Below, piece after piece: positions 1 to 64,000 of a stretch of DNA of 64,000 nucleotides. The notes under the pieces were generated by a model. The model had not been told where the DNA came from and ran no database searches. It saw only the letters and a program-made list of their open reading frames with translations. Origin of the DNA: an uncultured Actinomycetes bacterium (GTDB lineage Bacteria; Actinomycetota; Thermoleophilia; UBA2241); NCBI GenBank assembly GCA_963764225.1, contig CAVXRL010000008.1, positions 255,304 through 319,303 on the forward strand. Reading direction: 5' to 3'. Numbering within the stretch: position 1 is the stretch's first letter; the number at the start of each line of letters is the position of its first letter. The translations under genes were made by a program, and so were the position numbers.

Positions 1-326
1 CTGTCGCTGGCGGCGCCGAGCACGCCCACCACGTCGGCGCCGGCCTTGGCCGCGTACTCCACCTCGGTGCGCCCGGCGTCCATGGTCTTCATGTCGGCGA
101 CGATGACCCTGTCCGGGAACTCGGCCCTCAGCGCCCTGACCGCGTTCAGGCCCTCGGCCTTGATCAGCGGCGTACCGGCCTCGACCCAGTCCGCGCCGCC
201 GGCCACCGCCTCGCGCGCGACCTCGAGCGCTCGCGGCAGGTCGACGAAGTCGAGCGCGACCTGGACGAGCGTGCGCTCGCGGGACGGGTCGCAGCCGTCC
301 GTACCCTGGGTTTCGGCGGCCGTCAT
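1..326 (-). CDS. 3-hexulose-6-phosphate synthase-like (HxlA/KGPDC family), N-terminal part only; gene runs off window
   Basis: Reverse translation from ATG at 326 gives [11 protein letters not shown]...[10 protein letters not shown]...[40 protein letters not shown], matching the HPS motifs (AxD..., GTPLIK, ADxKTMD). The ATG overlaps the yjbQ stop as ATGA. Confidence 0.6.
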
Positions 327-796
327 ACGCCCATCACCTGCACCACCACGCGGCGCTCACGCGGGCGCGCGTCGAAGTCGCAGAAGGCGATCTCCTGCCA
401 GGTGCCGAGCGTGAGGTCCGCGTCGACGACGGGGACCGTCACCGACGGTCCGACCAGCGCGGCGCGGATGTGCGAGTGGCCGTTGCCGTCGCCGTTGTTG
501 ATGTTGTGCTGCCAGACGCGGTCGCTCGGCGTGAGCGTCTCGAGCACGTCCTGCACGTCCTCGATGACGCCGGACTCGTACTCGATGGTGGTGACGGCGC
601 CGGTCGCGCCGGGGGCGAACACGGTGACGGAGCCGTTGCGCACGCCGCTCTCGGCGACCCGCTCGCGCACCTGGTCGGTGATCCGGATGATGTCGGCGTT
701 GCCGCGGCTGGAGAACTCCACGGCGCCGGTGAAGACGCGGAGGAGGCCCTCGCTGACCTTGGGCTCGCTTGTACGGGGCGTGACGACTGGGTTCAC
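323..796 (-). CDS. yjbQ: YjbQ/UPF0047 family protein (secondary thiamine-phosphate synthase family)
   Basis: 157-aa track ORF with a YjbQ-like sequence. GTG start overlaps the panC stop (GTGA) and its stop overlaps the HPS start (ATGA). Confidence 0.7.
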
Positions 797-1752
797 GATG
801 TCCTTCCTTCCGTGCTGGTCGCGTCCTGGACGGGGTACGCGCTCGGGGGTGACTGCGCCGGGGAGCCGGCGGCGGCGACCGAGATGGTGTCGATGAGGCG
901 GGTGGAGCCGAGGCGGGCCGCCACGACGAGGCGGCTCCGCGGGCCGAGGTCGCCCTCGGGGACGAAGGTCTCCTCGTCCACGACGGCGAGGTAGTCGATC
1001 TGGAACCGCGGCCGGGCGAGGGCCTCGTCCACCGCGTCGGGGTCGAGGCCGGCGGCGGGGAGGAGCAGGGCGCCGGTGGCCGCCACGACGACGTCCTTGG
1101 CGGCCGCTCCGGGCCCGCCCGCGGCGGCCGCTCCGGCGAGCAGCGCGCGGTAGAGGTCGGGAGCGACCGCGCGCTCGTCCGGCGTGAGGTAGACGTTGCG
1201 CGAGCTCATGGCCAGGCCGTCCGGCTCGCGCAGCGTGGGCACGCTCGCCACCTCGACCGGGAGGTCGAGGTCGCGTGCCAGCCGGCGCACGACGGCCAGC
1301 TGCTGCGCGTCCTTCTCGCCGAGGAACAGCACGTCCGGCTGCACCACGCCGAGCAGCTTGGCGACGATCAGCGCCACCCCGTCGAAGTGGTCGGGGCGCG
1401 CGGCGCCCTCGAAGTCGCGCGTGAGCGGACCGCCGACGTGGACGCTCGTGGCGAAGCCCTGCGGGTACATCTCGTCGGCCGCCGGCGCGAACACGACCGC
1501 GACCCCGGCCTCCTCCAGGAGGCGGAGGTCGCGGGCCTCGTCGCGCGGGTAGGTGTCGAAGTCCTCGCCGCGGCCGAACTGCGCCGGGTTCACGAAGACG
1601 GAGGCGGCGACGCTGGCGCAGCGCGCCCTCGCCGCCTCGACCAGGCTGAGGTGCCCGGCGTGCAGGGCGCCCATGGTCGGCGTCAGGCCGAGGGGGCGCG
1701 GGAGCTCGCGCAGCGCCGCCCGCGCCTCCTTCACCGTGCGCGCGACCTTCAC
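793..1752 (-). CDS. panC: pantoate--beta-alanine ligase
   Basis: PTMGALHAGHLSLV HIGH-type motif, followed by SSRNVYL and FLGEKDAQQL regions. GTG start at 1752 inferred from the frame of ORF 793..2814 (the remainder of that 673-aa ORF is high-GC read-through). Low-complexity C-terminal tail. Confidence 0.85.
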   Translation of the reverse strand: MKVARTVKEARAALRELPRPLGLTPTMGALHAGHLSLVEAARARCASVAASVFVNPAQFGRGEDFDTYPRDEARDLRLLEEAGVAVVFAPAADEMYPQGFATSVHVGGPLTRDFEGAARPDHFDGVALIVAKLLGVVQPDVLFLGEKDAQQLAVVRRLARDLDLPVEVASVPTLREPDGLAMSSRNVYLTPDERAVAPDLYRALLAGAAAAGGPGAAAKDVVVAATGALLLPAAGLDPDAVDEALARPRFQIDYLAVVDEETFVPEGDLGPRSRLVVAARLGSTRLIDTISVAAAGSPAQSPPSAYPVQDATSTEGRTS

Positions 1753-2699
1753 CGCTGCCCTCCGGCCCAGCGCGTGGGCGGTGGAGTCTCGTGCGGGCCG
1801 GCCTGGCCGGCTGCGCCGGCTTCTCCGGCCCCGAGCAGCGTCTGGAGCGTCTCCACCTGTTCGTCGTCGAGCCGCGGCGCGGCCAGCGCGAGCGCCTCGA
1901 GGCTCAGCGCGCGGTACGTCCCGGCGAGGCGCGGGCTCTCGCGGTCGAGCAGCCGGAGGTGCGCGCGCACCGTGCCGATGTCTGCGCGGGCGACGGGCCC
2001 GGTGAGCGCGAACGCCGGCTCGCCGGTCCGCAGCAGGTTCTCCAGCGTCGTCCGGAGCAGCACGCCCAGGTGGTCCAGCCCGCGGGAATCGCCACTGGCC
2101 TCGTCCATCAGGCGCTTGGCCTCGCTCTCGAGCGCGACCAGGAGGTTGCAGCCCACCACGGCCGCGAGGTGGTACAGCGTCTTGTGCTCGTCGGGCAGAG
2201 GGAAGGGCCGCATGCCCAGGCGGACGGCCAACTCCTCGCCGAGCTGCAGGTCGCGCTCCTCCAGCGCCGTGACGGCGCAGGGCGTGTCGCGCAGCAGCTC
2301 CGCGCTGGGCTCGCCGGCGAACGTCTGCAGGGGGTGCAGGCTCAGCACGCGCACGCCCTGCTCGTACAGCGGTTTGAGCAGGTGCACCGAGCCCAGCCCG
2401 CTGGAGTGGATGGCGAGCGGCTGCGGCGCGCCGGGGCGGCGCGTGGCCGGCAGCGCTTCGGCCAGCCGGCCGGCCACCGTGGAGATCTCGTCGTCGGGCA
2501 CCGCCAGCCACCAGGCGTCGGCCTCGAGCGCGGCGTCGCGCACGCGCACGTGCGGGATCGCGTCGAAGAGGCTGGTGTCGTCGTCCCCGTGCACGGCCAC
2601 GGCGGTGACGGTGAGCTCGGCCTCCTGCAGGCCGGCGAGTACGGCCGATCCCAGACGTCCGGGACCGACAACGCAGAAGCGATGCGCGTCGATGGTCAA
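1749..2699 (-). CDS. Rossmann-fold / DUF2520 domain protein (Rv3603c-like; putative pantoate-pathway oxidoreductase)
   Basis: RFCVVGPGRLGSAV dinucleotide-binding motif. Gene sits immediately upstream of panC as in mycobacteria. TTG start at 2699 chosen because GGAGAGGTCGGAGG lies 4-8 nt upstream; ATG at 2771 is an alternative. Stop overlaps the panC GTG (GTGA). Confidence 0.55.
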   Translation of the reverse strand: MTIDAHRFCVVGPGRLGSAVLAGLQEAELTVTAVAVHGDDDTSLFDAIPHVRVRDAALEADAWWLAVPDDEISTVAGRLAEALPATRRPGAPQPLAIHSSGLGSVHLLKPLYEQGVRVLSLHPLQTFAGEPSAELLRDTPCAVTALEERDLQLGEELAVRLGMRPFPLPDEHKTLYHLAAVVGCNLLVALESEAKRLMDEASGDSRGLDHLGVLLRTTLENLLRTGEPAFALTGPVARADIGTVRAHLRLLDRESPRLAGTYRALSLEALALAAPRLDDEQVETLQTLLGAGEAGAAGQAGPHETPPPTRWAGGQR

Positions 2700-2940
2700 G
2701 CCTCCGACCTCTCCGGCTGCGGTCCGCCCGGTGGGGGAGGTACCGCGCCTGCCGTAAGACCTGTGCAGCACAGGCGGTGTCCCGGTCGCCTGCCGAGGCT
2801 CGGCGCCGGGCCATCGATCAAGCGTACGGTCTCACGCGCGCCTGGTCAATCAAGGCGACGTTTGCACAGCGACCTCCGGCGCCCCGCGCGCCGCGCTCTC
2901 CGAGGCTGGCCTCCCCGCCGCTGTGGGGTACACTACCGCC

Positions 2941-3159
2941 ATGCCGATCTACGAATTCTGCTGCAACGAGTGCGGTACCGCGTTCGAAGAGCTCGTCCGC
3001 ACCGGCACCAGGCCCGCGTGCCCGCAGTGCCGGTCGGCCGACGTCTGCCGGCTGCTGTCCACGTTCGCCGTCCACTCCTCGAGTCTCGACATCGGCGGCA
3101 AGGGAGCCAAGAAGAGCTGCTCCACTTGCGCCACCGGCTCCTGTGGCACCTGCCACTGA
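2941..3159 (+). CDS. FmdB-family zinc-ribbon protein
   Basis: MPIYEFCCNECGTAFEEL...CPQCRS...SCSTCATGSCGTCH, with CxxC...CxxC and a Cys-rich tail. Confidence 0.65.
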   Translation: MPIYEFCCNECGTAFEELVRTGTRPACPQCRSADVCRLLSTFAVHSSSLDIGGKGAKKSCSTCATGSCGTCH

Positions 3160-4126
3160 CGACGTCATCGCCGCACTCGACGCCCTCCGCGAGGAAGTCG
3201 AGTGCTGCTCCGGCTGCGTGCTCGGCTCCACGCGCACCAAGGCCGTGTTCGGCGAGGGAGACCCCGGCGCCGACCTGATGTTCGTCGGCGAGGCGCCCGG
3301 CTACCACGAGGACCAGCAGGGCCGGCCGTTCGTCGGCCAGGCCGGCAAGCTGCTCGAGCAGCTGCTCGCGTCCATCGGCATGACGCGCGAGCAGGTCTAC
3401 ATCGCCAACGTCCTCAAGAGCCGCCCGCCCAACAACCGCGACCCGCGGCCGGAGGAGATCGAGGCCTGCCGGCCGTACCTGTTCCGCCAGATCGAGATCA
3501 TCAGGCCCAAGGTCATCTGTACGCTGGGCAACTTCGCGACCAAGCTGCTGACCGGCGACCCCACCGGCATCACCAAGGTGCACGGACGTCCCAGGGCCAC
3601 CGAGATCGCCGGGCACGTGCTCTACCTGTATCCGATCTTCCACCCCGCCGCGGCGCTCTACACGCCGGCCATGCTGACGACGCTCAAAGAAGACTTCTCG
3701 AGGCTGCCCCGGTTGCTGGCGCAGCCGGCCCCCGAGCGGGGCGAAGAGGCGGCCGAGGCGCCGGCCGCGGAGCGACCGGCCTGGCGGCCGCCCGACGACC
3801 TGCGGCGCGACGCGGCGCCGGCCGCCGCGGGGGAACCGGCTCCTCAGCCTGCCCCCGGACCCACGCTCGAGGACAGGGCGCGCGCGGCGCTCGACGCGAC
3901 GCCGATCGACGAAGACCCTCCTGGGGGCCTGCAAGGCGCCCCGGCGCCCGAAGCCGGTCCCGGGGCGCCCGAGCCCGAAGCCGCGCAGCCGGAGGCCGAG
4001 CCTGAGCGGCCCGAGCCCGCGCCCGCCACCGAGTCCCAACGCGCGCCGGTCGCCGCGCCGGCCCCCGAGTCCCCACGCGCGCCGGCCGCCCCGCCGGCCG
4101 AACCGGAGCAGCTCGGCCTCTTCTGA
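3143..4126 (+). CDS. uracil-DNA glycosylase, family 4 (Fe-S type), with a ~110-aa Pro/Ala/Glu-rich C-terminal extension ending in QLGLF
   Basis: ECCSGCVLGSTRTKAVFGEGDPGADLMFVGEAPGYHEDQQGRPFVGQAGKLL...VYIANVLKSRPPNNRDP...EACRPYL family-4 UDG motifs. In-frame GTG at 3143 is the first start after an upstream stop and overlaps the FmdB 3' end by 17 nt. The tail is low complexity. Confidence 0.7.
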   Translation: MAPATDDVIAALDALREEVECCSGCVLGSTRTKAVFGEGDPGADLMFVGEAPGYHEDQQGRPFVGQAGKLLEQLLASIGMTREQVYIANVLKSRPPNNRDPRPEEIEACRPYLFRQIEIIRPKVICTLGNFATKLLTGDPTGITKVHGRPRATEIAGHVLYLYPIFHPAAALYTPAMLTTLKEDFSRLPRLLAQPAPERGEEAAEAPAAERPAWRPPDDLRRDAAPAAAGEPAPQPAPGPTLEDRARAALDATPIDEDPPGGLQGAPAPEAGPGAPEPEAAQPEAEPERPEPAPATESQRAPVAAPAPESPRAPAAPPAEPEQLGLF

Positions 4127-4127
4127 G

Positions 4128-4640
4128 ATGGTCGCGCTCACTCTCGCCTCGCCGGCCCAGACGCGGAAACTCGCGCGTGTGCTGGCCTCCCAGCTGCGTC
4201 CTCCCATGCTGCTGACCGTCGAGGGCGACCTGGGCACGGGCAAGACGACGCTCGTGCGCGAGGTGCTGCGCGCCCGCGGAGTGCGGGGAGCGATCACCAG
4301 CCCGTCGTTCACGCTCGCGCAGAGCTACCACGGGCGTGAGGGAGAGCAGCTGCACCACCTCGACCTGTACCGGCTGAGCCGCGGGGCGGACGCCGAGCTG
4401 TTCGCGTGGGACGACTACCTCGGCCCGGACGCGGTGACGTTCGTCGAGTGGCCGGCGGCCGGCAGCGAGGCGCTCCCTGCGCCGGACGTGCGCGTCGAGC
4501 TGGAGCACCGGACGCCGCGCAGCCGCGCCGCGCGCCTCTCCGGGCCTGATGCACTGGAGGCGGCGGTCGCCGCCGGCGCCGCCGCGGCAGGCATCGCCGT
4601 CACGGCCGCGGAGCCGGGCGCCGGGAGCGCGGGCGGATGA
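4128..4640 (+). CDS. tsaE: tRNA threonylcarbamoyladenosine biosynthesis protein TsaE
   Basis: GDLGTGKTTLVR P-loop, SPSFTL and DLYRL motifs. Confidence 0.85.
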   Translation: MVALTLASPAQTRKLARVLASQLRPPMLLTVEGDLGTGKTTLVREVLRARGVRGAITSPSFTLAQSYHGREGEQLHHLDLYRLSRGADAELFAWDDYLGPDAVTFVEWPAAGSEALPAPDVRVELEHRTPRSRAARLSGPDALEAAVAAGAAAAGIAVTAAEPGAGSAGG

Positions 4641-5359
4641 TCCTCGCGCTCGAGACGGCGACGACGGCGTGCTCGGCGGCGCTGTGCGCCGCGGACGGCT
4701 CGGTCGTCGCGCAGCGCGTCGCCCTCGACGGCCCCGCGCACTCGCGGCTCCTGCTGCCGTTCGTGCGCGAGGTGCTCGAGGAGGCCGGCGCCGGCTGGGA
4801 GGCCGTGGAGACGATCGCGGTCGGCCTCGGCCCCGGCGCCTTCACCGGGCTGCGCATCGGCGTCGCCACCGCGCGGGCGCTCGCGCAGGCGGACGGCGCA
4901 GCCGGCCTGGCCGGCGTGCCGACGCTCGCTGCCGTGGCGCTCGCGCTCACGGAGGCGCCGCAGGCGGCAGGCCGCAGGCTCGTGCCGCTCATCGACGGCC
5001 GCCGCCGTGAGGTGTTCGCGGCCGTCTTCCGGCACGACGGCGGGGTGCTCCGCCAGGTCGAGGACGTCGCCGTCGTGCGCGCCGACGACCTCGGCGCCTG
5101 GCTGGCCGCGCGCGGCGACGTGCTGACCGGCGGCGACGGCGCCGTGCTGTACGACGATCTGCTCCCGGCGTCGGCGCGGCGCGACGGCGACGTCGTCGCG
5201 CCGACGGCGGCGATGGTCGGCCGGGCGGTCGCCTGCGGCGCGCCCGGCCTCGTCCACGGCCCCGACGCCGTGCTGCCCCTCTACGGCCGCGCGCCCGACG
5301 CGCAGCCCCGCGCGGCCAGGTCCGACCCCTCATCCGCGACCGCGGAAGGTGCGGGATGA
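4637..5359 (+). CDS. tsaB: tRNA threonylcarbamoyladenosine biosynthesis protein TsaB
   Basis: MILALETATTACSAAL N-terminus (YeaZ family). ATGA overlap with tsaE. Confidence 0.8.
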   Translation: MILALETATTACSAALCAADGSVVAQRVALDGPAHSRLLLPFVREVLEEAGAGWEAVETIAVGLGPGAFTGLRIGVATARALAQADGAAGLAGVPTLAAVALALTEAPQAAGRRLVPLIDGRRREVFAAVFRHDGGVLRQVEDVAVVRADDLGAWLAARGDVLTGGDGAVLYDDLLPASARRDGDVVAPTAAMVGRAVACGAPGLVHGPDAVLPLYGRAPDAQPRAARSDPSSATAEGAG

Positions 5360-5844
5360 ACCTCGAGCTGGTGCCCGACAGGCCGGTGCACGAGCGCGTC
5401 ATCCGGCCCATGCACTTCACCGACCTCGAGGCGGTCGCCGCACTCGAGGCGCGCAGCTTCACCCTGCCGTGGTCGCTCGCCATCTTCAACGGCCAGCTCG
5501 CGCGCGACACCGGCATCTGTCTGGTCTGCGAGGACGACGGACGGGTCGTCGGCTACCTCATCGCCGACATGTTCGTCGACGTCTGGCACCTCATGAACCT
5601 CTGCGTGGCGGAGGAGGCGCGCCGCGAGCACATCGCTTCGGCCCTGCTCGAGGCCTACTTCGAGATCACGGAGCGCAGGGGGCACCGGGGGCACACCCTC
5701 GAGGTGCGCGTCTCCAACGCCCCGGCCATCGAGCTGTACCGCAGCTTCGGGTTCGTCTCCACCGGCGTCCGCCCCGGCTACTACAGTGACGACCGCGAGG
5801 ATGCCGTCATCATGTGGAAGGACTGGGAAGGGGACTCGGCGTGA
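5356..5844 (+). CDS. rimI: ribosomal-protein-alanine N-acetyltransferase
   Basis: GNAT fold with the RimI-like tail ELYRSFGF. Position between tsaB and tsaD is conserved. ATGA overlap. Confidence 0.8.
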   Translation: MNLELVPDRPVHERVIRPMHFTDLEAVAALEARSFTLPWSLAIFNGQLARDTGICLVCEDDGRVVGYLIADMFVDVWHLMNLCVAEEARREHIASALLEAYFEITERRGHRGHTLEVRVSNAPAIELYRSFGFVSTGVRPGYYSDDREDAVIMWKDWEGDSA

Positions 5845-6929
5845 ACCGCAGCCCCGCCGGCGAGCCGGGCGCCGCGGGCTCACCGCTCAGCAGCGGCGGA
5901 CCCATCCTCGCCCTCGAGACCTCCTGCGACGACACGAGCGCGGCGGTCGTGCGCGGGCGTGAGGTCCTCTCCTCGATCGTCTCGTCGCAGAACGAGCTGC
6001 ACGCGCAGTTCGGCGGCGTGGTGCCGGAGGTGGCCTCGCGCCGCCACACGGAGCTCGCCAACGAGGTGGTCGCCGAGGCGATGAGCCGGGCCGGAGTGAG
6101 CTGGGGCGACCTCAGCGCCGTGGCCGTCACGCAGGGCCCGGGCCTCATCGGGGCGCTGCTGGTCGGGCTGGCGACGGCCAAGTCGCTGGCCTACCGGCGC
6201 GGGCTGCCGCTGATCCCGGTCAACCACCTGCAGGGGCACATCGCCGCCAACTACGCGCTCGGCGTCGAGGCGCCGTTCATCTGCCTGGTCGCCAGCGGCG
6301 GGCACACGCTGCTCGCCGTGGTGGAGGAGGGCGTCCGGTACCGCGTCGCCGCCAAGACCATGGACGACGCCGCCGGTGAGGCGTTCGACAAGGGCGCCCG
6401 GCTGCTGGGCCTCGGCTACCCGGGCGGCAAGGAGCTCGACCAGCTGGCGGCGCGCGGCGACGCGGGCTTCGCCCGGTTCCCGCGCGCCGTGCCCCAGGGC
6501 CGCGGCTTCAGCTTCAGCGGCCTCAAGACGGCGCTGCTCTACGACCTCAGGGACCGCGACGAGGCGGAGGTCGAGGCGCGCCGCGCCGACATCGCCGCCT
6601 CGTACCAGGCGGCCATCGTGCGGCAGCTGGTCGAGAAGACCGTGGCGGGAGCGCGGCGCGAGGGCCTGCGCAGGGTCGCCGTCGCCGGCGGCGTCGCCGC
6701 CAACTCCGGCCTGCGCCGCGCCCTGACGGAGGCCTGTGAGGCCGAGGGCCTGCAGCTCTCGCTGCCGCCGCTCAGCCTCTGCACCGACAACGCCGGCATG
6801 GTCGGCCTGGCGGCCGGCTTCCTGCCGGCGCTCCCGTGCCCCGACTACCTGGGCCTGGACGCGTTCGCCAGCGACGCCGAGGCCAAGGCCGCACGCCCGC
6901 CGCGCAAGCGCCCGCCGCGCCGCGACTGA
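5841..6929 (+). CDS. tsaD: tRNA N6-adenosine threonylcarbamoyltransferase TsaD
   Basis: ILALETSCDDTSAAVV plus the HLxGH metal site (Kae1/Gcp family). GTG at 5841 overlaps the rimI stop (GTGA); an in-frame ATG at 5814 is an alternative. Confidence 0.85.
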   Translation: MNRSPAGEPGAAGSPLSSGGPILALETSCDDTSAAVVRGREVLSSIVSSQNELHAQFGGVVPEVASRRHTELANEVVAEAMSRAGVSWGDLSAVAVTQGPGLIGALLVGLATAKSLAYRRGLPLIPVNHLQGHIAANYALGVEAPFICLVASGGHTLLAVVEEGVRYRVAAKTMDDAAGEAFDKGARLLGLGYPGGKELDQLAARGDAGFARFPRAVPQGRGFSFSGLKTALLYDLRDRDEAEVEARRADIAASYQAAIVRQLVEKTVAGARREGLRRVAVAGGVAANSGLRRALTEACEAEGLQLSLPPLSLCTDNAGMVGLAAGFLPALPCPDYLGLDAFASDAEAKAARPPRKRPPRRD

Positions 6930-7034
6930 CTCTCGCGGCGGCCCGGCCCGCCGCAGGTGTCCGTCCGAACACGCCGGACACCACCGTGCAGCTCACACGG
7001 GGAACAGTACTGGAATGCTAGACTCGAGCGCAGC

Positions 7035-8738
7035 ATGACCCACCGTCCCGACTCCGTCTTTCCTCCCGCGCCCCTCGGCGAGACTTCTCGCACAGCCGCC
7101 GACCTCTTCGTCGACTGTCTGGAGAACGAAGGCGTGGAGTTCGTGTTCGGCATCCCCGGCGAGGAGACGCTGGACCTCAGCGAGGCCCTCGACCGCTCGC
7201 AGCTCATCACCTTCGTGCCCACCCGGCACGAGCAGGGCGCGGCGTTCATGGCCGACGCGTGGGGCCGTCTCACCGGCCGCCCGGGCGTCTGCCTCGCGAC
7301 CCTCGGCCCGGGCGCCAGCAACCTGGCCACCGGCGTCGGCGACGCGACGCTGGACAACGCGCCGCTGGTCGCGCTCACCGGGCAGACCGGGCTCGCCGGC
7401 ATGCACAAGGAGACCACGCACCAGTTCATCGACACCGTCGAGATGCTGCACCCCATGACCAAGTGGAACACGCGCATCCATCACCAGCGCATGGTGCCTG
7501 AGGCCGTGCGCAAGGCGTTCAGCATCGCCTCGGCCGAGAAGCCCGGCGCCACCCACCTGGAGTTGCCCGAGGACATCATGGCCGCGCCCGCGACCGGCGC
7601 GCCGCTGCCCAAGGGCCCGGAGCCGATGATGGAGGCCGACCCCGTCAGCCTGCTGCGCGCGGCGGAGGTCATCCAGGGCGCGCGCCGTCCGGTCATCCTC
7701 GCCGGCAACGGTGTCGCGCGCCAGGAGGCCTCCCCGGCGCTGCGCGCGTTCGTCGAGCAGACCGGCCTCCACGTCATCACCACGTTCATGGGCAAGGGCG
7801 TGGTGGACGCCTCCGACCCCCACTTCCTGTTCACCGCCGGGCTGCGGCGCCAGGACTACCCGCAAGGCCTTCTGGGCCGCGCCGACCTCGTCATCGCCAT
7901 CGGCTACGACATGATCGAGTGGCCGCCCTCCGCCTGGAACCCGGAGGGGCGGCAGCGCATCCTCTGCATCGACACCGTGCCCCCCGAGATCGACGCCCAG
8001 TTCATCCCCGAGGTGGAGCTCATCGGCGACCTCTCGCGGATCCTCTTCCAGCTCACCGGCCTCCTGGAGGGCAAGGAGGTGGCGAGCCTGGAGACGCGGC
8101 CCTACCGCAGGGCGTTCCGCCGCGTGCTCGACGCCGGCACGGACGAGGACTTCCCCATCAAGCCGCAGCGCGTGCTGCACGACCTGCGCGAGTTGATGTC
8201 GCCCGACGACGTCCTGGTGAGCGACGTGGGCGCGCACAAGCTCTGGGTGGCGCGCTTCTGGGAGGCGCGCGAGCCCAACACCGTGCTGATCAGCAACGGG
8301 TTCGCCGCCATGGGCTTCGGGCTGCCGGCGGCGATCGCCGCGGCGCTGGCTCGTCGCGGCCGCAGCAAGGTCGTGTGCATCACCGGCGACGGCGGCTTCC
8401 TCATGAACGTGCAGGAGCTGGAGACGGCTCGCCGCCTCGGCCTGCCGTTCGTCATCGTCGTGTGGAGCGACGGCGGCTACGGCCTCATCGAGATGCACCA
8501 GCGGCGCAAGTTCGGGCGCATCGCCGGCACGCGCTTCGACAACCCCGACCTCGTCACCCTGGCCCGTTCGTTCGGCGTGGAGGGACTCCGCGCCGAGAAG
8601 GCGGGCGACGTCAAACCCCTCCTCGCCAGAGCCCTCCGACATCCCGGCCCCGTTGTAGTGGACGTCCCGATAGATTACGGCGAGAACGACAAGCTGGCGG
8701 TCGACCTCTGGCAACTTGCCCCCGAAGCGCTGTCGTAG
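7035..8738 (+). CDS. acetolactate synthase-like thiamine-diphosphate enzyme (AlsS/IlvB superfamily)
   Basis: FGIPGEE, HEQGAAFMADAWGR and LGPGASNL motifs, plus a GDGGFLMN TPP-binding motif. Start at ATG 7035 is uncertain; GTG 6957 is an alternative. Confidence 0.7.
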   Translation: MTHRPDSVFPPAPLGETSRTAADLFVDCLENEGVEFVFGIPGEETLDLSEALDRSQLITFVPTRHEQGAAFMADAWGRLTGRPGVCLATLGPGASNLATGVGDATLDNAPLVALTGQTGLAGMHKETTHQFIDTVEMLHPMTKWNTRIHHQRMVPEAVRKAFSIASAEKPGATHLELPEDIMAAPATGAPLPKGPEPMMEADPVSLLRAAEVIQGARRPVILAGNGVARQEASPALRAFVEQTGLHVITTFMGKGVVDASDPHFLFTAGLRRQDYPQGLLGRADLVIAIGYDMIEWPPSAWNPEGRQRILCIDTVPPEIDAQFIPEVELIGDLSRILFQLTGLLEGKEVASLETRPYRRAFRRVLDAGTDEDFPIKPQRVLHDLRELMSPDDVLVSDVGAHKLWVARFWEAREPNTVLISNGFAAMGFGLPAAIAAALARRGRSKVVCITGDGGFLMNVQELETARRLGLPFVIVVWSDGGYGLIEMHQRRKFGRIAGTRFDNPDLVTLARSFGVEGLRAEKAGDVKPLLARALRHPGPVVVDVPIDYGENDKLAVDLWQLAPEALS

Positions 8739-8819
8739 AAGTTAAGCAAACTTCAGGGTAGACTGTGCGCGGCGCGACGCGCGGTCGCGCACACGACAAC
8801 GTACTCTGGGGGGGTCCGT

Positions 8820-10244
8820 ATGACGGAGATGCTTCGCAACGAGGGATTGAAGCGCGTACGGATGCGGCTGATCACCGCAGTCGTGTTCGTGTTCACCCTG
8901 ACGTGCTCGGGATCGTTCGGTATGGAGGACGTGGTCTCGTCTTCCGGCCCGGGACTCACGCTGATCATGATCCTCGTGCTTCCGCTGATCTGGAGTGTGC
9001 CGCTCGCCTTCGTCTCCTCGGAGCTTTCGGCGATGATCCCGGAGGCCGGCGGCCTGTACCGCTGGATCCGCCGCGGCATGGGCGAGTACTGGAGCTTCCA
9101 GGCGGGCTGGTGGTGGACGCTTTCGCTCTACGTCGACTCCGCCGTGTACGTCGCCATGGCCCTCGACTACATGCAGAACCAGTGGGGGTTCGGCGCCGCC
9201 GAGCGAGCCGCGATCGGCATCGCCATCGTCGCGGTCTTCACGTTCATCAACATCAGGGGCCTCGACCTCACGGGATGGGCGCTCATCGTCATCCAGGTCG
9301 TGGTCCTGGTGCCGCTCCTCATCTTCACCGTCTATGGGGTGTTCAAGGGGGCGGGCAACTCCTTCTCGCCGGTCATCGCGCCGGGTGAGAGCGTGCTCAC
9401 CTCGCTCAACCTGGGACTCGCGATCATGATGTGGATGTACTCCGGCTGGGAGTCCATCGGCACGCTCGCCGGCGAGATCGAAGAGCCGCAGCGCGTCATC
9501 CCGCGGGCCCTGCTCATCACCACCCCCATCGTCATCTTCGTGTACATCGTCACGGTGTGGGCCTCCATCCGCATCGCGCGCGTGGACGGCCCGGACAACT
9601 GGATGAACATGTGGACCGGCGGCGGCGGGGTGGACTTCGTCCAGGCGGCCAAGCTGGTCGGCGGCAACGTCCTGCTCTACCTGGTGCTGGTCTCCGCCAT
9701 CTTCTCGAACATCGGCCTGTTCGCCGGCTACCTGGCCACCGGCGCCCGGCCGGCGTTCCAGATGGCGCGCGACCGCCTGTTCCCGCGGTTCATCGGCCGG
9801 ACGCACCAGAGCTGGGGCACGCCGTGGGTCTCGATCCTCATCATGGGCATCATCGACGGCGTGCTGATCAACTTCAATTTCAGCGCGCTCATCACCATCG
9901 ACGTGTTCCTGCTCATGTTCCCGTACGTGCTCATCTACCTGACCGCGATGATCCTGCGCATCAAGGAGCCCGACGCGCCCCGGCCGTTCCGCGTGCCGCT
10001 GCCCACCTGGGCGCTGGGGGTGTGGGTCTTCTTCCCGATCGCGATCGCCATCCTCGCCCTGTTCGTCAACGGTACCGACTGGATGATCGGCGGTCTTGCC
10101 GCGGTGCTCACCGGGCCGATCGCCTACCTCATCTTCAAGAGCTTCTACAAGGGCACCACGGACGAGGCGCTCGAGGGGTCGACGATCACGCCTGAGGGCG
10201 AGCTCACCGCCTTCGGCGCCGAGATCGAGGGGAGGATGGCATGA
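8820..10244 (+). CDS. APC-family amino acid permease
   Basis: 474-aa polytopic membrane protein with an APC-like N-terminal region (SELSAMIPEAGGLYRW). Confidence 0.7.
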   Translation: MTEMLRNEGLKRVRMRLITAVVFVFTLTCSGSFGMEDVVSSSGPGLTLIMILVLPLIWSVPLAFVSSELSAMIPEAGGLYRWIRRGMGEYWSFQAGWWWTLSLYVDSAVYVAMALDYMQNQWGFGAAERAAIGIAIVAVFTFINIRGLDLTGWALIVIQVVVLVPLLIFTVYGVFKGAGNSFSPVIAPGESVLTSLNLGLAIMMWMYSGWESIGTLAGEIEEPQRVIPRALLITTPIVIFVYIVTVWASIRIARVDGPDNWMNMWTGGGGVDFVQAAKLVGGNVLLYLVLVSAIFSNIGLFAGYLATGARPAFQMARDRLFPRFIGRTHQSWGTPWVSILIMGIIDGVLINFNFSALITIDVFLLMFPYVLIYLTAMILRIKEPDAPRPFRVPLPTWALGVWVFFPIAIAILALFVNGTDWMIGGLAAVLTGPIAYLIFKSFYKGTTDEALEGSTITPEGELTAFGAEIEGRMA

Positions 10245-10711
10245 GCAGCCGGACCGCTGCGCGCATCGCCGCCGTCGTCGGCATCCTCGCTGGCCTCACC
10301 GCGATCGGCGGCGGCCTCTACGCGCACTTCCAGAGCCCGCAGCCGGTGTTCGGCATCCCGGGCTTCCTGTTCGTGTACAGCGACTACCTCTCCGGCGTGC
10401 ACCAGCTCGTGGGACTCGGCGTCATCATGGTCATCGGCGGCCTGCTGGCCTTCAAGTGGCCGGCGCTGGGCGTCAGCATCGTCTGCGCCGGCGCCATGTT
10501 CGGCCTCATCGCCACCTACGACAAGGGCCGGCCGCCGTTCATGGGCGACGAGCTCCGCACACGCTGGATGCCGTACTTCTACTACTGGGCGGCGCCGTGG
10601 GTGCTCGCCTGGATCTCCGGCATCTTCGGCGGCCTCTCGCTGCAGAAGTCGGTCAAGCAGTACGACTACGCCGCCGACATCGACAACGTGCGCACGCCGC
10701 AGGCGAGCTGA
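10241..10711 (+). CDS. small integral membrane protein (4 predicted TM helices), function unknown
   Basis: ATGA-coupled to the permease. Hydrophobic segments and GC3-biased codons. Confidence 0.5.
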   Translation: MSSRTAARIAAVVGILAGLTAIGGGLYAHFQSPQPVFGIPGFLFVYSDYLSGVHQLVGLGVIMVIGGLLAFKWPALGVSIVCAGAMFGLIATYDKGRPPFMGDELRTRWMPYFYYWAAPWVLAWISGIFGGLSLQKSVKQYDYAADIDNVRTPQAS

Positions 10712-10770
10712 GCGCGGGGCGCCGGCGACGGGGGCGGGACTGCCTGCGGCGGTCCCGCCCCCGTCGCGTA
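10712..10770. terminator. GC-rich nested palindrome between convergent genes (bidirectional terminator candidate)
   Basis: GCGCGGGGCGCCGGCGACGGGGGCGGGAC-tgcctgcggcg-GTCCCGCCCCCGTCGCGTACGCGCCCCGCGC. No U-tract, as is usual for actinobacterial terminators. Confidence 0.45.
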
Positions 10771-10819
10771 CGCGCCCCGCGCGGCTGCGCCCGGTCTCTC
10801 CGCTCCGGGCAGCCGCGGG

Positions 10820-11257
10820 TCAGGTCTCGAGCAGGATCGTCACCGGGCCGTCGTTGACCAGCTCGACCTGCATGTGCGCGCCGAACACGCCGGTCTCGAC
10901 CGGCACGCCTTCGGCGCGCAGCGCGCGGACGTAGGCCTCGTACACGGCGGCGCCGCGCCCCGGCGGGGCGGCGCCGGTGAAGCTCGGCCGGTTGCCGCGC
11001 CGCGTGTCGGCGTACAGCGTGAACTGGGAGACGGCGAGCACGGCGCCGCCGACGTCACCCAGCGCCAGGTTCATGAGCCCGGCGCCGTCGGCGAACACGC
11101 GCAGCCGCGCCGTCTTGGCGGCGAGCTTGCGGGCCGCGGCCTCGTCGTCCTCGTGGCCGACGCCCACGAGGGCGAGGAACCCGTGGCCCACCGCGCCGCG
11201 CTCCACGCCGTCCACGCTGACGGCGGCGCGGCTCACGCGCTGCAGCACCACCCTCAC
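10820..11257 (-). CDS. dtd: D-aminoacyl-tRNA deacylase
   Basis: [11 protein letters not shown]...SQFTLYAD...GNRPSF motifs, 145 aa. Confidence 0.85.
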
Positions 11258-11445
11258 GAGGCGCCGTCCCTGTCCCTGTTCATCGCTGCATTCTAGTCGC
11301 GTGCACTCCCGCCGGCTACTGACGGCGGCACTCGCGTGCCTGGGCTGATAACCTGCTGCCGGCCGCGAATGAGCCGAAAAAGACCTGCAAAAAGGTCACC
11401 TCCTTCTCCTCCGCTCCCGACGAGCGCGGCTTTTGCCTCACTGGT

Positions 11446-11474
11446 TTGACATGACCCGGTAGCGGCCATACCAT
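11446..11474 (+). promoter_or_regulatory. sigma-70-like promoter for groES (TTGACA-17 nt-TACCAT)
   Basis: Perfect -35 hexamer with a 17-nt spacer and a -10-like TACCAT, lying directly upstream of CIRCE. Confidence 0.4.
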
Positions 11475-11489
11475 AGCGAGCTGCGTGGA

Positions 11490-11516
11490 TTAGCACTCTC
11501 TCCCCGAGAGTGCCAG
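11490..11516 (+). promoter_or_regulatory. CIRCE element (HrcA operator) upstream of groES
   Basis: TTAGCACTC-N9-GAGTGCCAG against the consensus TTAGCACTC-N9-GAGTGCTAA: left arm perfect, right arm 7/9. Confidence 0.7.
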
Positions 11517-11565
11517 ATTCAAGTCCGAGAGAAACCACGGTGTACACACCAAGGAGGGTTGCTGC

Positions 11566-11862
11566 ATGAAGCTCAAGCCGCTCGAAGACCGCGTGATCAT
11601 CAAGGCGGTCCAGGAAGAGGAGAAGACCGCCAGCGGCATCGTTCTCCCCGACACGGCCAAAGAGAAGCCGATGATCGGTGAGGTCGTGGCTGCGGGCGAC
11701 GGCAAGTGGGACGAGGCCGGCAAGAGCCGTATTCCCATGGACGTCAAGAAGGGCGACAAGGTCATCTACGGTAAGTACGCGGGCACCGAGTACAAGACCA
11801 CCGATGGTGACGAACTGCTGATTCTGCGCGCCAGTGAGATCCTGGCCGTAGTCGCAAAATAA
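11566..11862 (+). CDS. groES: co-chaperonin GroES
   Basis: [13 protein letters not shown]...[12 protein letters not shown] sequence, with an AAGGAGGG RBS. Confidence 0.95.
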
Positions 11863-11875
11863 GAGGGGAGGCTGA

Positions 11876-13516
<1,641 letters not shown>

Positions 13517-13589
13517 TCCGATCGGCTTGGAGCATCGGCTAGAAGCTTTGCCTTGCGGCGAGCTTTGATCGCCCGACTCTCGCGAGTCA

Positions 13590-13652
13590 TACGAAAGAGC
13601 TAGCCTCTTTCGCGTCCGGCAAGGCCGGCGGTGCGCAAGCGCCGCCGGCCTT
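13590..13652 (+). terminator. two hairpins downstream of groEL (CGAAAGAG-ctagc-CTCTTTCG and AAGGCCGGCGG-N10-CCGCCGGCCTT)
   Basis: Inverted repeats read directly. No U-tract. Confidence 0.3.
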
Positions 13653-13924
13653 CGCCGTTCCCGGCCTCGGCCCGTCGGCCCGGCGCACGGGGGTTCTGCC
13701 GACGCCGGGCCTCATGGGCTTGGGCGCGGACGCCCGAAACGACAGCTCTCCGCCGCACGACGCTGCATTCAGTGTGGGGCAATGAGCGGGACAAGGTCCG
13801 GTGGTGTTCGCGGCGGACTGCTTCTTGACGCCGCCCTCGTTCGCTCGGTAGCGTGCGCGCACACACGGAGCGCCGCCACTAGGGAGATGAGGCGCCGCCG
13901 GACCAAGCGGCGCGGGGGGATCAC

Positions 13925-14761
13925 ATGAGCGGTCCAGGCAACGGCGGCAGAGTGAGCGCGCCCGTCTCTCTGCCGGGCGACTACCACGTCCACACGGAGT
14001 GGTCCGACGGCCGGGGCACGGTCGAGGAGGTCGTGCGCCGGGCGGCGGAGCTCGGCCTCCCCGAGATCGCCGTCACCGAGCACTTCACGCCGTCACCGGG
14101 CGCGGACGAGGACTGGTGGCTGCGGCCCGAGGAGCTCGGCGCCTACGTCGCCGACGTGCGGGCCGCGGCCGAACGGCACGACGACGTCAGGGTGCTGCTC
14201 GGCGTCGAGGCGGAGTACGAGGTGGGGCGCGAGGTCGAGCTGGAGGAGCGCCTCTCGGCCTGGCCGTTCGAGGTGGTCGTGCTCGGTATCCACGTCGTGG
14301 ACGGGTTCACCTTCGACGACCCATCCCTGCGCGAGGACCCGCGCTGGGACGACCCGGACGCCCTGTTCGCCGCCTACTACCGCACCGCGCGGCAGGCGGC
14401 GGAGTGGGGCGGGTTCGACATCCTCGCGCACCTGGACTACATCGGGCTCTGGGGGCACCGGCCCGGCCCGTCCGCGCTCACGGAGATCGAGGAGGCGCTG
14501 GACGCCCTGGCGGCGTCCGGCGCCGCCGTCGAGCTGAACACCGACCGGTTCAGCGACCCGGCCGGCGTGATGTACCCGTCCGTGGACATCCTCCGGAGCA
14601 CGCGCGCCCGTGGGATCCCGCTCACGATCGGCTCCGACGCGCACGAGGTCGAACAGGTCGGGCGCGCCTGGGACGAGGCCATCGCTCACGCCCGCGCGGC
14701 CGGCTACCGCGAGACGTTGCGGTTGTCCGACAGGGAGCTCGTCCCGCTGCCGGAGGTCTGA
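13925..14761 (+). CDS. PHP-domain (histidinol-phosphatase family) metal-dependent phosphoesterase
   Basis: YHVHTEWSDG and EHF motifs with a His/Asp-rich PHP signature. Confidence 0.7.
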   Translation: MSGPGNGGRVSAPVSLPGDYHVHTEWSDGRGTVEEVVRRAAELGLPEIAVTEHFTPSPGADEDWWLRPEELGAYVADVRAAAERHDDVRVLLGVEAEYEVGREVELEERLSAWPFEVVVLGIHVVDGFTFDDPSLREDPRWDDPDALFAAYYRTARQAAEWGGFDILAHLDYIGLWGHRPGPSALTEIEEALDALAASGAAVELNTDRFSDPAGVMYPSVDILRSTRARGIPLTIGSDAHEVEQVGRAWDEAIAHARAAGYRETLRLSDRELVPLPEV

Positions 14762-14833
14762 CGGCCGTGCGCGGCGCGGTCCGTAGTATCGTTGCGCCCA
14801 GGTGAGTCAGGGCATCCGTGACGGGGGTGGACG

Positions 14834-16277
14834 GTGGAGACGTGCAAGATCCTGATCGGCGGCGACTGGGTAGCGGCAAGCGACCACGCCACCTTCGAGA
14901 CGAGGTCCCCGGCCGACCCGGCTGAAGTCCTCGCGGTGTTCCCGTCGGCGACCGCCGCCGACGCGGCGCAGGCGGCCGCCGCCGCCGCCGAGGCGTTCCC
15001 GGCCTGGCGGGCGACGCCGGCGCCGGCCCGCGGCGCCATCCTCTTCAAGGCGGCCGAACTGCTCACCGAGCGCCTGGACGAGGTCGCGCGCACGCTCACG
15101 CGGGAGGAGGGCAAGACGCTCGCCGAGGCCACCGGCGAGGTGCTCCGCGCGCGCGACATCCTCCGGTACTTCGCCGGCGAGGGCTGGCGGATGGGCGGCG
15201 ACGTCCTGCCGCCCAACGCGCCGGACGCGATGCTCTTCAGCCGCCGCGAGCCGCTCGGAGTGGTCGCCGCCATCACCCCGTGGAACTTCCCGATCGCCAT
15301 CCCGGCCTGGAAGCTGGCTCCGGCGCTCGTCTACGGCAACACCGTGGTCTTCAAGCCCGCATCGGACACGCCGCTCACCGCCCTTCGCCTGGTCGAGTGC
15401 CTCGTGGAGGCGGGCCTGCCCGACGGGGTGCTCAACTTCGTCACCGGCTCGGGAGCGGTCGTGGGAGGCGGCGTTCGCCGGCGATCCCGTGGTGCAGGGC
15501 CTCACCTTCACCGGGTCACGAGCCACCGGCTCGGACATCTACCCGCGCGCGGCCGGCCACGCCGCGCGCGTGCAGCTCGAGATGGGCGGCAAGAACCCCA
15601 CGATCGTCCTCGACGACGCCGACGTCGGCCTGGCCGTCAAGCTGGCCGTCCAGGGCGGCTTCGCGCTCACCGGCCAGAGTTGCACCGCCACCAGCCGCGT
15701 GATCGTCGAGGAGGGCATCGCCGACCGCTTCGCCGCCGCGCTGGCCGAGGCCGCCAACGCCCTCAACGTGGGCGACGGCCTCGACCAGGGGGTGCAGATG
15801 GGCCCCGCCGTGAGCGCGGCCCAGCTGGCCACCGACCTGGACTACGTGCGCGTCGGCGAGGAGGAGGGCGCGGACCTGCTGGCCGGAGGCGCCCGGGCCG
15901 GCGAGCGCGGCCACTACCTGCGCCCCACGGTGTTCGACGGCGTAGAGGTGCACAGCCGGCTCGCGCAGGAGGAGATCTTCGGGCCGCTGATCGGGATCAT
16001 CCGCGCCGCCGACGTCGACGACGCGATCTTCAAGGCCAACGCCGTCGGCTACGGGCTCGCGGCGAGCGTCGTGACCAACGACCTGCGCCGCGCGCTCACG
16101 TTCGTCGACCGTATCGAGGCCGGCGTCGTCAAGGTCAACGAGCCGACCACGGGCCTCGCGCTGCAGGCGCCCTTCGGCGGCTTCAAGCAGTCGAGCGCCA
16201 ACACCTTCAAGGAGCAGGGCCCGTCCGCGGTCGACTTCTACACGCGCACCAAGACGGTCTACATCAGCTACGGTTGA
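14834..16277 (+). pseudogene. NAD(P)-dependent aldehyde dehydrogenase, interrupted by a -1 frameshift near 15465 (G-run)
   Basis: N-terminal part reads in the frame of ORF 14834 (…ITPWNFP…VLNFVTGSGAVVG). C-terminal part reads in the frame of ORF 15489 (EAAFAGDPVVQGLTFTGS…EMGGKNP…SCTATSR…EEIFGPL). The two frames meet at gtgggaggcg. Confidence 0.7.
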
Positions 16278-16345
16278 GGCTGCGTGCCCAACCCGGGCTA
16301 CGCGGAGGTCTGTAGCCGCCGCACCCTCGGGGGTACAGTACGACC

Positions 16346-16585
16346 ATGGCCGCCGACCCGGCACAAGGCAAGCACATCCTGTTCGTCACAGGTCCTCAGC
16401 GCGAGGCGCTCTACGAGCACTTCTCCGCGCTGTTCCTCGGACGGGACGACGTGGAGGTCCGGATGGACCGCCGCGTCGCCGAGCGCCGGCGCTCGGCGCG
16501 GTCGCCGGTCGCCGGCGAGCGCCGCCGGCAGGAGCGCCGCCGGCGGCCGCCGGAGTGGATCGTCCCGCCCGGCGGCGGCATCTGA
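16346..16585 (+). CDS. hypothetical small protein with poly-Arg C-terminus
   Basis: 79-aa ORF with GC3-biased codons in an otherwise non-coding gap upstream of the methyltransferase operon. No recognisable domain. Confidence 0.3.
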   Translation: MAADPAQGKHILFVTGPQREALYEHFSALFLGRDDVEVRMDRRVAERRRSARSPVAGERRRQERRRRPPEWIVPPGGGI

Positions 16586-16734
16586 CCGTCTCCAGCGGCG
16601 CCGCCGCGCTGGTTCCTCAGTGCACAAGCCTTCGCAATTACCGGCGTAGCGGGGCCAAGAGGCGGTGCGCCGCAGGCACGCCGCCTATATACTCTGCACG
16701 TCCGTCCCGGGTAATCGTCGTGGAGGTTGTTGAG

Positions 16735-17538
16735 ATGCTGTTGATGGGTGAATCGATCAACGGGACGCGCAAGCAGGTCGCCGAGGCGATCCAGGCGCGT
16801 GATGCCGAGTTCATCAAGACTCTGGCCAAAGATCAGATCGAGGCAGGCGCGGGCCTGATCGACGTCAACGGCGGCGTCGCCGGCGGCGACGAGGTCGCGG
16901 ACCTCCTGTGGCTCATCGAGGTCGTCATGGGCGTCACCGACATCCAGCTCATGGTGGACTCCGCCAACCCCAAGGCGCTCGACGCCGGCGTGCAGGCCAT
17001 CATCGACGCCGGCGGCAAGGTGCCGTTCATCAACTCGATCAGCGGCGAGCAGCCGCGCATCGACGCGGTGCTGCCGCTCGTGGAGAAGCACAAGTGCCCC
17101 GTCGTCGGCCTCTGCCTCAGTGACGAGGGCATCCCGCCGACCGCCGAGGACCGCTTCGCGGTCGCCAAGCAGATCTACGACCTCTGCACCGAGGCCGGCC
17201 TGCCGGCCGAGGACCTCTGGATCGACCCGCTGGTCATGGCCGTCTCGGCCGACCCCAGCGCTCCCGGCGTCACCATGGAGACCCTCAGGCTGGTCAAGGA
17301 CCGCCTGCCCTCGAAGACCACCGGCGGGCTCAGCAACGTCAGCTTCGGCCTGCCGAACCGCGCGCTGCTCAACCGCACCTTCGTGGCCATGTGTGCCGGC
17401 CTCGGCCTCGACGGGCTGATCGTCGACGTGCGCAACAAGCAGATGATGGCCACCATCAAGTCGATCGAGGCGCTCCGCGGCGAGGACAACTTCTGCGGCT
17501 CGTACCTCAAGGCTCACCGCGCCGGCATCCTGGAGTAG
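16735..17538 (+). CDS. pterin-binding methyltransferase, AcsE/MtrH/MtgA-like (methyl-THF:corrinoid or methylcorrinoid:THF methyltransferase)
   Basis: MLLMGESINGTRK...DVNGG...INSISGE...GLSNVSFGLPNR, collinear with Moorella AcsE (MLIIGERINGMF...LGLSNVSQN...). GGAGG RBS. TATATACT -10-like box ~45 nt upstream. Confidence 0.75.
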   Translation: MLLMGESINGTRKQVAEAIQARDAEFIKTLAKDQIEAGAGLIDVNGGVAGGDEVADLLWLIEVVMGVTDIQLMVDSANPKALDAGVQAIIDAGGKVPFINSISGEQPRIDAVLPLVEKHKCPVVGLCLSDEGIPPTAEDRFAVAKQIYDLCTEAGLPAEDLWIDPLVMAVSADPSAPGVTMETLRLVKDRLPSKTTGGLSNVSFGLPNRALLNRTFVAMCAGLGLDGLIVDVRNKQMMATIKSIEALRGEDNFCGSYLKAHRAGILE

Positions 17539-17549
17539 GGAGCGGCAGC

Positions 17550-18662
17550 GTGAGCGCGCCTGAGCGCTGCCGCCTGCGCGACCTCGGAGTCGCCGTCGGC
17601 ACGCTGCCGGCCGGGCCGCTCAACGCCATCACCGACGTGCCGGGCGTGCGCGTCGGTCACTGCACGGTCTCGTGGGGCGGGCCCGATCTGCCGCAGGGCA
17701 GCGGGCCCGCCCGCACGGGAGTCACAGCCCTCTTCCCGCACGACGGCGACCTGTGGAACGGCCGCGTCGTCGCCGGCGCCCACGCCGCCAACGGGGTGGG
17801 CGAGCTCATCGGCATCAGCGCCATCCGGGAGTGGGGCCTCATCGAGACCCCCATCCTGCTCACCAACTCCCAGAGCGCCGGCGCCGTCTACGACGCCACG
17901 GTCCGCTGGCTCCTTGAGCGCAACCCTCGGGCGGGCATCGACGACGCCGTCATGCCCGTGGTGGGCGAGTGCGACGACGGGTCCCTCAACGACCTGCGCG
18001 GCATGCACGTGCAGCCGGAGCACGTGTGGGCCGCTCTCGAGTCTGCCGCGCCCGGTCCCGTGGAAGAGGGCTGCGTCGGGGCCGGCACCGGCATGTCGTG
18101 CTACGAGTTCAAGGCGGGCATCGGCACCTCGTCCCGCCTCGTCACCGCTCACGGCCGGCAGTACACCGTGGGCGTGCTGGCGCTGGCCAACTTCGGCGTG
18201 CGCCACCGCCTGCTGGTGGACGGCGTGCCGGTCGGGCGTGAGATCACGGACCTCCTGCCGGTGGAGGACCGCGAGGGCTCGTGCATCGTGGTGCTGGCCA
18301 CCGACGCTCCGCTCAGCGCGCGCCAGTGCGCGCGCATGGCCAGGCGCTGCTCGCTCGGGCTGGCGGCGACCGGCTCCTACGCCTCGGACGGCAGCGGCGA
18401 GATCATGGTGGCGTTCTCCACGGCCGCGCGCGTCCCGCGCGCTTCGGCGGAGCCGCTCGTGCTGACCACGGTGGGCAACGACCAGATGTACGGACTCTTC
18501 GAGGCCGCGGTGGACGCAACGGCCGAGAGCGTGTGCAACTCGCTCACGGCCGCGACCACCACGGTCGGGCGCGCCGGCAACACGGTCCACGCGCTGCCGC
18601 TGGACCGCCTCGTGGAGGCGCTGCGGCGCGCCGGCCGCCAGGCGCAGCTGCCCGGAGCCTGA
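17550..18662 (+). CDS. P1-family peptidase (DmpA/L-aminopeptidase D-Ala-esterase/amidase-like, S58)
   Basis: GVRVGHCT, LLTNSQSAGAVYDA and GAGTGMSCYEFKAGIGTSSR motifs. GTG start 11 nt after the previous stop. Confidence 0.75.
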   Translation: MSAPERCRLRDLGVAVGTLPAGPLNAITDVPGVRVGHCTVSWGGPDLPQGSGPARTGVTALFPHDGDLWNGRVVAGAHAANGVGELIGISAIREWGLIETPILLTNSQSAGAVYDATVRWLLERNPRAGIDDAVMPVVGECDDGSLNDLRGMHVQPEHVWAALESAAPGPVEEGCVGAGTGMSCYEFKAGIGTSSRLVTAHGRQYTVGVLALANFGVRHRLLVDGVPVGREITDLLPVEDREGSCIVVLATDAPLSARQCARMARRCSLGLAATGSYASDGSGEIMVAFSTAARVPRASAEPLVLTTVGNDQMYGLFEAAVDATAESVCNSLTAATTTVGRAGNTVHALPLDRLVEALRRAGRQAQLPGA

Positions 18663-18928
18663 GCCGCCACGAGCGTGCGAGCCCGCCCGCCCCGAGTCTG
18701 AGCCGCGCGGCGAGCGCTGCTCCGGGCTCGGACGCGCCTTGCCGCGTCAGGCCTTGCCGCATATCCTGACCCTCTCATCGACGGAACCGGGGGCGGCCAC
18801 CGTCTAACCACCCGAGGCTCTCTCCGGAGACGTCCGCCGGCGGCGCCGCCGCCGGCGACATCAGGGGTCCGGCAACCACGGATGCGAGAAGGGGGTAAGG
18901 GTCCGCGAGACGCCCGTCCCGGGCGCCG

Positions 18929-19912
18929 GTGACCCGCCATGCTGTGGACAAACGCAGGTACTTCATTCGCAAGGTGCTGAACGCGGTGCTCACGATCGTC
19001 CTCGTGGCCTCGTTCAACTTCGCGCTCTTCCGCATCCTCCCGGGCGACCCTGCCCGGCTGCTCCTGCCCAAGGGCAAGACCGACCCGTCGGTCATCGAGA
19101 AGCAGCGCAAGGTGTTCAACCTCGACAAGCCGATGTGGCAGCAGTTCATCTTCTACTGGCGCGACACCGTCAAGGGCGAGTTCGGCATGTCGTTCGCCGA
19201 GAAGCGCCCCGTGACCGAGGTCGTCGCCGAGCGTATCTGGCCCACCGTCCTGCTCGTGGGGGTGGGCACTGTCTTCGCCACCGTCATCGGCATGATCACC
19301 GGGGTGTTCGCGGGGTGGAGACGCAACGGCACCTACGACGTCGTCACTACCAACTTAGGGATGATCCTGTACGCCATGCCGACCTTCTGGTTCGGCCTCC
19401 TGATGATCATGTTGTTCGCCACCAAGCTCCGCTGGTTCCCCACGGGGCGCATGGAGGAGCCCGGCGTGGAGCTGAGCGGCTTCGCGGCGTTCCAGTCGCT
19501 GGCGAAGCACCTGTTCCTGCCGGCGTTCACCTTCGCCATCGCCTACGTGGGTGAGTACCACCTCATCATGCGGAGCTCCATCACCGGGGTGATGAAGGAG
19601 GACTTCACGCTCACGGCCCGCGCCAAGGGCCTCAGCGAGAACTCCGTCCTCTGGAAGCACGTCGTGCCCAACGCCATGTTGCCGACGGTCACCATCGTCA
19701 TGATGAACCTCGGCTTCGTGATGTCCGGCGCCATCCTCGCCGAGAGCGTGTTCAACTGGCCGGGGCTGGGGCTGCTGTCCTACGACTCGATGCAGAAGCG
19801 CGACTATCCGGTCATGCAGGCGGTGTTCCTCATCGCCAGCATCGCCGTGATCGTCGCCAACCTCATCGCCGACATCATGTACTACTACCTCGACCCGCGG
19901 GTGCAGGCATGA
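18929..19912 (+). CDS. ABC transporter permease (DppB/OppB family)
   Basis: FRILPGDPAR and the EAA-loop region, six TM helices. Confidence 0.8.
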   Translation: MTRHAVDKRRYFIRKVLNAVLTIVLVASFNFALFRILPGDPARLLLPKGKTDPSVIEKQRKVFNLDKPMWQQFIFYWRDTVKGEFGMSFAEKRPVTEVVAERIWPTVLLVGVGTVFATVIGMITGVFAGWRRNGTYDVVTTNLGMILYAMPTFWFGLLMIMLFATKLRWFPTGRMEEPGVELSGFAAFQSLAKHLFLPAFTFAIAYVGEYHLIMRSSITGVMKEDFTLTARAKGLSENSVLWKHVVPNAMLPTVTIVMMNLGFVMSGAILAESVFNWPGLGLLSYDSMQKRDYPVMQAVFLIASIAVIVANLIADIMYYYLDPRVQA

Positions 19913-21506
19913 GTACCCTGGTGAGTCAAGACATCGAGCGGGGCACCGGCGGCGCGCCCGTCAGCACCTCCGTCCCCCGCAGGTTCCGGAACTGGGTCAT
20001 CTTCTGGACCATCATCATCTGGTGCGTCCTCGAGTTGCTCACGTACCCGAAGGACGTGCCGATCTCGAGCGGCCTCGCGGCCATCTTCAAGGGGTTCTTC
20101 TCCGAGAGCGTCGGCGCGTATCCCGCCTGGCTCATGGTCCTGCTGGCGATCGCCTGCCTCGCCGCCGGCGTCATCGGCCTGGTGCGCAGGGCCAAGGCCA
20201 GGACCCTCAACATCCTGCTCGTGGTCGAGGGCCTCGTGTTCCTCGCGTGGGCCGTGCTGGCCGGCGGCGGGTTCGGCGGCTGGTCCGCCGTCGCCAACGA
20301 GATCAGCTACAACTGGGTCTTGCAGACGGTCGCCGTCGTGCTCGCCGGCGCCTGCGCGTGGGCCTGGGCCGCCGGCAACCCCGAGCGCGCCGAGCTCACC
20401 ACCTGGAACACGCACCAGGTGTGGAAGCTCTACCGCAGCAACTGGCAGGGCATGGTCGGCCTCGGCATCCTCGTCGTGTTCATCGCCATTGCGCTCTTCG
20501 CGCCGTTCCTCGCCGACCACGCGCTGCTCGACCCGAATGCGCAGATCGCGGATCCGGCCACGGGAGAGCTCTACCTCGCCTACCACCCGCCCACCTGGTA
20601 CTACTACAACTGGTTCGGGACCGACCAGGTGGGGCAGAGCGTGCTCGCCCAGTTCATCTGGAGCGCGCGCATCTCGCTCATGGTCGGGCTGCTCGCCGCC
20701 TTCATGTCCACCGTCCTCGGCGCCGGCATCGGCATCGCCGCCGGCTTCTACGGAGGGTGGCAGGGCGAAGGCTGGATGCGGTTAACAGACGCGTTCCTGG
20801 TCATCCCGTGGCTGCCCCTGGCCATGGTCCTCGCGGCAGCCTGGGGCCAGAACTACTGGATGATCATCCTCATCATCGGCATCACCAGCTGGCCGGGCAC
20901 CGCTCGCGTCATCCGCTCGGACACGCTGCGCGTGCGCGAGCTGAGCTTCATCGAACGCGCCAAGGCCATCGGCTCCAAGAACGGCCACATCATGGGCAAG
21001 CACGTGCTGCCCAACGTGATGCCGCTCATCTTCGCCAACCTCGTGCTCGTGGTCGCCATCGCGATCCTCTCCGAGACGACCCTGTCGTTCCTCGGTCTCG
21101 GCGACCCGCTCAACTTCAGCTGGGGCACCATGCTGCACTACGCCTGGGTCAACGGCGCCGCCGGCCTGCCCGCGTGGTGGTACCTGCTGCCGCCGGGCAT
21201 CGCCATCATCCTGGTCGTGCTGGCCTTCACGTTCATCGGCACGGCCTACGACGAGGTGCTCGATCCCAAGCTGCGCAAGCGCGAGGAGAGCACCGGCGAG
21301 AGCCGCTTCAGCGCTCGCGGCGAGCCGGCCGTGGCCGTCGCCGGCGGCGCCGGCGTCGGCGGAGGCGCCGGCGTGTTCACGCCGGGCGTCCAGACCGACG
21401 ACGCCATGCCCGACTTCAACAAGCCGGCCGGTGGCACCATCGGCGACTCACGTGGCGGCGGCTGGGCCAGCGGCCGCATCCAGGACGACGAGGAAGGAGG
21501 CGAGTG

Positions 21507-21507
<1 letters not shown>
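19909..21507 (+). CDS. ABC transporter permease (DppC/OppC family) with a ~170-aa extra N-terminal membrane domain and a Gly/Ala-rich C-terminal tail
   Basis: Core OppC region (SWPGTARVIRSDTLRVRELSFIERAKAIG) is preceded by 3-4 additional hydrophobic helices and followed by ...AVAVAGGAGVGGGAGV...DDEEGGE. ATGA overlap with the upstream permease. Confidence 0.8.
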
Positions 21508-23628
<2,121 letters not shown>

Positions 23629-23701
23629 TCGTGAGGCCGGCCGGGGCGGTGCGCCGCGAAGCGCATCACCGCCCCGGCCGGCCCGCGTGTGGAGCATACG
23701 G

Positions 23702-25544
23702 ATGAGCCGGGACACGAGACGCAGCGACGCCGCGGCAGGGTACCTGCCGGCCACAGCGAGCCTGCTCTTCGCCGCGCTGCTCACGCTCCTGCTCGCGGCG
23801 CCGCTCCCGGCCGCCGCGGCGGCGTCCGCGCCGGCCGCCGCCGGCACGCCGGCCCCGCTCGAGTACAGCATCGGCACCGCCCAGGACTGTGACGGGCTCA
23901 ACCCGTTCCGCTCCTGGAGCTCGGTCTCCTGGGAGTGCTTCCGTCTCGGCTACGACTTCCTCACCTGGTACGACGCCGACTACCGCCCCGTGCCGGACAT
24001 CGCCGCCTCCTGGGAGGTCTCGGAGGACGGTCTCACCTGGACGTTCCACCTGCGCGAGGGCATGGAGTGGCAGGACGGCGTGCCGCTCACGGCGGCGGAC
24101 GTGGTCTTCACGTACGACCTCGTGCTCACCACGCAGCAGCCGGCCTACGTGCAGTACCTCAGCGGCGTCACCGAGGTGCGCGCGCCGGACGAGACGACCG
24201 TGGTCGTCGTCACGCGGCGCCCCAAGGCCGACATGCTGGCCATCGCCATCCCCATCCTGCCCGGAGCACATCTGGAAGAAGGTGGACCCCGACCGCCTGG
24301 CCGACTTCGAGAACCTGCCGTTCGTCGGGTCGGGGCCGTTCCGCGTCACCGGCCTGGAGGAGGGCAAGGAGGTGACGCTCGAGCCCAATCCCGCCTATCC
24401 GCCGGCGCTGGGCGGGGCTCCGGCGCTGACGCGGCTCACGTTCGTCGTGGGCCGCGACGCGTCCTCGCTGCTCGAGGAGTACAGGGCCGGGCAGCTCGAC
24501 GCCGTGGCCGACTTCCCGGCCACCCTGCAGCCGGCCTACGCCGAGGTGACGGGCACGACCACGGTCGCGGCGCCGGCCGTGGGGTTCCACGAGCTGGGCT
24601 TCAACTGCTGGCAGAGCCCACGGAGCAAGGGCGACCCGCTGCTGCGCGACGCCTCCGTCCGCCGGGCCGTGCACTGGGCCATCGACAAGGACAAGATCGT
24701 CGCCTCGGCCATGGCCGGACTCGCCGAGCCCGGCGCGTCGGTGGTCTCGCCGGCCCAGGGGGACTGGCACTGGGAGGCGCCGGACGACGCGTCGTACCGC
24801 TACGACCCCCGGCGCGCCAAGCAGATCCTGGAGGACGCCGGCTACGCCGACCGCGACGCCGACGGCATCCGCGAGGACGCCGCGGGGCACAAGCTCTCGT
24901 TCCGTCTCACCGCGCTCACCGAGTACCCGGCGGACCAGGAGGCGGCGCGGATGATCGTCCGCTGGTGCCGGGACGTGGGCATCGACCTGCGCCTCGAGGT
25001 CGTCGACGAGGCGGAGTTCAGCGACCGCATCTACGACGACGCCGACTACGACCTGTTCGTCTGGAGCTGGGGCGGCGACATCGATCCGAGCTTCATCCTC
25101 AGCACGTTCACCACGCGCCAGATCATGAGCTGGAGCGACAGCCAGTACTCCGACCCGGTGTACGACCGCCTGTACACGCTGCAGGCGCAGGCGGTCGACC
25201 CCGCTCACCCCGAGGACACGGCCCACCGCAAGGACCTGGTCGACGCCATGCAGAAGCTGCTGTACCGCGACGACCCGTACATCGTGCTCTGGTACAACGT
25301 GAACCTGCAGGCGTTCCGCGCGGACCGCTGGGCCGGGTACGTCATGGCGCCCGCCGGAGACGGGGCGCCGTTCTGGAACCAGCTGCGCTCCAGCTACATC
25401 TCGTTGCGCCCGGTGCGCGCCGCACAGCCCGCCGTGGAGGCGTCCAGGGCCTGGGTGTGGGGCCTGGTGGCGGGCGCCGTCGCCCTGGCCGCCGTCGGCC
25501 TCGCCGTGCTCAGGCGACGGCCACGCAGCACTGAGGATGTGTGA
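23702..25544 (+). pseudogene. ABC substrate-binding protein, family 5 (peptide/nickel type), with a +1 frameshift at ~24263; has a signal peptide and a C-terminal TM anchor
   Basis: Frame of ORF 23687 through ...AIAIPILP, then frame of ORF 23889 from EHIWKKVDPDRLADFENLPFVGSGPF. C-terminal WVWGLVAGAVALAAVGLAVLRRRPR is a predicted TM helix. Confidence 0.7.
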
Positions 25545-25584
25545 CGAAGATCGAACCTGGGACGACGACACGGAGGGGACCCGC

Positions 25585-27057
25585 ATGACCGAGCTCGGCG
25601 CACTCTGGCCCGACGAAGCGATCGAGGCCATCCACCTCGCGGCCCTCACGCTCCTTGAGCGCGCCGGGGTGAGGGTGGAGTCTTCCGTCGCGCGCGAGCT
25701 GTTCCTCGCCGGTGGCTGTGAGGCCGCGGGCGAGCGGGTGGCGATCCCGCGAGCGGTGGTCGACGAGGCGCTGGCGAGCTGCCCGCGCGAGTACCTGCTC
25801 GCCGCGCGCGACCCGGAGCGGTCACTCGCCATGGGCCCCGACCCGGCGCAGACCTACGTCCACAACATGGGGGGCGCCCGCGACGTCAGCGACCCCCGCA
25901 CCGGGGCCGGCCGGCGCGCGACGCTCCACGACCAGGTGCTGGCGACGCGGGTCATGCACCAGCTGCACAACCAGCGGCAGATCACGTCGCTCTGGCAGCC
26001 GCAGGACGTGCCCGACCTGCTGGAGCCGCTGTACTCGTACCTGGTGCTCGCCCACGAGACCGACAAGGCCATCGGGGGGCCGGGCATCTCCCACCCCTTC
26101 CAGGCGCTCTACCTCCAGCAGATGGCGGTCGCCGTCACCGGCGCCGACGGGAGTGACGGCACCTACCCCGTGGACCTCGCGTTCTCGCCGGTCAGCCCGC
26201 TCATCCTGGGCGGCGACGTCTCGGACGCGCTCGTGGAGCAGGTGCGGCGCGGCGGCGCGGCGGTGGAGATCCTCCCGTGCCCCGCCGCCGCGACCACCGC
26301 GCCCGGCTCGCTCTCGGCGGCGCTCGCGCAGCAGCACGCCGAGGTGCTGGCCGGCGTCGTGCTCACGCAGACGGCGGCGCCGGGCACGCCCGTGTACTAC
26401 GGGCCGCGGCTCAGCGCCGTGGACCCGCGCAGCGGGGTGGTCGTGAGCGGCACGCCGGAGACCGGCGTCGGCTCCGTGGCCGCGGTCTTGCTGGCGCGCC
26501 GCTGCGGCCTGGCCTGCGACTGCTACGGGCCGTGCAGCGACAGCAAGGTCATGGACACGCAGTTCGGCTACGAGCGCGCGGTCAACGCGCTGCTCGGGCT
26601 CGCGGCGCGGCCGCGCCTGCTCAGCGGCATCGGCGAGATCCAGGCCGGGGTCGCCAGCTGCCTGGAGGTGCTGGTCGTCGACGACGAGGTGCTCAACAAC
26701 GCGCTGTACGCGCTCACGCCTCGCCCCTGGGACCAGGACGCGCTGGACATCGAGGCGATGGTGGACGGGGTGCTCTCCGGACGGGGGTTCCTGGGCACCA
26801 AGCACACGCGCCGCTACATCCGCTCCGACTTCGTGAGCCCGCTGCTCAGCTACCGCGGCGGGCTCGGCGACTGGCTCTCGGCCGGCCGCGCCGGGCTCGT
26901 CGACCTGGCCTCGGACAAGGTCGCGGAGCTGGTCGACCGCGAGCCGGTCGGGCTGCCGGACGACGTGCTGGACGAGCTCGTCCGGCTCATCGACCGGTGC
27001 GCCGCGGAGATCGGCGTGACGGGGCATCCCGACCCCCGCCGGGCCCTCGGGCTGTAG
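25585..27057 (+). CDS. MttB-superfamily methyltransferase, non-pyrrolysine type (glycine-betaine/quaternary-amine:corrinoid methyltransferase-like, MtgB/MtpB/MtcB group)
   Basis: EAIEAIHLAALTLLERAGVRVES...ELF...G...V.IPRAVVDEALASCPREYLLAARDPE aligns with the MtgB N-terminal region. 490 aa with no in-frame TAG. GGAGGGG RBS. Confidence 0.8.
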   Translation: MTELGALWPDEAIEAIHLAALTLLERAGVRVESSVARELFLAGGCEAAGERVAIPRAVVDEALASCPREYLLAARDPERSLAMGPDPAQTYVHNMGGARDVSDPRTGAGRRATLHDQVLATRVMHQLHNQRQITSLWQPQDVPDLLEPLYSYLVLAHETDKAIGGPGISHPFQALYLQQMAVAVTGADGSDGTYPVDLAFSPVSPLILGGDVSDALVEQVRRGGAAVEILPCPAAATTAPGSLSAALAQQHAEVLAGVVLTQTAAPGTPVYYGPRLSAVDPRSGVVVSGTPETGVGSVAAVLLARRCGLACDCYGPCSDSKVMDTQFGYERAVNALLGLAARPRLLSGIGEIQAGVASCLEVLVVDDEVLNNALYALTPRPWDQDALDIEAMVDGVLSGRGFLGTKHTRRYIRSDFVSPLLSYRGGLGDWLSAGRAGLVDLASDKVAELVDREPVGLPDDVLDELVRLIDRCAAEIGVTGHPDPRRALGL

Positions 27058-27064
27058 ACGCGTG

Positions 27065-28220
27065 ATGGCGATGGTCCGGTCCTCCTCCGACGGCCCGCAC
27101 GATGATCCGGCTTCGCCGATCATTCCATTCGTCCACGTCCAGGCGAGGGGCAGCTACCGCGAGCTCGGCCGCGCGGTCGGCGAGTCCGCGCGCGACCAGG
27201 TGCTGGCGTCGGTCGCCTTCTTCCGCGACAACTTCCCCGCGCTCACCGGCGGCCGGCTGACGTTCGCCGAGGCCGAGCGGCGCGCGCCGGCGTTCGCCGA
27301 GCACGCGCGCCGCCGGCTGCCGCAGTACGTGGCCGAGCTCGAGGGGCTCGCGGAGGGCTCCGGCGTGCCGTTCTCGCAGCTGCTCGTGCTCAATTGCGGC
27401 GAGGAGTTCACGGCCGACGAACCCCACGCGCCGGCGGAGGGGCGCTCGCCACACTCCGGCGACCACTGCACGGCAGTCGCGGTCGCCATGGACGGCCGTC
27501 ACGTCGTCGGTCACAACATGGACTGGTACGTCATCGACGCCGTCAACAACGTGCTCTTCGACCTCACGGTCCCGGACGGCACCCGCGTCATGGGCCTGGC
27601 CGGCGCGCCGTACCTGCTCATGCTCGGCATGAACAGCCACGGCGTGGGCAACGTCAGCAACTCCGTCCACTCCACGGACAACCGGGTGGGCGTGCCCAAC
27701 GTGTTCGTGCGCCGGTCGACGCTCGAGGCGCGGACCCTGGAAGAGGCGCGCGACCGCGGGCTCCTGGCCGACCGCGCCCGCGGCACCAACCAGTTCTTCG
27801 CGGACACCGAGCGGGCGGCTCTGGGACGTCGAGACCTCGGCCACCGCGCACGCGCACGCCGACCACACGGCGGCGGGCTTCATGGCCCACACCAACCACT
27901 ACGTCTCTCCCGAGATGCAACCGTACGAGGGCTACGGCGGCGGGGAGTCCGAAGTCCGTCTCTCGACCGCCGAACGCCTGCTGGCCGAGGGTCTCGCCGC
28001 GGGCGGCGACCCGGTGGACCTCGTCGCCCGCGTGCTGCGCACGCACGAGCCGTCACCCGAGGAGGCCATCTGCGGTCATCCGCTGCCGGGCACGTCTCCC
28101 GCCGATCAAGGCATGACCGTGGGCAGCATCATCTGCGACCTCGACGAGCGGCGCATGTACGCCTGCGCGGGACCGCCGTGCGAGAACGCGTACCAGGTGT
28201 TCGAGATGGGGGAGACGTGA
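27065..28220 (+). pseudogene. C45-family NTN hydrolase / acyl-CoA:6-aminopenicillanic-acid acyltransferase-like, with a +1 frameshift at ~27810-27820
   Basis: GDHCTAVAV N-terminal-nucleophile Cys context. Frame of ORF 27062 through ...GTNQFFADTE, then frame of ORF 27882 (LWDVETSATAHAHADHTAAGFMAHTNHYVSPEMQ...). Confidence 0.65.
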
Positions 28221-28238
28221 CCGTGCACGGAGCTGGTC

Positions 28239-29867
28239 GTGGCCGGCGGGCGCGTCGTCGACGGCTGCGGCAACCCGTGGTTCCGCGGCGACGTCGCCGT
28301 CTCCGGCGACCGCATCGCCGCGATCGGCGCGCCGGGCACGCTGCGCGGGCGGCGCGTCGTCGACGCCGGCGACCGCTACGTCACGCCGGGGTTCATCGAC
28401 CCGCACACCCACTCGGACCTCACCATCCTCCTGCACCCGCGGGCCGAGACGGCGGTGCGCCAGGGCGTGACCACCCACGTCACCGGCAACTGCGGCATGT
28501 CGGCCGCGCCGCTCACCGAACAGCACAGGGTCGACGCGGTGCACAACTGGGCGCACTACGCGTGGGGTCTGGAGCGCGTGGCCTGGGACTGGCGCACGTT
28601 CGGCCAGTACCTGGCGGCCGTCCGCCGCGAGGGCCACGCGATCAACATCGCGCCCCTCGTCGGCCACGGCGCGCTGCGCCTCGCCGTGGCCGGCTTCGCC
28701 GAGCGCGCGGTCACCGAGCGCGAACTGGCGCGCATGGAGCGCCTGCTGGACGCGAGCCTGCGCGCCGGCGCGCACGGCATGTCCAGCGGGCTCGTCTACC
28801 CGCCCGGCTGCTTCGCGACCACCGAGGAGCTCCTGCGGCTCTGCCGCGTGGTCGCCCGCCACCACGGCATCTACACCTCGCACGTGCGCGGCGAGCGCGA
28901 GACGATCCTGCAGGCCGTGGCCGAGGCGCTCGAGCTGGGGCGCGCGGCGGGGTGCCCGGTGGAGGTGTCGCACAACGCGCCCAAATGGGGCGCGCCGGAG
29001 GACGCCGAGGCCAACCTCGAGCTCATCGAGGAGGCGCGCCGCGGCGGCCTGGACGCGACCACCGACAACGACGTGCACACCGACCTCGCGCCGCGCCTCT
29101 CGCGGGCGCTGCCGCAGCCGGTGCTCGACCTCGACCACGACGCGCTCATCCGTCTGCTCTCGGACCGCGAGGCGCGCGAGGCCCTGCACCGGGAGGTGCT
29201 GGAGGACACCCTGCCCGGCGCCGGCTATGCGGGCCTGGTGCGGCACGGCCGCTTCGACCGCATCGTGGTGTTCCACGCCGGCCGCCACCCGGGGCTGCGC
29301 GGCCGCTCGATCGCCGACGTCGCCGCGGAGCGCGGCGCCGACCCGTGGGACACCTTCCTCGACCTCATCGTCGAGGAGGACGACGACATCGTCGGGCTCT
29401 TCGACTACATCGAAGAGCGGAACATCCGCGCCCTGCTGCGGAGCCCGATCGCCATGGTCTCCTCGGACGGGCTCGTCATGCAGCCGGCCGAGGAGCTCGA
29501 CGACGCCTCCGTGTACTGGCCGTGCAGCTACGGTGAGTACCCGGGCGTGCTCGAGCGCTACGTGCGCGAGGAGCCGGTGCTGCGCCTCGAGGAGGCGGTG
29601 CGCAAGATGACCTCCTTCCCGGCGCAGCGCTTCGGCCTGTCCGACCGCGGCGTGCTGCGCCCGGGCCTCAAGGCGGACCTCGTCGTCCTCGACCTCGAGC
29701 GCGTGCGCGACCGCGCCACGAACCTGTTCCCGCACGCGTTCCCGTTCGAGAACATCCCGCACGCCTCGCCGGAGGGCATCGACCTCGTGCTCGTCAACGG
29801 GACGCCGGTGCTCGACGAAGGCGAGATCACCGGCGAGCTGCCGGGCCGCGTGCTCAAGCGCTCCTGA
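28239..29867 (+). CDS. N-acyl-D-amino-acid deacylase (D-aminoacylase), amidohydrolase superfamily
   Basis: GRVVDGCGNPWFRGDVAVSGDRIAAIG, GFIDPHTHSD and HVRGE motifs. GTG start at 28239 slightly truncates the usual N-terminus; a rare CTG at 28233 is an alternative. Confidence 0.75.
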   Translation: MAGGRVVDGCGNPWFRGDVAVSGDRIAAIGAPGTLRGRRVVDAGDRYVTPGFIDPHTHSDLTILLHPRAETAVRQGVTTHVTGNCGMSAAPLTEQHRVDAVHNWAHYAWGLERVAWDWRTFGQYLAAVRREGHAINIAPLVGHGALRLAVAGFAERAVTERELARMERLLDASLRAGAHGMSSGLVYPPGCFATTEELLRLCRVVARHHGIYTSHVRGERETILQAVAEALELGRAAGCPVEVSHNAPKWGAPEDAEANLELIEEARRGGLDATTDNDVHTDLAPRLSRALPQPVLDLDHDALIRLLSDREAREALHREVLEDTLPGAGYAGLVRHGRFDRIVVFHAGRHPGLRGRSIADVAAERGADPWDTFLDLIVEEDDDIVGLFDYIEERNIRALLRSPIAMVSSDGLVMQPAEELDDASVYWPCSYGEYPGVLERYVREEPVLRLEEAVRKMTSFPAQRFGLSDRGVLRPGLKADLVVLDLERVRDRATNLFPHAFPFENIPHASPEGIDLVLVNGTPVLDEGEITGELPGRVLKRS

Positions 29868-29954
29868 CCCGCGGCCCGCCCGGGCCCCGCCAGCATGTAC
29901 AAACCGCCCCCATCCAGAACGAGTGGCGTCTTCCCTCTGGATTTGGACATCGTG

Positions 29955-29960
29955 TAGAAT
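29955..29960 (+). promoter_or_regulatory. -10 box TAGAAT located 7 nt upstream of the pucR-family ATG (leaderless transcript candidate)
   Basis: TAGAATcgcggcgATG. Spacing matches typical actinobacterial leaderless mRNAs. Confidence 0.3.
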
Positions 29961-29967
29961 CGCGGCG

Positions 29968-31608
29968 ATGATCACGGTACAGGACATCCTCGAGATCCCG
30001 GAGCTCAACCTCAAGCTCCTCGCCGGGGGCAAGTCCACCAGCAACCCGGTCCGCTGGGTGCACATCAGCGAGGTGCCCGACCCGACCAGGTGGCTCAAGG
30101 GCGGCGAGCTCCTGCTCACCACCGGCTACAGCTTCGTGGGCGGCGAGGAGCAGCAGGTCGCGCAGATCAAGCGGCTCATCGACCACAACATCTCCGGGCT
30201 CGGGTTCGGCACCGGCTTCAGCTACGACAAGGTGCCGCCCGCGCTGGTCAGCGTGGCGCAGGAGTACGACTTCCCGCTGTTCGAGGTGCCCTACCACGTG
30301 CCGTTCATCGCCATCACCGAGGCTGTGGCGAGCAAGATCGTCAACGAGCAGTACTCCCTGCTGCAGCGCAGCCTGGCCGTGCACGAGAAGCTCACCAAGA
30401 TCGTGCTGGAGGAGAAGGGCCTCGAGGCCATCCTGTCCACGCTCTCGGCCCTCGTGGGCTGCTCCGCCGTGCTCTTCGACTTCCACGGCGTCGTGCTCTG
30501 CGAGGCGGCGTACCGCCGCCACCTGGGCGCGGAGCTCATCGCCGACCTGTGGGGCATGATCAGCGAGCGCCGCGCCGACCGCCAGAACTTCGCCCTCAGC
30601 ATGGAGGGCGTCGGCTCGGGCGTGCAGGTGTATCCCGTGGTCGCGTCGCACCGCATCGGGGCGTTCCTCGCGGCGGTCAAGGACAGCGGCGACTTCAGCG
30701 AGTACGACCGCATCATCCTGCACAACGTCGTCACCGTCACCGCGCTCGAGCTCGTCAAGAAGAAGGCGGTCGCCGAGACCGAGAAGCGGCTGGCCGGCGA
30801 CTTCTTCGACGAGCTCATCGCCAGCGACCTCTACGAGGAGGAGATCGCGCGGCGGCTCGCCTTCTTCGGGCTCGACCCGCAGTCGCCGCACCTCATCGTG
30901 CTCGTCGACATCGACGAGGCGGAGGGCGACGGCGGCGCCGCGGTGGCCCAGCAGGACGTCAAGGAACGGCTGCACTGGACCGTGGACGAGTTCATGGCCA
31001 GGCGCGACCTCTTGGGCATCAGCGCGTCGCGCAGCGATTCGGTGGTGGTGCTCGTGCAGCCGGGCAAGATGGACGCGCGCGAGATCATCGGCCTCGCCGG
31101 GGAGCTGCAGGCGGTCATCGCCGAGATGCTGCCCGAGATCTCCGTCAGCCTCGGCATCGGCCGGCCGCACCGCCAGCTCACCGACCTGCGCCAGAGCTAC
31201 TACGAGGCCAGCTACGCCATCAAGATCCGCAAGCTCAAGGGCGAGCCCAGGGTCATCGCGAGCTTCGACGACCTCGGCTCCTACGGCCTCCTGCTCGGGC
31301 TGCAGGACACGCTCTCGCTGGAGGTCTTCTACGACAGCGTGCTCGGCAAGCTCCAGGAGTACGACGAGCAGAACTCGAGCGACCTGGTCAAGAGCCTCGC
31401 CTGCTTCCTCGAGGCCAACGGCCACTGGGGCGACGCGGCGGAGAAGCTGTACGTCCACCGTCACACGCTGCGCTACCGCATGAAGCGCGTGGAGGAGATC
31501 ACCGGTCGCGACCTCGACCAGTCGCAGGACCGCATGGAGTTCTGGCTGGCGCTCAAGGCCAAGGAGCTCATCGACCAGTCGAAGAAGGGCAAGCCCTCCC
31601 CGGCCTGA
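29968..31608 (+). CDS. PucR/CdaR-family transcriptional regulator
   Basis: MITVQDILEIPELNLKLLAGG N-terminus (PucR N-terminal domain) and a C-terminal HTH (LYVHRHTLRYRMKRVEEITGRDL). Confidence 0.75.
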   Translation: MITVQDILEIPELNLKLLAGGKSTSNPVRWVHISEVPDPTRWLKGGELLLTTGYSFVGGEEQQVAQIKRLIDHNISGLGFGTGFSYDKVPPALVSVAQEYDFPLFEVPYHVPFIAITEAVASKIVNEQYSLLQRSLAVHEKLTKIVLEEKGLEAILSTLSALVGCSAVLFDFHGVVLCEAAYRRHLGAELIADLWGMISERRADRQNFALSMEGVGSGVQVYPVVASHRIGAFLAAVKDSGDFSEYDRIILHNVVTVTALELVKKKAVAETEKRLAGDFFDELIASDLYEEEIARRLAFFGLDPQSPHLIVLVDIDEAEGDGGAAVAQQDVKERLHWTVDEFMARRDLLGISASRSDSVVVLVQPGKMDAREIIGLAGELQAVIAEMLPEISVSLGIGRPHRQLTDLRQSYYEASYAIKIRKLKGEPRVIASFDDLGSYGLLLGLQDTLSLEVFYDSVLGKLQEYDEQNSSDLVKSLACFLEANGHWGDAAEKLYVHRHTLRYRMKRVEEITGRDLDQSQDRMEFWLALKAKELIDQSKKGKPSPA

Positions 31609-31678
31609 CCCTCCGCGACCGCCGGGCCGTCCGCCGGACCTCGCCCTCACGACCTCTCGCACGCGCGGGCGCGTCGGT

Positions 31679-32416
31679 TCAGGACATCACCAGCGAGCCG
31701 TTGTCGACGGCGATGTCGACTCCCGTGAGGCCGTCCGTCTCCAGGCAGAAGCGGACGGCCGCCCCGATGTCGCCGGGGGCGACGAGCCGCTCGGCGGCCA
31801 CCCGGGCCGCGGCGCGCAGCGTGGCGTCCCGGTGCTCGTCGTCGTCCAGGTCCACCGGCCCGGGCGCCACCCCGCACACGCGCACCAGGTCCGGGGCCCA
31901 CGCCCGGGCGAGGATCCTGACCAGGTGGATCTGGGCCGCCTTGGCGGCGCTGTGCGCGGCGAAGGTGGCCCAGGGCTGCAGGCCCAGATAGTCGGTGAGG
32001 ACCACGATGGCGCCGCCGGTGGTCAGCCGCTCGTGGGCGGCGACGGCGCTGAAGAAGAAGCCTTTGGCGATGGTGTCCAGCGAGGCGTCCCAGGAGGCCT
32101 CGTCGATCTGCTGCGGCTGCTTGGGCACGAACGGCCCGCTGGCCGCGTAGACGAGGCCGTCCAGGCCGCCGAGCGCCTCCGCGGCGGCGGCCACGAGGCC
32201 CGCCGCGCCGGCGGCGGTGCGCACGTCGCCCTCCACCACGAAGGCGGAGGGCGCTCCCGCCGCGAGCAGCGCCTCAGCCTGCGCGCCGGCCTCTTCCGTC
32301 CAGGCGCGCGTGGAGACGGCGAGTGCGGCGCCGCTCCCGGCGAGGTCGAGCGCCACGGCGCGTCCCAGGCGGCGCACCCCGCCGACCACCAGCAGTCTGG
32401 CGCCGGCGACGTTCAC
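31679..32416 (-). CDS. short-chain dehydrogenase/reductase (SDR)
   Basis: LLVVGGVRRLGRAVA (TGxxxGxG-like) and a YxxxK region. GTG start overlaps the stop of the upstream beta-lactamase-like gene (GTGA). Confidence 0.7.
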   Translation of the reverse strand: MNVAGARLLVVGGVRRLGRAVALDLAGSGAALAVSTRAWTEEAGAQAEALLAAGAPSAFVVEGDVRTAAGAAGLVAAAAEALGGLDGLVYAASGPFVPKQPQQIDEASWDASLDTIAKGFFFSAVAAHERLTTGGAIVVLTDYLGLQPWATFAAHSAAKAAQIHLVRILARAWAPDLVRVCGVAPGPVDLDDDEHRDATLRAAARVAAERLVAPGDIGAAVRFCLETDGLTGVDIAVDNGSLVMS

Positions 32417-33424
32417 GCCGGCTCTCCCAGGTGCTCGTACAGCACGCCGGCGATCTCCGCGATGGCCGCGGACGCCTGCGCCTTGGCCTCGCAGCCCAGG
32501 CCTTTCAAGTAGACGACCATGACCATAGGTGCCCCCCCGGGAGTGTAGACGATCGCGGCGTCGTTGCTCGTGCCGCTCACGCCGCCGGTCTTGTTGGCCA
32601 CGAGGGTCCCGTCCGGCAACCCTGCGGGGATCTTCTCCCGCCACTCCTGGCGCGCCAGCACCTCCACCATCAGACGGCAGGAGGGCGCCGAGGCGCAGCG
32701 GTTCTGGGCGATCATCGCCAGCAGCTCGGCCATGTCGCGAGGGGACCCCCTGTTGTCGAGCGCCTGGTCCACGGCGAACGAGTCCTCGTACGTCGAGCGA
32801 CTCGTCGCGTCCCCAGCGGCGCTCGTACAGGTGCAGGAACTCCGCGCCGCTCAGCCGCGCGTTCTCCTCGAGCACGCGGCGGAACGCCTCCTCGCGCGCG
32901 CCGCGCTCCTCGAGCTCCCGCCAGCGGGCCACGGTCTGCGGCCCGCCCAGGCCGGCCCACTCCTCGCCGGCCCCGCACCCGATGAGGAAGTACTCGCGGT
33001 TGGGCATGGAGCAGTCGATCGTCTCGAGGCCGAGGCGGCGCATCGTCTCGTTGACGGAGGCGAGGCCCACCAGCCTCCAGAGCATGTCGGTGGCCGTGTT
33101 GTCGCTCAGCGTGATCATGAGGTAGAGCAGGTCACGCACGCTCGGCCGCAAGCCCTCGTGGCAGTGGATCAGCGTGCTGCCCGGGCTCTTGTCCCCCTCG
33201 GTGAGCGTGAGGCGGTCGTCGAGGCGCAACACGCCCGCGTCGACCTGGCGCAGCAGCTCGACCATCACCGGGATCTTGAAGCAGCTCGCCATGGGGAAGA
33301 GCTCGTCCGCGTTGACGTACACCTCGGCGCTGCTCGCCAGGTTGCGCGCGGCCACCCCCACGGCGCCTCCGAGCGGCGCGGCGATGGCCGCGACGTTCTC
33401 GTGGACGCCCCTCTCCGTCTGCAC
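32413..33424 (-). pseudogene. class A beta-lactamase-like serine hydrolase without signal peptide, with a -1 frameshift at ~32780-32795
   Basis: SCFK (SxxK), SDN and ANKTGG (KTG) motifs are split between the frame of ORF 31679..34786 (N-terminal part) and ORF 32413..32772 (C-terminal part). GTG start with a GGGAGGGAG RBS. Confidence 0.6.
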
Positions 33425-33572
33425 CTGCTCTCCCTCCCGCGACCTCGCCGCTACGATAGCCGAGAGCGGCTGGTATGGTCCAGAGCGCGGCTCCGGCGGT
33501 AGTTCAGAAGTGGGCGGTTCTTTTGCGTTTTGGGCTTTTATGCGCGCTCTGTTGTTGGTAGACTGCCGAACC

Positions 33573-33590
33573 GTGCACAGGAATGTGCAC
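33573..33590. promoter_or_regulatory. perfect palindrome GTGCACA-ggaa-TGTGCAC in the divergent bla-like/ald intergenic region
   Basis: 7-4-7 inverted repeat read directly from the sequence. Sits between TTGTTG...TAGACT and the ald start. Confidence 0.3.
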
Positions 33591-33637
33591 ATCCGAGCAT
33601 GCGGTCCACCAGGCAGATGAGGAAGCGAGGAGGAGTC

Positions 33638-34759
<1,122 letters not shown>

Positions 34760-34969
34760 GACTGCTTTGCGCTCCGCTGCGGCCACTGGCCGCTGAGAGC
34801 GGCAACTGATTGAATGGAGCCGCGCTCGGACACCGTCCGGGCGCGGCTCCTTCCGTTCGGGGCGCCTCTCCAGGCGCCTCGCCGCGAACGGGCTCCGCCG
34901 ACCAGGGGTGGCCGCGGGTGCAGCGGGAGGATGAGCCGGGGGATCTCACGGCACAGAAGGAGCGACTGA

Positions 34970-36715
34970 ATGGGCGACCTGCTACGCATCGACCTCACCA
35001 CGCGCACGACTTCAGAAGACACCGTGCCGCCCGAGCTCATCAAGGAGCTCATCGGCGGCAAGGGCATCGGCACGCACTATCTCATGCAGGAGGTGGGCCC
35101 TGAGGTAGAGCCGCTGAGCCCCGAGAACAAGCTGATCTTCGTGGTCGGGCCCATGGGCGGCACCACGATGCTCGGCAGCAACCGCTACGCCCTCTACTTC
35201 GCCTCGCCGCTCACCGGCGGCTACGGCGAGTGCTACTCGGGCGGCAACCTCACGCCCCAGTTCGCGAAGACCGGCTACAAGGTGGTCATCGTCGAGGGCA
35301 AGGCCGACGCGCCCGTCTACCTCGAGATCAGCGAGCAGGGCGCGCAGTTCCACGACGCCTCCGACCTGTGGGGCATGGACGCCTTCAAGGCCGAGGACGA
35401 GATCCTGGCGCGCACCGAGCACAACAAGGCCCAGGCCTGCGTCATCGGACCGGCGGGCGAGAAGCTGGTGCGCTTCGCCTGCGTCAACAACAACTACTGG
35501 CACCAGCTCGGCCGCGGCGGCCCGGGCGCGGTGTACGGCTCCAAGAACCTCAAGGGTCTCGTCTGGCACGGAGACAAGAAGGTCGAGGTCGCGCGGCCGG
35601 ACGACTTCAAGGCGGTCGTGCGCGACCTCATCGAACGCACCAAGGACGACGCGGGCGTCGCCGCCTACCAGCGCGGCGGCACGCTCAACATGGTGCGCAT
35701 CATGAACGGGGCCAACGCGTTCCCCACGCGCTACTGGCGCAAGGGCAGGATGGAGAACTTCGAGCGCATCACGGTCGAGACCATGCTCGCGGAGCACGGC
35801 ACCGTCAACCAGACCTGCCCGCCCTGCGTGTTCAAGTGCGTCAAGCGCAACACGGTGTTCGAGGGGCGCCACAAGGGCCTCGTGTGCGAGGGCCCCGAGT
35901 ACGAGACCGCCTACGTCTTCGGCGGCCTCTGCGAGATCGACGACTTCGCCGAGCTCATGTGGCTCAACGACATCTGCGACCGGCTGGGCGTCGACACCAT
36001 GGACGCCGGCAACCTCGCCGCCCTCGGCATCGAGTGCGCCGAGCGCGGGCTCATCGACGAGAAGCTCACGTGGAACGACCCGGTCGGCGTCGGCGCGTTC
36101 CTCGAGAAGATCTGCCTGCGCGAAGGCATCGGCGACCTGTTCGCCGAGGGCGTCGTGGCGGTCGCCGAAGAATACGGCCTCGAGGACGTCGCGGTGCACG
36201 CCAAAGGCATGGCGCCTCCCGGCTACGAGCCGCGCAAGATGAAGGGCATGGGCCTCGGCTTCGCGACCACCGCGCGCGGCGCCTGCCACCTGCGCGCCAC
36301 CATGTACAAGCCCGAGCTCATGGGCGTCACCACCTACGGCGAGGTCGCGGACAAGGCTCCCGTCTACGTGGACTGGGAGGACCGCCTCACCATCATGGAC
36401 ACGCTCGTCTACTGCCGCTTCTACCGCGACCTGGTGCAGTGGCCGTACATCACCGCCGTGGTCAACGCCGTCATCGGCACCGACTACACCGCGGACGACC
36501 TGCACCGCATCGCCAACCGCATCATCACGATGACGCACGAGTTCAACGCGGCGCGGGGCATCGGACGCGAGACCGAGAAGCTCCCGGACTGGGTCACCGA
36601 GAAGCCCATGGAGGACGAGGAGGCGCTCACGTTCCCGCAGGGCGAGATGACGTACATGCTCGGCGAGTATTACAAGCTGCGCGGCTGGGGCGAGCTGCCG
36701 CCGCTGGAGGCCTGA
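34970..36715 (+). CDS. aldehyde:ferredoxin oxidoreductase (tungsten/molybdopterin AOR family)
   Basis: 581 aa. N-terminal LRIDLTTRT...IGGKGIGTHYL and a Cys cluster (CPPCVFKC) for [4Fe-4S], collinear with the AOR family. GAAGGAG RBS. Confidence 0.85.
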   Translation: MGDLLRIDLTTRTTSEDTVPPELIKELIGGKGIGTHYLMQEVGPEVEPLSPENKLIFVVGPMGGTTMLGSNRYALYFASPLTGGYGECYSGGNLTPQFAKTGYKVVIVEGKADAPVYLEISEQGAQFHDASDLWGMDAFKAEDEILARTEHNKAQACVIGPAGEKLVRFACVNNNYWHQLGRGGPGAVYGSKNLKGLVWHGDKKVEVARPDDFKAVVRDLIERTKDDAGVAAYQRGGTLNMVRIMNGANAFPTRYWRKGRMENFERITVETMLAEHGTVNQTCPPCVFKCVKRNTVFEGRHKGLVCEGPEYETAYVFGGLCEIDDFAELMWLNDICDRLGVDTMDAGNLAALGIECAERGLIDEKLTWNDPVGVGAFLEKICLREGIGDLFAEGVVAVAEEYGLEDVAVHAKGMAPPGYEPRKMKGMGLGFATTARGACHLRATMYKPELMGVTTYGEVADKAPVYVDWEDRLTIMDTLVYCRFYRDLVQWPYITAVVNAVIGTDYTADDLHRIANRIITMTHEFNAARGIGRETEKLPDWVTEKPMEDEEALTFPQGEMTYMLGEYYKLRGWGELPPLEA

Positions 36716-36850
36716 GCAGACCCGCCGCCCCTCGGCGATCGCCGAGGGGGACGGCGGACGCGGATGGGCCCGGGACGCTCGCGAGAGAGTCCCGGGCCCA
36801 TCCGCGTCCGGGCGGGAGCGGCAGCGCCGTCCGCCTCGAGTGTCGGCTGC

Positions 36851-37201
36851 TCAGATGCCCAGGCCGCGCCACTCGCGCTCGCCCGAGAGCCACCCCGAGA
36901 TGAGGTAGTACGGGCGCAGCGCCTCGTTGAACGTCGTGGCGATGACCTGCAGCCGGGCCAGCGAGCGCTGCAGGCGCTGCAGGCTGGCGTTGAGCTGCTC
37001 GCCGTCCTCCGTGAGCCGGTCCACCGCCGCGGTGATCTCGTCGCCGCGGCGGGTGAGGCCGTCGACCAGCGGCGTGAGCCGCCCCTCGACGGCGGCCGCG
37101 TGCTTGAAGAGGCGCCAGGCTTTGAGGCCGACCTGGACCAGCACGGCGAGCACGAAGGCGATGCTCGCGAGGGCGATGATGAGGACCACGTACCAAGGCA
37201 T
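36851..37201 (-). CDS. DUF948-family membrane-anchored protein
   Basis: N-terminal TM helix (MPWYVVLIIALASIAFVLAVLV) followed by a coiled-coil-like tail. Convergent with the AOR gene. Confidence 0.55.
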   Translation of the reverse strand: MPWYVVLIIALASIAFVLAVLVQVGLKAWRLFKHAAAVEGRLTPLVDGLTRRGDEITAAVDRLTEDGEQLNASLQRLQRSLARLQVIATTFNEALRPYYLISGWLSGEREWRGLGI

Positions 37202-37275
37202 GCCCGGAGTGTACCCCGTCGCGCCGCCCGGCGACCAGTCCACCGGCCGCGCCGGCCGCGCCGGCCGGGCGCGGG

Positions 37276-38352
37276 TCAGGGCAGCCGCACCGGGTACCGA
37301 CAGATGAGCGAGCAGCCGCGGCCGGCCAGCCGGCTGACCTTGACCACGTCGCCGGTGTGCGGCGCCTCGATGAACAGCCCGTTGCCGATGTAGATGCCGA
37401 CGTGGTGGTAGAAGGCCGGGTACCCGAAGAACACCAGGTCGGCGGGCTGGGCCTGCGAGAGCGGCACCTGATGACCCATGTGCGCCTGCATGGTGGCGCC
37501 GTGGGGGAACTGGATGCCGAACTTGGCGTACACGTAGAGGACGAGGCCGGAGCAGTCGAACCCTCCCCCCGGGGTGGCGCCGGCCCACACGTAGGGGATG
37601 CCGAGGTACTTCATCGTCTCCTTGACCACGGCGACCTGGGCCGGCGTGCCGTGGATGGTGCCAGTCTCCACGCCGGCAGCCCTGGCGAGGCGCGCGGCCG
37701 CCTTCTCTTCGAGGACGGCCTGCCGCGCCAGCATCTTCTTGACCCGGGCATCCAGATCGGTGAGCAACTGCTCGCGGGCGGCGAGCTCGTCCTCGATCGC
37801 CGCCTGCTGGTCGCGCAGCTCCATCTCCCGCTGCAGCGCGTCGGCGCGGTCGCGGTCCATCTGCCGGGTGAGCCGCTGGACCTGCTTCTCCATGGCGGCG
37901 ACCCTGCTCACCGTCGCCTGGTCGGCCTCGTCGATGGAGCGGAAGTAGCCCAGCTGGGTGTCGGCCTCTCCGAGGTCCTGGAGGGTGAAGAGCACATCGA
38001 GCACGCCGTAGCCCCCGCTCTTGTACATCGCGGAGAGCCGCTCGCTGCGCTGGGCCTGGGCGACGTCCAGTTCGGTCTGCACGCGCTCCAGGTCGCGGCG
38101 CGCCTCCTGCAGGCGCACGTTGACGGCGTCCAGGGCGCTGCGGGCCGTGTCGTACTTCTCGGTGAGCACCCCGGCGCGGTGGTCGAGGCGCGCGACCTCG
38201 CGGCGCACGTCGCGCGCCCGCGCCTGCAGGTCGTCGAGGGAGGGGGAGGCCGGCGCGCCGGCGGGCGCGAGGGCCGCGCCCAGCAGCACGACGGCGAGTA
38301 CGGCCGCGGCGAGGCCCGCGGCGAGCGCCGCGTGCCGCGTCGAGTGTCCCAT
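37276..38352 (-). CDS. NlpC/P60-family peptidoglycan endopeptidase with N-terminal coiled-coil (RipA-like)
   Basis: Signal peptide, a long coiled-coil, and a C-terminal YVWAGATPGGGFDCSGLVLYVY...H motif (Cys-His catalytic pair). Confidence 0.75.
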   Translation of the reverse strand: MGHSTRHAALAAGLAAAVLAVVLLGAALAPAGAPASPSLDDLQARARDVRREVARLDHRAGVLTEKYDTARSALDAVNVRLQEARRDLERVQTELDVAQAQRSERLSAMYKSGGYGVLDVLFTLQDLGEADTQLGYFRSIDEADQATVSRVAAMEKQVQRLTRQMDRDRADALQREMELRDQQAAIEDELAAREQLLTDLDARVKKMLARQAVLEEKAAARLARAAGVETGTIHGTPAQVAVVKETMKYLGIPYVWAGATPGGGFDCSGLVLYVYAKFGIQFPHGATMQAHMGHQVPLSQAQPADLVFFGYPAFYHHVGIYIGNGLFIEAPHTGDVVKVSRLAGRGCSLICRYPVRLP

Positions 38353-38491
38353 GCCTGTTTCCCTGAGCCCGGCCATCATCAAAGAAGTGTATCGGAACAT
38401 CCCGCCTGCCCTTTACGCCGCGCCTGAGGCGGGTCCCTGCCGCGTACTTTACAATCCGGCGATCTTTCGTATACAATCCCTAGTCCAACGT

Positions 38492-38568
<77 letters not shown>

Positions 38569-38578
38569 TCACCTTCCT

Positions 38579-38603
38579 GGGCGCCCGTTCGGGCGCCTTT
38601 TTT
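38579..38603 (+). terminator. rho-independent terminator after the tRNA
   Basis: GGGCGCCC-gttc-GGGCGCC followed by TTTTTTG. Confidence 0.6.
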
Positions 38604-38729
38604 GTTGCCCGGACCCCTGTCGCGTGGATGCCGCCGTCTCATCTCGCGAGCCGTGCGTTGTGAATCGCGTCCGGAGGGGTACCACACCGTTTTGATAGTA
38701 GGCAACGTCAAGAAGTGGTGGGAGGGCAA

Positions 38730-39482
38730 ATGAACACAGGCAAAGCCGCGGTCGCCGAATTCTTCGGCACCTTCTGGCTCGTCTTCGGGGGTACCGGCGC
38801 CGCGGTGCTTGCCGCCTCAGTGGGCAACAGCGGTATCGGCTGGCTCGGCGTCGCGCTCGCGTTCGGGCTCACGGTGGTCACCATGGCTTACGCCGTCGGC
38901 CACATCTCCGGGGCGCACTTCAATCCGGCGATCACCATCGGTCTCTGGGCGGGTGGCCGGTTCCCGGGTGGCAAGGTCGCGATCTACCTGGTCGCCCAGG
39001 TGATCGGCGCCATCTGCGCGAGCGCCGTGCTGTACGTGATCGCGAGCGGCAAGGCAGGCTTCAGCCTGTCCGACGGATTCGCCGCCAACGGCTACGGCGC
39101 CCACTCGCCGGCCGGCTACAGCCTGACGGCCGCGATCGTCATCGAGATCCTGCTCACGCTCATGTTCGTGCTCGTCATCCACGGAGTCACAGACCGGCGC
39201 GCGCCCGTGGGGCTCGCGCCGCTGGCCATCGGACTCACGCTGACGCTCATCCACCTGATCGCCATCCCGGTGGACAACACCTCGGTGAACCCGGCTCGCT
39301 CGCTCGCCCCGGCACTGTTCGTCGGCGGCTGGGCGCTCAGCCAGCTCTGGGTGTTCATCGTGTTCCCGATCATCGGCGGGATCGCCGGAGGACTGCTGTA
39401 CCGCTACCTGCTCGAGATCAGGGCGGACCAGCGCGACAAGGTGGAGGGCCCCGGCGAGTCGACGGAGGACGCCCCGGCCTGA
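38730..39482 (+). CDS. aqpZ: aquaporin Z / MIP-family channel
   Basis: Two NPA motifs ([17 protein letters not shown]) and six TM helices. GGGAGGG RBS. Confidence 0.85.
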
Positions 39483-39501
39483 CCGCCGCGCTCTTCCCGG
39501 G

Positions 39502-39546
39502 CCGGGGCGCCGGCGAGCCGCCTGTGGCGGCCGGCCGGCGCCCCGG
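39502..39546 (+). terminator. GC-rich hairpin after aqpZ
   Basis: CCGGGGCGCCGGC...GCCGGCGCCCCGG inverted repeat. Confidence 0.45.
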
Positions 39547-39718
39547 CCTCTGTTATGCTCGCAGCGCGCCCGGCGCACACCGCCGGGCCCGCCGCAAGGA
39601 GGTCGCATGTCCCTGCTGCTCGTCGCCACCACGCCGCCCGGCGGGAGCGAAGCTCCCTGCCGCGCGTCGCGTCATGCCGGGGCACTCACGCACCGCACCT
39701 TCTCCGCCTGAGCGTCCC

Positions 39719-41163
39719 ATGACGCGTCTCCCCGCCGCCTGCCTCCGCCTTGAACGCCGCGTGAGCGACACGCTCGCGCGCACCGAGGCGGTGCGCGCCG
39801 GCGAGCGGGCGCTGCTGCTGCTCTCGGGAGGGGCCGACTCCATGGCCCTGCTCTCCCTGCTGCAGCGCCGCCGACCGCCGGCTCGGGCTCGGTCTGCAGC
39901 TGGCCGCGCTGCACGTGGACTACGGGCTGCGCGGCGCGGACTCGGACCGCGACCGGCGCATCGTGGAGCGTGCCTGCGCCGGCGCGGGCGTGCCGCTGCA
40001 CGTGGAGCTGCTGCGCGGCGCCCTCTCCGGCCCTGACTTCCAGGCGCGCGCCCGCGACGTCCGCTACGGGCGTGCGCGGCAGCTGGCGGCCGAGCACCGC
40101 TACGACGTGGTGGTCACCGCGCACAACCGCGACGACCAGGCGGAGACGGTGCTGTACCGCCTGGTCAAGTACGCCTCACCGCGCGGCCTCGTGGGCATGC
40201 GGGTACGGGACGGCGACCTCGCCCGGCCGCTGCTCTGCGCCGGCGCGACGGAGATCCGGGAGTACTGCCGGCTCGCCGGCGTGGAGTACGGAGAGGACGT
40301 CACCAACGCGGCCCCGCTGTACGCTCGCAACCTGCTGCGTCTCGAGGTCCTGCCCCTGCTCGAAACGCTCAACCCGCGCGTGGCCGAGACGCTGGCGGCC
40401 ACGGCCGAGCAGGCCGCCGCGCGAGGCGGAGGTGCTCGCGACGGTGACGGTCGCGGCGCGGGCGCGCGTGAGCCTGCCGCCCGCCCCGGGCGAACTCGCG
40501 CGCGTCAGCCTCGCCGCGCTCGCCGCCGAGACGCCGGCCGTGCGCGCCCTCGTGCTGCACGACCTGCTGCGCGACGCGCTGGGCGGGTCGGCGCTGGTCG
40601 GGCGCAGTCTCGTGGAGGCGCTTTCGCTGCTGGCGACGCGGCGGGACGACGCCGGCCGCGTCGACCTCGGGCGCGGCCTCGAGGCGGTCCGCGGCGGCGG
40701 CGAACTGCGCCTGCGCGCCGCCTCCTCGCCGCACGACTGCGAGCAGGCCGGAGTGTCCGGCGAGGAGCTCGAGGAGGCCGGGGACGCCGGCCTCCCGCTC
40801 GCCTTCTGCGGTAGGCGCTGGCGGCTCCGGCTGCGGCCCGGCGAGGTCTTCGACCGCGAGGCCGCCCTCGCCGGCGAGGCGTTCGTCGGCCTGCCGTCCG
40901 CGCCGCGGCGTGTGGTCTTGCGGCACCCGCGCCGCGCCGAGCGCTTCGCCCCGTCCGGACTCGGCGGCGAGACCACGGTCGCCCGCTACCTCGCCGCGGC
41001 CCGCGTGCCCGCCGGTCTGCGCGCGCACGCCGTCGTGCTCGACGTGGACGGCGCGGCGGCCTGGGTCGGCGGGCTCGCGGCCTCCCCGGGCAGGGTTGCG
41101 CACGGCTACCGGGTGGCCCACAGTAGAGTCTTCACACTGCACGTCATCCAGGAGGGAACGTGA
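39719..41163 (+). pseudogene. tilS: tRNA(Ile)-lysidine synthetase, interrupted by two single-base frameshifts (~39872-39880 and ~40425-40435)
   Basis: The SGGADSMALLSLL PP-loop, the ...LAALHVDYGLRGADSD part and the C-terminal part lie in three different frames (ORFs 39524, 39915 and 39970). The gene is essential, so the breaks are almost certainly assembly errors. Confidence 0.75.
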
Positions 41164-41726
41164 ACGTGCCGATCGCCGAAGTGCTGGTCGACCGTGAGAC
41201 GCTCGCGCGCCGCATCGACGAGCTCGCCACCGACATCACCCGCGACTACGAGGGCAGAGAGCTCCTCATGGTCGGCGTGCTCAAAGGCGCCGTGTTCTTC
41301 ATGGCCGACCTGGCCCGCCGCGTCGACCTTCCGGTGGCGCTCGACTTCATGGCCGTCTCGAGCTACGGCTCGTCCACCGATTCCTCGGGCGTGGTGCGTA
41401 TCCTCAAGGACCTCGACCTCGAGATCGCCGGGCGGGACGTCCTCATCGTGGAGGACATCATCGACTCGGGTCTCACCCTGAGCTACCTGCTCAAGAACCT
41501 GCGCAGCCGCAAGCCGGCCTCGCTGGAGGTCTGCGCCCTGCTCACCAAGCCCTCGCGGCGGCGCACCGAGATCCCGTGCAGGTACGTCGGCTTCGAGATT
41601 CCCGACAAGTTCGTCGTCGGGTACGGCCTGGACCTCGCCGACCACTTCCGGACGCTCGACTACATCGGCGTCCTCACCCCGGAAGCGGCGGACGAGATCC
41701 TCGACGAGGCGGGTTCTTTGCTGTAA
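41160..41726 (+). CDS. hpt: hypoxanthine phosphoribosyltransferase
   Basis: VGVLKGAVFFMADL and LIVEDIIDSGLTL (PRPP-binding) motifs. GTGA overlap with tilS. Confidence 0.85.
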   Translation: MNVPIAEVLVDRETLARRIDELATDITRDYEGRELLMVGVLKGAVFFMADLARRVDLPVALDFMAVSSYGSSTDSSGVVRILKDLDLEIAGRDVLIVEDIIDSGLTLSYLLKNLRSRKPASLEVCALLTKPSRRRTEIPCRYVGFEIPDKFVVGYGLDLADHFRTLDYIGVLTPEAADEILDEAGSLL

Positions 41727-41818
41727 TCAGCGGGGTATGGTACGTTCACCGGACGTCTGTTTTGCAGGCATAACAGCCATGCAGGCTCCGGCGTCAGTCC
41801 CCATCAAGAAGGGTCACC

Positions 41819-44014
41819 GTGAGCAGATTCATCCGTAGCGCCCTGTTCCCCATCCTCATCGTCATCATCGTGGCGATGTTCATCGAGTGGGTCATCTCGG
41901 GCAACAGGGCCAACACCACGCCGAAGGCCATCTACGCCGCGCCGTTCGTCACCACGCAGACCGTCCTCCAGAGCGACCTGCAGAACGCCGTGGTCAAGTC
42001 GATCATCTTCGACTCCGGTGACTCCTCTGTGGCCAAGGTGACCGAGGTCGGGGGGCTGCAGTACTACGTGACCGGCATCACCGACCAGGCTCTGCAGCCG
42101 CAGGAGATCAAGACGAGCGCTCCCAATGTGGTGGTCTCCGAAGGCACCGTCACGCCACCCAAGCCGGCCGACGTCCAGCCGTCCTTCACCCAGGACGTCG
42201 TCAACGGCAACGTCGCGTCCGTGGTCATGAACGTCAAGGACCAGACCATGGACGTGACGCTCAAGCCGGTCGACGGCAAGCAGGAGCAGTACACCGTCGC
42301 CTACGCCGATCCGGTCGCCACCACCGAGTTCCTGCAGCAGTACAACGTGCCGTTCGACACCACCAGCCCGAAGAGCCCGTGGTGGACGAGTGCGCTGTTC
42401 ACCATCCTGCCGATCCTGCTCATCATCGGCTTCTGGTTCTTCATCATGAACCAGATGCAGGGCGGCGGCTCCAAGGTCATGAGCTTCGGCAAGAGCCGCG
42501 CCAAGCGCGTCAGCGTCGACTCGCCCAAGGTGACGTTCAAGGACGTCGCCGGGGCCGACGAGGCGGTCGAGGAGCTCCACGAGATCAAGGAGTTCCTCGA
42601 GAACCCCAAGAAGTTCCAGCAGCTCGGCGCGCGCATCCCCAAGGGCGTCCTGCTGTACGGCCCGCCCGGCACCGGCAAGACGCTGCTCGCGCGCGCCGTG
42701 GCCGGCGAGGCGGGCGTCCCGTTCTTCAGCATCAGCGGCTCGGACTTCGTCGAGATGTTCGTCGGCGTGGGCGCGTCGCGCGTGCGTGACCTGTTCGACC
42801 AGGCCAAGCAGAACGCGCCCTGCATCATCTTCGTCGACGAGATCGACGCCGTCGGCCGCCACCGCGGCGCCGGCATGGGCGGCGGCCACGACGAGCGCGA
42901 GCAGACGCTCAACCAGCTGCTCGTCGAGATGGACGGCTTCGAGATGAAGGACAACATCATCCTCATCGCCGCCACCAACCGCCCCGACATCCTCGACCCG
43001 GCGCTGCTGCGCCCGGGCCGCTTCGACCGCCAGATCGTCGTCGACCGTCCGGACCGCCCGGGCCGCAAGATGATCCTCGAGGTCCACACGCGGGGCAAGC
43101 CGATCGACAAGGACATCGACCTCGACGCGCTCGCCGCCCAGACGCCGGGCTTCACCGGGGCCGATCTCGCCAACCTGGTGAACGAGGCGGCCCTGCTCGC
43201 GGCTCGGCACGGCAACAAGCTCATCACGACGACCGAGCTCGAAGAGGGCATCATGCGCGTGCTCGCCGGCCCCGAGAAGAAGACGCGCATCATCAGCGAG
43301 AAAGAGAAGGCGATCACCGCCTACCACGAGATGGGCCACGCTCTGGTCGGGCACTTCCTCGAGTACACGGATCCGGTGCACAAGATCTCCGTCGTCAGCC
43401 GCGGCCAGGCGCTGGGCTACACCATCTCGCTGCCGACCGAGGACAAGTTCCTGACCACCAAGCAGGAGCTCATGGACACGCTCTCCATGACGCTCGGCGG
43501 GCGCGCCGCGGAAGAAGTCGTCTTCGGCGAGATCACCACCGGCGCCGCCAACGACCTCGAGAAGGCGACGGCGACCGCCAAGCAGATGATCATGCGCTAC
43601 GGCATGAGCGAAGAGCTCGGCCCGCGGACGCTGGGGCACGACCAGTCCATGCCGTTCCTGGGACGCGAGTTCCAGCAGCAGGCCGACTACTCGGAGGAGA
43701 TCGCCCGTCAGATCGACGACGAGATCCGCCGCATCATCGAGGAGGCGCACCAGCGCGCCAAGGACCTCCTCAGCGAAAAGCGTCACCTGCTCGACGGGAT
43801 CAGCAAGATCCTCATCGTCCGGGAGACCATCGAGGCGCATGAGTTCCAGGCACTGGTCGACGGATTGCCTGAGGACGAGGTCTTCCGCGAGCGCGACGAG
43901 AAGGAGCGCCGGCGCCGGTCCGGCCCGCCGGAGCCCGAGAAGCGCCAGCGCGTCAAGCAGCCGCCGGTGCCCAAGCCCGCCCACGTGAACCCCGTCAACC
44001 CGGAGGCGACGTGA
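41819..44014 (+). CDS. ftsH: ATP-dependent zinc metalloprotease FtsH (with enlarged ~155-aa periplasmic domain and basic C-terminal tail)
   Basis: [16 protein letters not shown]+ motif, SRF second region of homology, and HEMGHA zinc motif. Confidence 0.95.
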
Positions 44015-44044
44015 TCGCTCTCCCCGGCGCCTGCTGACGCCCAC

Positions 44045-44614
44045 GTGGACCACGACAAGATCAAGACCGGGGTACGCCTCATCCTCGAGGGTATCGGCGA
44101 AGACCCGGAGCGCCCGGGGCTGCAGAAGACGCCGCAGCGCGTGGCCGACATGTACGACGACATCTTCGCGGGTATCGGCGCGCCCGACCCGGCGGAGTTG
44201 CTCACGGCCATCCCGGGCGACCACCATCGAGAGATGGTGCTCATCCGGGACATCGACTTCTACTCGATCTGCGAGCATCACCTGCTGCCGTTCCACGGCG
44301 TTGCGCACGTGGCGTACATCCCCAGCGACCACGGGCACATCGCCGGGCTGAGCAAGCTCGCCCGTGTGGTGCGCCAGGTGGCGGCCCGCCCGCAGCTCCA
44401 GGAGCGCATCACGAGTGAGGTCGCCGACGCCATCGAGACCGCGCTCCTGCCCACCGGCGCGGCCGTGCTCATCGAGGCCGAGCACCTGTGCATGAGCATG
44501 CGCGGCGTGCGCACGCCGGGCGCCAAGACGGTCACCAGCGCCGTGCGCGGCCTCATCCAGAGTAACGAGGCTACCAGGGCCGAGGTGTTCGCCCTCATCA
44601 ACGCACCGCGCTGA
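44045..44614 (+). CDS. folE: GTP cyclohydrolase I
   Basis: CEHHLLPFHG motif. Confidence 0.9.
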   Translation: MDHDKIKTGVRLILEGIGEDPERPGLQKTPQRVADMYDDIFAGIGAPDPAELLTAIPGDHHREMVLIRDIDFYSICEHHLLPFHGVAHVAYIPSDHGHIAGLSKLARVVRQVAARPQLQERITSEVADAIETALLPTGAAVLIEAEHLCMSMRGVRTPGAKTVTSAVRGLIQSNEATRAEVFALINAPR

Positions 44615-44625
44615 CGGCGCGCGCC

Positions 44626-45465
44626 ATGCCGGCCGCGCCGACCTTCGCGCTCGAGCTGCAGTTCCCGGCGGTCATGGGGATCGTCAACGTCACGCCCGAC
44701 TCGTTCTCGGACGGCGGGCAGTTCTTCGCCGCCGACGCCGCCCTGGAGCAGGCCCTCACGCTGGTGCGTGAGGGCGCCGCGGTCATCGACATCGGCGGCG
44801 AGTCCACGCGGCCGGGCTCCGAGCTGGTCACCCTGGACGAGGAGCTGCGCCGCGTGCTGCCGGTGGTCGAGGCGCTCGCCGGCAGCGTCGGGGTCCCCAT
44901 CTCCGTCGACACGATGAAGGCCGAGGTCGCCCGGCGCGCGCTCGCGTCCGGCGCGACCATGCTGAACGACGTGAGCGCGTTCCGCTACGACGAGGAGATG
45001 GTGGACGTGGTGGCCGAGTCCGGCGCGCCGGTCTGCCTCATGCACATGCAGGGCATGCCCAAGACCATGCAGGAGGACCCCCGGTACGACGACGTGGTGG
45101 ACGAGGTCCTCGCGTTCCTCGAGGCGCGCCTGGCGTTCGCGCTGGCCCGCGGCGTGCGCGAGGAGCAGGTCATGATCGACCCCGGCATCGGGTTCGGCAA
45201 GACCGTGGCGCACAACCTGGCGCTGCTCGACGGTCTGCACCGGTTCACCGCGCTCGGCCGTCCCGTCCTGCTCGGCGCCTCCCGCAAGCGGTTCCTCGGG
45301 GCGATCCTGGGCGCGGAGCCGTCCGGCCGCGCCACCGGGACGGTGGCGACCACCGTCATCGGCTACCTCGCCGGGGCGCACATCTTCCGCGTCCACGACG
45401 TCAAACCCAACTTTGAGGCGCTGCGCGTAGCCCTCGCGGTGCGCGAGGGCGTCGTCGCCCCCTGA
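44626..45465 (+). CDS. folP: dihydropteroate synthase
   Basis: GIVNVTPDSFSDGG and DIGGESTRPG motifs. Confidence 0.9.
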   Translation: MPAAPTFALELQFPAVMGIVNVTPDSFSDGGQFFAADAALEQALTLVREGAAVIDIGGESTRPGSELVTLDEELRRVLPVVEALAGSVGVPISVDTMKAEVARRALASGATMLNDVSAFRYDEEMVDVVAESGAPVCLMHMQGMPKTMQEDPRYDDVVDEVLAFLEARLAFALARGVREEQVMIDPGIGFGKTVAHNLALLDGLHRFTALGRPVLLGASRKRFLGAILGAEPSGRATGTVATTVIGYLAGAHIFRVHDVKPNFEALRVALAVREGVVAP

Positions 45466-45484
45466 TCGGCAAGGAGACCGCACC

Positions 45485-45851
45485 ATGACGCGAAGCCTGT
45501 CCATCGTCCTCAACGGCATCGAGCTGCGCGGGCGCTGCGGCGTCACCGCCCAGGAGCGGGCCATCGGCCAGACGCTCTCCATCGACGTGCGCCTCGATCC
45601 GCAGCCGCGCGGCGCCGGCCAGAGCGACGAGCTCGAGGACACCGTCAACTACAGCCAGATCGTCAACTACGTGCGCGGCGTGGTGGAGGGCGGCGAGTTC
45701 AAGTTGCTCGAGCGGCTCGCCACCGTGCTCTGCGACGGCCTCTGGGACGAGTTCGACCCAGTGACTCGTCGAGGTGGCCGTCAGCAAGATCGCGCCGCCC
45801 GTGGCGCTGCCCGTGCACGCGGCGCGCGTCGAGGTGGTACGCACCTCTTGA
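45485..45851 (+). pseudogene. folB: dihydroneopterin aldolase, with a +1 frameshift near 45765-45775
   Basis: N-terminal part (GIELRGRCGVTAQERAIGQTLSIDV) in the frame of ORF 45485. The sensible C-terminus (...EVAVSKIAPPVALPVHAARVEVVRTS*) is in another frame and ends with a TGA that overlaps the folK TTG. Confidence 0.6.
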
Positions 45852-46357
45852 CCGGGGCCTCGGGCAAGCGGGCGTTCGTCTCGCTCGGCTCCAACCGCGG
45901 CGACCGGGCCGGGTACCTGGCCGCCGCGCGCGAAGCGCTCTCGGCGCTGCCCGGCACCGTGGTCGTCGCCGCGTCCCGGCTGTACGAGACGGCGCCGCAG
46001 GACCTCGAGGGCCAGGACGCGTTCCTCAACCAGGTGCTCTGCCTGGAGACCGGGCTCCAGCCGCTGGACCTGCTGCACGAGTGCCAGCGCATCGAGCGCG
46101 AGCACGGGCGCACACGGGAGCTCAGATTCGGCCCGCGCACGCTCGATATCGATATACTCCTCTTCCAAGACGCCGAGTCCGACGACCCCGAGCTCACGCT
46201 CCCTCACCCGCGCATGGTCAAGCGGGCGTTCGTGCTCGTGCCGCTCGCCGAGGTGTGGGACCACGCCCGAGGCATGACGGACCTCGACGTCGACGCTCTG
46301 GGCCGGGAGACCTCCCGTGTCCAGCAGGTGAGGCTGTACGACGCCACGGAAGGGTGA
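45848..46357 (+). CDS. folK: 2-amino-4-hydroxy-6-hydroxymethyldihydropteridine diphosphokinase
   Basis: AFVSLGSNRGDR...LYETAP...GPRTLDIDILLF motifs. TTG start overlapping the folB stop (TTGA). Confidence 0.8.
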   Translation: MTGASGKRAFVSLGSNRGDRAGYLAAAREALSALPGTVVVAASRLYETAPQDLEGQDAFLNQVLCLETGLQPLDLLHECQRIEREHGRTRELRFGPRTLDIDILLFQDAESDDPELTLPHPRMVKRAFVLVPLAEVWDHARGMTDLDVDALGRETSRVQQVRLYDATEG

Positions 46358-46395
46358 GCGGTGACCGATGAGCAGACGGCGTTGAGGCGGGTCTC

Positions 46396-48051
46396 GTGAC
46401 TCGCCCTTACGTCGCCATCCGTTCCGGCGAACCACTGCACCGGCGCAGCTTCGACGTGCTCGTGCTGGGCGGCGGCATCGCCGGCCTCACGGCCGCCATC
46501 GGCGCCGCCCGCCGCTGGCGCGTCGGCCTGCTGACCAAGTCCACCTTCGAGGAGACCACCACGTTCCTCGCGCAGGGCGGCATCGCCGCCGCCATCGGCG
46601 AGGGCGACTCGCCGGAACTGCACTTCGCCGACACGCTGCAGGCCGGCGCCGGGCTGTGCGACGAAGAGGCGGTCCGGGTGCTGGTCAGCGAGGGTCCGGA
46701 CCGCGTGCGCGAGCTCATGGAGATCTGCCCGCGGTTCGACAAGGTCGACGGGCAGATCGTGCTCGGGCGCGAGGGCGCGCACTCGCTGCCGCGCATCGTG
46801 CACGCCGGCGGCGACGCCACCGGCAGCGAGGTCTCCAGCGCGCTCGCCGAGGCCGCCCGCCTCGGCAGTCGCGTGCAGCTCTACGAGGACGAGTTCGTCA
46901 TCGACCTGCTCACGGTGGACGGCCGCTGCGTGGGCGCGCTCACCCTCAACCTGGCCGACGGCGGGCTCACGCTCAACGTGGCCATGGTCACCGTGCTGGC
47001 CACCGGCGGCGCCGGGCAGGTCTACGGGCGCACCACCAACCCGCCGGTCGCCACGGGGGACGGCGTGGCCATGGCCTACCGGGCCGGCGCCGCCATCCGC
47101 GACCTCGAGTTCGTGCAGTTCCACCCCACCGGTCTGGCTCTGCCGGGGCAGGAGACCGTGCAGCTCATCACCGAGGCCCTGCGCGGCGAGGGCGCGTACC
47201 TGCGCAACGCCGCCGGCGAGCGTTTCATGTCCCAGTACGACACGCGCGCCGAGCTGGCTTCGCGCGACATCGTGGTGCGCGGCATGGTCGCCGAGATGCG
47301 CAAGGAGGACGCCGACCACGTCTACCTCGACGCCACGCACCTCGAGAGCGCGTGGCTGTACGAGCGGTTCCCGAGCGTGACGGCCGGCCTCCGCGAGCAC
47401 GGCCTCGACCTGGCCACGCAGCTCATCCCGGTGGCTCCCGTGTGCCACTACTTCATCGGCGGCGTCGTCACCGACGTGTGGGGGCGGACCACGGTCCCCG
47501 GCCTGTACGCGAGCGGGGAGGTGGCGAGCACGGGAGTGCACGGCGCCAACCGGCTGGCGAGCAACTCGCTGCTCGAGGGACTCGTGTTCAGCGACCGTGT
47601 GGTGCGCGACCTCGACCGCTACATCGGGCGCCTGGGCGAAGACGTACGGCGCCTGAGCTTCGACATCCCGGAGGCGACACCGGGCGGCGGCAGGAGCGAC
47701 GCAGCCGCCGCCCGCCGCCGGCTCACCGCCGTCATGCAGGAGCAGGTCGGGGTGCTCCGCCGCGCTGCCGACCTGAAGGCCGCGCTGGACGAGCTCAGCG
47801 GCCTGGCCACCTACCTGCGGTTCGGTCACATGGGCGAATCCGAGTACGAGGTGCTCAACATGCTCACGCTGGGCACGCAGATCGCCAAGTGCGCGCTGCT
47901 CCGTGAGGAGTCTCGCGGCGTACACCTCCGGGACGACTTCCCCGAGCTGGACGACGCGAAGTGGCGCAAGCACATCACGCTGCGCCTCCCGAAGCACGAG
48001 CGCTCCGAGGGCGTGGGCAAGGTGACCCCGAGCGGAGGAGGCGGACGATGA
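46396..48051 (+). CDS. nadB: L-aspartate oxidase
   Basis: VLVLGGGIAGLTAA FAD-binding motif. Confidence 0.9.
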   Translation: MTRPYVAIRSGEPLHRRSFDVLVLGGGIAGLTAAIGAARRWRVGLLTKSTFEETTTFLAQGGIAAAIGEGDSPELHFADTLQAGAGLCDEEAVRVLVSEGPDRVRELMEICPRFDKVDGQIVLGREGAHSLPRIVHAGGDATGSEVSSALAEAARLGSRVQLYEDEFVIDLLTVDGRCVGALTLNLADGGLTLNVAMVTVLATGGAGQVYGRTTNPPVATGDGVAMAYRAGAAIRDLEFVQFHPTGLALPGQETVQLITEALRGEGAYLRNAAGERFMSQYDTRAELASRDIVVRGMVAEMRKEDADHVYLDATHLESAWLYERFPSVTAGLREHGLDLATQLIPVAPVCHYFIGGVVTDVWGRTTVPGLYASGEVASTGVHGANRLASNSLLEGLVFSDRVVRDLDRYIGRLGEDVRRLSFDIPEATPGGGRSDAAAARRRLTAVMQEQVGVLRRAADLKAALDELSGLATYLRFGHMGESEYEVLNMLTLGTQIAKCALLREESRGVHLRDDFPELDDAKWRKHITLRLPKHERSEGVGKVTPSGGGGR

Positions 48052-48887
48052 GCGCGCGCAGCTATCGGCTCGCCGCCCGGACCGCCGTGCGCCGCGCCCT
48101 GCGTGAGGACCTCGCCGGCTACGGCGACCTCACCGGCTCGGCGTTCGAGGGCGACGGGGCCGCGCGCGTGGTCGCGCGCGAGGCCGGCGTGCTGTCTGGC
48201 ATCGCGACCCTCGAGGAGACCGCGAGGCAGGTGGACCCGGCGCTCGCCGTGGAGATCCTCATCCACGACGGCGAGCGCTTCGAGGCCGGCGACGCCATCG
48301 CCGAGCTGCGCGGTCCCCTGGCGGCGATCCTCGCCTCCGAGCGCACCGCGCTCAACTTCCTGTGCCGCCTGAGCGGCGTGGCGACGCTGACGGCGACCTA
48401 CGCGGCCGAGACGGCCGGCACCCGGGCGCGCGTCGCCGCGACGCGCAAGACCACGCCCGGGCTGCGCGCCCTCGAGAAGCAGGCCGTGGTGGACGGCGGC
48501 GGCACGCCGCACCGGTTCGGCCTGTTCGACGGCGCCATGATCAAGGACAACCACGTGGCGGCGGCCGGCAGCGTCTCCGCGGCCGTGGAGCGCGTGCGCG
48601 CGGGCGCTGCGCACCTGCACGCGCTGGAGGTCGAGGTCGACACGCTCGAGCAGCTGGACGAGGCGCTCGCGGCCGGCGCGACCATCGTGCTGCTCGACAA
48701 CATGGACACCCCCACCGTGCGCGCGGCCGTGGAGCGTGTGGCCGGCCGCGCCCTCGTGGAGGTCAGCGGCGGCGTGCGGCTCGAGCGCGTGCGCGAGCTC
48801 GCCGAGGCCGGCGTTGACGTCATCTCCGCCGGCGCCCTCACCACGCGCGCGCCCTGGATCGACCTCGCACTCGACCTGGAGGTGTGA
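48048..48887 (+). CDS. nadC: nicotinate-nucleotide diphosphorylase (carboxylating)
   Basis: QPRTase family (...TRKTTPGLR...). ATGA overlap with nadB. GGAGGAGG RBS. Confidence 0.85.
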   Translation: MSARSYRLAARTAVRRALREDLAGYGDLTGSAFEGDGAARVVAREAGVLSGIATLEETARQVDPALAVEILIHDGERFEAGDAIAELRGPLAAILASERTALNFLCRLSGVATLTATYAAETAGTRARVAATRKTTPGLRALEKQAVVDGGGTPHRFGLFDGAMIKDNHVAAAGSVSAAVERVRAGAAHLHALEVEVDTLEQLDEALAAGATIVLLDNMDTPTVRAAVERVAGRALVEVSGGVRLERVRELAEAGVDVISAGALTTRAPWIDLALDLEV

Positions 48888-48888
48888 G

Positions 48889-49662
<774 letters not shown>

Positions 49663-49754
49663 GGCCGCGGGAGTGACGGGCGTGCCCGCGCCCGGAGCGC
49701 CGCGCGACGGGGACGTGCCGCCGCTCGCGAACGACCCGCCGGCGAACGACCCGC

Positions 49755-50708
49755 TTGCGGCGACCCCTGACGCTCGGCGGGCTGCGGCTCGACCGGCGCC
49801 TCTTCATGGCGCCGATGGCCGGTCTCACCACATCCTCGTTCCGGCGCAGCGTGCGCCGCTGGGGCGCCGGGCTGGTGTTCACCGAGATGATCTCGGCCTA
49901 CGGAGTGCACTACGACAACCGGCGCACGCTCGACTACTTCGCCCACGGTGAGGACGAGCACCCCCTGGGCTTCCAGCTGTTCGGCGCCGACGCGGACGTG
50001 CTGGCCGACGCCGCCGGGCGCGCGGTGGAGGCCGGCGCCGACGTGGTCGACCTCAACATGGCGTGCCCGGTGCGCAAGGTCGTCAAGACGGGCGCCGGGG
50101 CGGCGCTGCTGGCGGAGCCGGACCTCGCCGCCGCCGTCGTGGCGGCGGTGGTGCGCGCGGCCGGCGAAGCTTCGCCGCGCCGCCCCGTGCCCGTGACCGT
50201 CAAGATCCGGGCCGGCCTGCGCGAGGGCGACGGCCTGGGAGCGGCGCTCGCGCCGCGGCTGGTCGAGGCGGGGGCCGCGGCGGTGTGCATCCACCCGCGC
50301 ACGGCCGCTCAGCTGTACCGCGGGCTCGCCGACCACCGGGTGACGTTCGCGCTCGCCGCGGCGCTGCCCGTCCCGGTGGTCGCCTCCGGCGACGTGGACG
50401 GGAGGGACGCGGCGCTGCGGCTGCTGGAGGGCGGCGCCGCGGCGGTGATGCTCGCCCGCGGCGCCGTGGGCGCGCCGTGGCTGTTCGCCCAGGTGCTGGG
50501 CGCCGCCGAGCCGGAGGCCGCCGAGAAGCTCGAGGAGGTGCGCCGCTTCGCGGCGGAGGCCTTCGACGAGCTCGGCGGCCGCGCCGTGGGTCACCTGCGC
50601 CAGTTCTGGGGCAAGTTCCGCCGCCACGGCGCCTTCGACAAGGAGCTCTCGGTGGGCCTCATGCGGGCGCGGGACGAGGCTGAGATACGCTCGCTGCTCG
50701 GCCTCTGA
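49755..50708 (+). CDS. dus: tRNA-dihydrouridine synthase
   Basis: LFMAPMAGLT and DLNMACP motifs. TTG start. Confidence 0.75.
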   Translation: MRRPLTLGGLRLDRRLFMAPMAGLTTSSFRRSVRRWGAGLVFTEMISAYGVHYDNRRTLDYFAHGEDEHPLGFQLFGADADVLADAAGRAVEAGADVVDLNMACPVRKVVKTGAGAALLAEPDLAAAVVAAVVRAAGEASPRRPVPVTVKIRAGLREGDGLGAALAPRLVEAGAAAVCIHPRTAAQLYRGLADHRVTFALAAALPVPVVASGDVDGRDAALRLLEGGAAAVMLARGAVGAPWLFAQVLGAAEPEAAEKLEEVRRFAAEAFDELGGRAVGHLRQFWGKFRRHGAFDKELSVGLMRARDEAEIRSLLGL

Positions 50709-50738
50709 CGCCCTCGCGTTGACGGCGCTTTGCTCGGT

Positions 50739-50767
50739 TTGCGCACGGGCCGGGCATGCCCTATACT
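50739..50767 (+). promoter_or_regulatory. candidate promoter for greA (TTGCGC-17 nt-TATACT)
   Basis: Hexamers with a 17-nt spacer, ~65 nt upstream of the greA GTG. Confidence 0.35.
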
Positions 50768-50831
50768 TGCTCGCCACTTCGGCGCGCGGCCTCGAACGGG
50801 GCCGCGTTGCCGCGTTGAAGAGGAGGCTTCA

Positions 50832-51311
50832 GTGGTCGATCGCGAGATCATCCTCACGCCTGAGGGCTTCCAGAGCCTCAAGGAAGAGGTCGAGTATCTC
50901 TCATCCGTCAAGCGCGATGAGGTCGCCGAGCGCATCCGTGCCGCTCGCGACTTCGGCGACATCTCGGAGAACTCGGAGTACGACGACGCCAAGAACGAGC
51001 AGGCCATGCTCGAGGCGCGCATCTACTCCCTCGAAGAGCGTCTGCGCAGCGCCATCGTCATCGACTCCGACAGCATCACCACCGACGTCGTCGGCGTCGG
51101 CACCAAGGTGACGCTTCAGGACATGCAGCGGGGTGACATCGTGCAGTACGCCATCGTCGGCTCGTCCGAGGCCGACCCGGGCGCGCACAAGCTGTCCAAC
51201 GAGTCGCCCGTGGGCCGCGCGATCATCGGTCACAAGCCCGGCGACAAGGTCACCGTGGCCGTCCCCCAGGGGTCCAAGAAGTTCAAGGTCCTGGCCATCG
51301 AGAAGGCCTGA
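50832..51311 (+). CDS. greA: transcription elongation factor GreA
   Basis: ILTPEGFQSLKEEVEYL...ENSEYDDAK sequence. GAGGAGG RBS. Confidence 0.9.
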   Translation: MVDREIILTPEGFQSLKEEVEYLSSVKRDEVAERIRAARDFGDISENSEYDDAKNEQAMLEARIYSLEERLRSAIVIDSDSITTDVVGVGTKVTLQDMQRGDIVQYAIVGSSEADPGAHKLSNESPVGRAIIGHKPGDKVTVAVPQGSKKFKVLAIEKA

Positions 51312-51319
51312 CCCACCCC

Positions 51320-52807
<1,488 letters not shown>

Positions 52808-52821
52808 TCACCGCGCCGGGG

Positions 52822-52868
52822 CCATCCGCCCCATCCGCCGCCGCCCACCAAGCCGCCGCCCACCAAGC
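52822..52868. repeat. two adjacent short tandem duplications (CCATCCGCC x2, then GCCGCCCACCAAGC x2)
   Basis: Read directly from the sequence, just downstream of the lysS stop. Confidence 0.5.
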
Positions 52869-52971
52869 GGTCCTCCCGCTCGTGTTGCCCGTCCGGTATC
52901 CGCTCGGACGTTGACTGCGGCTGACCCGGAGGAGATGCTGTGGCCGAGAGAGGGGTCCGAGCGGGGGGTGA

Positions 52972-53427
52972 GTGGTGGGAGAAGTACGCGCGCTGCGCGG
53001 GCCGGATCGGCGACGCGCGAAGCGCTGGTACGTTCACCACGAGCGGCGCACCGGCTTCGACCGGCGCCGCCGGCGACAGTCCACGGTGGGGGCGGTCTAC
53101 GACGCTACGCTCCTCCATCTCCGCGACCGCCCGGCGAGCCTCGCCGGCCTGCTGTTCCTCGGCAACCTGCTGAGCCTGACCGATCTGCTGCTGACTTGGG
53201 CTTGCCTGAGTCTGGGGGCGGCGGAGGTCAATCCCGTGATGCGCTACCTCCTGGCCGCGGAGCCGGCTACCGCCGCCGCGGCCAAGCTCGCTCTGATCGC
53301 CGCCGCGACGCTCGCGATCTGGGTGTTCCGCCGCTACCGCGTGGTGCTGGCGATCGCGCTGTACCTCACGACGTTCTACTGCCTGGTGGTGCTCTATGAG
53401 ACCGTCGGTCTGGCGCGACTCCTGTAG
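52972..53427 (+). CDS. small membrane protein with polybasic N-terminus (3-4 TM helices), unknown function
   Basis: MVGEVRALRGPDRRRAKRWYVHHERRTGFDRRRRRQ followed by hydrophobic helices that contain an E-V-N-P motif. GC3-biased codons. Confidence 0.5.
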   Translation: MVGEVRALRGPDRRRAKRWYVHHERRTGFDRRRRRQSTVGAVYDATLLHLRDRPASLAGLLFLGNLLSLTDLLLTWACLSLGAAEVNPVMRYLLAAEPATAAAAKLALIAAATLAIWVFRRYRVVLAIALYLTTFYCLVVLYETVGLARLL

Positions 53428-53699
53428 CCGAGACGGGCTGGTCACGCCTGCAGACGGGTGCCCGTTGCCCGTCCTGACCACGCGATATCCTCGTCGGCGT
53501 GTTCCAGTTGCTAAAGGGGAGTACGATGAAGCTGGCGACCGTGTTGAGTGAAGGGGTACAGGTCGCCGGACGCGGGCAACGTTCGTGACGGAGAGTCGCC
53601 GGCCAGGACCAAGGGTCAAGGCGCGGCGACGATAGTCGTTCCGTCATCCCCTTCACACGTGTGTGGGTTCCGGGCTGAGAGACCCGAGGAGGGAAGAGG

Positions 53700-55472
53700 A
53701 TGAGACGAGCACGGGGGGATCGCGGGTTCACGCTCGTTGAACTGCTCATCACCATAGTGCTGGCGGGCATTGTCTTCGCTGCGTTGGTGCCAGTGTTTGT
53801 CTCGGCGTCGCAGCAGGGGAGCACGGATCGCGCGCGCATCATCGCCATCAACACGGCGCAGAGTGCAGTCGAACGCTTGCGTGACCTTCCTTATGACGAT
53901 CTGTACGACACCCATTGGTCCGACCCCACGACAAGGGAGACCGTGCTCGGGCAGACTCTCGAGTGGAAGGGGTCGACCAGCGACCTGACCGTCGATGTTG
54001 AGCCGTATCCTCTGGGCAGCCAGAAGGGGGCTGAAAGATACCTTGTTGCCTCCGTCAAGGCCTCTTGGACCGGCCCTGGGGACCAGTCACACGAAGTTGT
54101 GATGAAGACGGCTATCTACAGGGAGGGTCTGGGAACGGAGACTCTCGTCCTGTACGTGACTCCTCTGACGGGTGGTGTAATCAGGCAGTCGACGGCGATG
54201 GTAACCGGCCGTCTCGGTGGTGTCGATGCCGCCAAGACCGAGAGCATCATCTTCACCGTGTACGCCAACAATGGGACCGTCATCGACAACTGGACCGTGA
54301 CTTCGGCAGAAGCGACCGTTCGCGCTGACGGCTATACGTACTACGAAGACGAGTGGGACGCCACCGCGTTGGAGGATGGCCGGTATTCCTTCGTCGCCAA
54401 GACTGTCCCGATGCACATGGACCCACTACCCCCGTCGGAATGGGCTCGCAAGGAGTACATCCTCGACCGTGAACCACCAAGCGACCAGGTCGTCGATACC
54501 TGTCACTACGGCTTCCAGATGTCGAGTTCCGAGACGGAACCCGAGCCCGAGCCCACGCCCTTCGTCTATCTCGCCTGGCATTCTGAAACGAGTCAGAGCG
54601 ACATTGATCACTTCGAAATTTCTCGTACGGGAGTAGCGGCTGGCGGCACCGCGCTGGCTCCGCTCCTCATCAACGTGCCGAACTGGAGCACCGAATACGT
54701 GGATCGCGATGTGATCGAGGGCGCAACGTACACCTACGCGATCCGTGGATGGGACACGCAGGACCAGCACGGGGAGTGGTCTCCAGAGCCTGGCACGGCC
54801 ATCGTTACAGCTTCGGACGCCGCCATCACTCCCGCCCCGCCCGAATCTCCCATCACCTACACAGTGAATGGACGCAGTGTCACCGTTATTTGGCAGCCCT
54901 CCACCACACCCGAACTGATCGATCACTACCGTATCTATCGTCAAGGCGCGGACGGGACGAGGCTGTTGGTGACCACGGTGGAAGCGGACACCGTCTCGCC
55001 GGACGATGGACTGTTGCGGTACCCTGACCCATTCGTCGACTACGGTGCCACCTACACCTACTTCATCACGTCGGTGGTCCTACTTGGCGCTCCGCCGCAA
55101 TGGGAAAGCCTGTCGCTCAGCGGGGCACCCGTCCGCGTGCCTGAACCACCCAAGGTCGGCATGAGGGTCTCCGTCTCTGTCAAGGCGGGCGTGACTGCCC
55201 CCAAACTCGCCCGCCTCGTCATCCACGATCTTGTCAATGGCGACCTGATTCCGGCAAACCCATGGGACTATGCGTCGATCAACCCCAGCAGCAGCAACGA
55301 GAACCAGAACACCTGGGTGACCGGCGACATCCTTTACCCGGGCAGTTACCAGGTGATTGCAGTCTTCTACGATCAGAACAGGAATGTCATAGCCGAGTAC
55401 CTCTCCGACTCCATTGAGCTCACGCAGTCTGACACACCCGTCACCGTGCCCTATGACGGCCCCAATCGATGA
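53700..55472 (+). CDS. large prepilin-type (type IV pilin-like) protein with FN3-like repeats (minor pilin / pilus-tip adhesin candidate)
   Basis: N-terminal class-III signal MRRARGDRG|FTLVELLITIVLAGIVFAALVPV, then a ~540-aa Thr/Pro-rich domain with Y-x-Y-x-I FN3-like strands. GGAGGGAAGAGG RBS. Region GC is ~55-58%. Confidence 0.65.
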   Translation: MRRARGDRGFTLVELLITIVLAGIVFAALVPVFVSASQQGSTDRARIIAINTAQSAVERLRDLPYDDLYDTHWSDPTTRETVLGQTLEWKGSTSDLTVDVEPYPLGSQKGAERYLVASVKASWTGPGDQSHEVVMKTAIYREGLGTETLVLYVTPLTGGVIRQSTAMVTGRLGGVDAAKTESIIFTVYANNGTVIDNWTVTSAEATVRADGYTYYEDEWDATALEDGRYSFVAKTVPMHMDPLPPSEWARKEYILDREPPSDQVVDTCHYGFQMSSSETEPEPEPTPFVYLAWHSETSQSDIDHFEISRTGVAAGGTALAPLLINVPNWSTEYVDRDVIEGATYTYAIRGWDTQDQHGEWSPEPGTAIVTASDAAITPAPPESPITYTVNGRSVTVIWQPSTTPELIDHYRIYRQGADGTRLLVTTVEADTVSPDDGLLRYPDPFVDYGATYTYFITSVVLLGAPPQWESLSLSGAPVRVPEPPKVGMRVSVSVKAGVTAPKLARLVIHDLVNGDLIPANPWDYASINPSSSNENQNTWVTGDILYPGSYQVIAVFYDQNRNVIAEYLSDSIELTQSDTPVTVPYDGPNR

Positions 55473-55482
55473 GAAGGCAGCC

Positions 55483-56661
55483 ATGAAGCGCGCCGTTTCA
55501 GCTGAGGACATGCGGGTCGGTGGTTCGAGTTCCGGCAGCAGTCTGATCATGCTCATCGGCGTCGTGGCGGCGCTCGCCCTGCTTGCCGCGACGCTGGTCG
55601 CGGTGCTGGCGAATGCGCAGCATGCCACCTCCATGAACCGGGCTAAGACGAGCTCCTTCGACATTGCCGAGGCGGCCGTCGATGTGACGATGGAGAGGTT
55701 GTCGCAGCAGTGGCCGGACGACACCGCCCAGTGGACTCCGGCCACCTTTGCTACCATCGCCCCACAGTTCGCCACGACCTTCGGTGTGACTCCCAACGCG
55801 ACCAGCGGTGATGCCGTCTGGGTGCTCGTACGGGACGATGCGGGCGCGGACATAACCTCGGCTCCCGCCTACGATGAGAACGGCAACGGGTTCCTGTGGG
55901 TCGACGCTCAGGCGCGCGTGAACGACGCCTCATCCCGCATCCGGACAATGATCCAAGCCAAGTTCTACGAGATGAACCTACCGAAGGGCGTGGCCGTTTG
56001 TGCGGACGGCGACCTGCTCAGCAATGCTCCAGGTGGAACGACGTCGTCCGGCAAGAACAAGATCGGTGCCGGCGATGTCTCTGTCGGCGGCCAGCAACCT
56101 GTGTCCATCGCGATCTGGGGGTCCATCCAGAATCCTGAGGTGGCTTGGCCGTACGTCGATCAGAACCCGCCGTACAAGCCCCACGCTCAGGATCTCATCC
56201 CCCCCGACCTTATCGCCGACCTCAGGGCGATCGCCGAGAGCACGGGCAAGCTGTTCACCGGAGGCGCAATGCCCTCACGCGAAGACCTGGAGGGGCTTTG
56301 TGTGGTAGAGGCTGGCCCCGGCATCACGGTGCAACTGGGCCAGAACGGCAGGACGGAAGCCTTCAACAGCCCGACTAAGCCGGGAATTCTGCTCGTCCTC
56401 GGGGGAGCGGGTCTTAAGCTCGCCGGAAACACCGAGTACTACGGGGTGGTCTACACGGAGGGCGACATCGGCGTGGCGCAGGGAAACCCGATCATCTACG
56501 GAATGGTGGTTACGAAGGGCACCTTCGACATGGGTGGAGTGGCGCAGGTTATCTACCGTGAGGACTGTTTGGCGAACCTCAATCGTCAGTTTCAGACATC
56601 CACCCGTATCGTGCCGAACTACTGGCGTGAACTTACGCCGGTCGACTACTCGTTGCCATGA
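55483..56661 (+). CDS. PilX-like pilus assembly/minor pilin protein
   Basis: N-terminal hydrophobic segment (LIMLIGVVAALALLAATLVAV) followed by ...RAKTSSFDIAEAAVDVTMERL, which resembles the PilX_N pattern. ATG at 55513 is an alternative start. Confidence 0.5.
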   Translation: MKRAVSAEDMRVGGSSSGSSLIMLIGVVAALALLAATLVAVLANAQHATSMNRAKTSSFDIAEAAVDVTMERLSQQWPDDTAQWTPATFATIAPQFATTFGVTPNATSGDAVWVLVRDDAGADITSAPAYDENGNGFLWVDAQARVNDASSRIRTMIQAKFYEMNLPKGVAVCADGDLLSNAPGGTTSSGKNKIGAGDVSVGGQQPVSIAIWGSIQNPEVAWPYVDQNPPYKPHAQDLIPPDLIADLRAIAESTGKLFTGGAMPSREDLEGLCVVEAGPGITVQLGQNGRTEAFNSPTKPGILLVLGGAGLKLAGNTEYYGVVYTEGDIGVAQGNPIIYGMVVTKGTFDMGGVAQVIYREDCLANLNRQFQTSTRIVPNYWRELTPVDYSLP

Positions 56662-57287
56662 GCTTGCGCTTCCGTCATCGCGCGTCGGGGCTGACGCTCG
56701 TGGAACTGCTGGTGGTAATGACGATCGGCGTCATTGTTTCGGGGGCGATCCTGCTCACGTGGTCGTCGCTCACCCGCTCGTTCTCGTTTACTACGAAGAG
56801 TAGCGACTCGCAGGATTTCGCGCGCGACGCAGTGGCGCGCATGGGCAGAGAGATCCGCGACATGGAACCACTGGGAGCTGCATCCGCCATACTGCTGGCC
56901 GACAGTGACGAACTCGTCTTCACCACTACGTTCAACGAGGCCGGTAACGACACACCTCTCGTCGATCCGGTCCTAACAAGATACTGGTACTCGTGGGACG
57001 CGGACCGGCATGTAGGCGTCCTTCATCGCGAGCGGGGAGGGGTCTCCCGCGTACTTGTGGACAACGTTCTCAACACGAGGACGGGATCCGACGCTGACAT
57101 CTTCAAGTACACCTATGTTGACGCGGGGAGAAACCTGGTTACTGATGGTCAATCCCCCTCAGAGGTCGAGTACGACAGCATCTCCATGATTCGAATTGAC
57201 CTTTCAGTTGACTTGAATCCAGAGTCAGCCCCGCAGCCCATGACAGTCTCAACTCGGGTGCATCTTCGCAACCAGGGCCGGTACTAA
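56658..57287 (+). CDS. prepilin-type N-terminal cleavage/methylation protein (GspJ/PilW-like minor pseudopilin)
   Basis: MSLRFRHRASG|LTLVELLVVMTIGVIVSGAILL prepilin motif. ATGA overlap with the upstream gene. Confidence 0.6.
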   Translation: MSLRFRHRASGLTLVELLVVMTIGVIVSGAILLTWSSLTRSFSFTTKSSDSQDFARDAVARMGREIRDMEPLGAASAILLADSDELVFTTTFNEAGNDTPLVDPVLTRYWYSWDADRHVGVLHRERGGVSRVLVDNVLNTRTGSDADIFKYTYVDAGRNLVTDGQSPSEVEYDSISMIRIDLSVDLNPESAPQPMTVSTRVHLRNQGRY

Positions 57288-57319
57288 GGTCGTCAATTCC
57301 TCGCTGCTGATTCCGGGCG

Positions 57320-57350
57320 GCCTCAACTCCGGCCCGCCTCAACTCCGGCC
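57320..57350. repeat. tandem duplication GCCTCAACTCCGGCC x2 (15-bp unit, 1-nt spacer)
   Basis: Read directly from the sequence, in the convergent gap between the GspJ-like gene and the MMPL gene. Confidence 0.5.
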
Positions 57351-57365
57351 GCATCACTGCCTCTC

Positions 57366-59510
57366 CTAGGACTCGCCGCCCAGCGGCTCCGTGCCCGCGG
57401 CGAGGGGTTGTGCCTCGCGCAGCGGTTCGTGGGCCGCGCTGCTATTCGTCCACCTCGGCCCCGGCCACCCGGCCTTCGAGCCGACCCACAGCGTGAGCCC
57501 CGGCACCAGCGCCGTGCGCACGAGGAACGTGTCGATGAGCACGCCGAGCGCCACGCCGATGCTGATCTCGGCGAGGTCCTTCACCGGCTGAGACAGCAGG
57601 ATGAGGAAGGTGCCGGCCAGGATGATGCCGGCGCTGGTGAGCACGCCGCCGGTGGCCGAGAGCGCCCTCACCGTGCCGTCGTGCAGGCCGCGCAGCATGG
57701 CCTCGCTGCGGATGCGCGTGGTGATGAAGATGTTGTAGTCGCTGCCCAGCGCCACCAGGAAGATGAACATGTACAGCGGGATGCGGTAGCTGATGTGCTC
57801 CCAGCCGAGGATCTTCTCCGTGATGACGATGGTCGCGCCGAGGGCGGCGAGGTACGAGAGCACGTTGGTCAGCAGCAGGTAGAGCGGCGCGACGACGGCG
57901 CGCAGCAGCAGCATGAGGATCGCGCCGACCACCACCAGGGCGACGACGGCCACGACGATCGTGTCGCGGTTGCTCTGCGCCCAGGTGTCGGCCTGGGTGG
58001 CGGTGGGGCCGCCCACGAGGGCTGTGCCCCCGGCCTGGGCGGCCGCCTTGCGCGCGACCCCCCGGAGCTCGCGCACCTGGTTGAGCGCCTCGCTCGAGTA
58101 CGGGTCGCCCTCGAAGATCACCTGGAAGCTGAGCAGCGTGCCGTCCAGCGCGCTGCCGGTCGGGAACGCCGCGGCCACGCCGGGCGACTCGTTCAGCATC
58201 CCGGTGATCATGCCCACGACGGCCTCCGGCGGGGCCTCCGGCGCCTTGACCAGCACCGTGGTCGGCGCCAGCGCCCCCTTGGGGAAGTGCTTCTCGAGCA
58301 AGGCGTAACCCTCGCTTGAGGGCATGCTGGTGAGGAAGTCCTCGGTGAAGCTGAAGCGCGGGCTGTAGAAGAGGCAGCCGAGGGCGAGCACCACGAGGAT
58401 CGCGATGACGCCCAGCGCCGCGCGCCTGGGCCCGGCGGCGACCCACGCGGCGACGCGCTCCCAGGTGCGGTGGGTCGTGGCCTCGCCCTCCTTGGGCACG
58501 CGCGGCCAGAACGCCTTGCGGCCGAGCAGCGCGAGCAGCGCCGGCATGAGCGTGAGCCCGGCGATGAGGGTGACGAACACGCCGAGCCCGAGCACCGGCG
58601 CGAACGACCGGTAGTCGCCGTACTGCGCGAACAGCAGCGTGAGCACGGCGAGCGTCACGGTGAGACCGCTCGCCGCGATGGCCTCCCACGTCTCGCCGAG
58701 CGCCGTCGCCAGCGCCTCGCGCGCGTCGGCGGTGCGCCGCAGGTCCTCGCGGTAGCGCGAGATGAGCAGCAGGCCGTAGTCGGTGCCGGCGCCGAACAGC
58801 AGGATGACCATGAGCGACGTCGCCTGCCCGGAGAGCGTGAAGTCGAAGGTCTTGGCCAGCAGCGCCAGGATGCCGCCGGCGACGAAGTACCCGAACCCGA
58901 CGGCCACGAGCGGCACGAACGGCAGCACCGGCGAGCGGTAGATGAGCAGCAGCAGGACCAGCACGAGGATGACGGTGCCGACGAGCAGCTTCACGTCGGC
59001 GTTCAGGAAGATCTTGTAGACGTCGGTGATGAGGCCGCCGGGACCGGTGACCCGCACCTCCATGCCCTCGACCGTCTGGCCGAAGTGGTCGCGGATCGCC
59101 TCCACCGAGTCGCGGAACGCCTCGTCGCCGGGATTGCCGTTGAGGCTGGCGAAGATCAGCGCCCCCTTGCCGTCCTCGCTGAACTGCACGCTCGCGCTGT
59201 TGACGGGCTGCTCGCCGCCCAGCAGCCAGTCCTCGCCGCTCGTGACGGCGGCCTTCTGGGCGGCCGTCAGCGGCGCCTCGGAGCTGTAGACGACGATGAC
59301 CGGAGTGCCCTTGGCGTTGGGGAACGACGCCTGGTACAGAGCGTCGGCGCGCTTGCTCTCGACCTTGTCGGAGAGACCTTTGGACGCGTCGTTGGTGGTC
59401 ACGCTCTGCAGCTTGGGGCCCATGGACAGCAGGCCGGCCACGACGATCCAGGCCGCGATGACGATCCACGGATGTTTGCCTCTCACGGACCAGGTGATAA
59501 TGCGTCGCAT
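57366..59510 (-). CDS. MMPL-family (RND superfamily) membrane transporter
   Basis: 714 aa with two 6-TM bundles, each followed by a soluble domain, and MMPL-type signatures (…SRYREDL…, …GSDYNIF…). Confidence 0.85.
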   Translation of the reverse strand: MRRIITWSVRGKHPWIVIAAWIVVAGLLSMGPKLQSVTTNDASKGLSDKVESKRADALYQASFPNAKGTPVIVVYSSEAPLTAAQKAAVTSGEDWLLGGEQPVNSASVQFSEDGKGALIFASLNGNPGDEAFRDSVEAIRDHFGQTVEGMEVRVTGPGGLITDVYKIFLNADVKLLVGTVILVLVLLLLIYRSPVLPFVPLVAVGFGYFVAGGILALLAKTFDFTLSGQATSLMVILLFGAGTDYGLLLISRYREDLRRTADAREALATALGETWEAIAASGLTVTLAVLTLLFAQYGDYRSFAPVLGLGVFVTLIAGLTLMPALLALLGRKAFWPRVPKEGEATTHRTWERVAAWVAAGPRRAALGVIAILVVLALGCLFYSPRFSFTEDFLTSMPSSEGYALLEKHFPKGALAPTTVLVKAPEAPPEAVVGMITGMLNESPGVAAAFPTGSALDGTLLSFQVIFEGDPYSSEALNQVRELRGVARKAAAQAGGTALVGGPTATQADTWAQSNRDTIVVAVVALVVVGAILMLLLRAVVAPLYLLLTNVLSYLAALGATIVITEKILGWEHISYRIPLYMFIFLVALGSDYNIFITTRIRSEAMLRGLHDGTVRALSATGGVLTSAGIILAGTFLILLSQPVKDLAEISIGVALGVLIDTFLVRTALVPGLTLWVGSKAGWPGPRWTNSSAAHEPLREAQPLAAGTEPLGGES

Positions 59511-59620
59511 GCCCGAGTCTCCTCCTCGCCTTGGCGGCGGCTCGCGAGCGTCGTTTCGGAGGCCCCATCATACTGGTCCGGGCAAGGACCCGCCGGGGGC
59601 CGCGGGCGATGCGGCGGCCG

Positions 59621-59632
59621 GGTCGCGCGACC
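59621..59632. promoter_or_regulatory. 12-bp perfect palindrome GGTCGCGCGACC in the divergent MMPL/clpC intergenic region, plus the downstream hairpin GTCTCCGG-N19-CCGGAGAC at 59665-59699
   Basis: Both inverted repeats read directly from the sequence. Confidence 0.25.
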
Positions 59633-59777
59633 GGACGAATCGGGTACCATGTAGATAACGTCGTGTCTCCGGTGGGGCGTGAGCGGGTATGCCGGAGACT
59701 AAGGAGTAAGCACCGGAAGCCGTCTCTGTTCCCCCCCGACGACCCGAGCGGCGTCCGCATCGTGAAGGAGTGGCCGC

Positions 59778-62351
59778 ATGTTCGAACGGTTCACCGAACG
59801 CGCCAGACAAGTCGTGGTCCTCGCGCAAGAAGAGGCCCGATCGCTCAAGCACAACTACATCGGTACTGAACATCTGCTGCTCGGCCTCCTTCGCGAGGAG
59901 GAGGGTGTCGCCGCGCGCGTGCTCGACGGCCTCGAAGTGTCCGTCGAGGAGGTCCGCGCCGCCGTCGTGCGCATCGTCGGCTCCGGCGAGGAGTCGCCCC
60001 AGGGGCAGATCCCGTTCACCCCGCGCGCCAAGAAGGTCCTGGAGCTCGCGCTGCGTGAGGCGCTCAGCCTCGGCCACAACTACATCGGCACGGAGCACAT
60101 CCTGCTCGGTCTGGTGCGCGAGGACGAGGGCGTGGCCGCGCGCATCCTGCTCGACCTGGACGCCGAGCCGGAGAAGATCCGCAATGAGGTCATGCGCGCG
60201 CTCAGCGGGCCCGGGCGGCGCAGTACGCAGGCCGGCCAGTCCGAGGGCGGCAAGCGCGCGGCCAAGGTTCTCGACCAGTTCGGACGCAACCTCACCAAGC
60301 TCGCCGAAGAGGGCAAGCTCGACCCGTGCATCGGCCGCCAGACCGAGATCGAGCGGGTCATGCAGATCCTCAGCCGGCGTACCAAGAACAACCCGGTGCT
60401 CATCGGCGAGCCCGGCGTCGGCAAGACGGCCATCGTCGAGGGCTTCGCCCAGCGCATCGCCAATCACGAGGTCCCCGAGCTGCTCAAGGGCAAGCAGGTG
60501 TGGACGCTCGACCTCGCCGCGCTCGTCGCCGGCAGCAAGTACCGCGGCGAGTTCGAGGAGCGCCTCAAGAAGGTCATGAAGGAGATCCGCGAGACGGGCG
60601 ACATCATCCTGTTCATCGACGAGCTCCACAATCTCGTCGGCGCGGGAGCCGCCGAGGGCGCCATCGACGCGGCCAGCATCCTCAAGCCGGCGCTGGCCCG
60701 CGGCGAGTTGCAGACCGTCGGCGCCACCACGCTGGACGAGTACCGCAAGTACCTCGAGCGTGACGCCGCCCTCGAGCGGCGCTTCATGCAGATCAAGGTG
60801 GCCGAGCCGTCGTCCGAGGAGACCGTCGAGATCCTCAAGGGGCTGCGCGACCGCTACGAGGCCCACCACCGCATCCGCATCACCGACGAGGCGCTCGGCT
60901 CGGCCGCCGAGCTGGCCGACCGCTACATCAGCGACCGGTTCCTGCCCGACAAGGCCATCGACCTCATCGACGAGGCCGCCAGCCGCATGCGCATCCGCAC
61001 CATGACCGCCCCGCCCAGCTACCGCGAGCTCGAGGAGGAGATCGCCTCGGTGCGCAAGGAGAAGGAGGCGGCGATCGAGGCGCAGGAGTTCGAGAAGGCG
61101 GCCAACCTGCGCGACAAGGAGCGCAAGCTCAGCCACAAGAAGCTCGAGCTCGAGGACGCCTGGAAGACCAGCGACGAGGGCATGCGCGCCAGCATCGGCG
61201 AGGACGAGATCGCCGAGATCGTCAGCATGTGGACCGGCATCCCGGTGGTCAAGATCACCGAGGCCGAGACCAAGAAGCTTCTGCGCATGGAGGACGAGCT
61301 GCATGCGAGGCTCGTCGGCCAGGATCCGGCGGTCCGCGCCGTCAGCAAGGCCATACGGCGCAGCCGCGCCGGGCTCAAGGACCCACGGCGGCCCACGGGC
61401 TCGTTCATCTTCCTCGGCCCCTCCGGCGTCGGCAAGACGGAGCTCGCCCGCACGCTCGCCAATTTCCTCTTCGGCGACGAGGACCACCTCGTGCAGATCG
61501 ACATGAGCGAGTACATGGAGAAGCACTCGGTGTCCCGCCTCGTCGGCTCGCCGCCCGGCTACGTGGGGCACGAAGAGGGCGGCCAGCTCACCGAGATCGT
61601 CCGCCGCAAGCCGTACAGCGTCATCCTGTTCGACGAGATCGAGAAGGCCCACCCGGACGTGTTCAACGTCCTCCTGCAGATCCTGGAGGACGGACGGCTC
61701 ACCGACTCGCAGGGTCGCACCGTGGACTTCCGCAACGCGATCCTCATCATGACGAGCAACATCGGCGCCTCGATGATCACCAAGGACACGCCGCTCGGCT
61801 TCACCCAGACGGCCAACAAGGGCATGACGTACGACGACATGAAGGGCCGCATCACCGGCGAGCTCAAGCGCGTCTTCAAGCCCGAGTTCCTCAACCGCGT
61901 CGACGAGGTCATCGTCTTCCACAAGTTGGAACGCAAGGAGATCGGCGCGATCGTCGACCTGATGATCGACCGGCTGCGTCAGCAGCTCAAGGTGAGCGGC
62001 GTCGACATCGCGCTCACCGACGCAGGCCGCGACGTGCTGGTCGAGAAGGGCTACGACCCCATGCTCGGCGCCCGCCCGCTGCGGCGCGCCATCCAGCGGT
62101 ACATCGAGGACAAGCTCAGCGACGCCATGCTCGAGCGGTCGTTCCCCGAGGGGACCGTGGTGCTGGTCGACGGGCAGAACGAGGACACCGTGCTCACGGT
62201 CAACGGAGAGGTCGTCGGCGGCAGCGTCGAGCTGCCCATGGTCGGCCTCGACGAGCCCGTCTCGCAGGGCGTCGGCGGAGGGTCCTCGAGCCCGCCGCCG
62301 GGCGGCGAGAGCGAAGGCCCGGACGCCGGCGGCGCGTCCGCGGGCGTGTGA
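59778..62351 (+). CDS. clpC: ATP-dependent Clp protease ATP-binding subunit ClpC
   Basis: [22 protein letters not shown]-terminal repeats, two AAA+ modules ([21 protein letters not shown]), and a UVR-like coiled coil. Confidence 0.95.
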
Positions 62352-62398
62352 AGGGTCTGTGACGACGCCCGGCGCGCGCGGCCGCGAGGCCCGCTGAC

Positions 62399-63826
62399 GT
62401 GGCGAAGACGCAGACCGTGTTCACGTGCGGCGAGTGCGGCCGCCGGGAGGCCAAGTGGCTCGGCCACTGCCCGGACTGCGGCGCCTGGGACTCGTTCGTC
62501 GAAGAACAGGTGACCCCGGCGGGCGGCGCCGGCTATGCCGGCAGGGCCCGCCGCAAGAAGACCGGTGACGGGGCCGGCGGAGGTACAGCCGCCGGCCCCG
62601 TCCGTCTGTCCGAGGTGCGGTCGTCGGCCGCCGAGCGGTTCTCGAGCGGCATCGACGAACTCGACCGCGTGCTCGGCGGCGGCATCGTCCCGGGCTCGCT
62701 GGTGCTCGTGGGCGGCGAGCCCGGCATCGGCAAGTCCACGCTGCTCCTGCAGGTGCTCGACAACGTCGCCGCCGGGCGCCCCGCCCTGCTCGTCTGCGGC
62801 GAGGAGTCGGCCGCGCAGGTCAAGATGCGCGCCGAGCGCATCTGCAAGGGCGCGGCCAACATCGACGTGCTCGCCGAGACCGAGCTCGAGACGGTGCTCG
62901 AGGCCGTCGCCGCCGCGCGCCCCGCGCTGGTCGTCGTCGACTCGGTCCAGACGCTCTACAGCGACTCGTTCACGTCGGCGCCCGGCAGCGTGAGCCAGGT
63001 GAGGGAAGCGGCGGGCCGCTTCCTCCGCCTGGCCAAGGACACCGGCGCCGCCGTCTTCCTCGTCGGCCACGTCACCAAGGAGGGCGCGATCGCCGGCCCC
63101 CGGGTGCTCGAGCACATGGTCGACACGGTGCTGCAGTTCGAGGGCGACCGCTACCGGTTCTACCGCACGCTCCGCGCCGCCAAGAACCGGTTCGGCTCCA
63201 CCAACGAGCTCGGCATCTTCGAGATGACGGGGTCGGGCCTCAAGACGGTGCCCGACCCCTCCGCCCTGTTCCTCAGCGAGGCGGCGCCGGCCGCCGGCTC
63301 CGCCGTGCACGTCGCCGTCGAGGGTACGCGCTGCTTTCTCGTCGAGGTGCAGGCGCTGGTCAACAAGACCGAGCTGGCGATGCCCCGCCGCGTCGCCGTC
63401 GGCTTCGACCGTAACCGTTTGGCGATGCTGGTCGCGGTGCTCGGCAGGCATGCCGGACTCAAGTTGTCGTCTTCCGACATATTTGTTACAATTGCAGGTG
63501 GAATTCGCATCGACGAGCCTGCGGCGGACCTCGCAGTCGCACTCGCTGTCGCCTCAGCGCAGTACGACGTGCCGCTTCCGTCCGCGGCGGCGGTGTTCGG
63601 GGAGATCAGCCTGACGGGCGCACTTCGATCCTGCAGCCAGAGCGAGCGGCGTGTCGCCGAAGCCCAGCGCACTGGCTTCGACCGGGTCGTCGTACCTTCG
63701 TCCGATGCGCGCCGTGCCGGCAGAGGTGTCACCGGTGCGGCAGACCTGCGTGGAGCGTTCGCCGCCACCCTTGGCGGCGCGCCCCGTTCGGCCTCCGGGG
63801 CCACGAACGACGAGTGGGGGGTTTGA
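62399..63826 (+). CDS. radA: DNA repair protein RadA/Sms
   Basis: CGECGRREAKWLGHCPDCGAW zinc finger, GEPGIGKST Walker A, KNRFGSTNELG, and a Lon-like C-terminal domain. Confidence 0.9.
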   Translation: MAKTQTVFTCGECGRREAKWLGHCPDCGAWDSFVEEQVTPAGGAGYAGRARRKKTGDGAGGGTAAGPVRLSEVRSSAAERFSSGIDELDRVLGGGIVPGSLVLVGGEPGIGKSTLLLQVLDNVAAGRPALLVCGEESAAQVKMRAERICKGAANIDVLAETELETVLEAVAAARPALVVVDSVQTLYSDSFTSAPGSVSQVREAAGRFLRLAKDTGAAVFLVGHVTKEGAIAGPRVLEHMVDTVLQFEGDRYRFYRTLRAAKNRFGSTNELGIFEMTGSGLKTVPDPSALFLSEAAPAAGSAVHVAVEGTRCFLVEVQALVNKTELAMPRRVAVGFDRNRLAMLVAVLGRHAGLKLSSSDIFVTIAGGIRIDEPAADLAVALAVASAQYDVPLPSAAAVFGEISLTGALRSCSQSERRVAEAQRTGFDRVVVPSSDARRAGRGVTGAADLRGAFAATLGGAPRSASGATNDEWGV

Positions 63827-64000
63827 TGTATTCAGTCGGAGACAAGGTGGTCTATCCTCACCACGGTGCTGGCAAGATCATGAAGATCGAGCAGAAGGAA
63901 GTGCTCGGCCAGCAGCGGGACTACCTCACCATCCAGATCCTGCACAACGACATGACCGTCATGGTCCCCGTCGAGAATGCCGATCGCGCCGGCCTGCGCA
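63826..64000 (+). CDS. carD: CarD-family RNAP-binding transcription regulator (N-terminal part; runs off window)
   Basis: MYSVGDKVVYPHHGAGKIMKIEQKEVLG...MTVMVPVENADRAGLR sequence. ATG overlaps the radA stop (TGATG). Confidence 0.8.
   Translation, partial: MYSVGDKVVYPHHGAGKIMKIEQKEVLGQQRDYLTIQILHNDMTVMVPVENADRAGLR

Follow-up and report, generated by a model that had tools for sequence, protein, structure and literature searches.

The window, by which we mean the whole 64,000-nucleotide stretch of DNA analysed here, contains a complete coding sequence for a family-4 uracil-DNA glycosylase (UDG), set between a gene for an FmdB-family zinc-ribbon protein and the tsaE, tsaB, rimI and tsaD genes (Table 1). 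A protein identical to the window UDG is found in the public collection (P0001), and its nearest relatives point to an uncultured Thermoleophilia bacterium as the probable source. In a profile search, the FmdB gene product matches PF09723 (1.6e-12, 47.6 bits against a cutoff of 34.4) and TIGR02605 (51.2 bits against a cutoff of 31.3), the latter aligned from residue 1.

Table 1. Coordinates of the UDG gene, its subregions and its neighbors (window numbering; aa, residues of the UDG protein).
Feature	Position	Strand	Details
FmdB-family CxxC_CxxC zinc-ribbon gene	2941-3159	+	ATG 2941 to TGA 3159; 72 aa; ends ...SCGTCH-stop
UDG coding sequence, complete	3143-4126	+	GTG 3143 to TGA 4126; 327 aa plus stop
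FmdB 3' end / UDG 5' end overlap	3143-3159	+	17 nt; GTG arises within FmdB codons TGT-GGC
Family-4 UDG catalytic core	3143-3727	+	aa 1-195; TIGR00758, PF03167, invariant alignment columns
Proximal tail segment	3728-3808	+	aa 196-222; conserved in close clade; holds island ERPAWRPP
Island ERPAWRPP	3770-3793	+	R211, P212, A213, W214, P216 and P217 conserved at 91-98% (85-sequence alignment)
Acidic Pro/Ala/Glu-rich linker, hypervariable	3809-4078	+	aa 223-312; column identity mostly <50%, many indels
Tandem duplication in linker, in frame	4017-4099	+	36 nt (12 aa), 2.3 copies, 89% matches, score 131 (Tandem Repeats Finder)
Conserved C-terminal segment APAAPPAEPEQLGLF	4079-4123	+	aa 313-327; conservation climbs from about 60% to 100%
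Clamp-binding-motif-like pentapeptide QLGLF	4109-4123	+	aa 323-327; TGA 4124-4126 directly after
tsaE	4128-4640	+	Begins 1 nt past UDG stop; PF02367 3.3e-33, TIGR00150; conserved synteny
tsaB	4637-5359	+	After tsaE
rimI	5356-5844	+	After tsaB
tsaD	5814-6929	+	After rimI

The UDG frame offers ATG, GTG or TTG codons at GTG 2777, GTG 3143 and GTG 3218. A start at GTG 2777 would run through the FmdB gene out of frame, and one at GTG 3218 would remove a conserved N-terminal helix together with Cys22 and Cys25, which leaves GTG 3143 as the sole plausible start. The original prediction, made from the letters of this DNA, chose the same codon and placed it, exactly, 17 nt within the 3' end of the FmdB gene; its description of that codon as the only one in frame was mistaken. 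The FmdB gene lies immediately 5' of the UDG gene in all Thermoleophilia loci with upstream flank (L001-L029), and the same 17-nt overlap and GTG start recur in 27 of 29 loci. Sequence 5' of the UDG start is CTCCTCCT-like, without GGAGG, and no Shine-Dalgarno sequence was found upstream of the start in the Thermoleophilia loci with the FmdB overlap. UDG translation is probably coupled to that of FmdB, as the original prediction proposed, through this conserved overlap, which lacks a Shine-Dalgarno sequence. UDG probably heads a tight operon with tsaE, tsaB, rimI and tsaD. No terminator-like site was found in 2600-7200, and promoter, terminator and Rfam scans returned nothing within the putative UDG-tsaE-tsaB-rimI-tsaD operon.

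The core of the protein has the features of its family throughout. The window UDG scores 217.2 bits against TIGR00758 (cutoff 125.3) and 125 bits, at 2.5e-36, against PF03167 (cutoff 24). Family-4 motifs are defined, in PMC10359453, as GE(A/G)PG for motif A and HP(S/A)... for motif B; the window UDG has GEAPG at residues 49-53 and HPAAALY at residues 167-173, both invariant across 85 homologs. Cys22, Cys25, Cys109 and Cys126 are likewise invariant in the alignment, align with four cysteines of the structure 4zbx, and fit the ligands of the [4Fe-4S] cluster of family-4 UDGs, so that a cluster is predicted here. PDB entry 4zbx matches the window UDG at E=9e-55, and the closest solved structure is the Sulfolobus tokodaii family-4 UDG at 50% identity. 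An AlphaFold2 model built on the 85-sequence alignment has pLDDT of 83-97 across most of the core; Foldseek matches the window UDG to 4zby (E=3.8e-17, target-normalised TM-score 0.79, 50% identity) and to 1ui1 (TM-score 0.79). Against the archaeal type-4 UDG equivalog NF040953 it scores 226.4 bits, under the cutoff of 250, as a near relative and not a member. Identity as UdgX was rejected, since TIGR03914 gives 130.5 bits, below its cutoff of 189.95, and motif A reads GEAPG, not GEQPG. The family-4 assignment of the original prediction is therefore borne out by the model score, both motifs, the four cysteines and the S. tokodaii fold, and the enzyme is predicted to be an ordinary, active family-4 uracil-DNA glycosylase with intact catalytic and Fe-S motifs, one that would excise uracil from single- and double-stranded DNA.

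What sets the protein apart follows the core. The tail, approximately residues 194-327, is about 130 residues long, where the original prediction gave about 110, although the peptides it quoted and the ending ...PAEPEQLGLF-stop are exact. Its 134 residues include 35 Ala, 33 Pro, 19 Glu, 10 Arg, 9 Gly and 7 Asp, such that Ala, Pro and Glu make up 65%, and its net charge is about -16. AlphaFold2 pLDDT falls to 47-73 over residues 201-327, and the only secondary structure in the predicted tail is one short helix, 242-251. The proposal that the tail is disordered agrees with this low pLDDT, with the low complexity of the sequence, and with a linker that is hypervariable and rich in indels. Within the proximal segment, the conserved island ERPAWRPP is a candidate second docking motif. 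It is missing from loci L002, L017, L019 and L022-L030, which retain FmdB (if the upstream flank is present) and the terminal motif (if the locus is complete).

A long tail of such composition might be an artefact, in which a frameshift or a miscalled stop has joined a normal 195-residue UDG to non-coding or other-frame sequence. Frameshifts do occur here in several public assemblies, many metagenomic gene calls across this G+C-rich tail are wrong, all six frames are open over much of the tail region, and G+C at codon positions 1, 2 and 3 of the tail (0.93, 0.70 and 0.86) does not tell the frames apart. Third-position G+C is uninformative for the tail because the codons for Ala, Pro, Glu and Gly raise G+C at every codon position, and a comparative in-frame argument was therefore used instead. 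More than 100 independent assemblies, with varied linker lengths, reach the same terminal peptide in frame; frameshifted assemblies have the motif in a shifted frame, immediately 5' of tsaE; and the period of the linker duplication, 36 nt, is a multiple of three, an example of how linker length can change while the reading frame is kept. A frameshift artefact, the outcome that the original prediction had said would defeat it, is ruled out by the in-frame homologs and the shifted-frame motif loci, and we assign it a vanishingly small probability. The comparisons indicate that the reading frame of the tail is real.

The window UDG ends EPEQLGLF-stop, and it is the only one of the 494 stop-to-stop ORFs of at least 60 residues in the window to end in a clamp-motif-like peptide. 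E322, Q323, L324 and F327 never vary in the 85-sequence alignment, and G325 is conserved there at 95% and L326 at 99%; its members were picked for the motif ending, so that the terminal invariance is in part a product of selection. For this reason, our argument rests on unselected counts, taken from database homologs, genome loci and the Solirubrobacterales-type set. Among the 120 closest database homologs, 104 end in (E/Q)QL(G/D)(L/F)F, and the commonest exception, six homologs ending ...PNRSSSASSR, represents the same DNA in another frame. EQLGLF-stop is encoded in 27 of 27 complete Thermoleophilia loci, a count that includes 4 after frameshift correction; these four have no in-frame motif, and ...EQLGLF-stop appears in a shifted frame immediately ahead of tsaE. 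The original prediction had named in advance, as evidence that would weigh against it, orthologs without the tail or the motif. The opposite was found, as no other part of the tail is so well conserved as the motif.

In Thermoleophilia the final eight codons, which adjoin the tsaE start, hardly vary, synonymous sites included. Their conservation could thus reflect an RNA or DNA signal for coupled translation of tsaE and not selection on the peptide: GAGCAGCTCGGCCTCTTC-stop-ATG is near-invariant, even at synonymous positions, across the window and 27 loci, 28 Thermoleophilia sequences in all, and the UDG stop adjoins the tsaE ATG or comes close to doing so. Within Thermoleophilia alone, constraint at the nucleotide level and constraint at the peptide level are inseparable for these last codons. 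However, low-GC Actinomycetota encode the same peptide with other codons (GAA CAA TTA GGA TTA TTT and others), the motif is retained without a downstream tsaE in Anaerolineae, Chloroflexales and Dehalococcoidia, and the GGAG in this stretch sits about 21-24 nt 5' of the tsaE ATG. Typical Shine-Dalgarno spacing is shorter than that, which makes this GGAG too distant to serve as one. On these comparisons the translation-signal explanation appears already largely refuted, and we consider it very improbable.

Conservation of the ending extends well beyond Thermoleophilia. In the other loci of the subfamily with the HPAAAL form of motif B, 14 of 15 end in Q-x-x-[L/M/F]-F. The ending is QLGLF in UDG homologs of low-GC Actinomycetota, QLSLF or QLSFF in Anaerolineae and Chloroflexales, and QQRLF or QPRMF, a loose fit to the motif definition, in Dehalococcoidia; linkers of 17-96 residues precede it in these four groups. 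In the Solirubrobacterales-type clade, 120 of 120 sequences end in [DE]Q[LM][DG][LFMI]F[GA], mostly DQLDLFG. Position 3 of the motif varies (G, S, D, T, P, R, N, K), as in known clamp motifs; the constancy of positions 1, 2, 4 and 5 carries no independent weight, since the search pattern fixed those residues. Of 163 non-redundant sequences with the motif, 129 have Glu or Asp immediately before it. As a negative control we took the tail-less group with an HPAYLLRNP-type motif B, to which the characterised enzymes of Thermus and Thermotoga belong; the motif was found in 0 of its 35 genome loci. Motif codons differ between phyla (CAG/CAA, CTC/TTA/TTG/CTA, GGC/GGG/GGA, TTC/TTT), and the motif is retained where the downstream gene is not tsaE, which argues for selection at the level of protein. 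Across at least two phyla, then, the motif persists behind linkers of 12-213 residues and ahead of differing genes, and the comparison indicates that it is selectively conserved as protein, with its variation confined to the known sequence space of clamp-binding motifs.

That sequence space is well described. QLGLF is, letter for letter, the clamp-binding motif of E. coli Pol II (PMC3716654), and the Dalrymple consensus, given in the same article, is QL[S/D]LF. The motif is summarized as Q-aliphatic-x-[L/M]-[F/L], with QLxLF the tightest form, flanks that are usually acidic, and use made of a free C-terminal carboxylate (PMC11139829). The highest-affinity clamp-binding consensus is QLDLF. EPEQLGLF-COOH has the motif pattern, the acidic flank, the free C-terminus and the disordered setting listed in PMC11139829, and the reading of this ending as a beta-clamp-type motif, put forward in the original prediction, has held up both in its fit to the QLxLF class and in its conservation among orthologs. 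A PIP box can be set aside: the canonical form is QxxhxxAA (PMC2770678), QLGLF-stop lacks the two aromatics at PIP positions 7 and 8, and the relatives are bacterial MAGs. The window UDG is, in our view, quite likely to be an intact family-4 enzyme on a disordered acidic tether of about 130 residues, in which QLGLF-COOH is the predicted DnaN-binding motif. DnaN binding, recruitment of the enzyme to the replisome and any gain in its activity are deductions from sequence. No dnaN was found among the 494 window ORFs by phmmer with an approximate E. coli DnaN query.

Short linear motifs can be common to unrelated partners, and the peptide might instead be a docking motif or degradation signal for a partner other than DnaN, with its likeness to a clamp motif coincidental. 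Such a partner might be a protease adaptor, an SSB-tail-binding protein or the zinc-ribbon protein FmdB, which is putatively co-translated. A hydrophobic C-terminus after an acidic stretch, as seen here, is the general style of bacterial hub-binding tails, for example SSB with ...DDDIPF, and the island ERPAWRPP means that the tail has at least one conserved element that is not a clamp motif. However, the variants observed, QLGLF, QLDLF(G), QLSLF, QLTLF, QMDLF and QLDFF, closely track the published degeneracy of the clamp motif, with Gln constant, position 2 aliphatic, position 3 free, Leu or Met at position 4 and Phe or Leu at position 5, and the Ile-Pro-Phe ending of the SSB tail occurs in none of them. 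FmdB was rejected as a necessary partner of the motif, since no FmdB gene flanks the non-Thermoleophilia loci that retain it. We consider a partner other than DnaN unlikely.

The tail could also act within the molecule, as an acidic DNA mimic laid over the DNA-binding face that auto-inhibits the enzyme or speeds product release, its hydrophobic terminus anchored on the UDG core and any clamp contact secondary or absent. The strong negative charge of the tail, the conserved proximal segment adjoining the core, and intermediate pLDDT of 67-73 in parts of the tail are all compatible with such a role. AlphaFold nevertheless leaves the terminus undocked, with pLDDT <50 at residues 325-327, and relatives with 17-residue linkers that are not notably acidic retain the motif. 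The linker, moreover, is not conserved in sequence and ranges from 12 to 213 residues among relatives, which is more in keeping with a tether than with a specific intramolecular lid. An intramolecular role thus seems quite unlikely to us.

If the terminal peptide does bind the clamp, it would enter the hydrophobic cleft that lies between domains II and III in a beta clamp loaded on DNA, the site that serves Pol II, Pol IV and other clients. The flexible, DNA-repelling linker would let the glycosylase domain scan the duplex up to a few tens of nanometres from the clamp, and uracil excision would be concentrated at replication forks and around the clamps that remain on freshly synthesised DNA. 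Its targets would be misincorporated dUMP and deaminated cytosine, a heavy load in a genome of 73% G+C, and the abasic-site product would then lie near other clamp-bound repair enzymes.

Clamp-coupled uracil repair is established in eukaryotes, where UNG2 works with PCNA (PMC9266487), and in archaea, where family-4 UDGs bind PCNA (PMC1636371; PMC2770678). The analogy with archaeal enzymes drawn in the original prediction is apt, as the window core falls in the same HPAAAL subfamily as the crenarchaeal UDG. In bacteria, beta-clamp binding has been described for Nei2, XthA and LigA, enzymes of base-excision repair (PMC9690074). A 2024 review of the beta clamp names no glycosylase or uracil enzyme among its partners and uses neither word (PMC11139829). 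A bacterial UDG as a beta-clamp client was not found in the searchable literature, a result that is provisional because most subscription journals fall outside its coverage. The family-4 enzymes of Thermus and Thermotoga are tail-less, which may be why the feature went unnoticed. Family-4 UDGs have about 38,000 representatives. Hundreds of relatives keep a QLGLF-type ending, and uracil repair in bacteria is therefore probably linked to replication, as it is in archaea and humans.

A wider proposal, which we put forward tentatively as a possibility of somewhat less than even standing, is that the HPAAAL-type UDGs of Thermoleophilia, other Actinomycetota and Chloroflexota are unrecognised beta-clamp clients, in a subfamily that would have gained a PCNA-binding peptide in archaea and a clamp motif in bacteria. 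The tail in the clade of the window UDG would then be a two-site scaffold, with ERPAWRPP docking another partner (e.g. an AP endonuclease) and a repair assembly forming on the clamp. Should the tail bind DnaN, uracil base-excision repair would have its first step tethered to the replisome in bacteria of two large phyla or more. The list of clamp clients would be wider and competition for the clamp's two binding pockets greater, which would bear on models of switching between polymerases and repair enzymes and on antibiotics directed at the clamp. Naturally occurring linkers, which span 12 to >200 residues, offer material for learning how tether length tunes a clamp-bound enzyme.

Solved family-4 UDGs include those of S. 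tokodaii (4zbx/4zby), Thermus thermophilus (UDGA, 1ui0) and Thermotoga maritima (TM0511, 1l9g/1vk2). The window UDG shares with them GEAPG, an HPA-type motif B, the four [4Fe-4S] cysteines and the fold, at 50% identity to the S. tokodaii enzyme and 42-43% to the Thermus enzyme, but the solved enzymes, at 192-205 residues, have no long tail. Those of Thermus and Thermotoga belong, unlike the window UDG, to the HPAYLLRNP-type group, which is without a C-terminal clamp-like motif in 35 of 35 loci. UdgX, a family-4-like protein that cross-links to uracil-DNA, has a similar fold, and its model TIGR03914 matches the window UDG weakly.

Among archaeal enzymes, S. solfataricus UDG1 binds PCNA3 (PMC1636371; PMC2770678), and Pyrococcus furiosus UDG binds PCNA through an internal peptide, AKTLF, at residues 152-156 (PMC2770678). 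These belong to the same family as the window UDG, the crenarchaeal ones to the same HPAAAL subfamily, and present a short hydrophobic peptide to a sliding clamp, as the window UDG is predicted to do. The clamp would differ, a bacterial beta dimer as opposed to PCNA, and so does the peptide, QLxLF as opposed to a PIP box or PIP-like sequence. The place of the motif differs as well: it stands at the end of a long disordered linker in the window UDG and inside or beside the fold in archaeal UDGs.

Bacterial clients with C-terminal clamp motifs include E. coli Pol II (QLGLF) and Pol IV (QLVLGL) and the actinobacterial NucS/EndoMS. The pentapeptide of Pol II is identical to that of the window UDG, in which it forms the very end of the C-terminus, flanked by acidic residues and in a disordered context. 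Nei2, XthA and LigA of M. tuberculosis provide a precedent for clamp-recruited repair enzymes. Unlike known bacterial clients, the predicted cargo here is a uracil-DNA glycosylase, and the linker is unusually long in the clade of the window UDG. A parallel in design outside family 4 can be drawn with human UNG2, whose disordered tail carries PCNA- and RPA-binding sites (PMC9266487). UNG2 differs in belonging to family 1, in bearing its tail at the N-terminus, and in using a PIP box and a eukaryotic clamp, but in both proteins, if our reading is correct, a uracil glycosylase is tied to the replication clamp by a short motif in a disordered tail.

[quoted passage not shown] TIGR00758, the model for this family, scores 217 bits over residues 13-193 (cutoff 125), and the catalytic motifs are intact. 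Motif A (GEAPG, residues 49-53) and motif B (HPAAALY, residues 167-173) are invariant across 85 homologs, as are Cys22, Cys25, Cys109, and Cys126. The closest solved structure is the family-4 UDG of Sulfolobus tokodaii (4zbx, E=9e-55, 50% identity), followed by Thermus UDGA and Thermotoga TM0511. The protein was rejected as a UdgX, its TIGR03914 score falling short of the cutoff and its motif A differing from GEQPG. Nothing in the sequence suggests that it is inactive.

Genes of the segment that encodes the UDG, in window coordinates
Feature	Position	Strand	Basis
FmdB-family zinc ribbon, 72 aa	ATG 2941 - TGA 3159	+	PF09723, TIGR02605
uracil-DNA glycosylase, 327 aa	GTG 3143 - TGA 4126	+	ORF, family-4 profile
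tsaE	4128-4640	+	ORF, profile matches
tsaB	4637-5359	+	ORF; synteny
rimI	5356-5844	+	ORF
tsaD	5814-6929	+	ORF

G+C in this segment is about 73%, and a scan of positions 2600-7200 found no terminator-like sites. Upstream of the FmdB-UDG cluster lie two divergent genes, one encoding a DUF2520/Rossmann protein and the other, which we take from its ORF translation to be a probable panC. The remaining genes are of housekeeping type (groEL, ftsH, folate genes, nadB/C, lysS, clpC, radA, and others), and none in the 64-kb window is a replication gene. An aldehyde dehydrogenase gene (14834-16277, + strand) is split over two frames: the ORF at 14834-15538 matches positions 1-198 of the Aldedh Pfam model, and that at 15489-16277 matches positions 206-461. 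The frame shifts near 15,480, so that the gene is a pseudogene or the sequence is in error there. The region 53500-57300, a possible acquired island of pilin or pseudopilin genes, has about 59-64% G+C versus about 72% elsewhere and contains three ORFs on the + strand (53700-55472, 55414-56661, and 56658-57287). A prepilin-type N-terminal methylation motif starts two of these.

The FmdB and UDG reading frames share exactly 17 nt, which bears out the predicted position of the UDG start. GTG 3143 had also been called the only in-frame start; there are in fact three in-frame candidates among ATG, GTG, and TTG codons, and it is the other two that fail. Translation from GTG 2777, upstream of the FmdB gene, would pass through that gene out of frame, and a start at GTG 3218 would cost the enzyme its conserved N-terminal helix together with the first two cysteines of the cluster. 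GTG 3143 arises within the stretch that encodes the FmdB terminus, ...C-G/A-T-C-H, and the overlap is kept in 27 of 29 Thermoleophilia loci. No Shine-Dalgarno sequence precedes the GTG in these loci, where the upstream bases are CTCCTCCT-like. UDG translation may be coupled to that of FmdB, which is a fair reading of this arrangement. FmdB was not found among the flanking genes of motif-bearing UDGs in other lineages, and so is not required for the function of the tail.

After residue ~194, the composition shifts to 35 Ala, 33 Pro, 19 Glu, 10 Arg, 9 Gly, and 7 Asp among 134 residues, of which only 10 are hydrophobic, with a net charge of about -16. The tail is therefore longer than the ~110 residues first estimated, its composition and ending being otherwise accurately described. 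In an AlphaFold2 model built from an 85-sequence alignment, the core is confident, while pLDDT falls to 47-73 over residues 201-327, as predicted disorder would have it, and a short helix at 242-251 is the sole secondary structure of the tail. The same alignment divides the tail into a proximal segment (196-222) conserved within the close clade, a hypervariable linker (223-312) with many indels, and a terminal segment, APxxPPAEPEQLGLF, whose conservation climbs to 100% at E322, Q323, L324, and F327 in this alignment enriched for motif-carrying sequences. Within the proximal segment, ERPAWRPP (3770-3793, residues 210-217) forms a second island with 91-98% conservation across the close clade, and its sequence is no clamp motif. 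It is missing from the sub-lineage of loci L002, L017, L019, and L022-L030, which keep FmdB where the flank is present and the terminal motif where the locus is complete. A tandem duplication in the linker at 4017-4099 (36 nt or 12 aa, in frame, 2.3 copies, 89% matches) is a snapshot of length change without a break in frame.

Third-position G+C does not discriminate between frames in a tail of this composition, so any test of the frame must be comparative. The ending (E/Q)QL(G/D)(L/F)F occurs in 104 of the 120 closest database proteins. Six of the 16 exceptions were traced to a cause: their shared ending, ...PNRSSSASSR, the commonest among the exceptions, is the window DNA read in the +2 frame. 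Of 30 Thermoleophilia loci retrieved, 23 carry the motif in frame, three run off the contig, and four have ...EQLGLF-stop in a shifted frame directly before tsaE; in these four, the difficult G+C-rich sequence has led to frameshifts in the assemblies. That the tail is itself a frameshift product is refuted by these counts together with the shifted loci, and the agreement of many independent assemblies, with unequal linkers, on the same last eight residues in frame shows that it is not spurious. Tail frameshifts (loci L012, L014, L016, and L021; proteins P0031, P0043, P0086, P0091, P0099, and P0113) are frequent in public metagenome-assembled genomes (MAGs) and gene calls, where the genuine EQLGLF end is displaced into another frame and the protein acquires a false C-terminus rich in Arg and Ser, for example ...PNRSSSASSR.

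The search of orthologs for a C-terminal QLxLF extends well beyond this clade. Fourteen of 15 further loci with an HPAAAL-type motif B end in the wider pattern Q-x-x-[L/M/F]-F, after linkers of only 17-96 residues. Low-GC Actinomycetota end in EQLGLF, KQLGLF, or QQLGLF, Anaerolineae in QQLSLF, KQLSLF, or EQLSFF, and Chloroflexales in EQLSLF; the Dehalococcoidia endings QQRLF and QPRMF fit a clamp motif only loosely. A core-only search also yielded QLDLFG, QMDLFG, QLTLF, QLPLF, QMSLF, and QLSLFDL among its 150 best representatives at 50% identity. With one QLDLFG protein as seed, all 120 of 120 Solirubrobacterales-type homologs end in [DE]Q[LM][DG][LFMI]F[GA]. No clamp-motif-like ending was seen in 35 loci of a tail-less group, mostly with motif B HPAYLLRNP, from Acidobacteriota, Clostridia, and others, and including the characterised Thermus enzyme. 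In the pooled set, the motif is present in 173 of 275 HPAAAL-type sequences and in 3 of the 38 others; truncated or frameshifted metagenomic calls account for many of the sequences without it. In Clostridia MAG loci L057, L061-L063, L069, L071-L073, and L075-L079, the UDG tblastn match is split and spans ~1.1-1.3 kb, against a frame-0 ORF of only ~185 aa; an inserted sequence, or another UDG-like segment further downstream, may account for the split.

In 28 Thermoleophilia sequences (window 4100-4130), the last eight UDG codons and the junction of the UDG stop with the abutting tsaE ATG are nearly invariant, synonymous sites included, so that this clade, taken by itself, would allow a nucleotide-level constraint. 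Between phyla, different codons encode this peptide (CAG/CAA, CTC/TTA/TTG/CTA, GGC/GGG/GGA, TTC/TTT), and it persists even without tsaE downstream, so it is the peptide that is under selection. UDG-tsaE-tsaB adjacency also occurs in low-GC Actinomycetota (L032, L034, L035, L038, and L042), which suggests tight coupling of UDG expression to the genes for t6A tRNA modification, with no evident functional rationale.

E. coli Pol II binds the clamp through the identical peptide, QLGLF, and the consensus of Dalrymple is QL[S/D]LF (PMC3716654). According to a 2024 review, the motif reads Q-aliphatic-x-[L/M]-[F/L] or takes a six-residue form, with QLxLF the best binder and QLDLF the strongest peptide; position 3 is free, acidic residues usually flank the motif, and the C-terminal carboxylate, where free, can touch the clamp (PMC11139829). 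The UDG endings match, with G, S, D, T, P, R, N, or K at position 3 and Glu or Asp at residue -1 in 129 of 163 sequences. Since the collecting pattern fixed positions 1, 2, 4, and 5, the informative features are this variability, the acidic flank, and the unselected counts (104/120, the per-lineage loci, and 120/120). At the sequence level, the ending resembles a beta-clamp-binding motif, as proposed.

With family, frame, disorder, and motif conservation established, we infer clamp binding, recruitment, and any effect on activity. The C-terminal peptide would tether the glycosylase to the hydrophobic cleft of the DNA-loaded beta clamp, the acidic Pro/Ala/Glu-rich linker serving as a flexible leash that would not stick to DNA. 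Uracil excision would be concentrated on freshly replicated DNA, and the abasic product placed near other clamp-bound repair enzymes.

Enzyme and clamp-motif mechanism are each familiar; their combination in bacteria appears to be undescribed and turns out to be widespread. We found no report linking a bacterial UDG to the beta clamp, a provisional result from a search that covered few subscription journals. The words glycosylase, uracil, and base excision are all absent from the 2024 clamp review (PMC11139829), and no bacterial clamp-binding tail is described in the passages searched of a review from 2022 on the non-catalytic regions of DNA glycosylases (PMC9266487). The tie between glycosylase and clamp has precedent outside bacteria, in archaeal family-4 UDGs, which bind PCNA (PMC1636371, PMC2770678), and in human UNG2, which does so through a disordered tail (PMC9266487). 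Within bacteria, the precedent lies in other repair enzymes that use the beta clamp, namely Nei2, XthA, and LigA (PMC9690074), and also NucS.

Follow-up and report, generated by a model that had tools for sequence, protein, structure and literature searches.

The window, as the whole 64-kb stretch of DNA analysed here is called, contains nine places at which a coding sequence continues in a different reading frame. They are spread over eight genes, whose predicted products are an aldehyde dehydrogenase, a fused OppD/OppF ABC ATPase, a family-5 solute-binding protein (SBP), a C45 autoproteolytic acyltransferase/hydrolase, an amidohydrolase, a class-A beta-lactamase-like protein, TilS and FolB (Table 1). 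All nine are +1 insertions of a single base, which move the frame from f to f+1, and -1 events number zero. The initial annotation had listed eight frame hops. A GC3 frame plot, a 7-state segmentation and Pfam matches confirmed all eight, each within about 12 nt of where it had been placed, but the list was incomplete, as a ninth +1 insertion lies in the amidohydrolase gene. The frame switches of the eight were positioned by the frame plot and the segmentation, and the inserted bases were located by nucleotide alignments with 9-46 related uncultured Thermoleophilia sequences per site. The junctions of all eight hops are free of stop codons.

Table 1. Frameshifted genes of the window, with the position of each frame change and inserted base and the fraction of aligned relatives that have one base less at the site
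Gene	Coordinates	Strand	Corrected product (aa)	Frame change	+1 insertion	Relatives one base shorter
Aldehyde dehydrogenase	14834..16277	+	480	1 to 2 at 15451	15471-15476	9/9
Fused oppDF ABC ATPase	21507..23628	+	706	2 to 0 at 22498	within 22488-22508	43/46
Family-5 solute-binding protein	23687..25544	+	618	1 to 2 at 24259	24259-24265 (CCCGGAG)	17/17
C45 autoproteolytic acyltransferase/hydrolase	27062..28220	+	385	1 to 2 at 27811	A at 27810	15/15 and 39/39
Amidohydrolase	28217..29867	+		1 to 2, after 14 nt (segmentation)	~28229-28230, four codons past the GTG start	13-14/15
Class-A beta-lactamase-like	32413..33424	-	~336	minus-strand change at 32789	32791 (C on the + strand)	15/15
tilS	39719..41163	+	480	1 to 2 at ~39865; 2 to 0 at 40412	A at ~39864; one base at 40421-40423	15/15 at each site
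folB	45485..45851	+	121	1 to 2 at 45764	A at 45764	14/14

In the aldehyde dehydrogenase gene, the Pfam family Aldedh is matched over 1-198 in the first frame and 182-461 in the second, and NCBIfam dehydrogenase models match the corrected ORF over 5-483/483. The SBP gene likewise carries SBP_bac_5 in two frames (2-96, then 101-363), and its relatives read CCC-GAG or CC-GGAG at the site. The AAT/C45 match of the C45 gene is divided between frames into 5-112 and 129-171, and the corrected protein matches C45_proenzyme 1-313/313 above the cut-off. In the beta-lactamase-like gene, Beta-lactamase2 is matched over 1-116 and then 130-213, and the corrected ORF has no internal stops. The hop in oppDF had been assigned to the OppD/OppF junction. 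It lies instead within the C-terminal oligo_HPY region of OppD, where this domain of the first half stops at the hop; the original frame stays free of stops until 23703, and in the relatives that lack the extra base the frame continues uninterrupted. The corrected sequence is a single fused oppDF ORF with an OppD-like and an OppF-like half.

The tilS gene starts with an ATG at 39719 and a SGGADS PP-loop in frame 1, and its Pfam matches, PP-loop followed by TilS_C, extend through the succeeding frames. Corrected TilS matches TilS_N 3-189/189 above the cut-off. Its length of 480 aa is that of many TilS homologues, with which it can be aligned from end to end (100%). The TilS search found no full-length relative with more than 80% identity, the best partial match (87%) being from the metagenome-assembled genome (MAG) L001. 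In folB, FolB is matched over 1-87/113 in frame 1, whereas the final ~28 codons, up to a stop at 45849, are in frame 2; the corrected protein matches TIGR00525 folB 3-116/116 above the cut-off. In the amidohydrolase gene a GTG at 28239 can serve as an alternative start and so hides the lesion. The start codon of the relatives overlaps the C45 stop.

The uniform direction of the changes was assessed by a binomial test, which gave p = 0.008 for eight insertions out of eight and, calculated by hand, p = 0.004 for nine out of nine. Such an insertion-only pattern is unexpected of natural mutation and therefore counts for an assembly error. The direction had been read as -1 in the aldehyde dehydrogenase gene, the beta-lactamase-like gene and the second tilS site, which all proved to be +1 insertions; for the OppD/OppF site, the SBP, the C45 hydrolase, the first tilS site and folB the original +1 call holds. 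The inserted bases are of roughly even composition, A-rich for a 70% GC genome, and no sequence motif is common to the insertion sites. The nine sites fall within a 30-kb part of the 64 kb (range test, p ~0.013-0.025, with detection less sensitive outside 14-47 kb), and this clustering calls for something local to explain it, for instance low coverage or a mixture of strains.

Most of the sites had been thought to sit in short G/C runs, but at least five are non-homopolymer insertions (A, C, A, G/C within GCGCG, and A), in which the inserted base differs from both its neighbours. Lengthening of a G/C run of 1-3 bases is conceivable at only about four of the nine sites, namely 15472 (GG), ~22494 (CCCC at ~22494-22500), 24262 (CCC/GG) and 28230 (GG). 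These four could be read as a run plus one base, as homopolymer-length errors of the pyrosequencing or Ion Torrent type would produce. This origin is nevertheless extremely improbable for the set, since five insertions do not resemble either neighbour, the runs are merely 1-4 bases long, and under-calls, that is deletions, are absent although flow-based chemistry gives both kinds of error. Of the two technologies originally offered as an explanation, long reads thus fit the data, whereas pyrosequencing would be expected to give errors in homopolymer length, which these are not.

A different possibility is that the insertions are real and that the organism is undergoing gene decay, in which case tilS and folB would be among nine newly formed pseudogenes. 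The frame hops do exist in the sequence, and some of the genes hit (those for the Opp transporter, C45 hydrolase and beta-lactamase-like protein) could in principle be dispensed with. However, the essential tilS gene is struck twice and folB once, and none of the lesions recurs among the relatives compared. When one base per site was deleted, seven ORFs regained their full length without internal stops and matched their families from end to end. No lesions other than the +1 insertions, such as nonsense codons, deletions or IS elements, were seen in the affected genes. GC3 is 0.9-1.0 on either side of each site, and the GC signal by codon position has lost none of its strength downstream, so that the codon bias has been kept. 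Identity to relatives is also similar upstream and downstream of the sites, in a comparison where between-species divergence swamps any decay that followed a lesion. In decay of the Mycobacterium leprae type, stops, deletions and IS elements occur side by side, codon bias is lost, lesions are shared within a lineage and essential genes are spared. The window resembles it in having many frameshifted genes in a short stretch, but these hallmarks of decay are not found there. Taken with the sister genomes described below, real mutation is very unlikely.

The uniform +1 direction would also suit programmed recoding, in which the cell decodes the extra base by ribosomal frameshifting or transcript editing. 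The +1 frameshift sites of the prfB type are shared by different species and lie in a defined slippery, stop and SD-like context. The sites of the window share the +1 direction with them but are private and heterogeneous: they are conserved in no relative, have no common motif, and coincide with neither in-frame stops nor slippery runs. Since such sites are, moreover, found in none of the non-MFD genomes of the clade, recoding is hardly conceivable here.

The window is most closely related to Thermoleophilia MAGs of the Microflora Danica (MFD) collection, which are Nanopore-only genomes made by Flye assembly and one round of Medaka polishing (PMC12313526). L001 is ~91% and L045 ~87% identical at the nucleotide level, with synteny over at least 21 kb, and the window is identical to none of these MAGs. 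Exact look-ups of three of its intact proteins (AFOR, OppC and FolP) in a gene-position index gave no record, and its species was absent from the protein and contig collections searched. At the protein level, 88 frame changes were found in 17 of the 26 MFD loci, compared with 0 in 20 loci from non-MFD MAGs. The genes affected include those for TilS, FtsH, Hpt, FolE and FolP. TilS is broken in L001, L013, L033, L038 and L040, at positions that differ from those in the window, and L038 has five breaks in FtsH within one locus and two in TilS. At the DNA level, private events of a length other than a multiple of three numbered, per locus, 28 in L045, 23 in L040, 14 in L038, 12 in L030, 9 in L046, 7 in L041 and 5 in L034. 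As in the window, almost all of these private events are +1 and most lie outside homopolymers; they are regionally clustered, with different positions in each genome, and the density of insertions in the Nanopore-only Thermoleophilia MAGs reaches ~13 per 10 kb. In a control set of 19 other public metagenome contigs of the clade, 213 kb contained 4 events; the window had 8 in 33.9 kb.

That sister Nanopore MAGs carry like lesions in other genes (FtsH, Hpt, FolE, FolP) and the non-MFD loci carry none speaks further against real mutation. It would otherwise have to be assumed that the extra bases are truly in the DNA and that Thermoleophilia tolerate or decode +1 insertions in essential genes (tilS and folB here; ftsH, hpt, folE and folP in the sisters) through +1 recoding or transcript correction, a notion to which we give next to no credence. 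The nine hops are, judging from the sequence and its comparison with relatives, very probably residual one-base consensus insertion errors of an error-prone long-read assembly rather than dead genes. The view of the initial annotation that the frame hops reflect an indel-prone assembly rather than pseudogenisation is thus borne out by five independent lines, namely the privacy of the lesions, their repair by a single base, the absence of decay, the insertion-only direction and the signature shared with the sister Nanopore MAGs. TilS, FolB and the other affected genes are presumably intact in the organism. The error signature indicates that the sequencing behind the window was most likely Nanopore-only, of the Flye and Medaka kind.

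Consensus indels of Nanopore-only assemblies are known from IDEEL-type tests (Sereika et al. 2022, PMC9262707), and R10.4 assemblies reach near-finished quality only from about 40x coverage (PMC9262707). The lesions described here are similar in that single-base indels split intact genes and are private to each assembly; their density differs between bins, and they are removable by accurate reads or reference-guided frameshift repair. Residual Nanopore consensus errors have, however, been described mainly as homopolymer indels (PMC9262707), whereas those of the window and its sister MAGs are almost exclusively +1, lie mostly outside homopolymers and are enriched at variable positions. The insertion-only, non-homopolymer pattern thus departs from the textbook expectation for this technology.

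In 57 of 77 real insertions (74%), the inserted base equals the allele that at least one relative has in the adjoining alignment column, compared with 136 of 457 simulated insertions (30%; odds ratio 6.7, p = 3e-13). This test uses between-species variation as a proxy for variation within a population. The enrichment suggests that the consensus errors arise at strain-variable sites. At many insertions, co-assembled strains probably differ by a SNP and the consensus would retain both alleles side by side, yielding an extra base. Candidates for such doubling are found at 40421 (GC[G][C]GAG, against GCG or GCC in relatives), 24262 (CC[C][G]GAG) and 39864 ([C][A]GC). Whether such allele doubling is a systematic error mode of Nanopore-only metagenome consensus, contaminating many public MAGs that serve as species representatives, we regard as an evenly balanced question.

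The same enrichment bears on a further source of the extra bases, namely their addition after assembly, whether through an error in polishing or editing or through deliberate simulation, instead of consensus calling from noisy reads. The insertion-only pattern and the roughly even, A-rich base composition would be in keeping with it, as would the Medaka polishing in the MFD pipeline. Random spiking is, however, not expected to favour the alleles of adjoining columns, and the identical signature occurs in public sister MAGs. If a polishing step were the source, it would still be an assembly artefact and overlap with the explanation by consensus errors. A separate post-assembly origin is accordingly highly improbable, and consensus errors from noisy long reads remain the preferred reading.

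The finding is a data-quality warning for annotation and not a biological one. Automatic ORF calling will break up or shorten at least eight genes of the window (aldehyde dehydrogenase, oppDF, SBP, C45 hydrolase, the start of the amidohydrolase, beta-lactamase-like, tilS and folB), and pseudogene calls, calls of metabolic gaps (folate synthesis, lysidine formation) and completeness estimates derived from the assembly would be wrong. Many Nanopore-only Thermoleophilia MAGs with such insertions are species representatives in public collections. An insertion-only, non-homopolymer signature at variable sites would also offer no target for homopolymer-aware polishing.

Other candidate frameshifts in the window were rejected, as they proved to be normal starts or ends of genes. 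At 3912, where UDG was thought to pass into TsaE, the UDG frame continues as a Pro/Ala/Glu-rich tail to QLGLF and a stop, and TsaE has its own ATG. The candidate at 49755 is the TTG start of Dus, and the 95 nt before it are GC-rich intergenic DNA. RadA, with a candidate at 63450, is continuous in one frame. The ORFs 53700-55472 and 55414-56661 overlap by 59 nt (55414-55472), and the second begins at an ATG of its own and encodes an N-terminal membrane helix. As an additional handle on indel errors, structured RNAs were sought by Rfam and tRNA scans of the window, which yielded one tRNA only. The groES/groEL region is intact, although the GC3 segmentation labelled it as non-coding.

At a GC content of ~70%, long ORFs stay open in several frames of the window, and ORF lists alone are misleading; a 493-aa ORF at 14834-16315, for instance, follows the true frame for only half of its length. 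Therefore, reading frames were tracked by three methods: the GC signal by codon position, a 7-state segmentation in which in-frame stops are forbidden, and stop-to-stop intervals per segment. Stop-free frame switches occur at eight positions (see table), and the segmentation also gave a 14-nt frame blip at 28215-28228. At each of the eight sites, Pfam recognizes consecutive pieces of a single family model split over two frames. The eight frame hops claimed in the initial annotation are thus all real.

Frame-shifting insertions and other features of the window (f0-f2, reading frames)
Feature	Position (strand)	Frame switch	Relatives lacking extra base	Homology across the switch
Aldehyde dehydrogenase	15471-76	15451	9/9	Aldedh 1-198, then 182-461 (Pfam)
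oppDF, gene 21507-23628 (+)	22488-508	22498	43/46	OppD oligo_HPY domain end coincides with hop at 22498; f2 stop-free until 23703
SBP	24259-65	24259	17/17	SBP_bac_5 2-96, then 101-363 (Pfam)
C45 hydrolase	27810	27811	39/39 and 15/15	AAT 5-112, then 129-171 (Pfam)
Amidohydrolase, start region (28217-28240)	~28229-28230
Beta-lactamase-like	32791	32789 (-)	15/15	Beta-lactamase2 1-116, then 130-213 (Pfam)
tilS, first	~39864	~39865	15/15	ATG 39719 and SGGADS PP-loop in f1; remaining PP-loop domain in f2
tilS, second	40421-23	40412	15/15	TilS_C in f0
folB	45764	45764	14/14	FolB 1-87/113 in f1; final ~28 codons in f2; stop 45849
Uracil-DNA glycosylase (UDG)	3158-4123 (+)
groES and groEL	11566-13516 (+)
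Conserved gene cluster	16555-36715
oppDF linker	~22570-22645
Aldehyde:ferredoxin oxidoreductase	34970-36712
Hairpin	36760-36806
tRNA, CAU anticodon	38492-38568 (+)
Low-GC stretch	53400-57400
First ORF in low-GC stretch	53700-55472 (+)
Second ORF in low-GC stretch	55414-56661 (+)
Third ORF in low-GC stretch	56658-57287 (+)

Three of the undisrupted proteins of the window have no exact match on record. With the aldehyde:ferredoxin oxidoreductase as query, species-representative genomes yielded 46 loci, nearly all from uncultured Thermoleophilia MAGs and syntenic with the window over 24.9-46.7 kb; nucleotide identity to the window is about 91% for locus L001 and about 87% for L045. A metagenome scan with OppC added another 64 contigs, over approximately 14-32 kb of the window. 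At all eight sites the relatives, without exception or nearly so, are shorter than the window by exactly one base, and therefore all eight are +1 insertions. Consistently, every frame change in the segmentation runs from f to f+1, and the -1 direction previously assigned to three of the sites is wrong. A ninth private +1 insertion, the bracketed G in CACG[G]AG, falls within the amidohydrolase gene, four codons from the start, and in relatives the start codon of this gene overlaps the C45 stop; the insertion was hidden because a GTG at 28239 can act as an alternative start. The earlier list holds for its eight sites, but it missed this one and was imprecise in direction and context. The screen against relatives found no private frameshifting deletions in coding DNA. 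At the 22.5-kb site the relatives' reading frame continues straight through, and the corrected oppDF is a single fused 706-aa ORF of two ABC ATPase halves connected by a variable linker.

Deletion of one base per site yielded seven stop-free ORFs with proper terminal stops. The corrected aldehyde dehydrogenase matches its family over 5-483/483 and the C45 hydrolase matches C45_proenzyme over 1-313/313, while the TilS N-domain (3-189/189) and folB (3-116/116) matches are above cut-off. Corrected TilS has 480 residues, exactly as do many TilS proteins that align with it at 100% coverage; the top one among them shares 80% identity. GC3 on either side of each site is 0.9-1.0, and the two flanks of an insertion site show similar identity to relatives.

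All nine lesions are insertions (binomial 0.008 for 8/8 and, by hand, 0.004 for 9/9), and the affected window genes contain neither nonsense codons nor larger deletions or mobile elements. Their coding signal shows no erosion, and the genes hit include tilS twice and folB once. Together, these observations indicate an artefact rather than decay. The initial annotation had placed most sites in short G/C runs and considered pyrosequencing-type errors. Only about four of the nine insertions can be described as lengthening such a run, and in the 25-47 kb block the inserted base differs from both neighbours at five sites (ccg[A]gcg, gta[C]gtc, tgc[A]gcg, cgc[G]cga, gtg[A]ctc), so flow-chemistry homopolymer errors do not fit. 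Even jointly, real pseudogenes, flow-chemistry errors, post-assembly corruption and programmed recoding are an improbable explanation; the frame hops are almost certainly an assembly artefact and biologically not a feature.

The strongest argument for the artefact comes from sister assemblies. The Microflora Danica (MFD) long-read catalogue, the source of 26 of the 46 genome loci, was built from Nanopore-only reads with Flye and one Medaka polishing round, and its authors flag Nanopore-associated errors in lower-coverage MAGs (PMC12313526). R10.4 Nanopore assemblies are reported to attain near-finished quality only from about 40x coverage (PMC9262707). When every locus was screened for private, non-multiple-of-three events, several MFD loci proved riddled with +1 insertions (28 events in L045, 23 in L040, 14 in L038, 12 in L030, 9 in L046, 7 in L041 and 5 in L034). 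Almost all events are +1, mostly non-homopolymer, A/T-enriched and clustered along the contig, and the density of private +1 insertions reaches about 13 per 10 kb. In a tblastn check with 16 corrected window proteins, 88 frame changes were spread over 17 of the 26 MFD loci and none was found in the 20 non-MFD loci, many of whose contig names show MEGAHIT or SPAdes patterns. The TilS frame is interrupted, at positions other than in the window, in L001, L013, L033, L038 (twice) and L040. In L038 the essential protease FtsH is broken five times with its sequence perfectly conserved, and thus its gene cannot be a pseudogene. Nineteen other public metagenome contigs had 4 events in 213 kb, including one compensating +1/-1 pair, compared with 8 in 33.9 kb for the window. 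The window is the same phenomenon at a moderate density of about 2.4-2.7 insertions per 10 kb. Its private insertions, restorable ORFs and the same lesions in Nanopore-only loci bear out the earlier reading of an indel-prone assembly, and from the error signature we infer a Nanopore-type platform. Yet the insertion-only, mostly non-homopolymer spectrum is unlike the Nanopore consensus errors described in the consulted literature. The artefact has practical consequences for annotating such assemblies and for their use as species representatives, a role that public Nanopore-only Thermoleophilia MAGs serve.

In several places in the window, one column varies among relatives between two alleles that correspond to the inserted base and the base next to it (GCG/GCC at 40421, CCC/CCG at 24262, CGC/AGC at 39864, G/C at 32791). 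This pattern was tested on 77 private insertions outside homopolymers, drawn from the window together with seven MFD loci. In 57 cases (74%) one or more relatives carry the inserted base as an allele of the adjoining column, against 136 of 457 (30%) when insertions were placed at random in these genomes by simulation (odds ratio 6.7, p = 3e-13), with the reservations that between-species variation is only a stand-in for variation within populations and that gaps are placed partly arbitrarily. Insertions simulated in clean genomes gave 116/352. This suggests that allele doubling at strain-variable sites introduces errors into the consensus of Nanopore-only Thermoleophilia MAGs: consensus calling over a strain mixture would keep both SNP alleles side by side and so create a +1 insertion. 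Regional clustering of insertions fits such an error. The nine insertions span 15.47-45.76 kb (range test: p about 0.025 with eight sites and, by hand, about 0.013 with all nine), and clustering within the window is suggestive only, since the screen against relatives covered roughly 14-47 kb; for the genes at 0-15 and 46-64 kb, the Pfam matches are full-length and single-frame.

Three further candidate hops and an ORF overlap were rejected as frame changes. The GC3 segmentation's change at 3912 is due to a ~140-aa Pro/Ala/Glu-rich tail, through which the UDG frame runs on to a QLGLF* end that resembles a beta-clamp-binding motif. At 49755 Dus starts at its own TTG, at 63450 RadA is continuous, and the ORFs that overlap at 55.4 kb meet there at an ordinary gene boundary. 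In the surrounding stretch GC falls to 0.61-0.63; its first and third ORFs carry methylation motifs of type IV pilin-like character at their N-termini, whereas the second begins with a membrane helix. The intact groES and groEL, the stretch most conserved with metagenome relatives (~90% nt), have lower GC3 than neighbouring genes, and the segmentation accordingly scored the groES region as non-coding.

The sole tRNA in the window, 1.15 kb upstream of tilS, could be the TilS substrate tRNA-Ile2 rather than tRNA-Met. Between the aldehyde:ferredoxin oxidoreductase gene and a convergent minus-strand gene lies a perfect GC-rich hairpin (GGATGGGCCCGGGAC...GTCCCGGGCCCATCC), which, given compensatory base changes in L045, L046, L040 and L012, looks like a bidirectional terminator. 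Some 40 Thermoleophilia MAGs and metagenome contigs (among L001-L110) share the gene order of a cluster of pterin-binding protein, S58 peptidase, Opp transporter, MttB-like methyltransferase, C45 hydrolase, amidohydrolase, PucR regulator, alanine dehydrogenase and aldehyde:ferredoxin oxidoreductase.

Follow-up and report, generated by a model that had tools for sequence, protein, structure and literature searches.

The closest described systems are MtgB-MtgC-MtgA of Desulfitobacterium hafniense and MtpB, MtcB, MtyB and MthB of Eubacterium limosum with their partners MtqC, MtqA and RamQ. Each of these combines a non-pyrrolysine TIM-barrel enzyme of the MttB superfamily with an AcsE/MtgA-type pterin-binding methyltransferase. 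The R312L substitution abolishes the activity of MtgB, and an arginine and a histidine bind the acid group of the substrate in every characterised quaternary-amine enzyme (PMC13080624). In Ruegeria pomeroyi, a non-acetogenic and non-methanogenic host, MtgBCD supports the aerobic demethylation of glycine betaine with parts in common with the split methionine synthase, and the genes for the MttB homologue and the corrinoid protein lie apart (PMC12478193). MtgB proteins of this type keep the arginine and act on free glycine betaine that is imported by betaine transporters. Five-component importers of the Dpp/Opp/Ddp type may also be encoded alongside a hydrolase, as in the ddpXABCDF genes of E. 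coli for D-Ala-D-Ala. Three further groups of characterised hydrolases are relevant here: DmpA/BapA, the Alcaligenes D-aminoacylase and N-acyl-D-Glu deacylase, and the Penicillium acyl-CoA:6-APA acyltransferase, none of which is known to partner a methyltransferase.

In this report, we describe a gene cluster in a 64-kb window, the whole stretch of DNA that was analysed, from a soil actinobacterium belonging to the uncultured Thermoleophilia. Two methyltransferase genes are interleaved on one strand with genes for transport and hydrolysis, a peptide importer and hydrolase setting that is unreported for the D. hafniense and E. limosum systems. Pfam, NCBIfam and PDB searches found all of the families that a preliminary description had proposed, at the positions it had given. 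The genes are as follows.

16735–17538, plus strand, AcsE/MtgA-type pterin-binding methyltransferase (methylcorrinoid:THF), 267 aa (PF00809, 77 bits)
17550–18662, plus strand, peptidase S58 (DmpA/BapA-type Ntn aminopeptidase/amidase), 370 aa (PF03576, 382 bits)
18944–19912, plus strand, OppB/DppB-type permease (alternative GTG start at 18929)
19909–21507, plus strand, OppC/DppC-type permease, 532 aa (OppC_N and BPD_transp_1)
21507–22588, plus strand, OppD ATPase, a gene of its own (ABC_tran and oligo_HPY)
22591–23628, plus strand, OppF ATPase, 345 aa (ABC_tran and oligo_HPY)
23687–25544, plus strand, family-5 solute-binding protein (SBP_bac_5, split over two frames)
25585–27057, plus strand, non-Pyl MttB-superfamily methyltransferase, 490 aa (PF06253, MTTB, 225 bits)
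27065–28220, plus strand, C45 Ntn cysteine hydrolase/acyltransferase (NCBIfam NF040521, 125 bits against a cutoff of 85)
28217–29867, plus strand, D-aminoacylase-type metallo-amidohydrolase (Amidohydro_3, PF07969; intact open reading frame from 28239)
29968–31608, plus strand, PucR-family transcriptional regulator (PucR, GGDEF_2 and HTH_30 domains, Pfam)

The methyltransferase encoded at 16735 is 288 bits against NCBIfam PRK07535, a model for methyl-THF:corrinoid methyltransferases with a cutoff of 259, and its top PDB match is MeTr/AcsE (2e7f, E 9e-47). The protein encoded at 25585 is identical (100%) to database protein P0001 and matches the structures of MtgB (9yce, E 2e-44) and MttB (7xcl). 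The profile searches thus agree with the placement of the two genes in the pterin-binding family and the MttB superfamily. The MttB homologue is about 26–30% identical to MtgB-type proteins (29% to D. hafniense MtgB and 26% to a Rhodobacteraceae homologue, Sedimentitalea, L058), and falls in a large uncharacterised clade, within a subfamily that lacks the arginine and carries the motif A-C-D-C-Y instead. R312 of MtgB is replaced by D312 within this invariant motif, and H348 is replaced by S347, whereas both residues are kept in all characterised members. Since R312L inactivates MtgB, the chemistry or the substrate class of the present enzyme may differ from those of all characterised members, and the "betaine-like" substrate of the preliminary description is an extrapolation.

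The three hydrolases are clear homologues of the characterised enzymes named above, and the catalytic motifs align. The self-cleavage motif of the S58 protein, Gly243-Ser244, is aligned with that of its PDB matches (2drh, E 5e-94; DmpA 1b65, E 3e-72). The C45 gene, whose match to the AAT family is split over two frames, retains the cysteine nucleophile (GDHC-T), and an intact orthologue of 367 aa aligns to 2x1d. For the Amidohydro_3 protein, the HxH, Cys and His ligand motifs are aligned with those of D-aminoacylase (1m7j, E 3e-72). The identities are modest, however, and substrates are not transferable from these homologues. The earlier suggestion of a D-amino-acid or N-acyl-D-amino-acid substrate has the family names as its sole basis.

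Like the Dpp/Opp/Ddp systems, the importer has five components and is encoded beside hydrolase genes. The OppB permease matches BPD_transp_1 and BPD_transp_1_N and is 94% identical to the orthologue at locus L002 in an alignment that begins at 18944. OppC overlaps OppB by 4 nt and has an N-terminal extension of ~160 aa; the L002 protein is of equal length. A single fused OppD-OppF ATPase had been proposed, but there are two genes, encoding 359 and 346 aa in relatives. The apparent fusion arises because +1 insertions at ~22496 and ~22575 hide the stop codon of OppD, which was located by frame reconstruction and alignment to L004 and L002 as the TGA at 22586–22588. OppF is 94% identical to its L002 counterpart from the ATG at 22591. 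The cluster thus contains 10 structural genes plus PucR, rather than nine and a regulator. The binding protein, the reading frame of which was restored by alignment to three relatives, has a signal-like N-terminal segment and a C-terminal membrane anchor in its translation. Unlike the binding proteins of the characterised Dpp/Opp/Ddp importers, to which it is only remotely related, it would thus be anchored; its best PDB relative is AppA (1xoc, E 4e-33, 118 bits).

There are five single-base +1 insertions in the cluster: the two in OppD, one in the binding protein at ~24260 (CCC for CC at 24259–24261), one in C45 at ~27810, and one at ~28229 just after the ancestral GTG start of the Amidohydro_3 gene, which overlaps the C45 stop. 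Five frameshifts in four genes could signify a decaying array of pseudogenes, and seven of the eight frameshifts in the window fall between 14.8 and 33.4 kb. The three outside the cluster are in Aldh (~15465), the beta-lactamase-like gene (~32791) and tilS (~40412). However, tilS is essential, and the codon bias and the 82–94% identity to relatives are unaltered past each shift. The relatives have CCGG at three of the four insertion sites that were aligned. Among orthologous copies of the genes, 58 of 424 are split in long-read contigs, at random with respect to the gene, and 0 of 146 in short-read MAGs. Given this last difference, the frameshifts are almost certainly errors of long-read assembly, and we consider decay of the cluster very improbable.

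The cluster is kept at ~45 loci in Thermoleophilia/Actinomycetota MAGs and is intact in all short-read assemblies. At L036 the permeases and the hydrolases are gone and only the pterin-binding methyltransferase, the family-5 binding protein, MttB and PucR are left, while L011 and L016 have acquired an extra cassette of a family-5 binding protein, an ornithine-cyclodeaminase/mu-crystallin enzyme and MttB. Despite such insertions and deletions, PucR is always the final gene of the island. This modular variation, in which MttB stays alongside a family-5 binding protein, counts for a functional connection. Within the Thermoleophilia, the Aldh, SDR, AlaDH and AFOR genes on the flanks are syntenic as well; conservation within this lineage alone is no proof of an operon.

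It could be argued that two unrelated modules have stayed linked through common descent alone, one (S58, Opp, C45 and D-aminoacylase) for the salvage of D- or beta-amino-acid peptides, for example from the cell wall, and the other an independent methyltransferase pair. The entire 22-kb region is syntenic across the lineage, unrelated flanks included, and S58, D-aminoacylase, the beta-lactamase-like protein, dtd, AlaDH and NlpC/P60 would suit the turnover of D-amino-acid peptides. The nearest MttB relatives, from Chloroflexota and other Actinomycetota (L039–41, L046–48), are orphans that are solitary or beside a HAD hydrolase. Against this, the methyltransferase genes stand apart from each other, bracketing and interrupting the transport genes, and at L036 they persist together with the binding protein and PucR. 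The same mixture also recurs in unrelated lineages with non-homologous peptidases, and there the array also includes a corrinoid protein and RACo. Two separate modules are thus an unlikely explanation.

These recurrent clusters contain distant MttB homologues (29–38% identity) with S9 and M20 hydrolases, and their hosts are probably Chloroflexota/Anaerolineae. Of the 33 distant MttB loci whose flanks spanned 4 kb or more, 24 had Opp/Dpp genes and/or peptidases, in a sample that carries the bias of its selection on a sequence motif. The fullest example, L142, is a contiguous array on one strand that encodes GntR, a B12-binding (corrinoid) protein, MttB, MttB, S9, MttB, M20, MttB, the family-5 binding protein, OppBCDF, the pterin-binding methyltransferase and RACo. 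L105 and L114 have the order S9-MttB-M20-Pterin_bind, with RACo additionally in L105, and in L113 a corrinoid protein is followed by SBP5-OppBCDF-MttB-M20-Pterin_bind. The M20 enzyme is of the aminoacylase/CpsA type (TIGR01891) and is a functional analogue of the D-aminoacylase-type enzyme in the window. The sister clusters from metagenomes (L142, L141, L113 and L105) have Arg-less MttB proteins from the same broad clade (H-N / C232 / R275 / D-or-N-x-Y / S) and, like the window, combine them on a single strand with a pterin methyltransferase, an Opp-type importer and amide hydrolases. They differ in having S9 and M20 in place of S58, C45 and Amidohydro_3, GntR in place of PucR, and three or four divergent MttB paralogues, a corrinoid protein and RACo that the window does not contain. 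Being uncharacterised themselves, they supply context rather than function. Because distant MttB genes recur in like clusters with other peptidases in other lineages, the proposal that the methyltransferase pair, the importer and the hydrolases constitute one functional unit gains support. Rather than being a unique oddity, the arrangement represents one version of an architecture that is widespread. A literature search found no publication that describes the association of such a methyltransferase pair with a peptide importer and hydrolases.

Searches of the 64-kb window, and of the DNA up to 10 kb from MttB at every Thermoleophilia locus, recovered no gene for a corrinoid protein or RACo/RamA and no cobalamin riboswitch. 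The proposed demethylation chemistry requires a corrinoid protein and an activase, and their absence from the cluster counts against it. The separation of the corrinoid protein from the MttB homologue is normal in characterised systems (PMC12478193; PMC8604678), and in E. limosum it need not be encoded alongside (PMC8604678). A different chemistry was also considered, in which methyl transfer to or from a thiol, thioether or oxygen would be metal-assisted and use the invariant Cys232, Cys311 and Cys313, or in which the enzyme would act without a corrinoid protein. C232 and A-C-D-C-Y are invariant in ~130 sequences of the subfamily, at the site of the substrate-binding arginine of MtgB. The spacing C...x78...C-x-C is reminiscent of the cysteine triads found in zinc-dependent thiol methyltransferases. 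However, C311 and C313 are Val or Ala in sister clades of like genomic context and are therefore not required for a shared function. Genes for a corrinoid protein and RACo are present in the sister clusters, and the partner gene scores above the threshold for a methyl-THF:corrinoid methyltransferase. This alternative is, in our estimation, quite improbable.

The imported compound could instead be a free small zwitterion, such as proline betaine, hydroxyproline betaine or an opine-like imino acid. A family-5 binding protein would have been recruited as for opines and nickel chelates, MttB would demethylate the compound directly and the hydrolases would have side roles. Family-5 binding proteins take opines, metallophores and peptides (matches of the AgaA, NikA and CntA type), the cassette of L011 and L016 includes the ornithine-cyclodeaminase/mu-crystallin enzyme, and the upstream Aldh is nearest to the 2,5-dioxovalerate dehydrogenase of hydroxyproline-type pathways (607 bits, under its cutoff). 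MtpB, which acts on proline betaine, is a precedent (PMC13080624). However, the characterised enzymes for acidic betaines retain R312, which the clade of the window does not have, and the two or three amide hydrolases kept in every cluster type would be left unexplained. We therefore doubt that a free zwitterion is the substrate.

The reading that we favor, with a probability of roughly 0.6, is a conserved catabolic cluster in which the import and hydrolysis of a small, peptide-like (amide-linked) compound are coupled to corrinoid- and THF-dependent methyl removal. The compound would be imported by the membrane-anchored binding protein with OppBCDF and cleaved by the S58 DmpA-type enzyme, the C45 Ntn cysteine acylase and the D-aminoacylase-type metallo-amidohydrolase, all of which belong to types that act on N-acyl bonds or on N-termini that are blocked or otherwise unusual. 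The MttB-family enzyme may then demethylate the compound, or one of its fragments, and methylate a corrinoid carrier whose gene would lie at some other genomic site. The AcsE/MtgA-type enzyme would hand the methyl group on to THF, and the PucR-type protein is the putative regulator of the island. Our working guess at the substrate is a di- or oligopeptide whose N-terminus is methylated or blocked in another way, or else an amide-linked betaine, which would fit an MttB pocket without the carboxylate-binding Arg and His. The similar clusters elsewhere point to an undescribed pathway for the catabolism of methylated peptide-like compounds.

The pattern of gaps and overlaps matches that described before. 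The intergenic distances are −4 to +73 nt, with two wider ones, 266–281 nt ahead of OppB and 100 nt ahead of PucR, and an RBS-like GGAGG lies 8 nt 5′ of the ATG of the pterin-binding gene. There are GC-rich hairpins 3′ of the S58 and Amidohydro_3 genes, so the cluster may be expressed as two or three transcripts rather than one. The flanks include Aldh, SDR, AlaDH and AFOR genes. The dtd, SDR and class-A beta-lactamase-like genes noted earlier are indeed nearby, as is an NlpC/P60 gene.

Across the window, whose G+C content is ~70%, third-codon-position G+C gave clean reading frames, and every gene between 16.7 and 31.6 kb was found on the plus strand. Profile searches over this interval bore out all of the gene families and start codons that had been assigned from the sequence in the preliminary description. 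The features are as follows.

16735-17538, plus strand, pterin-binding methyltransferase (Pterin_bind)
17550-18662, plus strand, Peptidase_S58
18929/18944-19912, plus strand, permease OppB
19909-21507, plus strand, permease OppC
21507-22588, plus strand, ABC ATPase OppD (also from orthologue comparison)
22591-23628, plus strand, ABC ATPase OppF (also from orthologue comparison)
23687-25544, plus strand, family-5 solute-binding protein (SBP_bac_5)
25585-27057, plus strand, MttB-type methyltransferase (MTTB)
27065-28220, plus strand, C45/AAT hydrolase
ending at 29867, plus strand, Amidohydro_3
29968-31608, plus strand, PucR regulator

The two ATPases had been described as a fused OppD-OppF protein, and comparison with intact orthologous loci demonstrated that each has a gene of its own. 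The stop codon of OppD is put out of frame by two single-base insertions close to the end of the gene, and the result is an apparent open reading frame of 1227 codons. The dtd, SDR, and class A beta-lactamase-like genes reported earlier are also present in the window.

These two insertions belong to a set of eight +1 frameshifts, all insertions, that were located by comparison with orthologues or with the domain order, at ~15465, ~22496, ~22575, ~24260, ~27810, ~28229, ~32791, and ~40412-40423. Within the cluster they interrupt OppD (twice), the binding-protein gene (~24260), the C45 gene (~27810, a probable assembly error), and the first codons of the Amidohydro_3 gene (~28229); those beyond it fall in the aldehyde dehydrogenase (Aldh) gene, the beta-lactamase-like gene, and tilS. 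A decayed locus is one way to read so many interrupted genes. After each shift, however, the codon bias and an identity of 82-94% persist unbroken. In the orthologous loci, none of 146 gene copies from short-read assemblies is split versus 58 of 424 copies from long-read contigs, where the splits strike any gene at random. The essential tilS is itself split. On these two grounds the pseudogene reading was rejected, and the frameshifts are taken to be assembly errors in a cluster that is functional in this lineage. At three of the four insertion sites that were aligned, the relatives carry CCGG, which suggests a systematic base-calling error of long reads, possibly linked to methylation.

The protein encoded at 16735 scores 288 bits against PRK07535, the NCBIfam model for methyl-THF:corrinoid methyltransferases (cutoff 259), and its best PDB matches are MeTr/AcsE and a methyltransferase from Desulfitobacterium hafniense. 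Its proposed place in the pterin-binding methyltransferase family is thus upheld, and the sequence identifies it as an AcsE/MtgA-type methyl-THF:corrinoid methyltransferase rather than a dihydropteroate synthase or MetH. The true FolP of this genome is a separate gene (44611-45456; Pterin_bind, 302 bits), and the window therefore holds two quite different pterin-binding proteins. FolP lies 13 kb downstream in a folate biosynthesis block on the plus strand (44036-46342), next to a putative folE and folB/folK, judged from their N-terminal sequences.

The enzyme encoded at 25585 was matched to PF06253 with 225 bits (cutoff 25) over residues 23-493 of a 506-residue, uninterrupted open reading frame, and to the solved structures of the glycine betaine methyltransferase MtgB of D. 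hafniense (9yce, E = 2e-44) and of MttB (7xcl, E = 1e-42). [quoted passage not shown] It is identical to one database protein, encoded on a 507-kb contig, and its relatives come nearly all from Thermoleophilia MAGs, many of them from a single long-read soil survey (isolate names MFDxxxxx). The assignment as a non-pyrrolysine enzyme was also confirmed: there is no UAG at the active site, and Cys317 occupies the pyrrolysine position of Methanosarcina barkeri MttB. A pyrrolysine-dependent trimethylamine methyltransferase, MttB proper, was rejected because there is no in-frame UAG and the score against the equivalog model TIGR02369 is 246 bits, below the cutoff of 525.

The structure of MtgB with its ligand, together with mutants, has shown that glycine betaine is bound by Y97, R312, H348, and F356 (PMC13080624). 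R312, which is kept in all of the characterized members (MtgB, MtcB, MtyB, MtpB, and MthB), forms a salt bridge with the substrate's acid group, and the R312L mutant of MtgB is inactive (PMC13080624). The corresponding residues in the enzyme from the window are Met95, Asp312, Ser347, and Gly355; a gap-free alignment from the conserved G-(L/V) motif to the conserved DSK motif anchors the R312 column. With all four binding residues changed, glycine betaine was rejected as the substrate. The signature of the characterized quaternary-amine enzymes (R312 and, less strictly, H348) is absent from the ~130 sequences of the subfamily, in which H93-N94, C232-P233, R275, A310-C311-D312-C313-Y314, P343-R344, and S347 are invariant. 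The position of R312 is occupied by Asp or Asn in 67 and by Arg in 8 of the 120 nearest full-length representatives of clusters at 50% identity. The residue changes thus place the enzyme in a large superfamily branch from which no member has been characterized and in which the pocket is predicted to be remodeled. The clade-specific Arg275 may take over acid binding there. A sister clade from more distant gene clusters, in which the peptidases are of the S9 and M20 families, retains H-N, C232, R275, Y314, and S347, whereas its residue 312 is Asn and both 311 and 313 are Val (PVNVY); a further sister clade reads IADVY. A three-cysteine zinc site formed by C232, C311, and C313 was considered and downgraded because C311 and C313 are replaced by Val or Ala in sister clades of the same gene context.

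The gene at 17550-18662 encodes, from its profile and alignment, a member of Peptidase S58 (the DmpA/BapA family): it was matched to the full length of the 307-position profile (1-307) with 382 bits, and to the solved structures of PH0078, DmpA, and BapA. Its G243-S244 aligns with the Gly-Ser motif of 2drh, which in DmpA we take to be the motif for self-cleavage and the nucleophile. For the C45 protein, NF040521 gave 125 bits (cutoff 85) and among solved structures the protein was matched to the Penicillium acyltransferase AAT; the Cys of its GDHC-T motif aligns with the Cys of DGC-T in AAT, presumably the nucleophile Cys103. Among solved structures, the Amidohydro_3 protein was matched to the Alcaligenes D-aminoacylase and N-acyl-D-Glu deacylase (D-aminoacylase 1m7j, E = 3e-72). 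Its DPHTHSD, TGNCG, SHVR, and VSHN motifs align with the metal-ligand motifs of D-aminoacylase (HxH, Cys, His, and His), which assigns it, stereospecificity apart, to the D-aminoacylase/N-acyl-D-amino-acid deacylase subfamily. All parts of an Opp/Dpp-type importer are encoded: the binding protein is of family 5, and the two permeases are joined by two ATPases that end in the oligo_HPY tail. In this copy the OppD and binding-protein genes carry frameshifts. The C-terminus of the binding protein (25330-25544) is a hydrophobic helix followed by RRRPRS, which looks like a membrane anchor rather than a lipobox.

The order Pterin_bind, S58, OppBCDF, SBP5, MttB, C45, Amidohydro_3, and PucR was found at ~45 loci of the Thermoleophilia. 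Unrelated flanking genes are equally syntenic within this class, and the conserved order was therefore not accepted as proof of an operon; spacing and strand make the whole island a candidate for one. Scans of the window for promoters, terminators, and repeats performed no better than on shuffled sequence, and GC-rich hairpins lie 3' of the S58 and Amidohydro_3 genes. Several homologous loci from other assemblies depart from the common arrangement and tell more than the shared order does. A minimal island (L036, 7204-13264) consists of Pterin_bind, SBP5, MttB, and PucR, with no permeases, ATPases, or hydrolases, and two loci (L035 and L059) do not have Amidohydro_3. Two others (L011, 11659-15796; L016, 9108-13389) hold a second cassette between Amidohydro_3 and PucR, in which a divergent SBP5 (~38% identity) is followed by an ornithine-cyclodeaminase/mu-crystallin enzyme and then by an MttB paralogue that has 54% identity and keeps the A-C-D-C-Y motif.

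Neither a corrinoid protein nor a RACo/RamA corrinoid activase was found by tblastn in the window or in the Thermoleophilia loci within 10 kb on each side of MttB, and this is a real gap in the loci examined. A corrinoid protein is likewise absent beside MttB in six loci with close homologues (L039-41 and L046-48), where the neighbors are a histidine kinase, a VIT transporter, a sulfate permease, and a HAD hydrolase. Searched against Rfam from end to end, the window gave a single tRNA and no cobalamin, THF, or SAM riboswitch; a cobalamin riboswitch is missing from the Thermoleophilia loci as well. The gap invites the rival proposal of an MttB-like protein with a different chemistry. The gap is not disqualifying, since the genes for the MttB-type enzymes, the corrinoid protein, and the THF methyltransferase lie apart from one another in Ruegeria pomeroyi (PMC12478193) and in Eubacterium limosum (PMC8604678).

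What weighed most for a single functional unit was a metagenome scan with the subfamily alignment, whose matches included MttB homologues with an identity of only 29-38%. Opp/Dpp components and/or peptidases were found at 24 of the 33 distant loci flanked by 4 kb or more of sequence, a proportion that is not an unbiased frequency because the loci were fished out by a shared sequence motif. The peptidases are S9 prolyl-oligopeptidase/Dpp5-like and M20 aminoacylase/CpsA-type (TIGR01891) enzymes that are not homologous to those of the window, with an occasional creatininase-family, C45, or Amidohydro_3 gene. The fullest example (L142, 3737-21416) has 15 genes, all on the same strand and no more than ~150 nt apart, in the order GntR, B12-binding corrinoid protein, MttB, MttB, S9, MttB, M20, MttB, SBP5, OppB, OppC, OppD, OppF, Pterin_bind, and RACo. 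Its four MttB paralogues are only 20-30% identical among themselves, and none has the Arg of R312. Close variants of this array were found at L141, L143, L113, and L105. The named-source close relatives of the L113 enzyme are Chloroflexota/Anaerolineae MAGs, and contigs of this type probably derive from that group. In contrast to the Thermoleophilia loci, the L142-type arrays encode both a corrinoid protein and RACo, which argues for corrinoid dependence, at least in those clusters, and against a different chemistry there. They bear also on whether the window simply holds unrelated modules side by side, a reading with which the equally syntenic flanking genes of the Thermoleophilia would be compatible: chance adjacency hardly accounts for one and the same set of functions built up from unlike components in separate phyla. 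Both types of cluster have an aminoacylase-type enzyme, of the D-aminoacylase type in the window and of the M20 aminoacylase/CpsA type in the sister clusters, and both have an enzyme from a family known to handle N-termini that are blocked or atypical (S58 and C45 in the former, S9 in the latter).

These shared enzyme types, and the fact that the Arg and His for carboxylate binding are missing, make a betaine-type group in amide linkage, such as an N-terminally methylated peptide, an attractive guess for the substrate. In the mechanism that we consider most likely, a small amide-linked compound would be taken up by the anchored family-5 binding protein and OppBCDF and cleaved by hydrolases that accept N-acyl bonds as well as N-termini that are blocked or unusual. 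One methyl group would be transferred by the MttB enzyme to a corrinoid carrier and then passed to THF by the pterin-binding enzyme, with the island controlled by PucR. More generally, the Arg-less branch (H-N/Cys/Arg275/(Asp or Asn)-x-Tyr/Ser) may demethylate quaternary-ammonium groups that are in amide linkage or just released from peptides, served by dedicated Opp import and by peptidases tolerant of blocked termini; we put the chance that this tentative reading is correct at roughly one in four. N-terminal trimethyl-Ala or dimethyl-Pro, and trimethyl-lysine from proteins, would be example substrates. A free imino-acid betaine or an opine-like compound is a rival substrate, less likely in view of the conserved amide hydrolases and the lost Arg. 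The amide-linkage reading, if true, would give protein-derived methylated residues their first catabolic route and corrinoid methyltransferases their first peptide substrates.

To our knowledge, corrinoid MttB enzymes are known only for trimethylamine and for a few acidic quaternary amines in free form, namely glycine betaine, proline betaine, carnitine, gamma-butyrobetaine, and phosphocholine. The preliminary description knew of no comparable system, and our literature searches agree, having returned no description of MttB-family genes tied to peptidases or to peptide/Opp importers and, for MttB in Thermoleophilia, gene lists only. Both the parts and the logic of methyl transfer are known already; their link to the import and hydrolysis of peptides is new, and so is the Arg-less clade. 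That MttB genes of this clade are repeatedly paired with importers of peptides and with hydrolases for blocked peptides, both in Thermoleophilia of soils and in sediment bacteria that are probably Chloroflexota/Anaerolineae, is a concrete, testable hint of a new substrate class and of an unnoticed route from the methyl groups of peptide-like compounds to the folate C1 pool. Metagenome counts of 'mttB' are routinely taken as the potential for methylamine or glycine betaine use, and for the Arg-less clade this is probably wrong. The findings are relevant to research on corrinoid methyltransferases and to methylated-amine cycling in soils and sediments.

Several neighboring genes deserve mention. 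An open reading frame of 79 residues with an Arg-rich tail (MAADPAQGKHILFVTGPQREALYEHF...) lies at 16346-16585 (plus strand), between Aldh and the pterin methyltransferase; it occurs at the same place in most relatives with 53-77% identity and was not matched to any Pfam or NCBIfam family. The Aldh protein (14834-16277) is closest to 2,5-dioxovalerate/alpha-ketoglutarate-semialdehyde dehydrogenase (607 bits, below the cutoff), and the best match of the SDR (31682-32416, minus strand) is pteridine reductase, with a score below threshold; either could have an accessory function for the island. Orphan members of the MttB subfamily from other Actinomycetota MAGs (L046, L047, and L048; ~50% identical) have a HAD-family hydrolase gene after them, and a HAD gene is found upstream of the cluster in L029 (1574-2233). 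PmfR is the activator of the folate-linked N-methyl-aminobutyrate demethylation operon of Arthrobacter, and the N-terminal domain of the PucR protein matches it weakly (115 bits, cutoff 800), a similarity at the family level only. An aldehyde:ferredoxin oxidoreductase with AFOR_N and AFOR_C domains is encoded at 34970-36715 (plus strand) of this actinobacterium of 70% G+C, adjoining alanine dehydrogenase in all relatives, and hints at an anaerobic or facultative lifestyle.

Follow-up and report, generated by a model that had tools for sequence, protein, structure and literature searches.

In E. limosum, the genes for MtqC, for MtqA/RamQ and for the substrate:corrinoid methyltransferases (MT1) MtpB, MtcB and MtyB occur in separate clusters (PMC8604678). 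In R. pomeroyi, MtgB, MtgC and MtgD are likewise dispersed, as many as seven PF06253 ORFs have been proposed to share a single MtgC, and MtgD has a dual role in methionine synthesis and betaine demethylation (PMC12478193). The initial annotation of the locus described here held that MttB-family genes usually have a corrinoid protein gene beside them; this generalization fails for MtpB, MtcB and MtyB of E. limosum and for MtgB of R. pomeroyi, all of which are unlinked from the corrinoid protein. Because a shared-carrier layout is known in two model organisms, a missing corrinoid gene should not in itself be considered a puzzle. The annotation also proposed that free cobalamin might be used. In vitro, free cob(I)alamin is indeed methylated by MtgB of D. 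hafniense (PMC13080624) and MtcB of E. limosum (PMC8604678), but this capacity is not general because MtyB lacks it (PMC8604678). Roles have been assigned to the substrate residues of MtgB, and Arg312 is kept in all characterised quaternary-amine members (PMC13080624).

The window, by which we mean the whole 64 kb stretch of DNA that was analyzed, comes from a Thermoleophilia metagenome-assembled genome (MAG) and contains the following cluster.

14834..16277, + strand: aldehyde dehydrogenase (2,5-dioxovalerate / KGSA dehydrogenase-like), a conserved upstream neighbor; PF00171 in two frames
16346..16585, + strand: small Arg-rich ORF of 79 aa between the aldehyde dehydrogenase gene and MT2; conserved
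16735..17538, + strand: pterin-binding methyltransferase, 267 aa, PF00809 (putative MT2, methyl-corrinoid:THF)
17550..18662, + strand: peptidase S58 (DmpA/BapA-type D-aminopeptidase or beta-aminopeptidase), PF03576 (E 3.9e-114)
18929..19912, + strand: Dpp/Opp-type ABC permease, DppB-like; PF00528, PF19300 and NCBIfam Opp/Nik/Gsi permease models
19909..21507, + strand: Dpp/Opp-type ABC permease, DppC-like; PF00528, PF12911
21507..22560, + strand: ABC ATPase, DppD-like; PF00005, PF08352
22564..23628, + strand: ABC ATPase, DppF-like; PF00005, PF08352, and NF008453 at 351 bits
23687..25544, + strand: family-5 solute-binding protein; PF00496 in two frames
25585..27057, + strand: MttB-superfamily methyltransferase, 490 aa, non-Pyl, PF06253 (putative MT1, substrate:corrinoid)
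27062..28220, + strand: C45-family autoproteolytic acyltransferase/hydrolase (AAT-like); PF03417 in two frames, frameshift at ~27809
28239..29867, + strand: Amidohydrolase_3, D-aminoacylase-like; PF07969
29923..31608, + strand: PucR-family transcriptional regulator, probable start 29968; PF07905, PF17853, PF13556

The ORF at 25585-27057 starts with an ATG at 25585, has GGAGGGG upstream, and runs for 490 codons to the terminator TAG in an intact frame with zero internal stop codons. Its product matches PF06253 (MTTB) over positions 33-500 of the 500-position profile (E 9.9e-67; 225.5 bits, cut-off 25); it was thus correctly described as an MttB homolog of the non-Pyl type without an internal TAG. 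A phmmer search matched the solved chains 9yce, 2qne, 7xcl and 4yyc, with values of 1.7e-44 for MtgB (9yce) and 1.4e-42 for MttB (7xcl; aligned residues 177-481). Identity to characterised members of the superfamily is ~30%, and the alignment of ~420 residues with solved chains suggests the MtgB/MttB TIM-barrel fold. MttB proper, the trimethylamine enzyme of the Pyl type, was rejected as an identity: the TIGR02369 equivalog scores 246.4 bits, below its 525-bit cut-off, there is no in-frame UAG, and Cys317 aligns with Pyl334 of 7xcl.

The protein carries the signature Asp312-x-Tyr314 / Ser347 / Gly355. The residues with which MtgB binds glycine betaine, Y97, R312, H348 and F356, are replaced by M95, D312, S347 and G355 (four out of four), of which D312, S347 and G355 are invariant across the clade of the protein, and among the 113 nearest cluster representatives Arg occupies position 312 in only 8. 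Since Arg312, the Y97/F356 aromatic pair and H348 are all absent, the acidic quaternary-amine type (MtgB/MtpB/MtcB/MtyB/MthB) was also rejected. A zinc site built from the pocket-lining Cys311, Cys313 and Cys359 was considered and discarded; these residues are invariant in the close clade and unconserved in homologs of 30-50% identity.

For the pterin methyltransferase at 16735-17538, NF005719 gives 288 bits, above its 259-bit cut-off, and its best solved relatives, which align over the full length, are MeTr/AcsE (2e7f, 8.8e-47) and D. hafniense MtgA (4o0q, 2.6e-45). Judged by its sequence, it is a methyl-THF:corrinoid methyltransferase of the MeTr/MtgA type and a putative MT2, in agreement with its first description as the methyl-THF partner enzyme. 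The accompanying suggestion that both methyltransferases belong to one operon is plausible in that all of the genes are co-oriented; however, a gap of ~230-690 nt between the S58 gene and dppB is conserved. A promoter and terminator scan for operon structure returned counts no higher than those in shuffled controls.

At least six genes in the window are frameshifted, and the frameshifts look like long-read assembly errors. The aldehyde dehydrogenase gene is shifted at about 15445-15471; its intact ortholog in the related locus L001 falls short of the NF052305 cut-off of 750 bits with a score of 608 bits. In the solute-binding protein gene, with a frameshift at ~24207-24283, positions 2-95 of PF00496 are matched in a different frame from positions 101-363. 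At least one frameshift disrupts the 3′ end of the DppD-like gene and its junction with dppF; the tblastn alignment to the intact L001 ortholog, which has 341 residues, breaks off at residue 310, and a different frame carries the C-terminal motif. The DppC-like protein has an N-terminal extension of ~165 aa, with both Pfam domains beginning at residue 169 (the L001 version is 513 aa long). Among the hydrolases, the L001 S58 ortholog matches D-aminopeptidase 2drh (2.5e-94) as well as DmpA 1b65 and BapA 3n2w, the intact L001 C45 ortholog scores 175 bits on NF040521 (cut-off 85 bits), and the amidohydrolase matches D-aminoacylase 1m7j (3.4e-72) and N-acyl-D-glutamate deacylase 3gip (3.9e-64). By tblastn, most Thermoleophilia loci have the small ORF of 16346 in the corresponding place, the L001 gene call being 74 aa; it has no match in Pfam or NCBIfam. 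With no family match, 79 aa and a disordered Arg-rich tail, it was rejected as an unconventional corrinoid binder, as its first reading had anticipated.

Neither a corrinoid protein nor an activase was seen in the 64 kb window. The Pfam scans, which covered nearly all of the coding-like segments, contained no PF02310, PF02607 or CFeSP-type families; GroEL (11912-13513), a FolB-like ORF (45446-45784), ClpC (59865-62330), RadA (62555-63481) and three prepilin-like ORFs at 53.7-57.3 kb were read by eye outside these scans. Every stop-to-stop ORF of 50 aa or more in the six frames was also searched with the B12 domain of E. coli MetH (phmmer) and a three-seed HMM. No B12-binding domain was found in the window, and the same queries recovered two true corrinoid proteins in a metagenome locus, L081 (E 2e-32 and 3e-25). 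A regular expression for DxHxxG...SxL...GG matched only in junk frames. Neither the whole window at the gathering threshold nor 13.4-31.8 kb at E<=1 contained a cobalamin, THF or other riboswitch. The absence of a B12-binding domain gene claimed from the first reading therefore holds, given negative Pfam and six-frame searches with working controls.

A comparison of neighborhoods, which the initial annotation had called for, extends this result. Searched in six frames with phmmer and the HMM, 72 related loci, which represent two phyla, have no corrinoid gene at a distance of up to 10 kb from the MttB gene, and the same is true of all 36 informative Thermoleophilia loci, which are those with enough flanking sequence and come mostly from separate species-representative genomes. 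The same cluster recurs in 36/36 in a conserved gene order, consisting of the pterin methyltransferase, S58, DppBCDF, usually the binding protein (29 of 36 relatives), MttB, the C45 hydrolase, the amidohydrolase and PucR, which stands at the cluster end in 34 of 36; we found no report of this specific cluster in the literature. MT1 and MT2 thus co-occur in every informative locus, and even a stripped-down locus, L042, from which permeases and hydrolases have been lost, retains MT2 together with MttB and the binding protein. In some MAGs the main cluster is accompanied by an MttB paralog of 52-53% identity (locus pairs L009 and L068, L013 and L070, L064 and L065) with no MT2 or corrinoid gene in its vicinity, and a second MttB paralog is adjacent in L011 and L017. 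Genomes with several PF06253 paralogs at separate loci, none with a corrinoid gene of its own, are what a hub with spokes would be expected to show. The Chloroflexota orthologs have no adjacent MT2. More generally, class members from Chloroflexota and Thermoleophilia mostly have no corrinoid or MT2 gene nearby, and peptide transporters and peptidases stand beside them instead; an AAT gene adjoins a same-class MttB gene in L080, and another same-class MttB gene overlaps folC.

The metagenome contig L081 (GC 54%) encodes PocR, two B12-binding proteins, three MttB homologs, an M19 dipeptidase and an alanine racemase, and the three MttB homologs directly adjoin the two canonical B12-binding proteins and the PocR regulator. 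These homologs share the signature [D/N]312-x-Y314 / S347 / G(A)355 and the association with peptidase and D-amino-acid genes, and differ from the window in the adjacency of the corrinoid proteins and in an identity to the window protein of only 28-30%. Because same-signature MttB genes adjoin B12-binding proteins there, the class can be corrinoid-linked.

We infer that the locus is probably a lineage-conserved catabolic cluster of anaerobic Thermoleophilia in which the MttB-like protein is a substrate-specific "spoke" to a corrinoid protein encoded elsewhere, the location that the initial annotation had also suggested. The Dpp-type ABC importer would bring in a small peptide-like or amide-linked compound, which three amide hydrolases, the S58 D-/beta-aminopeptidase, the C45 Ntn-hydrolase and the D-aminoacylase-like amidohydrolase, would process. 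From the methylated amine set free in this way, the MttB-superfamily MT1 would transfer a methyl group to the Co(I) of a corrinoid protein, and tetrahydrofolate would then receive it from the MeTr/MtgA-like MT2. That corrinoid protein, like its reductive activase, would be encoded outside the locus and probably shared with MttB paralogs of the same genome, a hub-and-spoke layout of the kind for which E. limosum and R. pomeroyi provide experimental examples. We favor a shared carrier because MT2 can be aligned from end to end with enzymes that have no known partners other than corrinoid proteins, because MT1 and MT2 stay together in 36/36 loci and even in the stripped-down L042, and because precedents exist in E. 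limosum (PMC8604678) and R. pomeroyi (PMC12478193). Moreover, MAGs with an extra paralog lacking MT2 and a corrinoid gene are as expected if several MT1s feed one carrier. The same-class MttB homologs beside B12-binding proteins in L081, and the folate genes and anoxic habitats described below, also speak for it. Against this reading stand the absence of a corrinoid protein, activase or cobalamin riboswitch, both in the 64 kb here and up to 10 kb from the gene in the 72 loci, and the low identity of the L081 homologs (28-30%) to the window protein. In addition, MT2 does not travel with MT1 in published hub-and-spoke systems, unlike here. Because all four MtgB substrate residues, Arg included, are replaced, the methyl-donor chemistry is extrapolated from ~30% identity only.

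A corrinoid gene overlooked in the window through a frameshift or assembly error is conceivable where at least six genes are frameshifted, and the initial annotation had named such a gene as the finding that would overturn its claim. We consider this highly improbable: the six-frame search, with its successful positive controls, found none, relatives with intact genes such as L001 have the gene list of the window and no additional gene, and no family among the unassigned ORFs of related loci occurs in more than five loci, as a recurring hidden partner would. Alternatively, no dedicated carrier would exist, and the two methyltransferases would exchange the methyl group via a free or loosely bound cobamide. 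The in vitro methylation of free cob(I)alamin by MtgB (PMC13080624) and MtcB (PMC8604678) and the linkage of MT1 to MT2 without a corrinoid protein in 36/36 loci speak for this exchange. However, free-cobalamin activity is an in vitro surrogate of which MtyB is incapable (PMC8604678), every reconstituted physiological system employs a corrinoid protein and an activase, and the same-class homologs of L081 adjoin two corrinoid proteins, so we regard a free cobamide as rather improbable.

We hold it equally doubtful that MT2 is not the partner of MttB but serves housekeeping as a methyl-THF:corrinoid module, in a split methionine synthase or the acetyl-CoA pathway for instance, and merely lies upstream. 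The conserved gap separating MT2-S58 from dppB and the downstream genes, the lack of an adjacent MT2 in the Chloroflexota orthologs and Thermoleophilia paralogs, and the double duty of R. pomeroyi MtgD (PMC12478193) are compatible with such a module; the 36/36 co-occurrence and the minimal L042, where MT2 remains beside the binding protein and MttB, argue against it, and a dual or shared role would still leave MT2 the partner of MttB. It is also unlikely that the [D/N]-x-Y class works independently of corrinoids, moving a methyl group straight to THF or catalyzing another reaction of peptide-derived compounds. Such chemistry would agree with the replacement of four out of four MtgB substrate residues, with the peptide transporters and peptidases beside class members that usually have no nearby corrinoid or MT2 gene, and with the member that overlaps folC. 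Nevertheless, the PF06253 match is full-length, ~420 residues align with MtgB and MttB, the linkage to a MeTr/MtgA-type MT2 is strict, the same-class genes of L081 are embedded among B12-binding proteins, and the literature examined describes no corrinoid-independent member of the superfamily.

The new element of this locus is the enzyme class and not the missing corrinoid gene, as the substrate residues are replaced and peptide transporters and peptidases recur as neighbors. We tentatively propose, as a possibility we rate well short of even, that the [D/N]312-x-Y314 / S347 / G355 branch is a distinct class devoted to non-Pyl demethylation of a peptide- or amino-acid-derived methylated amine and not of an acidic quaternary amine. 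The substrate may, for example, be an N-methyl (D-)amino acid freed by the co-encoded S58, C45, D-aminoacylase, M14, M19 or M20 peptidases; a bolder version of the proposal would have the enzyme operate without a dedicated corrinoid protein. If the class is distinct in this sense, anaerobic Thermoleophilia and Chloroflexota would have the turnover of necromass or peptides tied to the metabolism of C1 units and folate. Non-Pyl MttB homologs are plentiful in soil, peat and sediment metagenomes and are routinely annotated as quaternary-amine or trimethylamine demethylases. The clade of the window protein has none of the residues known to bind such substrates. If its substrates form a new class of methylated nitrogen compounds, such annotations would overstate the metabolism of glycine betaine or TMA in wetlands and overlook a path by which methyl groups derived from peptides enter folate C1 metabolism.

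The window also contains folE, folP, folK and the FolB-like ORF, which fits a de novo supply of folate. The host MAG encodes an aldehyde:ferredoxin oxidoreductase and is probably that of an anaerobe, and the association of the non-Pyl type with aerobic bacteria that was first drawn for this gene does not suit such a host. Related Thermoleophilia of the UBA2241 order are known from anoxic habitats, and some have the corrinoid protein HgcA (PMC7438021).

Compared with Methanosarcina MttB/MttC, the window protein belongs to the same Pfam family; its gene differs in having no UAG/pyrrolysine and no adjacent MttC. The MtgB-MtgC-MtgA system of D. hafniense (DSY3156-3155-3157) provides the best solved relatives of both window methyltransferases, with the same predicted MT1 and MT2 roles, whereas its corrinoid protein gene is adjacent and the window has none and has all four betaine-binding residues replaced. 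In R. pomeroyi, with its split methionine synthase/glycine betaine demethylase, MT1, the corrinoid protein and MT2 lie at separate loci, whereas MT1 and MT2 are linked in the window; this organism is an aerobic proteobacterium that uses glycine betaine and has MT2 beside metF2, and the substrate pocket of the window protein differs. In E. limosum, MT2 sits with RamQ and methyl-THF oxidation genes and not with MT1 as in the window, and the MT1s have Arg312 and act on acidic quaternary amines, in contrast to the Asp312, the peptide transport and hydrolysis neighbors and the ~30% identity of the window protein. Nevertheless, the locus resembles the MtpB/MtcB/MtyB, MtqC, MtqA and RamQ system of E. 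limosum in its probably anaerobic host, its several non-Pyl MT1 paralogs per genome, an MT1 unlinked from the corrinoid protein, and a pterin-binding MT2 that is here predicted to deliver the methyl group to THF.

The MttB-like gene (25585-27057, + strand), the putative substrate:corrinoid methyltransferase (MT1), starts with ATG just downstream of GGAGGGG and runs for 490 codons to a TAG stop, with zero internal stops. Its product matches PF06253 (MTTB; E 9.9e-67, profile positions 33-500 of 500), so the profile returned the family proposed in the initial annotation, and it aligns with the solved D. hafniense MtgB chains 9yce/2qne (1.7e-44) and the M. barkeri MttB chain 7xcl (1.4e-42). Because its score against the TIGR02369 equivalog is 246 bits, under the 525-bit cut-off, and the pyrrolysine of MttB aligns with Cys317, the protein is a non-pyrrolysine member of the superfamily and not a trimethylamine methyltransferase, in agreement with the type first assigned. 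The ORF at 16735-17538, the putative methyl-corrinoid:THF methyltransferase (MT2), encodes a pterin-binding protein of 267 aa (NF005719, 288 bits vs a 259-bit cut-off) for which MeTr/AcsE (8.8e-47) and D. hafniense MtgA (2.6e-45) give full-length alignments. Both methyltransferase genes had been placed correctly, and both are intact.

Because the window has a GC content of approximately 70%, third-position GC was used to distinguish genuine genes from spurious ORFs. The genes around the two methyltransferases are arranged as follows:

GroES and GroEL, + strand, first in the map (GroEL read by eye)
PHP phosphatase, + strand, after GroEL
Aldehyde dehydrogenase (ALDH), + strand, after the PHP phosphatase
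16346-16585, + strand, small Arg-rich ORF, after ALDH
16735-17538, + strand, pterin methyltransferase (MT2), after the Arg-rich ORF
S58 D-aminopeptidase or beta-aminopeptidase, + strand, after MT2
DppB, DppC, DppD and DppF, + strand, after S58
Family-5 binding protein, + strand, after DppF
25585-27057, + strand, MttB-like gene, after the binding protein
C45 autoproteolytic hydrolase, + strand, after the MttB-like gene
D-aminoacylase-like amidohydrolase, + strand, after C45
PucR regulator, + strand, after the amidohydrolase, end of the + strand series
SDR and class A beta-lactamase, minus strand, beyond PucR
Alanine dehydrogenase and aldehyde:ferredoxin oxidoreductase, beyond the SDR and beta-lactamase

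The remaining window is occupied by housekeeping genes (tsaEBD, panC, tilS, hpt, ftsH, folE, folP, folK, nadBC, coaX, dus, greA, lysS, an MMPL gene and, by eye, a FolB-like ORF); clpC and radA were identified by eye only. The 79-aa product of the Arg-rich ORF is structured in its N-terminal half and rich in Arg in its tail (DRRVAERRRS...ERRRQERRRR); it has no family match, and its gene is kept between the ALDH and MT2 genes in most Thermoleophilia loci. The DppC-like permease carries an N-terminal extension of approximately 165 aa (19909-20400) that matches no domain and whose length is conserved among relatives (the permease of the related locus L001 has 513 aa). Positions 53700-57287 have a lower GC content (approximately 61-63%), lack the usual third-position GC signal and contain three consecutive ORFs, two with prepilin-type N-termini (GFTLVELLITIVLAG... 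and GLTLVELLVVMTIG...); the stretch probably encodes a pilus or pseudopilus and stems from a source of different composition.

A scan of the genome collection recovered 72 loci, mostly from Thermoleophilia MAGs of soil, peat, lake and digester origin (73-91% identity) and some from Chloroflexota (62-68%). In the Thermoleophilia loci whose upstream flank reaches 9 kb or more (n = 36), the pterin methyltransferase is always present, PucR is present in 34, the amidohydrolase in 33 and the binding protein in 29, and 35 of these loci retain S58, C45 and all four Dpp genes. This conserved gene order is directly observed, and the cluster of the close relatives is likewise devoid of a corrinoid gene. 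The strict linkage of MT2 and the recurrent setting among peptide transport and hydrolysis genes are new. In one locus (L042), the permeases, ATPases and hydrolases are lost, and MT2, the binding protein and MttB still adjoin. Families of unassigned ORFs are each confined to five related loci at most; therefore, there is no hidden conserved partner. The Chloroflexota orthologues are solitary, beside an MFS transporter or unrelated genes. Several MAGs harbor a second MttB paralogue (52-53% identity) elsewhere, with neither an MT2 nor a corrinoid gene there. In L068 and L070 (approximately 7000-12450), from the same Thermoleophilia MAGs as the main cluster, this paralogue lies between a family-5 binding protein plus an ornithine cyclodeaminase/mu-crystallin gene and a prolidase/creatinase-like M24 peptidase, which suggests another amino-acid-derived substrate. 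Two loci (L011, L017) carry an extra binding-protein gene and a 53% MttB paralogue between the amidohydrolase and PucR genes.

The two methyltransferases had been described as belonging to the same operon. The genes do all lie on the + strand, but a single transcription unit is not established, given the S58-dppB gap of approximately 230-690 nt in every locus; a promoter and terminator scan for operon structure gave counts not above shuffled controls. Approximately 55 nt upstream of the dppB start (window approximately 18895-18945, alignment A2) is a conserved Shine-Dalgarno-like GAAGGAGG, followed by a hairpin whose stem co-varies across 25 loci (GGGTCC/GGACCC, GGGCTCGC/GCGAGCCC), with weak RNAalifold support (-2.3 kcal/mol). 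This arrangement might serve to control translation or to draw the Shine-Dalgarno sequence near the start codon.

According to the 2026 structure paper of MtgB, glycine betaine is bound by Y97, F356, H348 and R312, and R312 is shared by every characterised member, all of these acting on acidic quaternary amines (PMC13080624). The positions Y97/R312/H348/F356 are Met95/Asp312/Ser347/Gly355 in the window protein, and Asp312, Ser347 and Gly355 are invariant throughout the clade. Among the 113 nearest full-length cluster representatives, residue 312 is Asp in 48, Asn in 12 and Arg in only 8, and residue 314 is Tyr in 55. From these counts, the window protein belongs to a large [D/N]-x-Y branch (Asp or Asn, any residue, Tyr), for which our search found no characterised member; this uncharacterised active-site class of the superfamily is also new. 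A Cys-based metal site was also entertained but dismissed, since conservation of the cysteines is limited to the close clade.

Among the more distant homologues of this class whose neighbourhoods were sampled, most adjoin Opp/Dpp-type transporters and peptidases, including M14 (L075, L076), M20 (L078), and C45/AAT, DUF2817 and M20 together (L080), and this proximity to peptide and D-amino-acid genes is found repeatedly in different phyla. In an Anaerolineae locus (L077, 8607-11398), the MttB gene overlaps the stop codon of a folC-like gene (Mur_ligase_M/FOL3_C), which hints at a folate link even without a nearby MT2 gene. The metagenome contig L081 (5108-14833) encodes a PocR/AraC regulator, two B12-binding_2/B12-binding proteins, three [D/N]-x-Y MttB proteins, an M19 dipeptidase and an alanine racemase. 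This gene set is a candidate complete system for the class and indicates that members of the class can be linked to corrinoid proteins of canonical type.

We consider the following mechanism, taken as a whole, to be somewhat favored. The Dpp system would import a small peptide-like or amide compound, which the S58, C45 and D-aminoacylase-like hydrolases would cleave; the MttB-like MT1 would demethylate the released methylated amine onto a corrinoid protein encoded elsewhere, the MeTr/MtgA-like MT2 would pass the methyl group to THF, and PucR would regulate the cluster.

Several window genes are broken relative to intact orthologues, and a further frameshift is apparent in tilS:

15445-15471, frameshift, ALDH gene
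22490-22570, frameshift, dppD/dppF junction
24207-24283, frameshift, family-5 binding protein
27808-27810, frameshift, C45 hydrolase
32789-32790, frameshift, class A beta-lactamase
about 40435, apparent frameshift, tilS

Because fragmented matches occur mainly in 'MFD' MAG loci, with single matches in most short-read MAG loci, these frameshifts look like long-read assembly indels rather than gene decay, assuming that the MFD MAGs are long-read assemblies. A corrinoid gene could be concealed in this way. Pfam scans covering almost every coding-like segment (GroEL, the FolB-like ORF, ClpC, RadA and the three prepilin-like ORFs being read by eye) detected no PF02310, PF02607 or CFeSP-type family. 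Because of the frameshifts, all stop-to-stop ORFs of 50 aa or more in the six frames of the window were also searched with the E. coli MetH B12 domain and for the DxHxxG...SxL...GG pattern, and neither revealed a genuine corrinoid protein. The MetH query recovered the two canonical corrinoid proteins of L081 as positive controls (E 2e-32 and 3e-25), and these were the sole matches of a three-seed HMM in 1.4 Mb of six-frame ORFs from the window and 80 loci. No cobalamin or other riboswitch was found in the window. Therefore, the absence of a B12-binding gene, as first noticed, withstands the frameshift objection, and an overlooked corrinoid gene in the window is highly improbable.

Transfer to a free cobamide without a carrier protein, raised in the initial annotation, is retained as an improbable explanation; it is not general because MtyB is unable to methylate free cobalamin (PMC8604678). 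A corrinoid-independent or otherwise different chemistry of the MttB-like enzyme is unlikely, if slightly less so. It is also improbable that MT2 is a housekeeping enzyme and not a dedicated partner, a reading compatible with the mechanism of import, hydrolysis and demethylation favored here. The original observation is confirmed and its interpretation partly supported.

The gene had been assigned to an 'aerobic' type. UBA2241-order Thermoleophilia occupy anoxic habitats, with the corrinoid protein HgcA encoded by some of them (PMC7438021), genes for corrinoid-type methylotrophy are expressed by Actinobacteriota of Stordalen Mire (PMC10805028), and the window encodes an aldehyde:ferredoxin oxidoreductase; taken together, these observations indicate that the host is likely an anaerobe and does not fit the 'aerobic' type. 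The related locus L028 is from a MAG named UBA2241.

The initial annotation overstated how regularly the corrinoid gene adjoins its methyltransferase. E. limosum distributes MtqC, MtqA/RamQ and the MT1 genes MtpB, MtcB and MtyB over separate clusters, and the authors argue that a single carrier can thereby serve numerous MT1 enzymes of different substrate specificity (PMC8604678). R. pomeroyi has its MtgB paralogues, MtgC and MtgD at separate loci; a split methionine synthase also uses MtgC, and one MtgC has been proposed to serve as many as seven PF06253 ORFs in a genome (PMC12478193). Because this layout is already documented, the missing corrinoid gene is unsurprising in itself.
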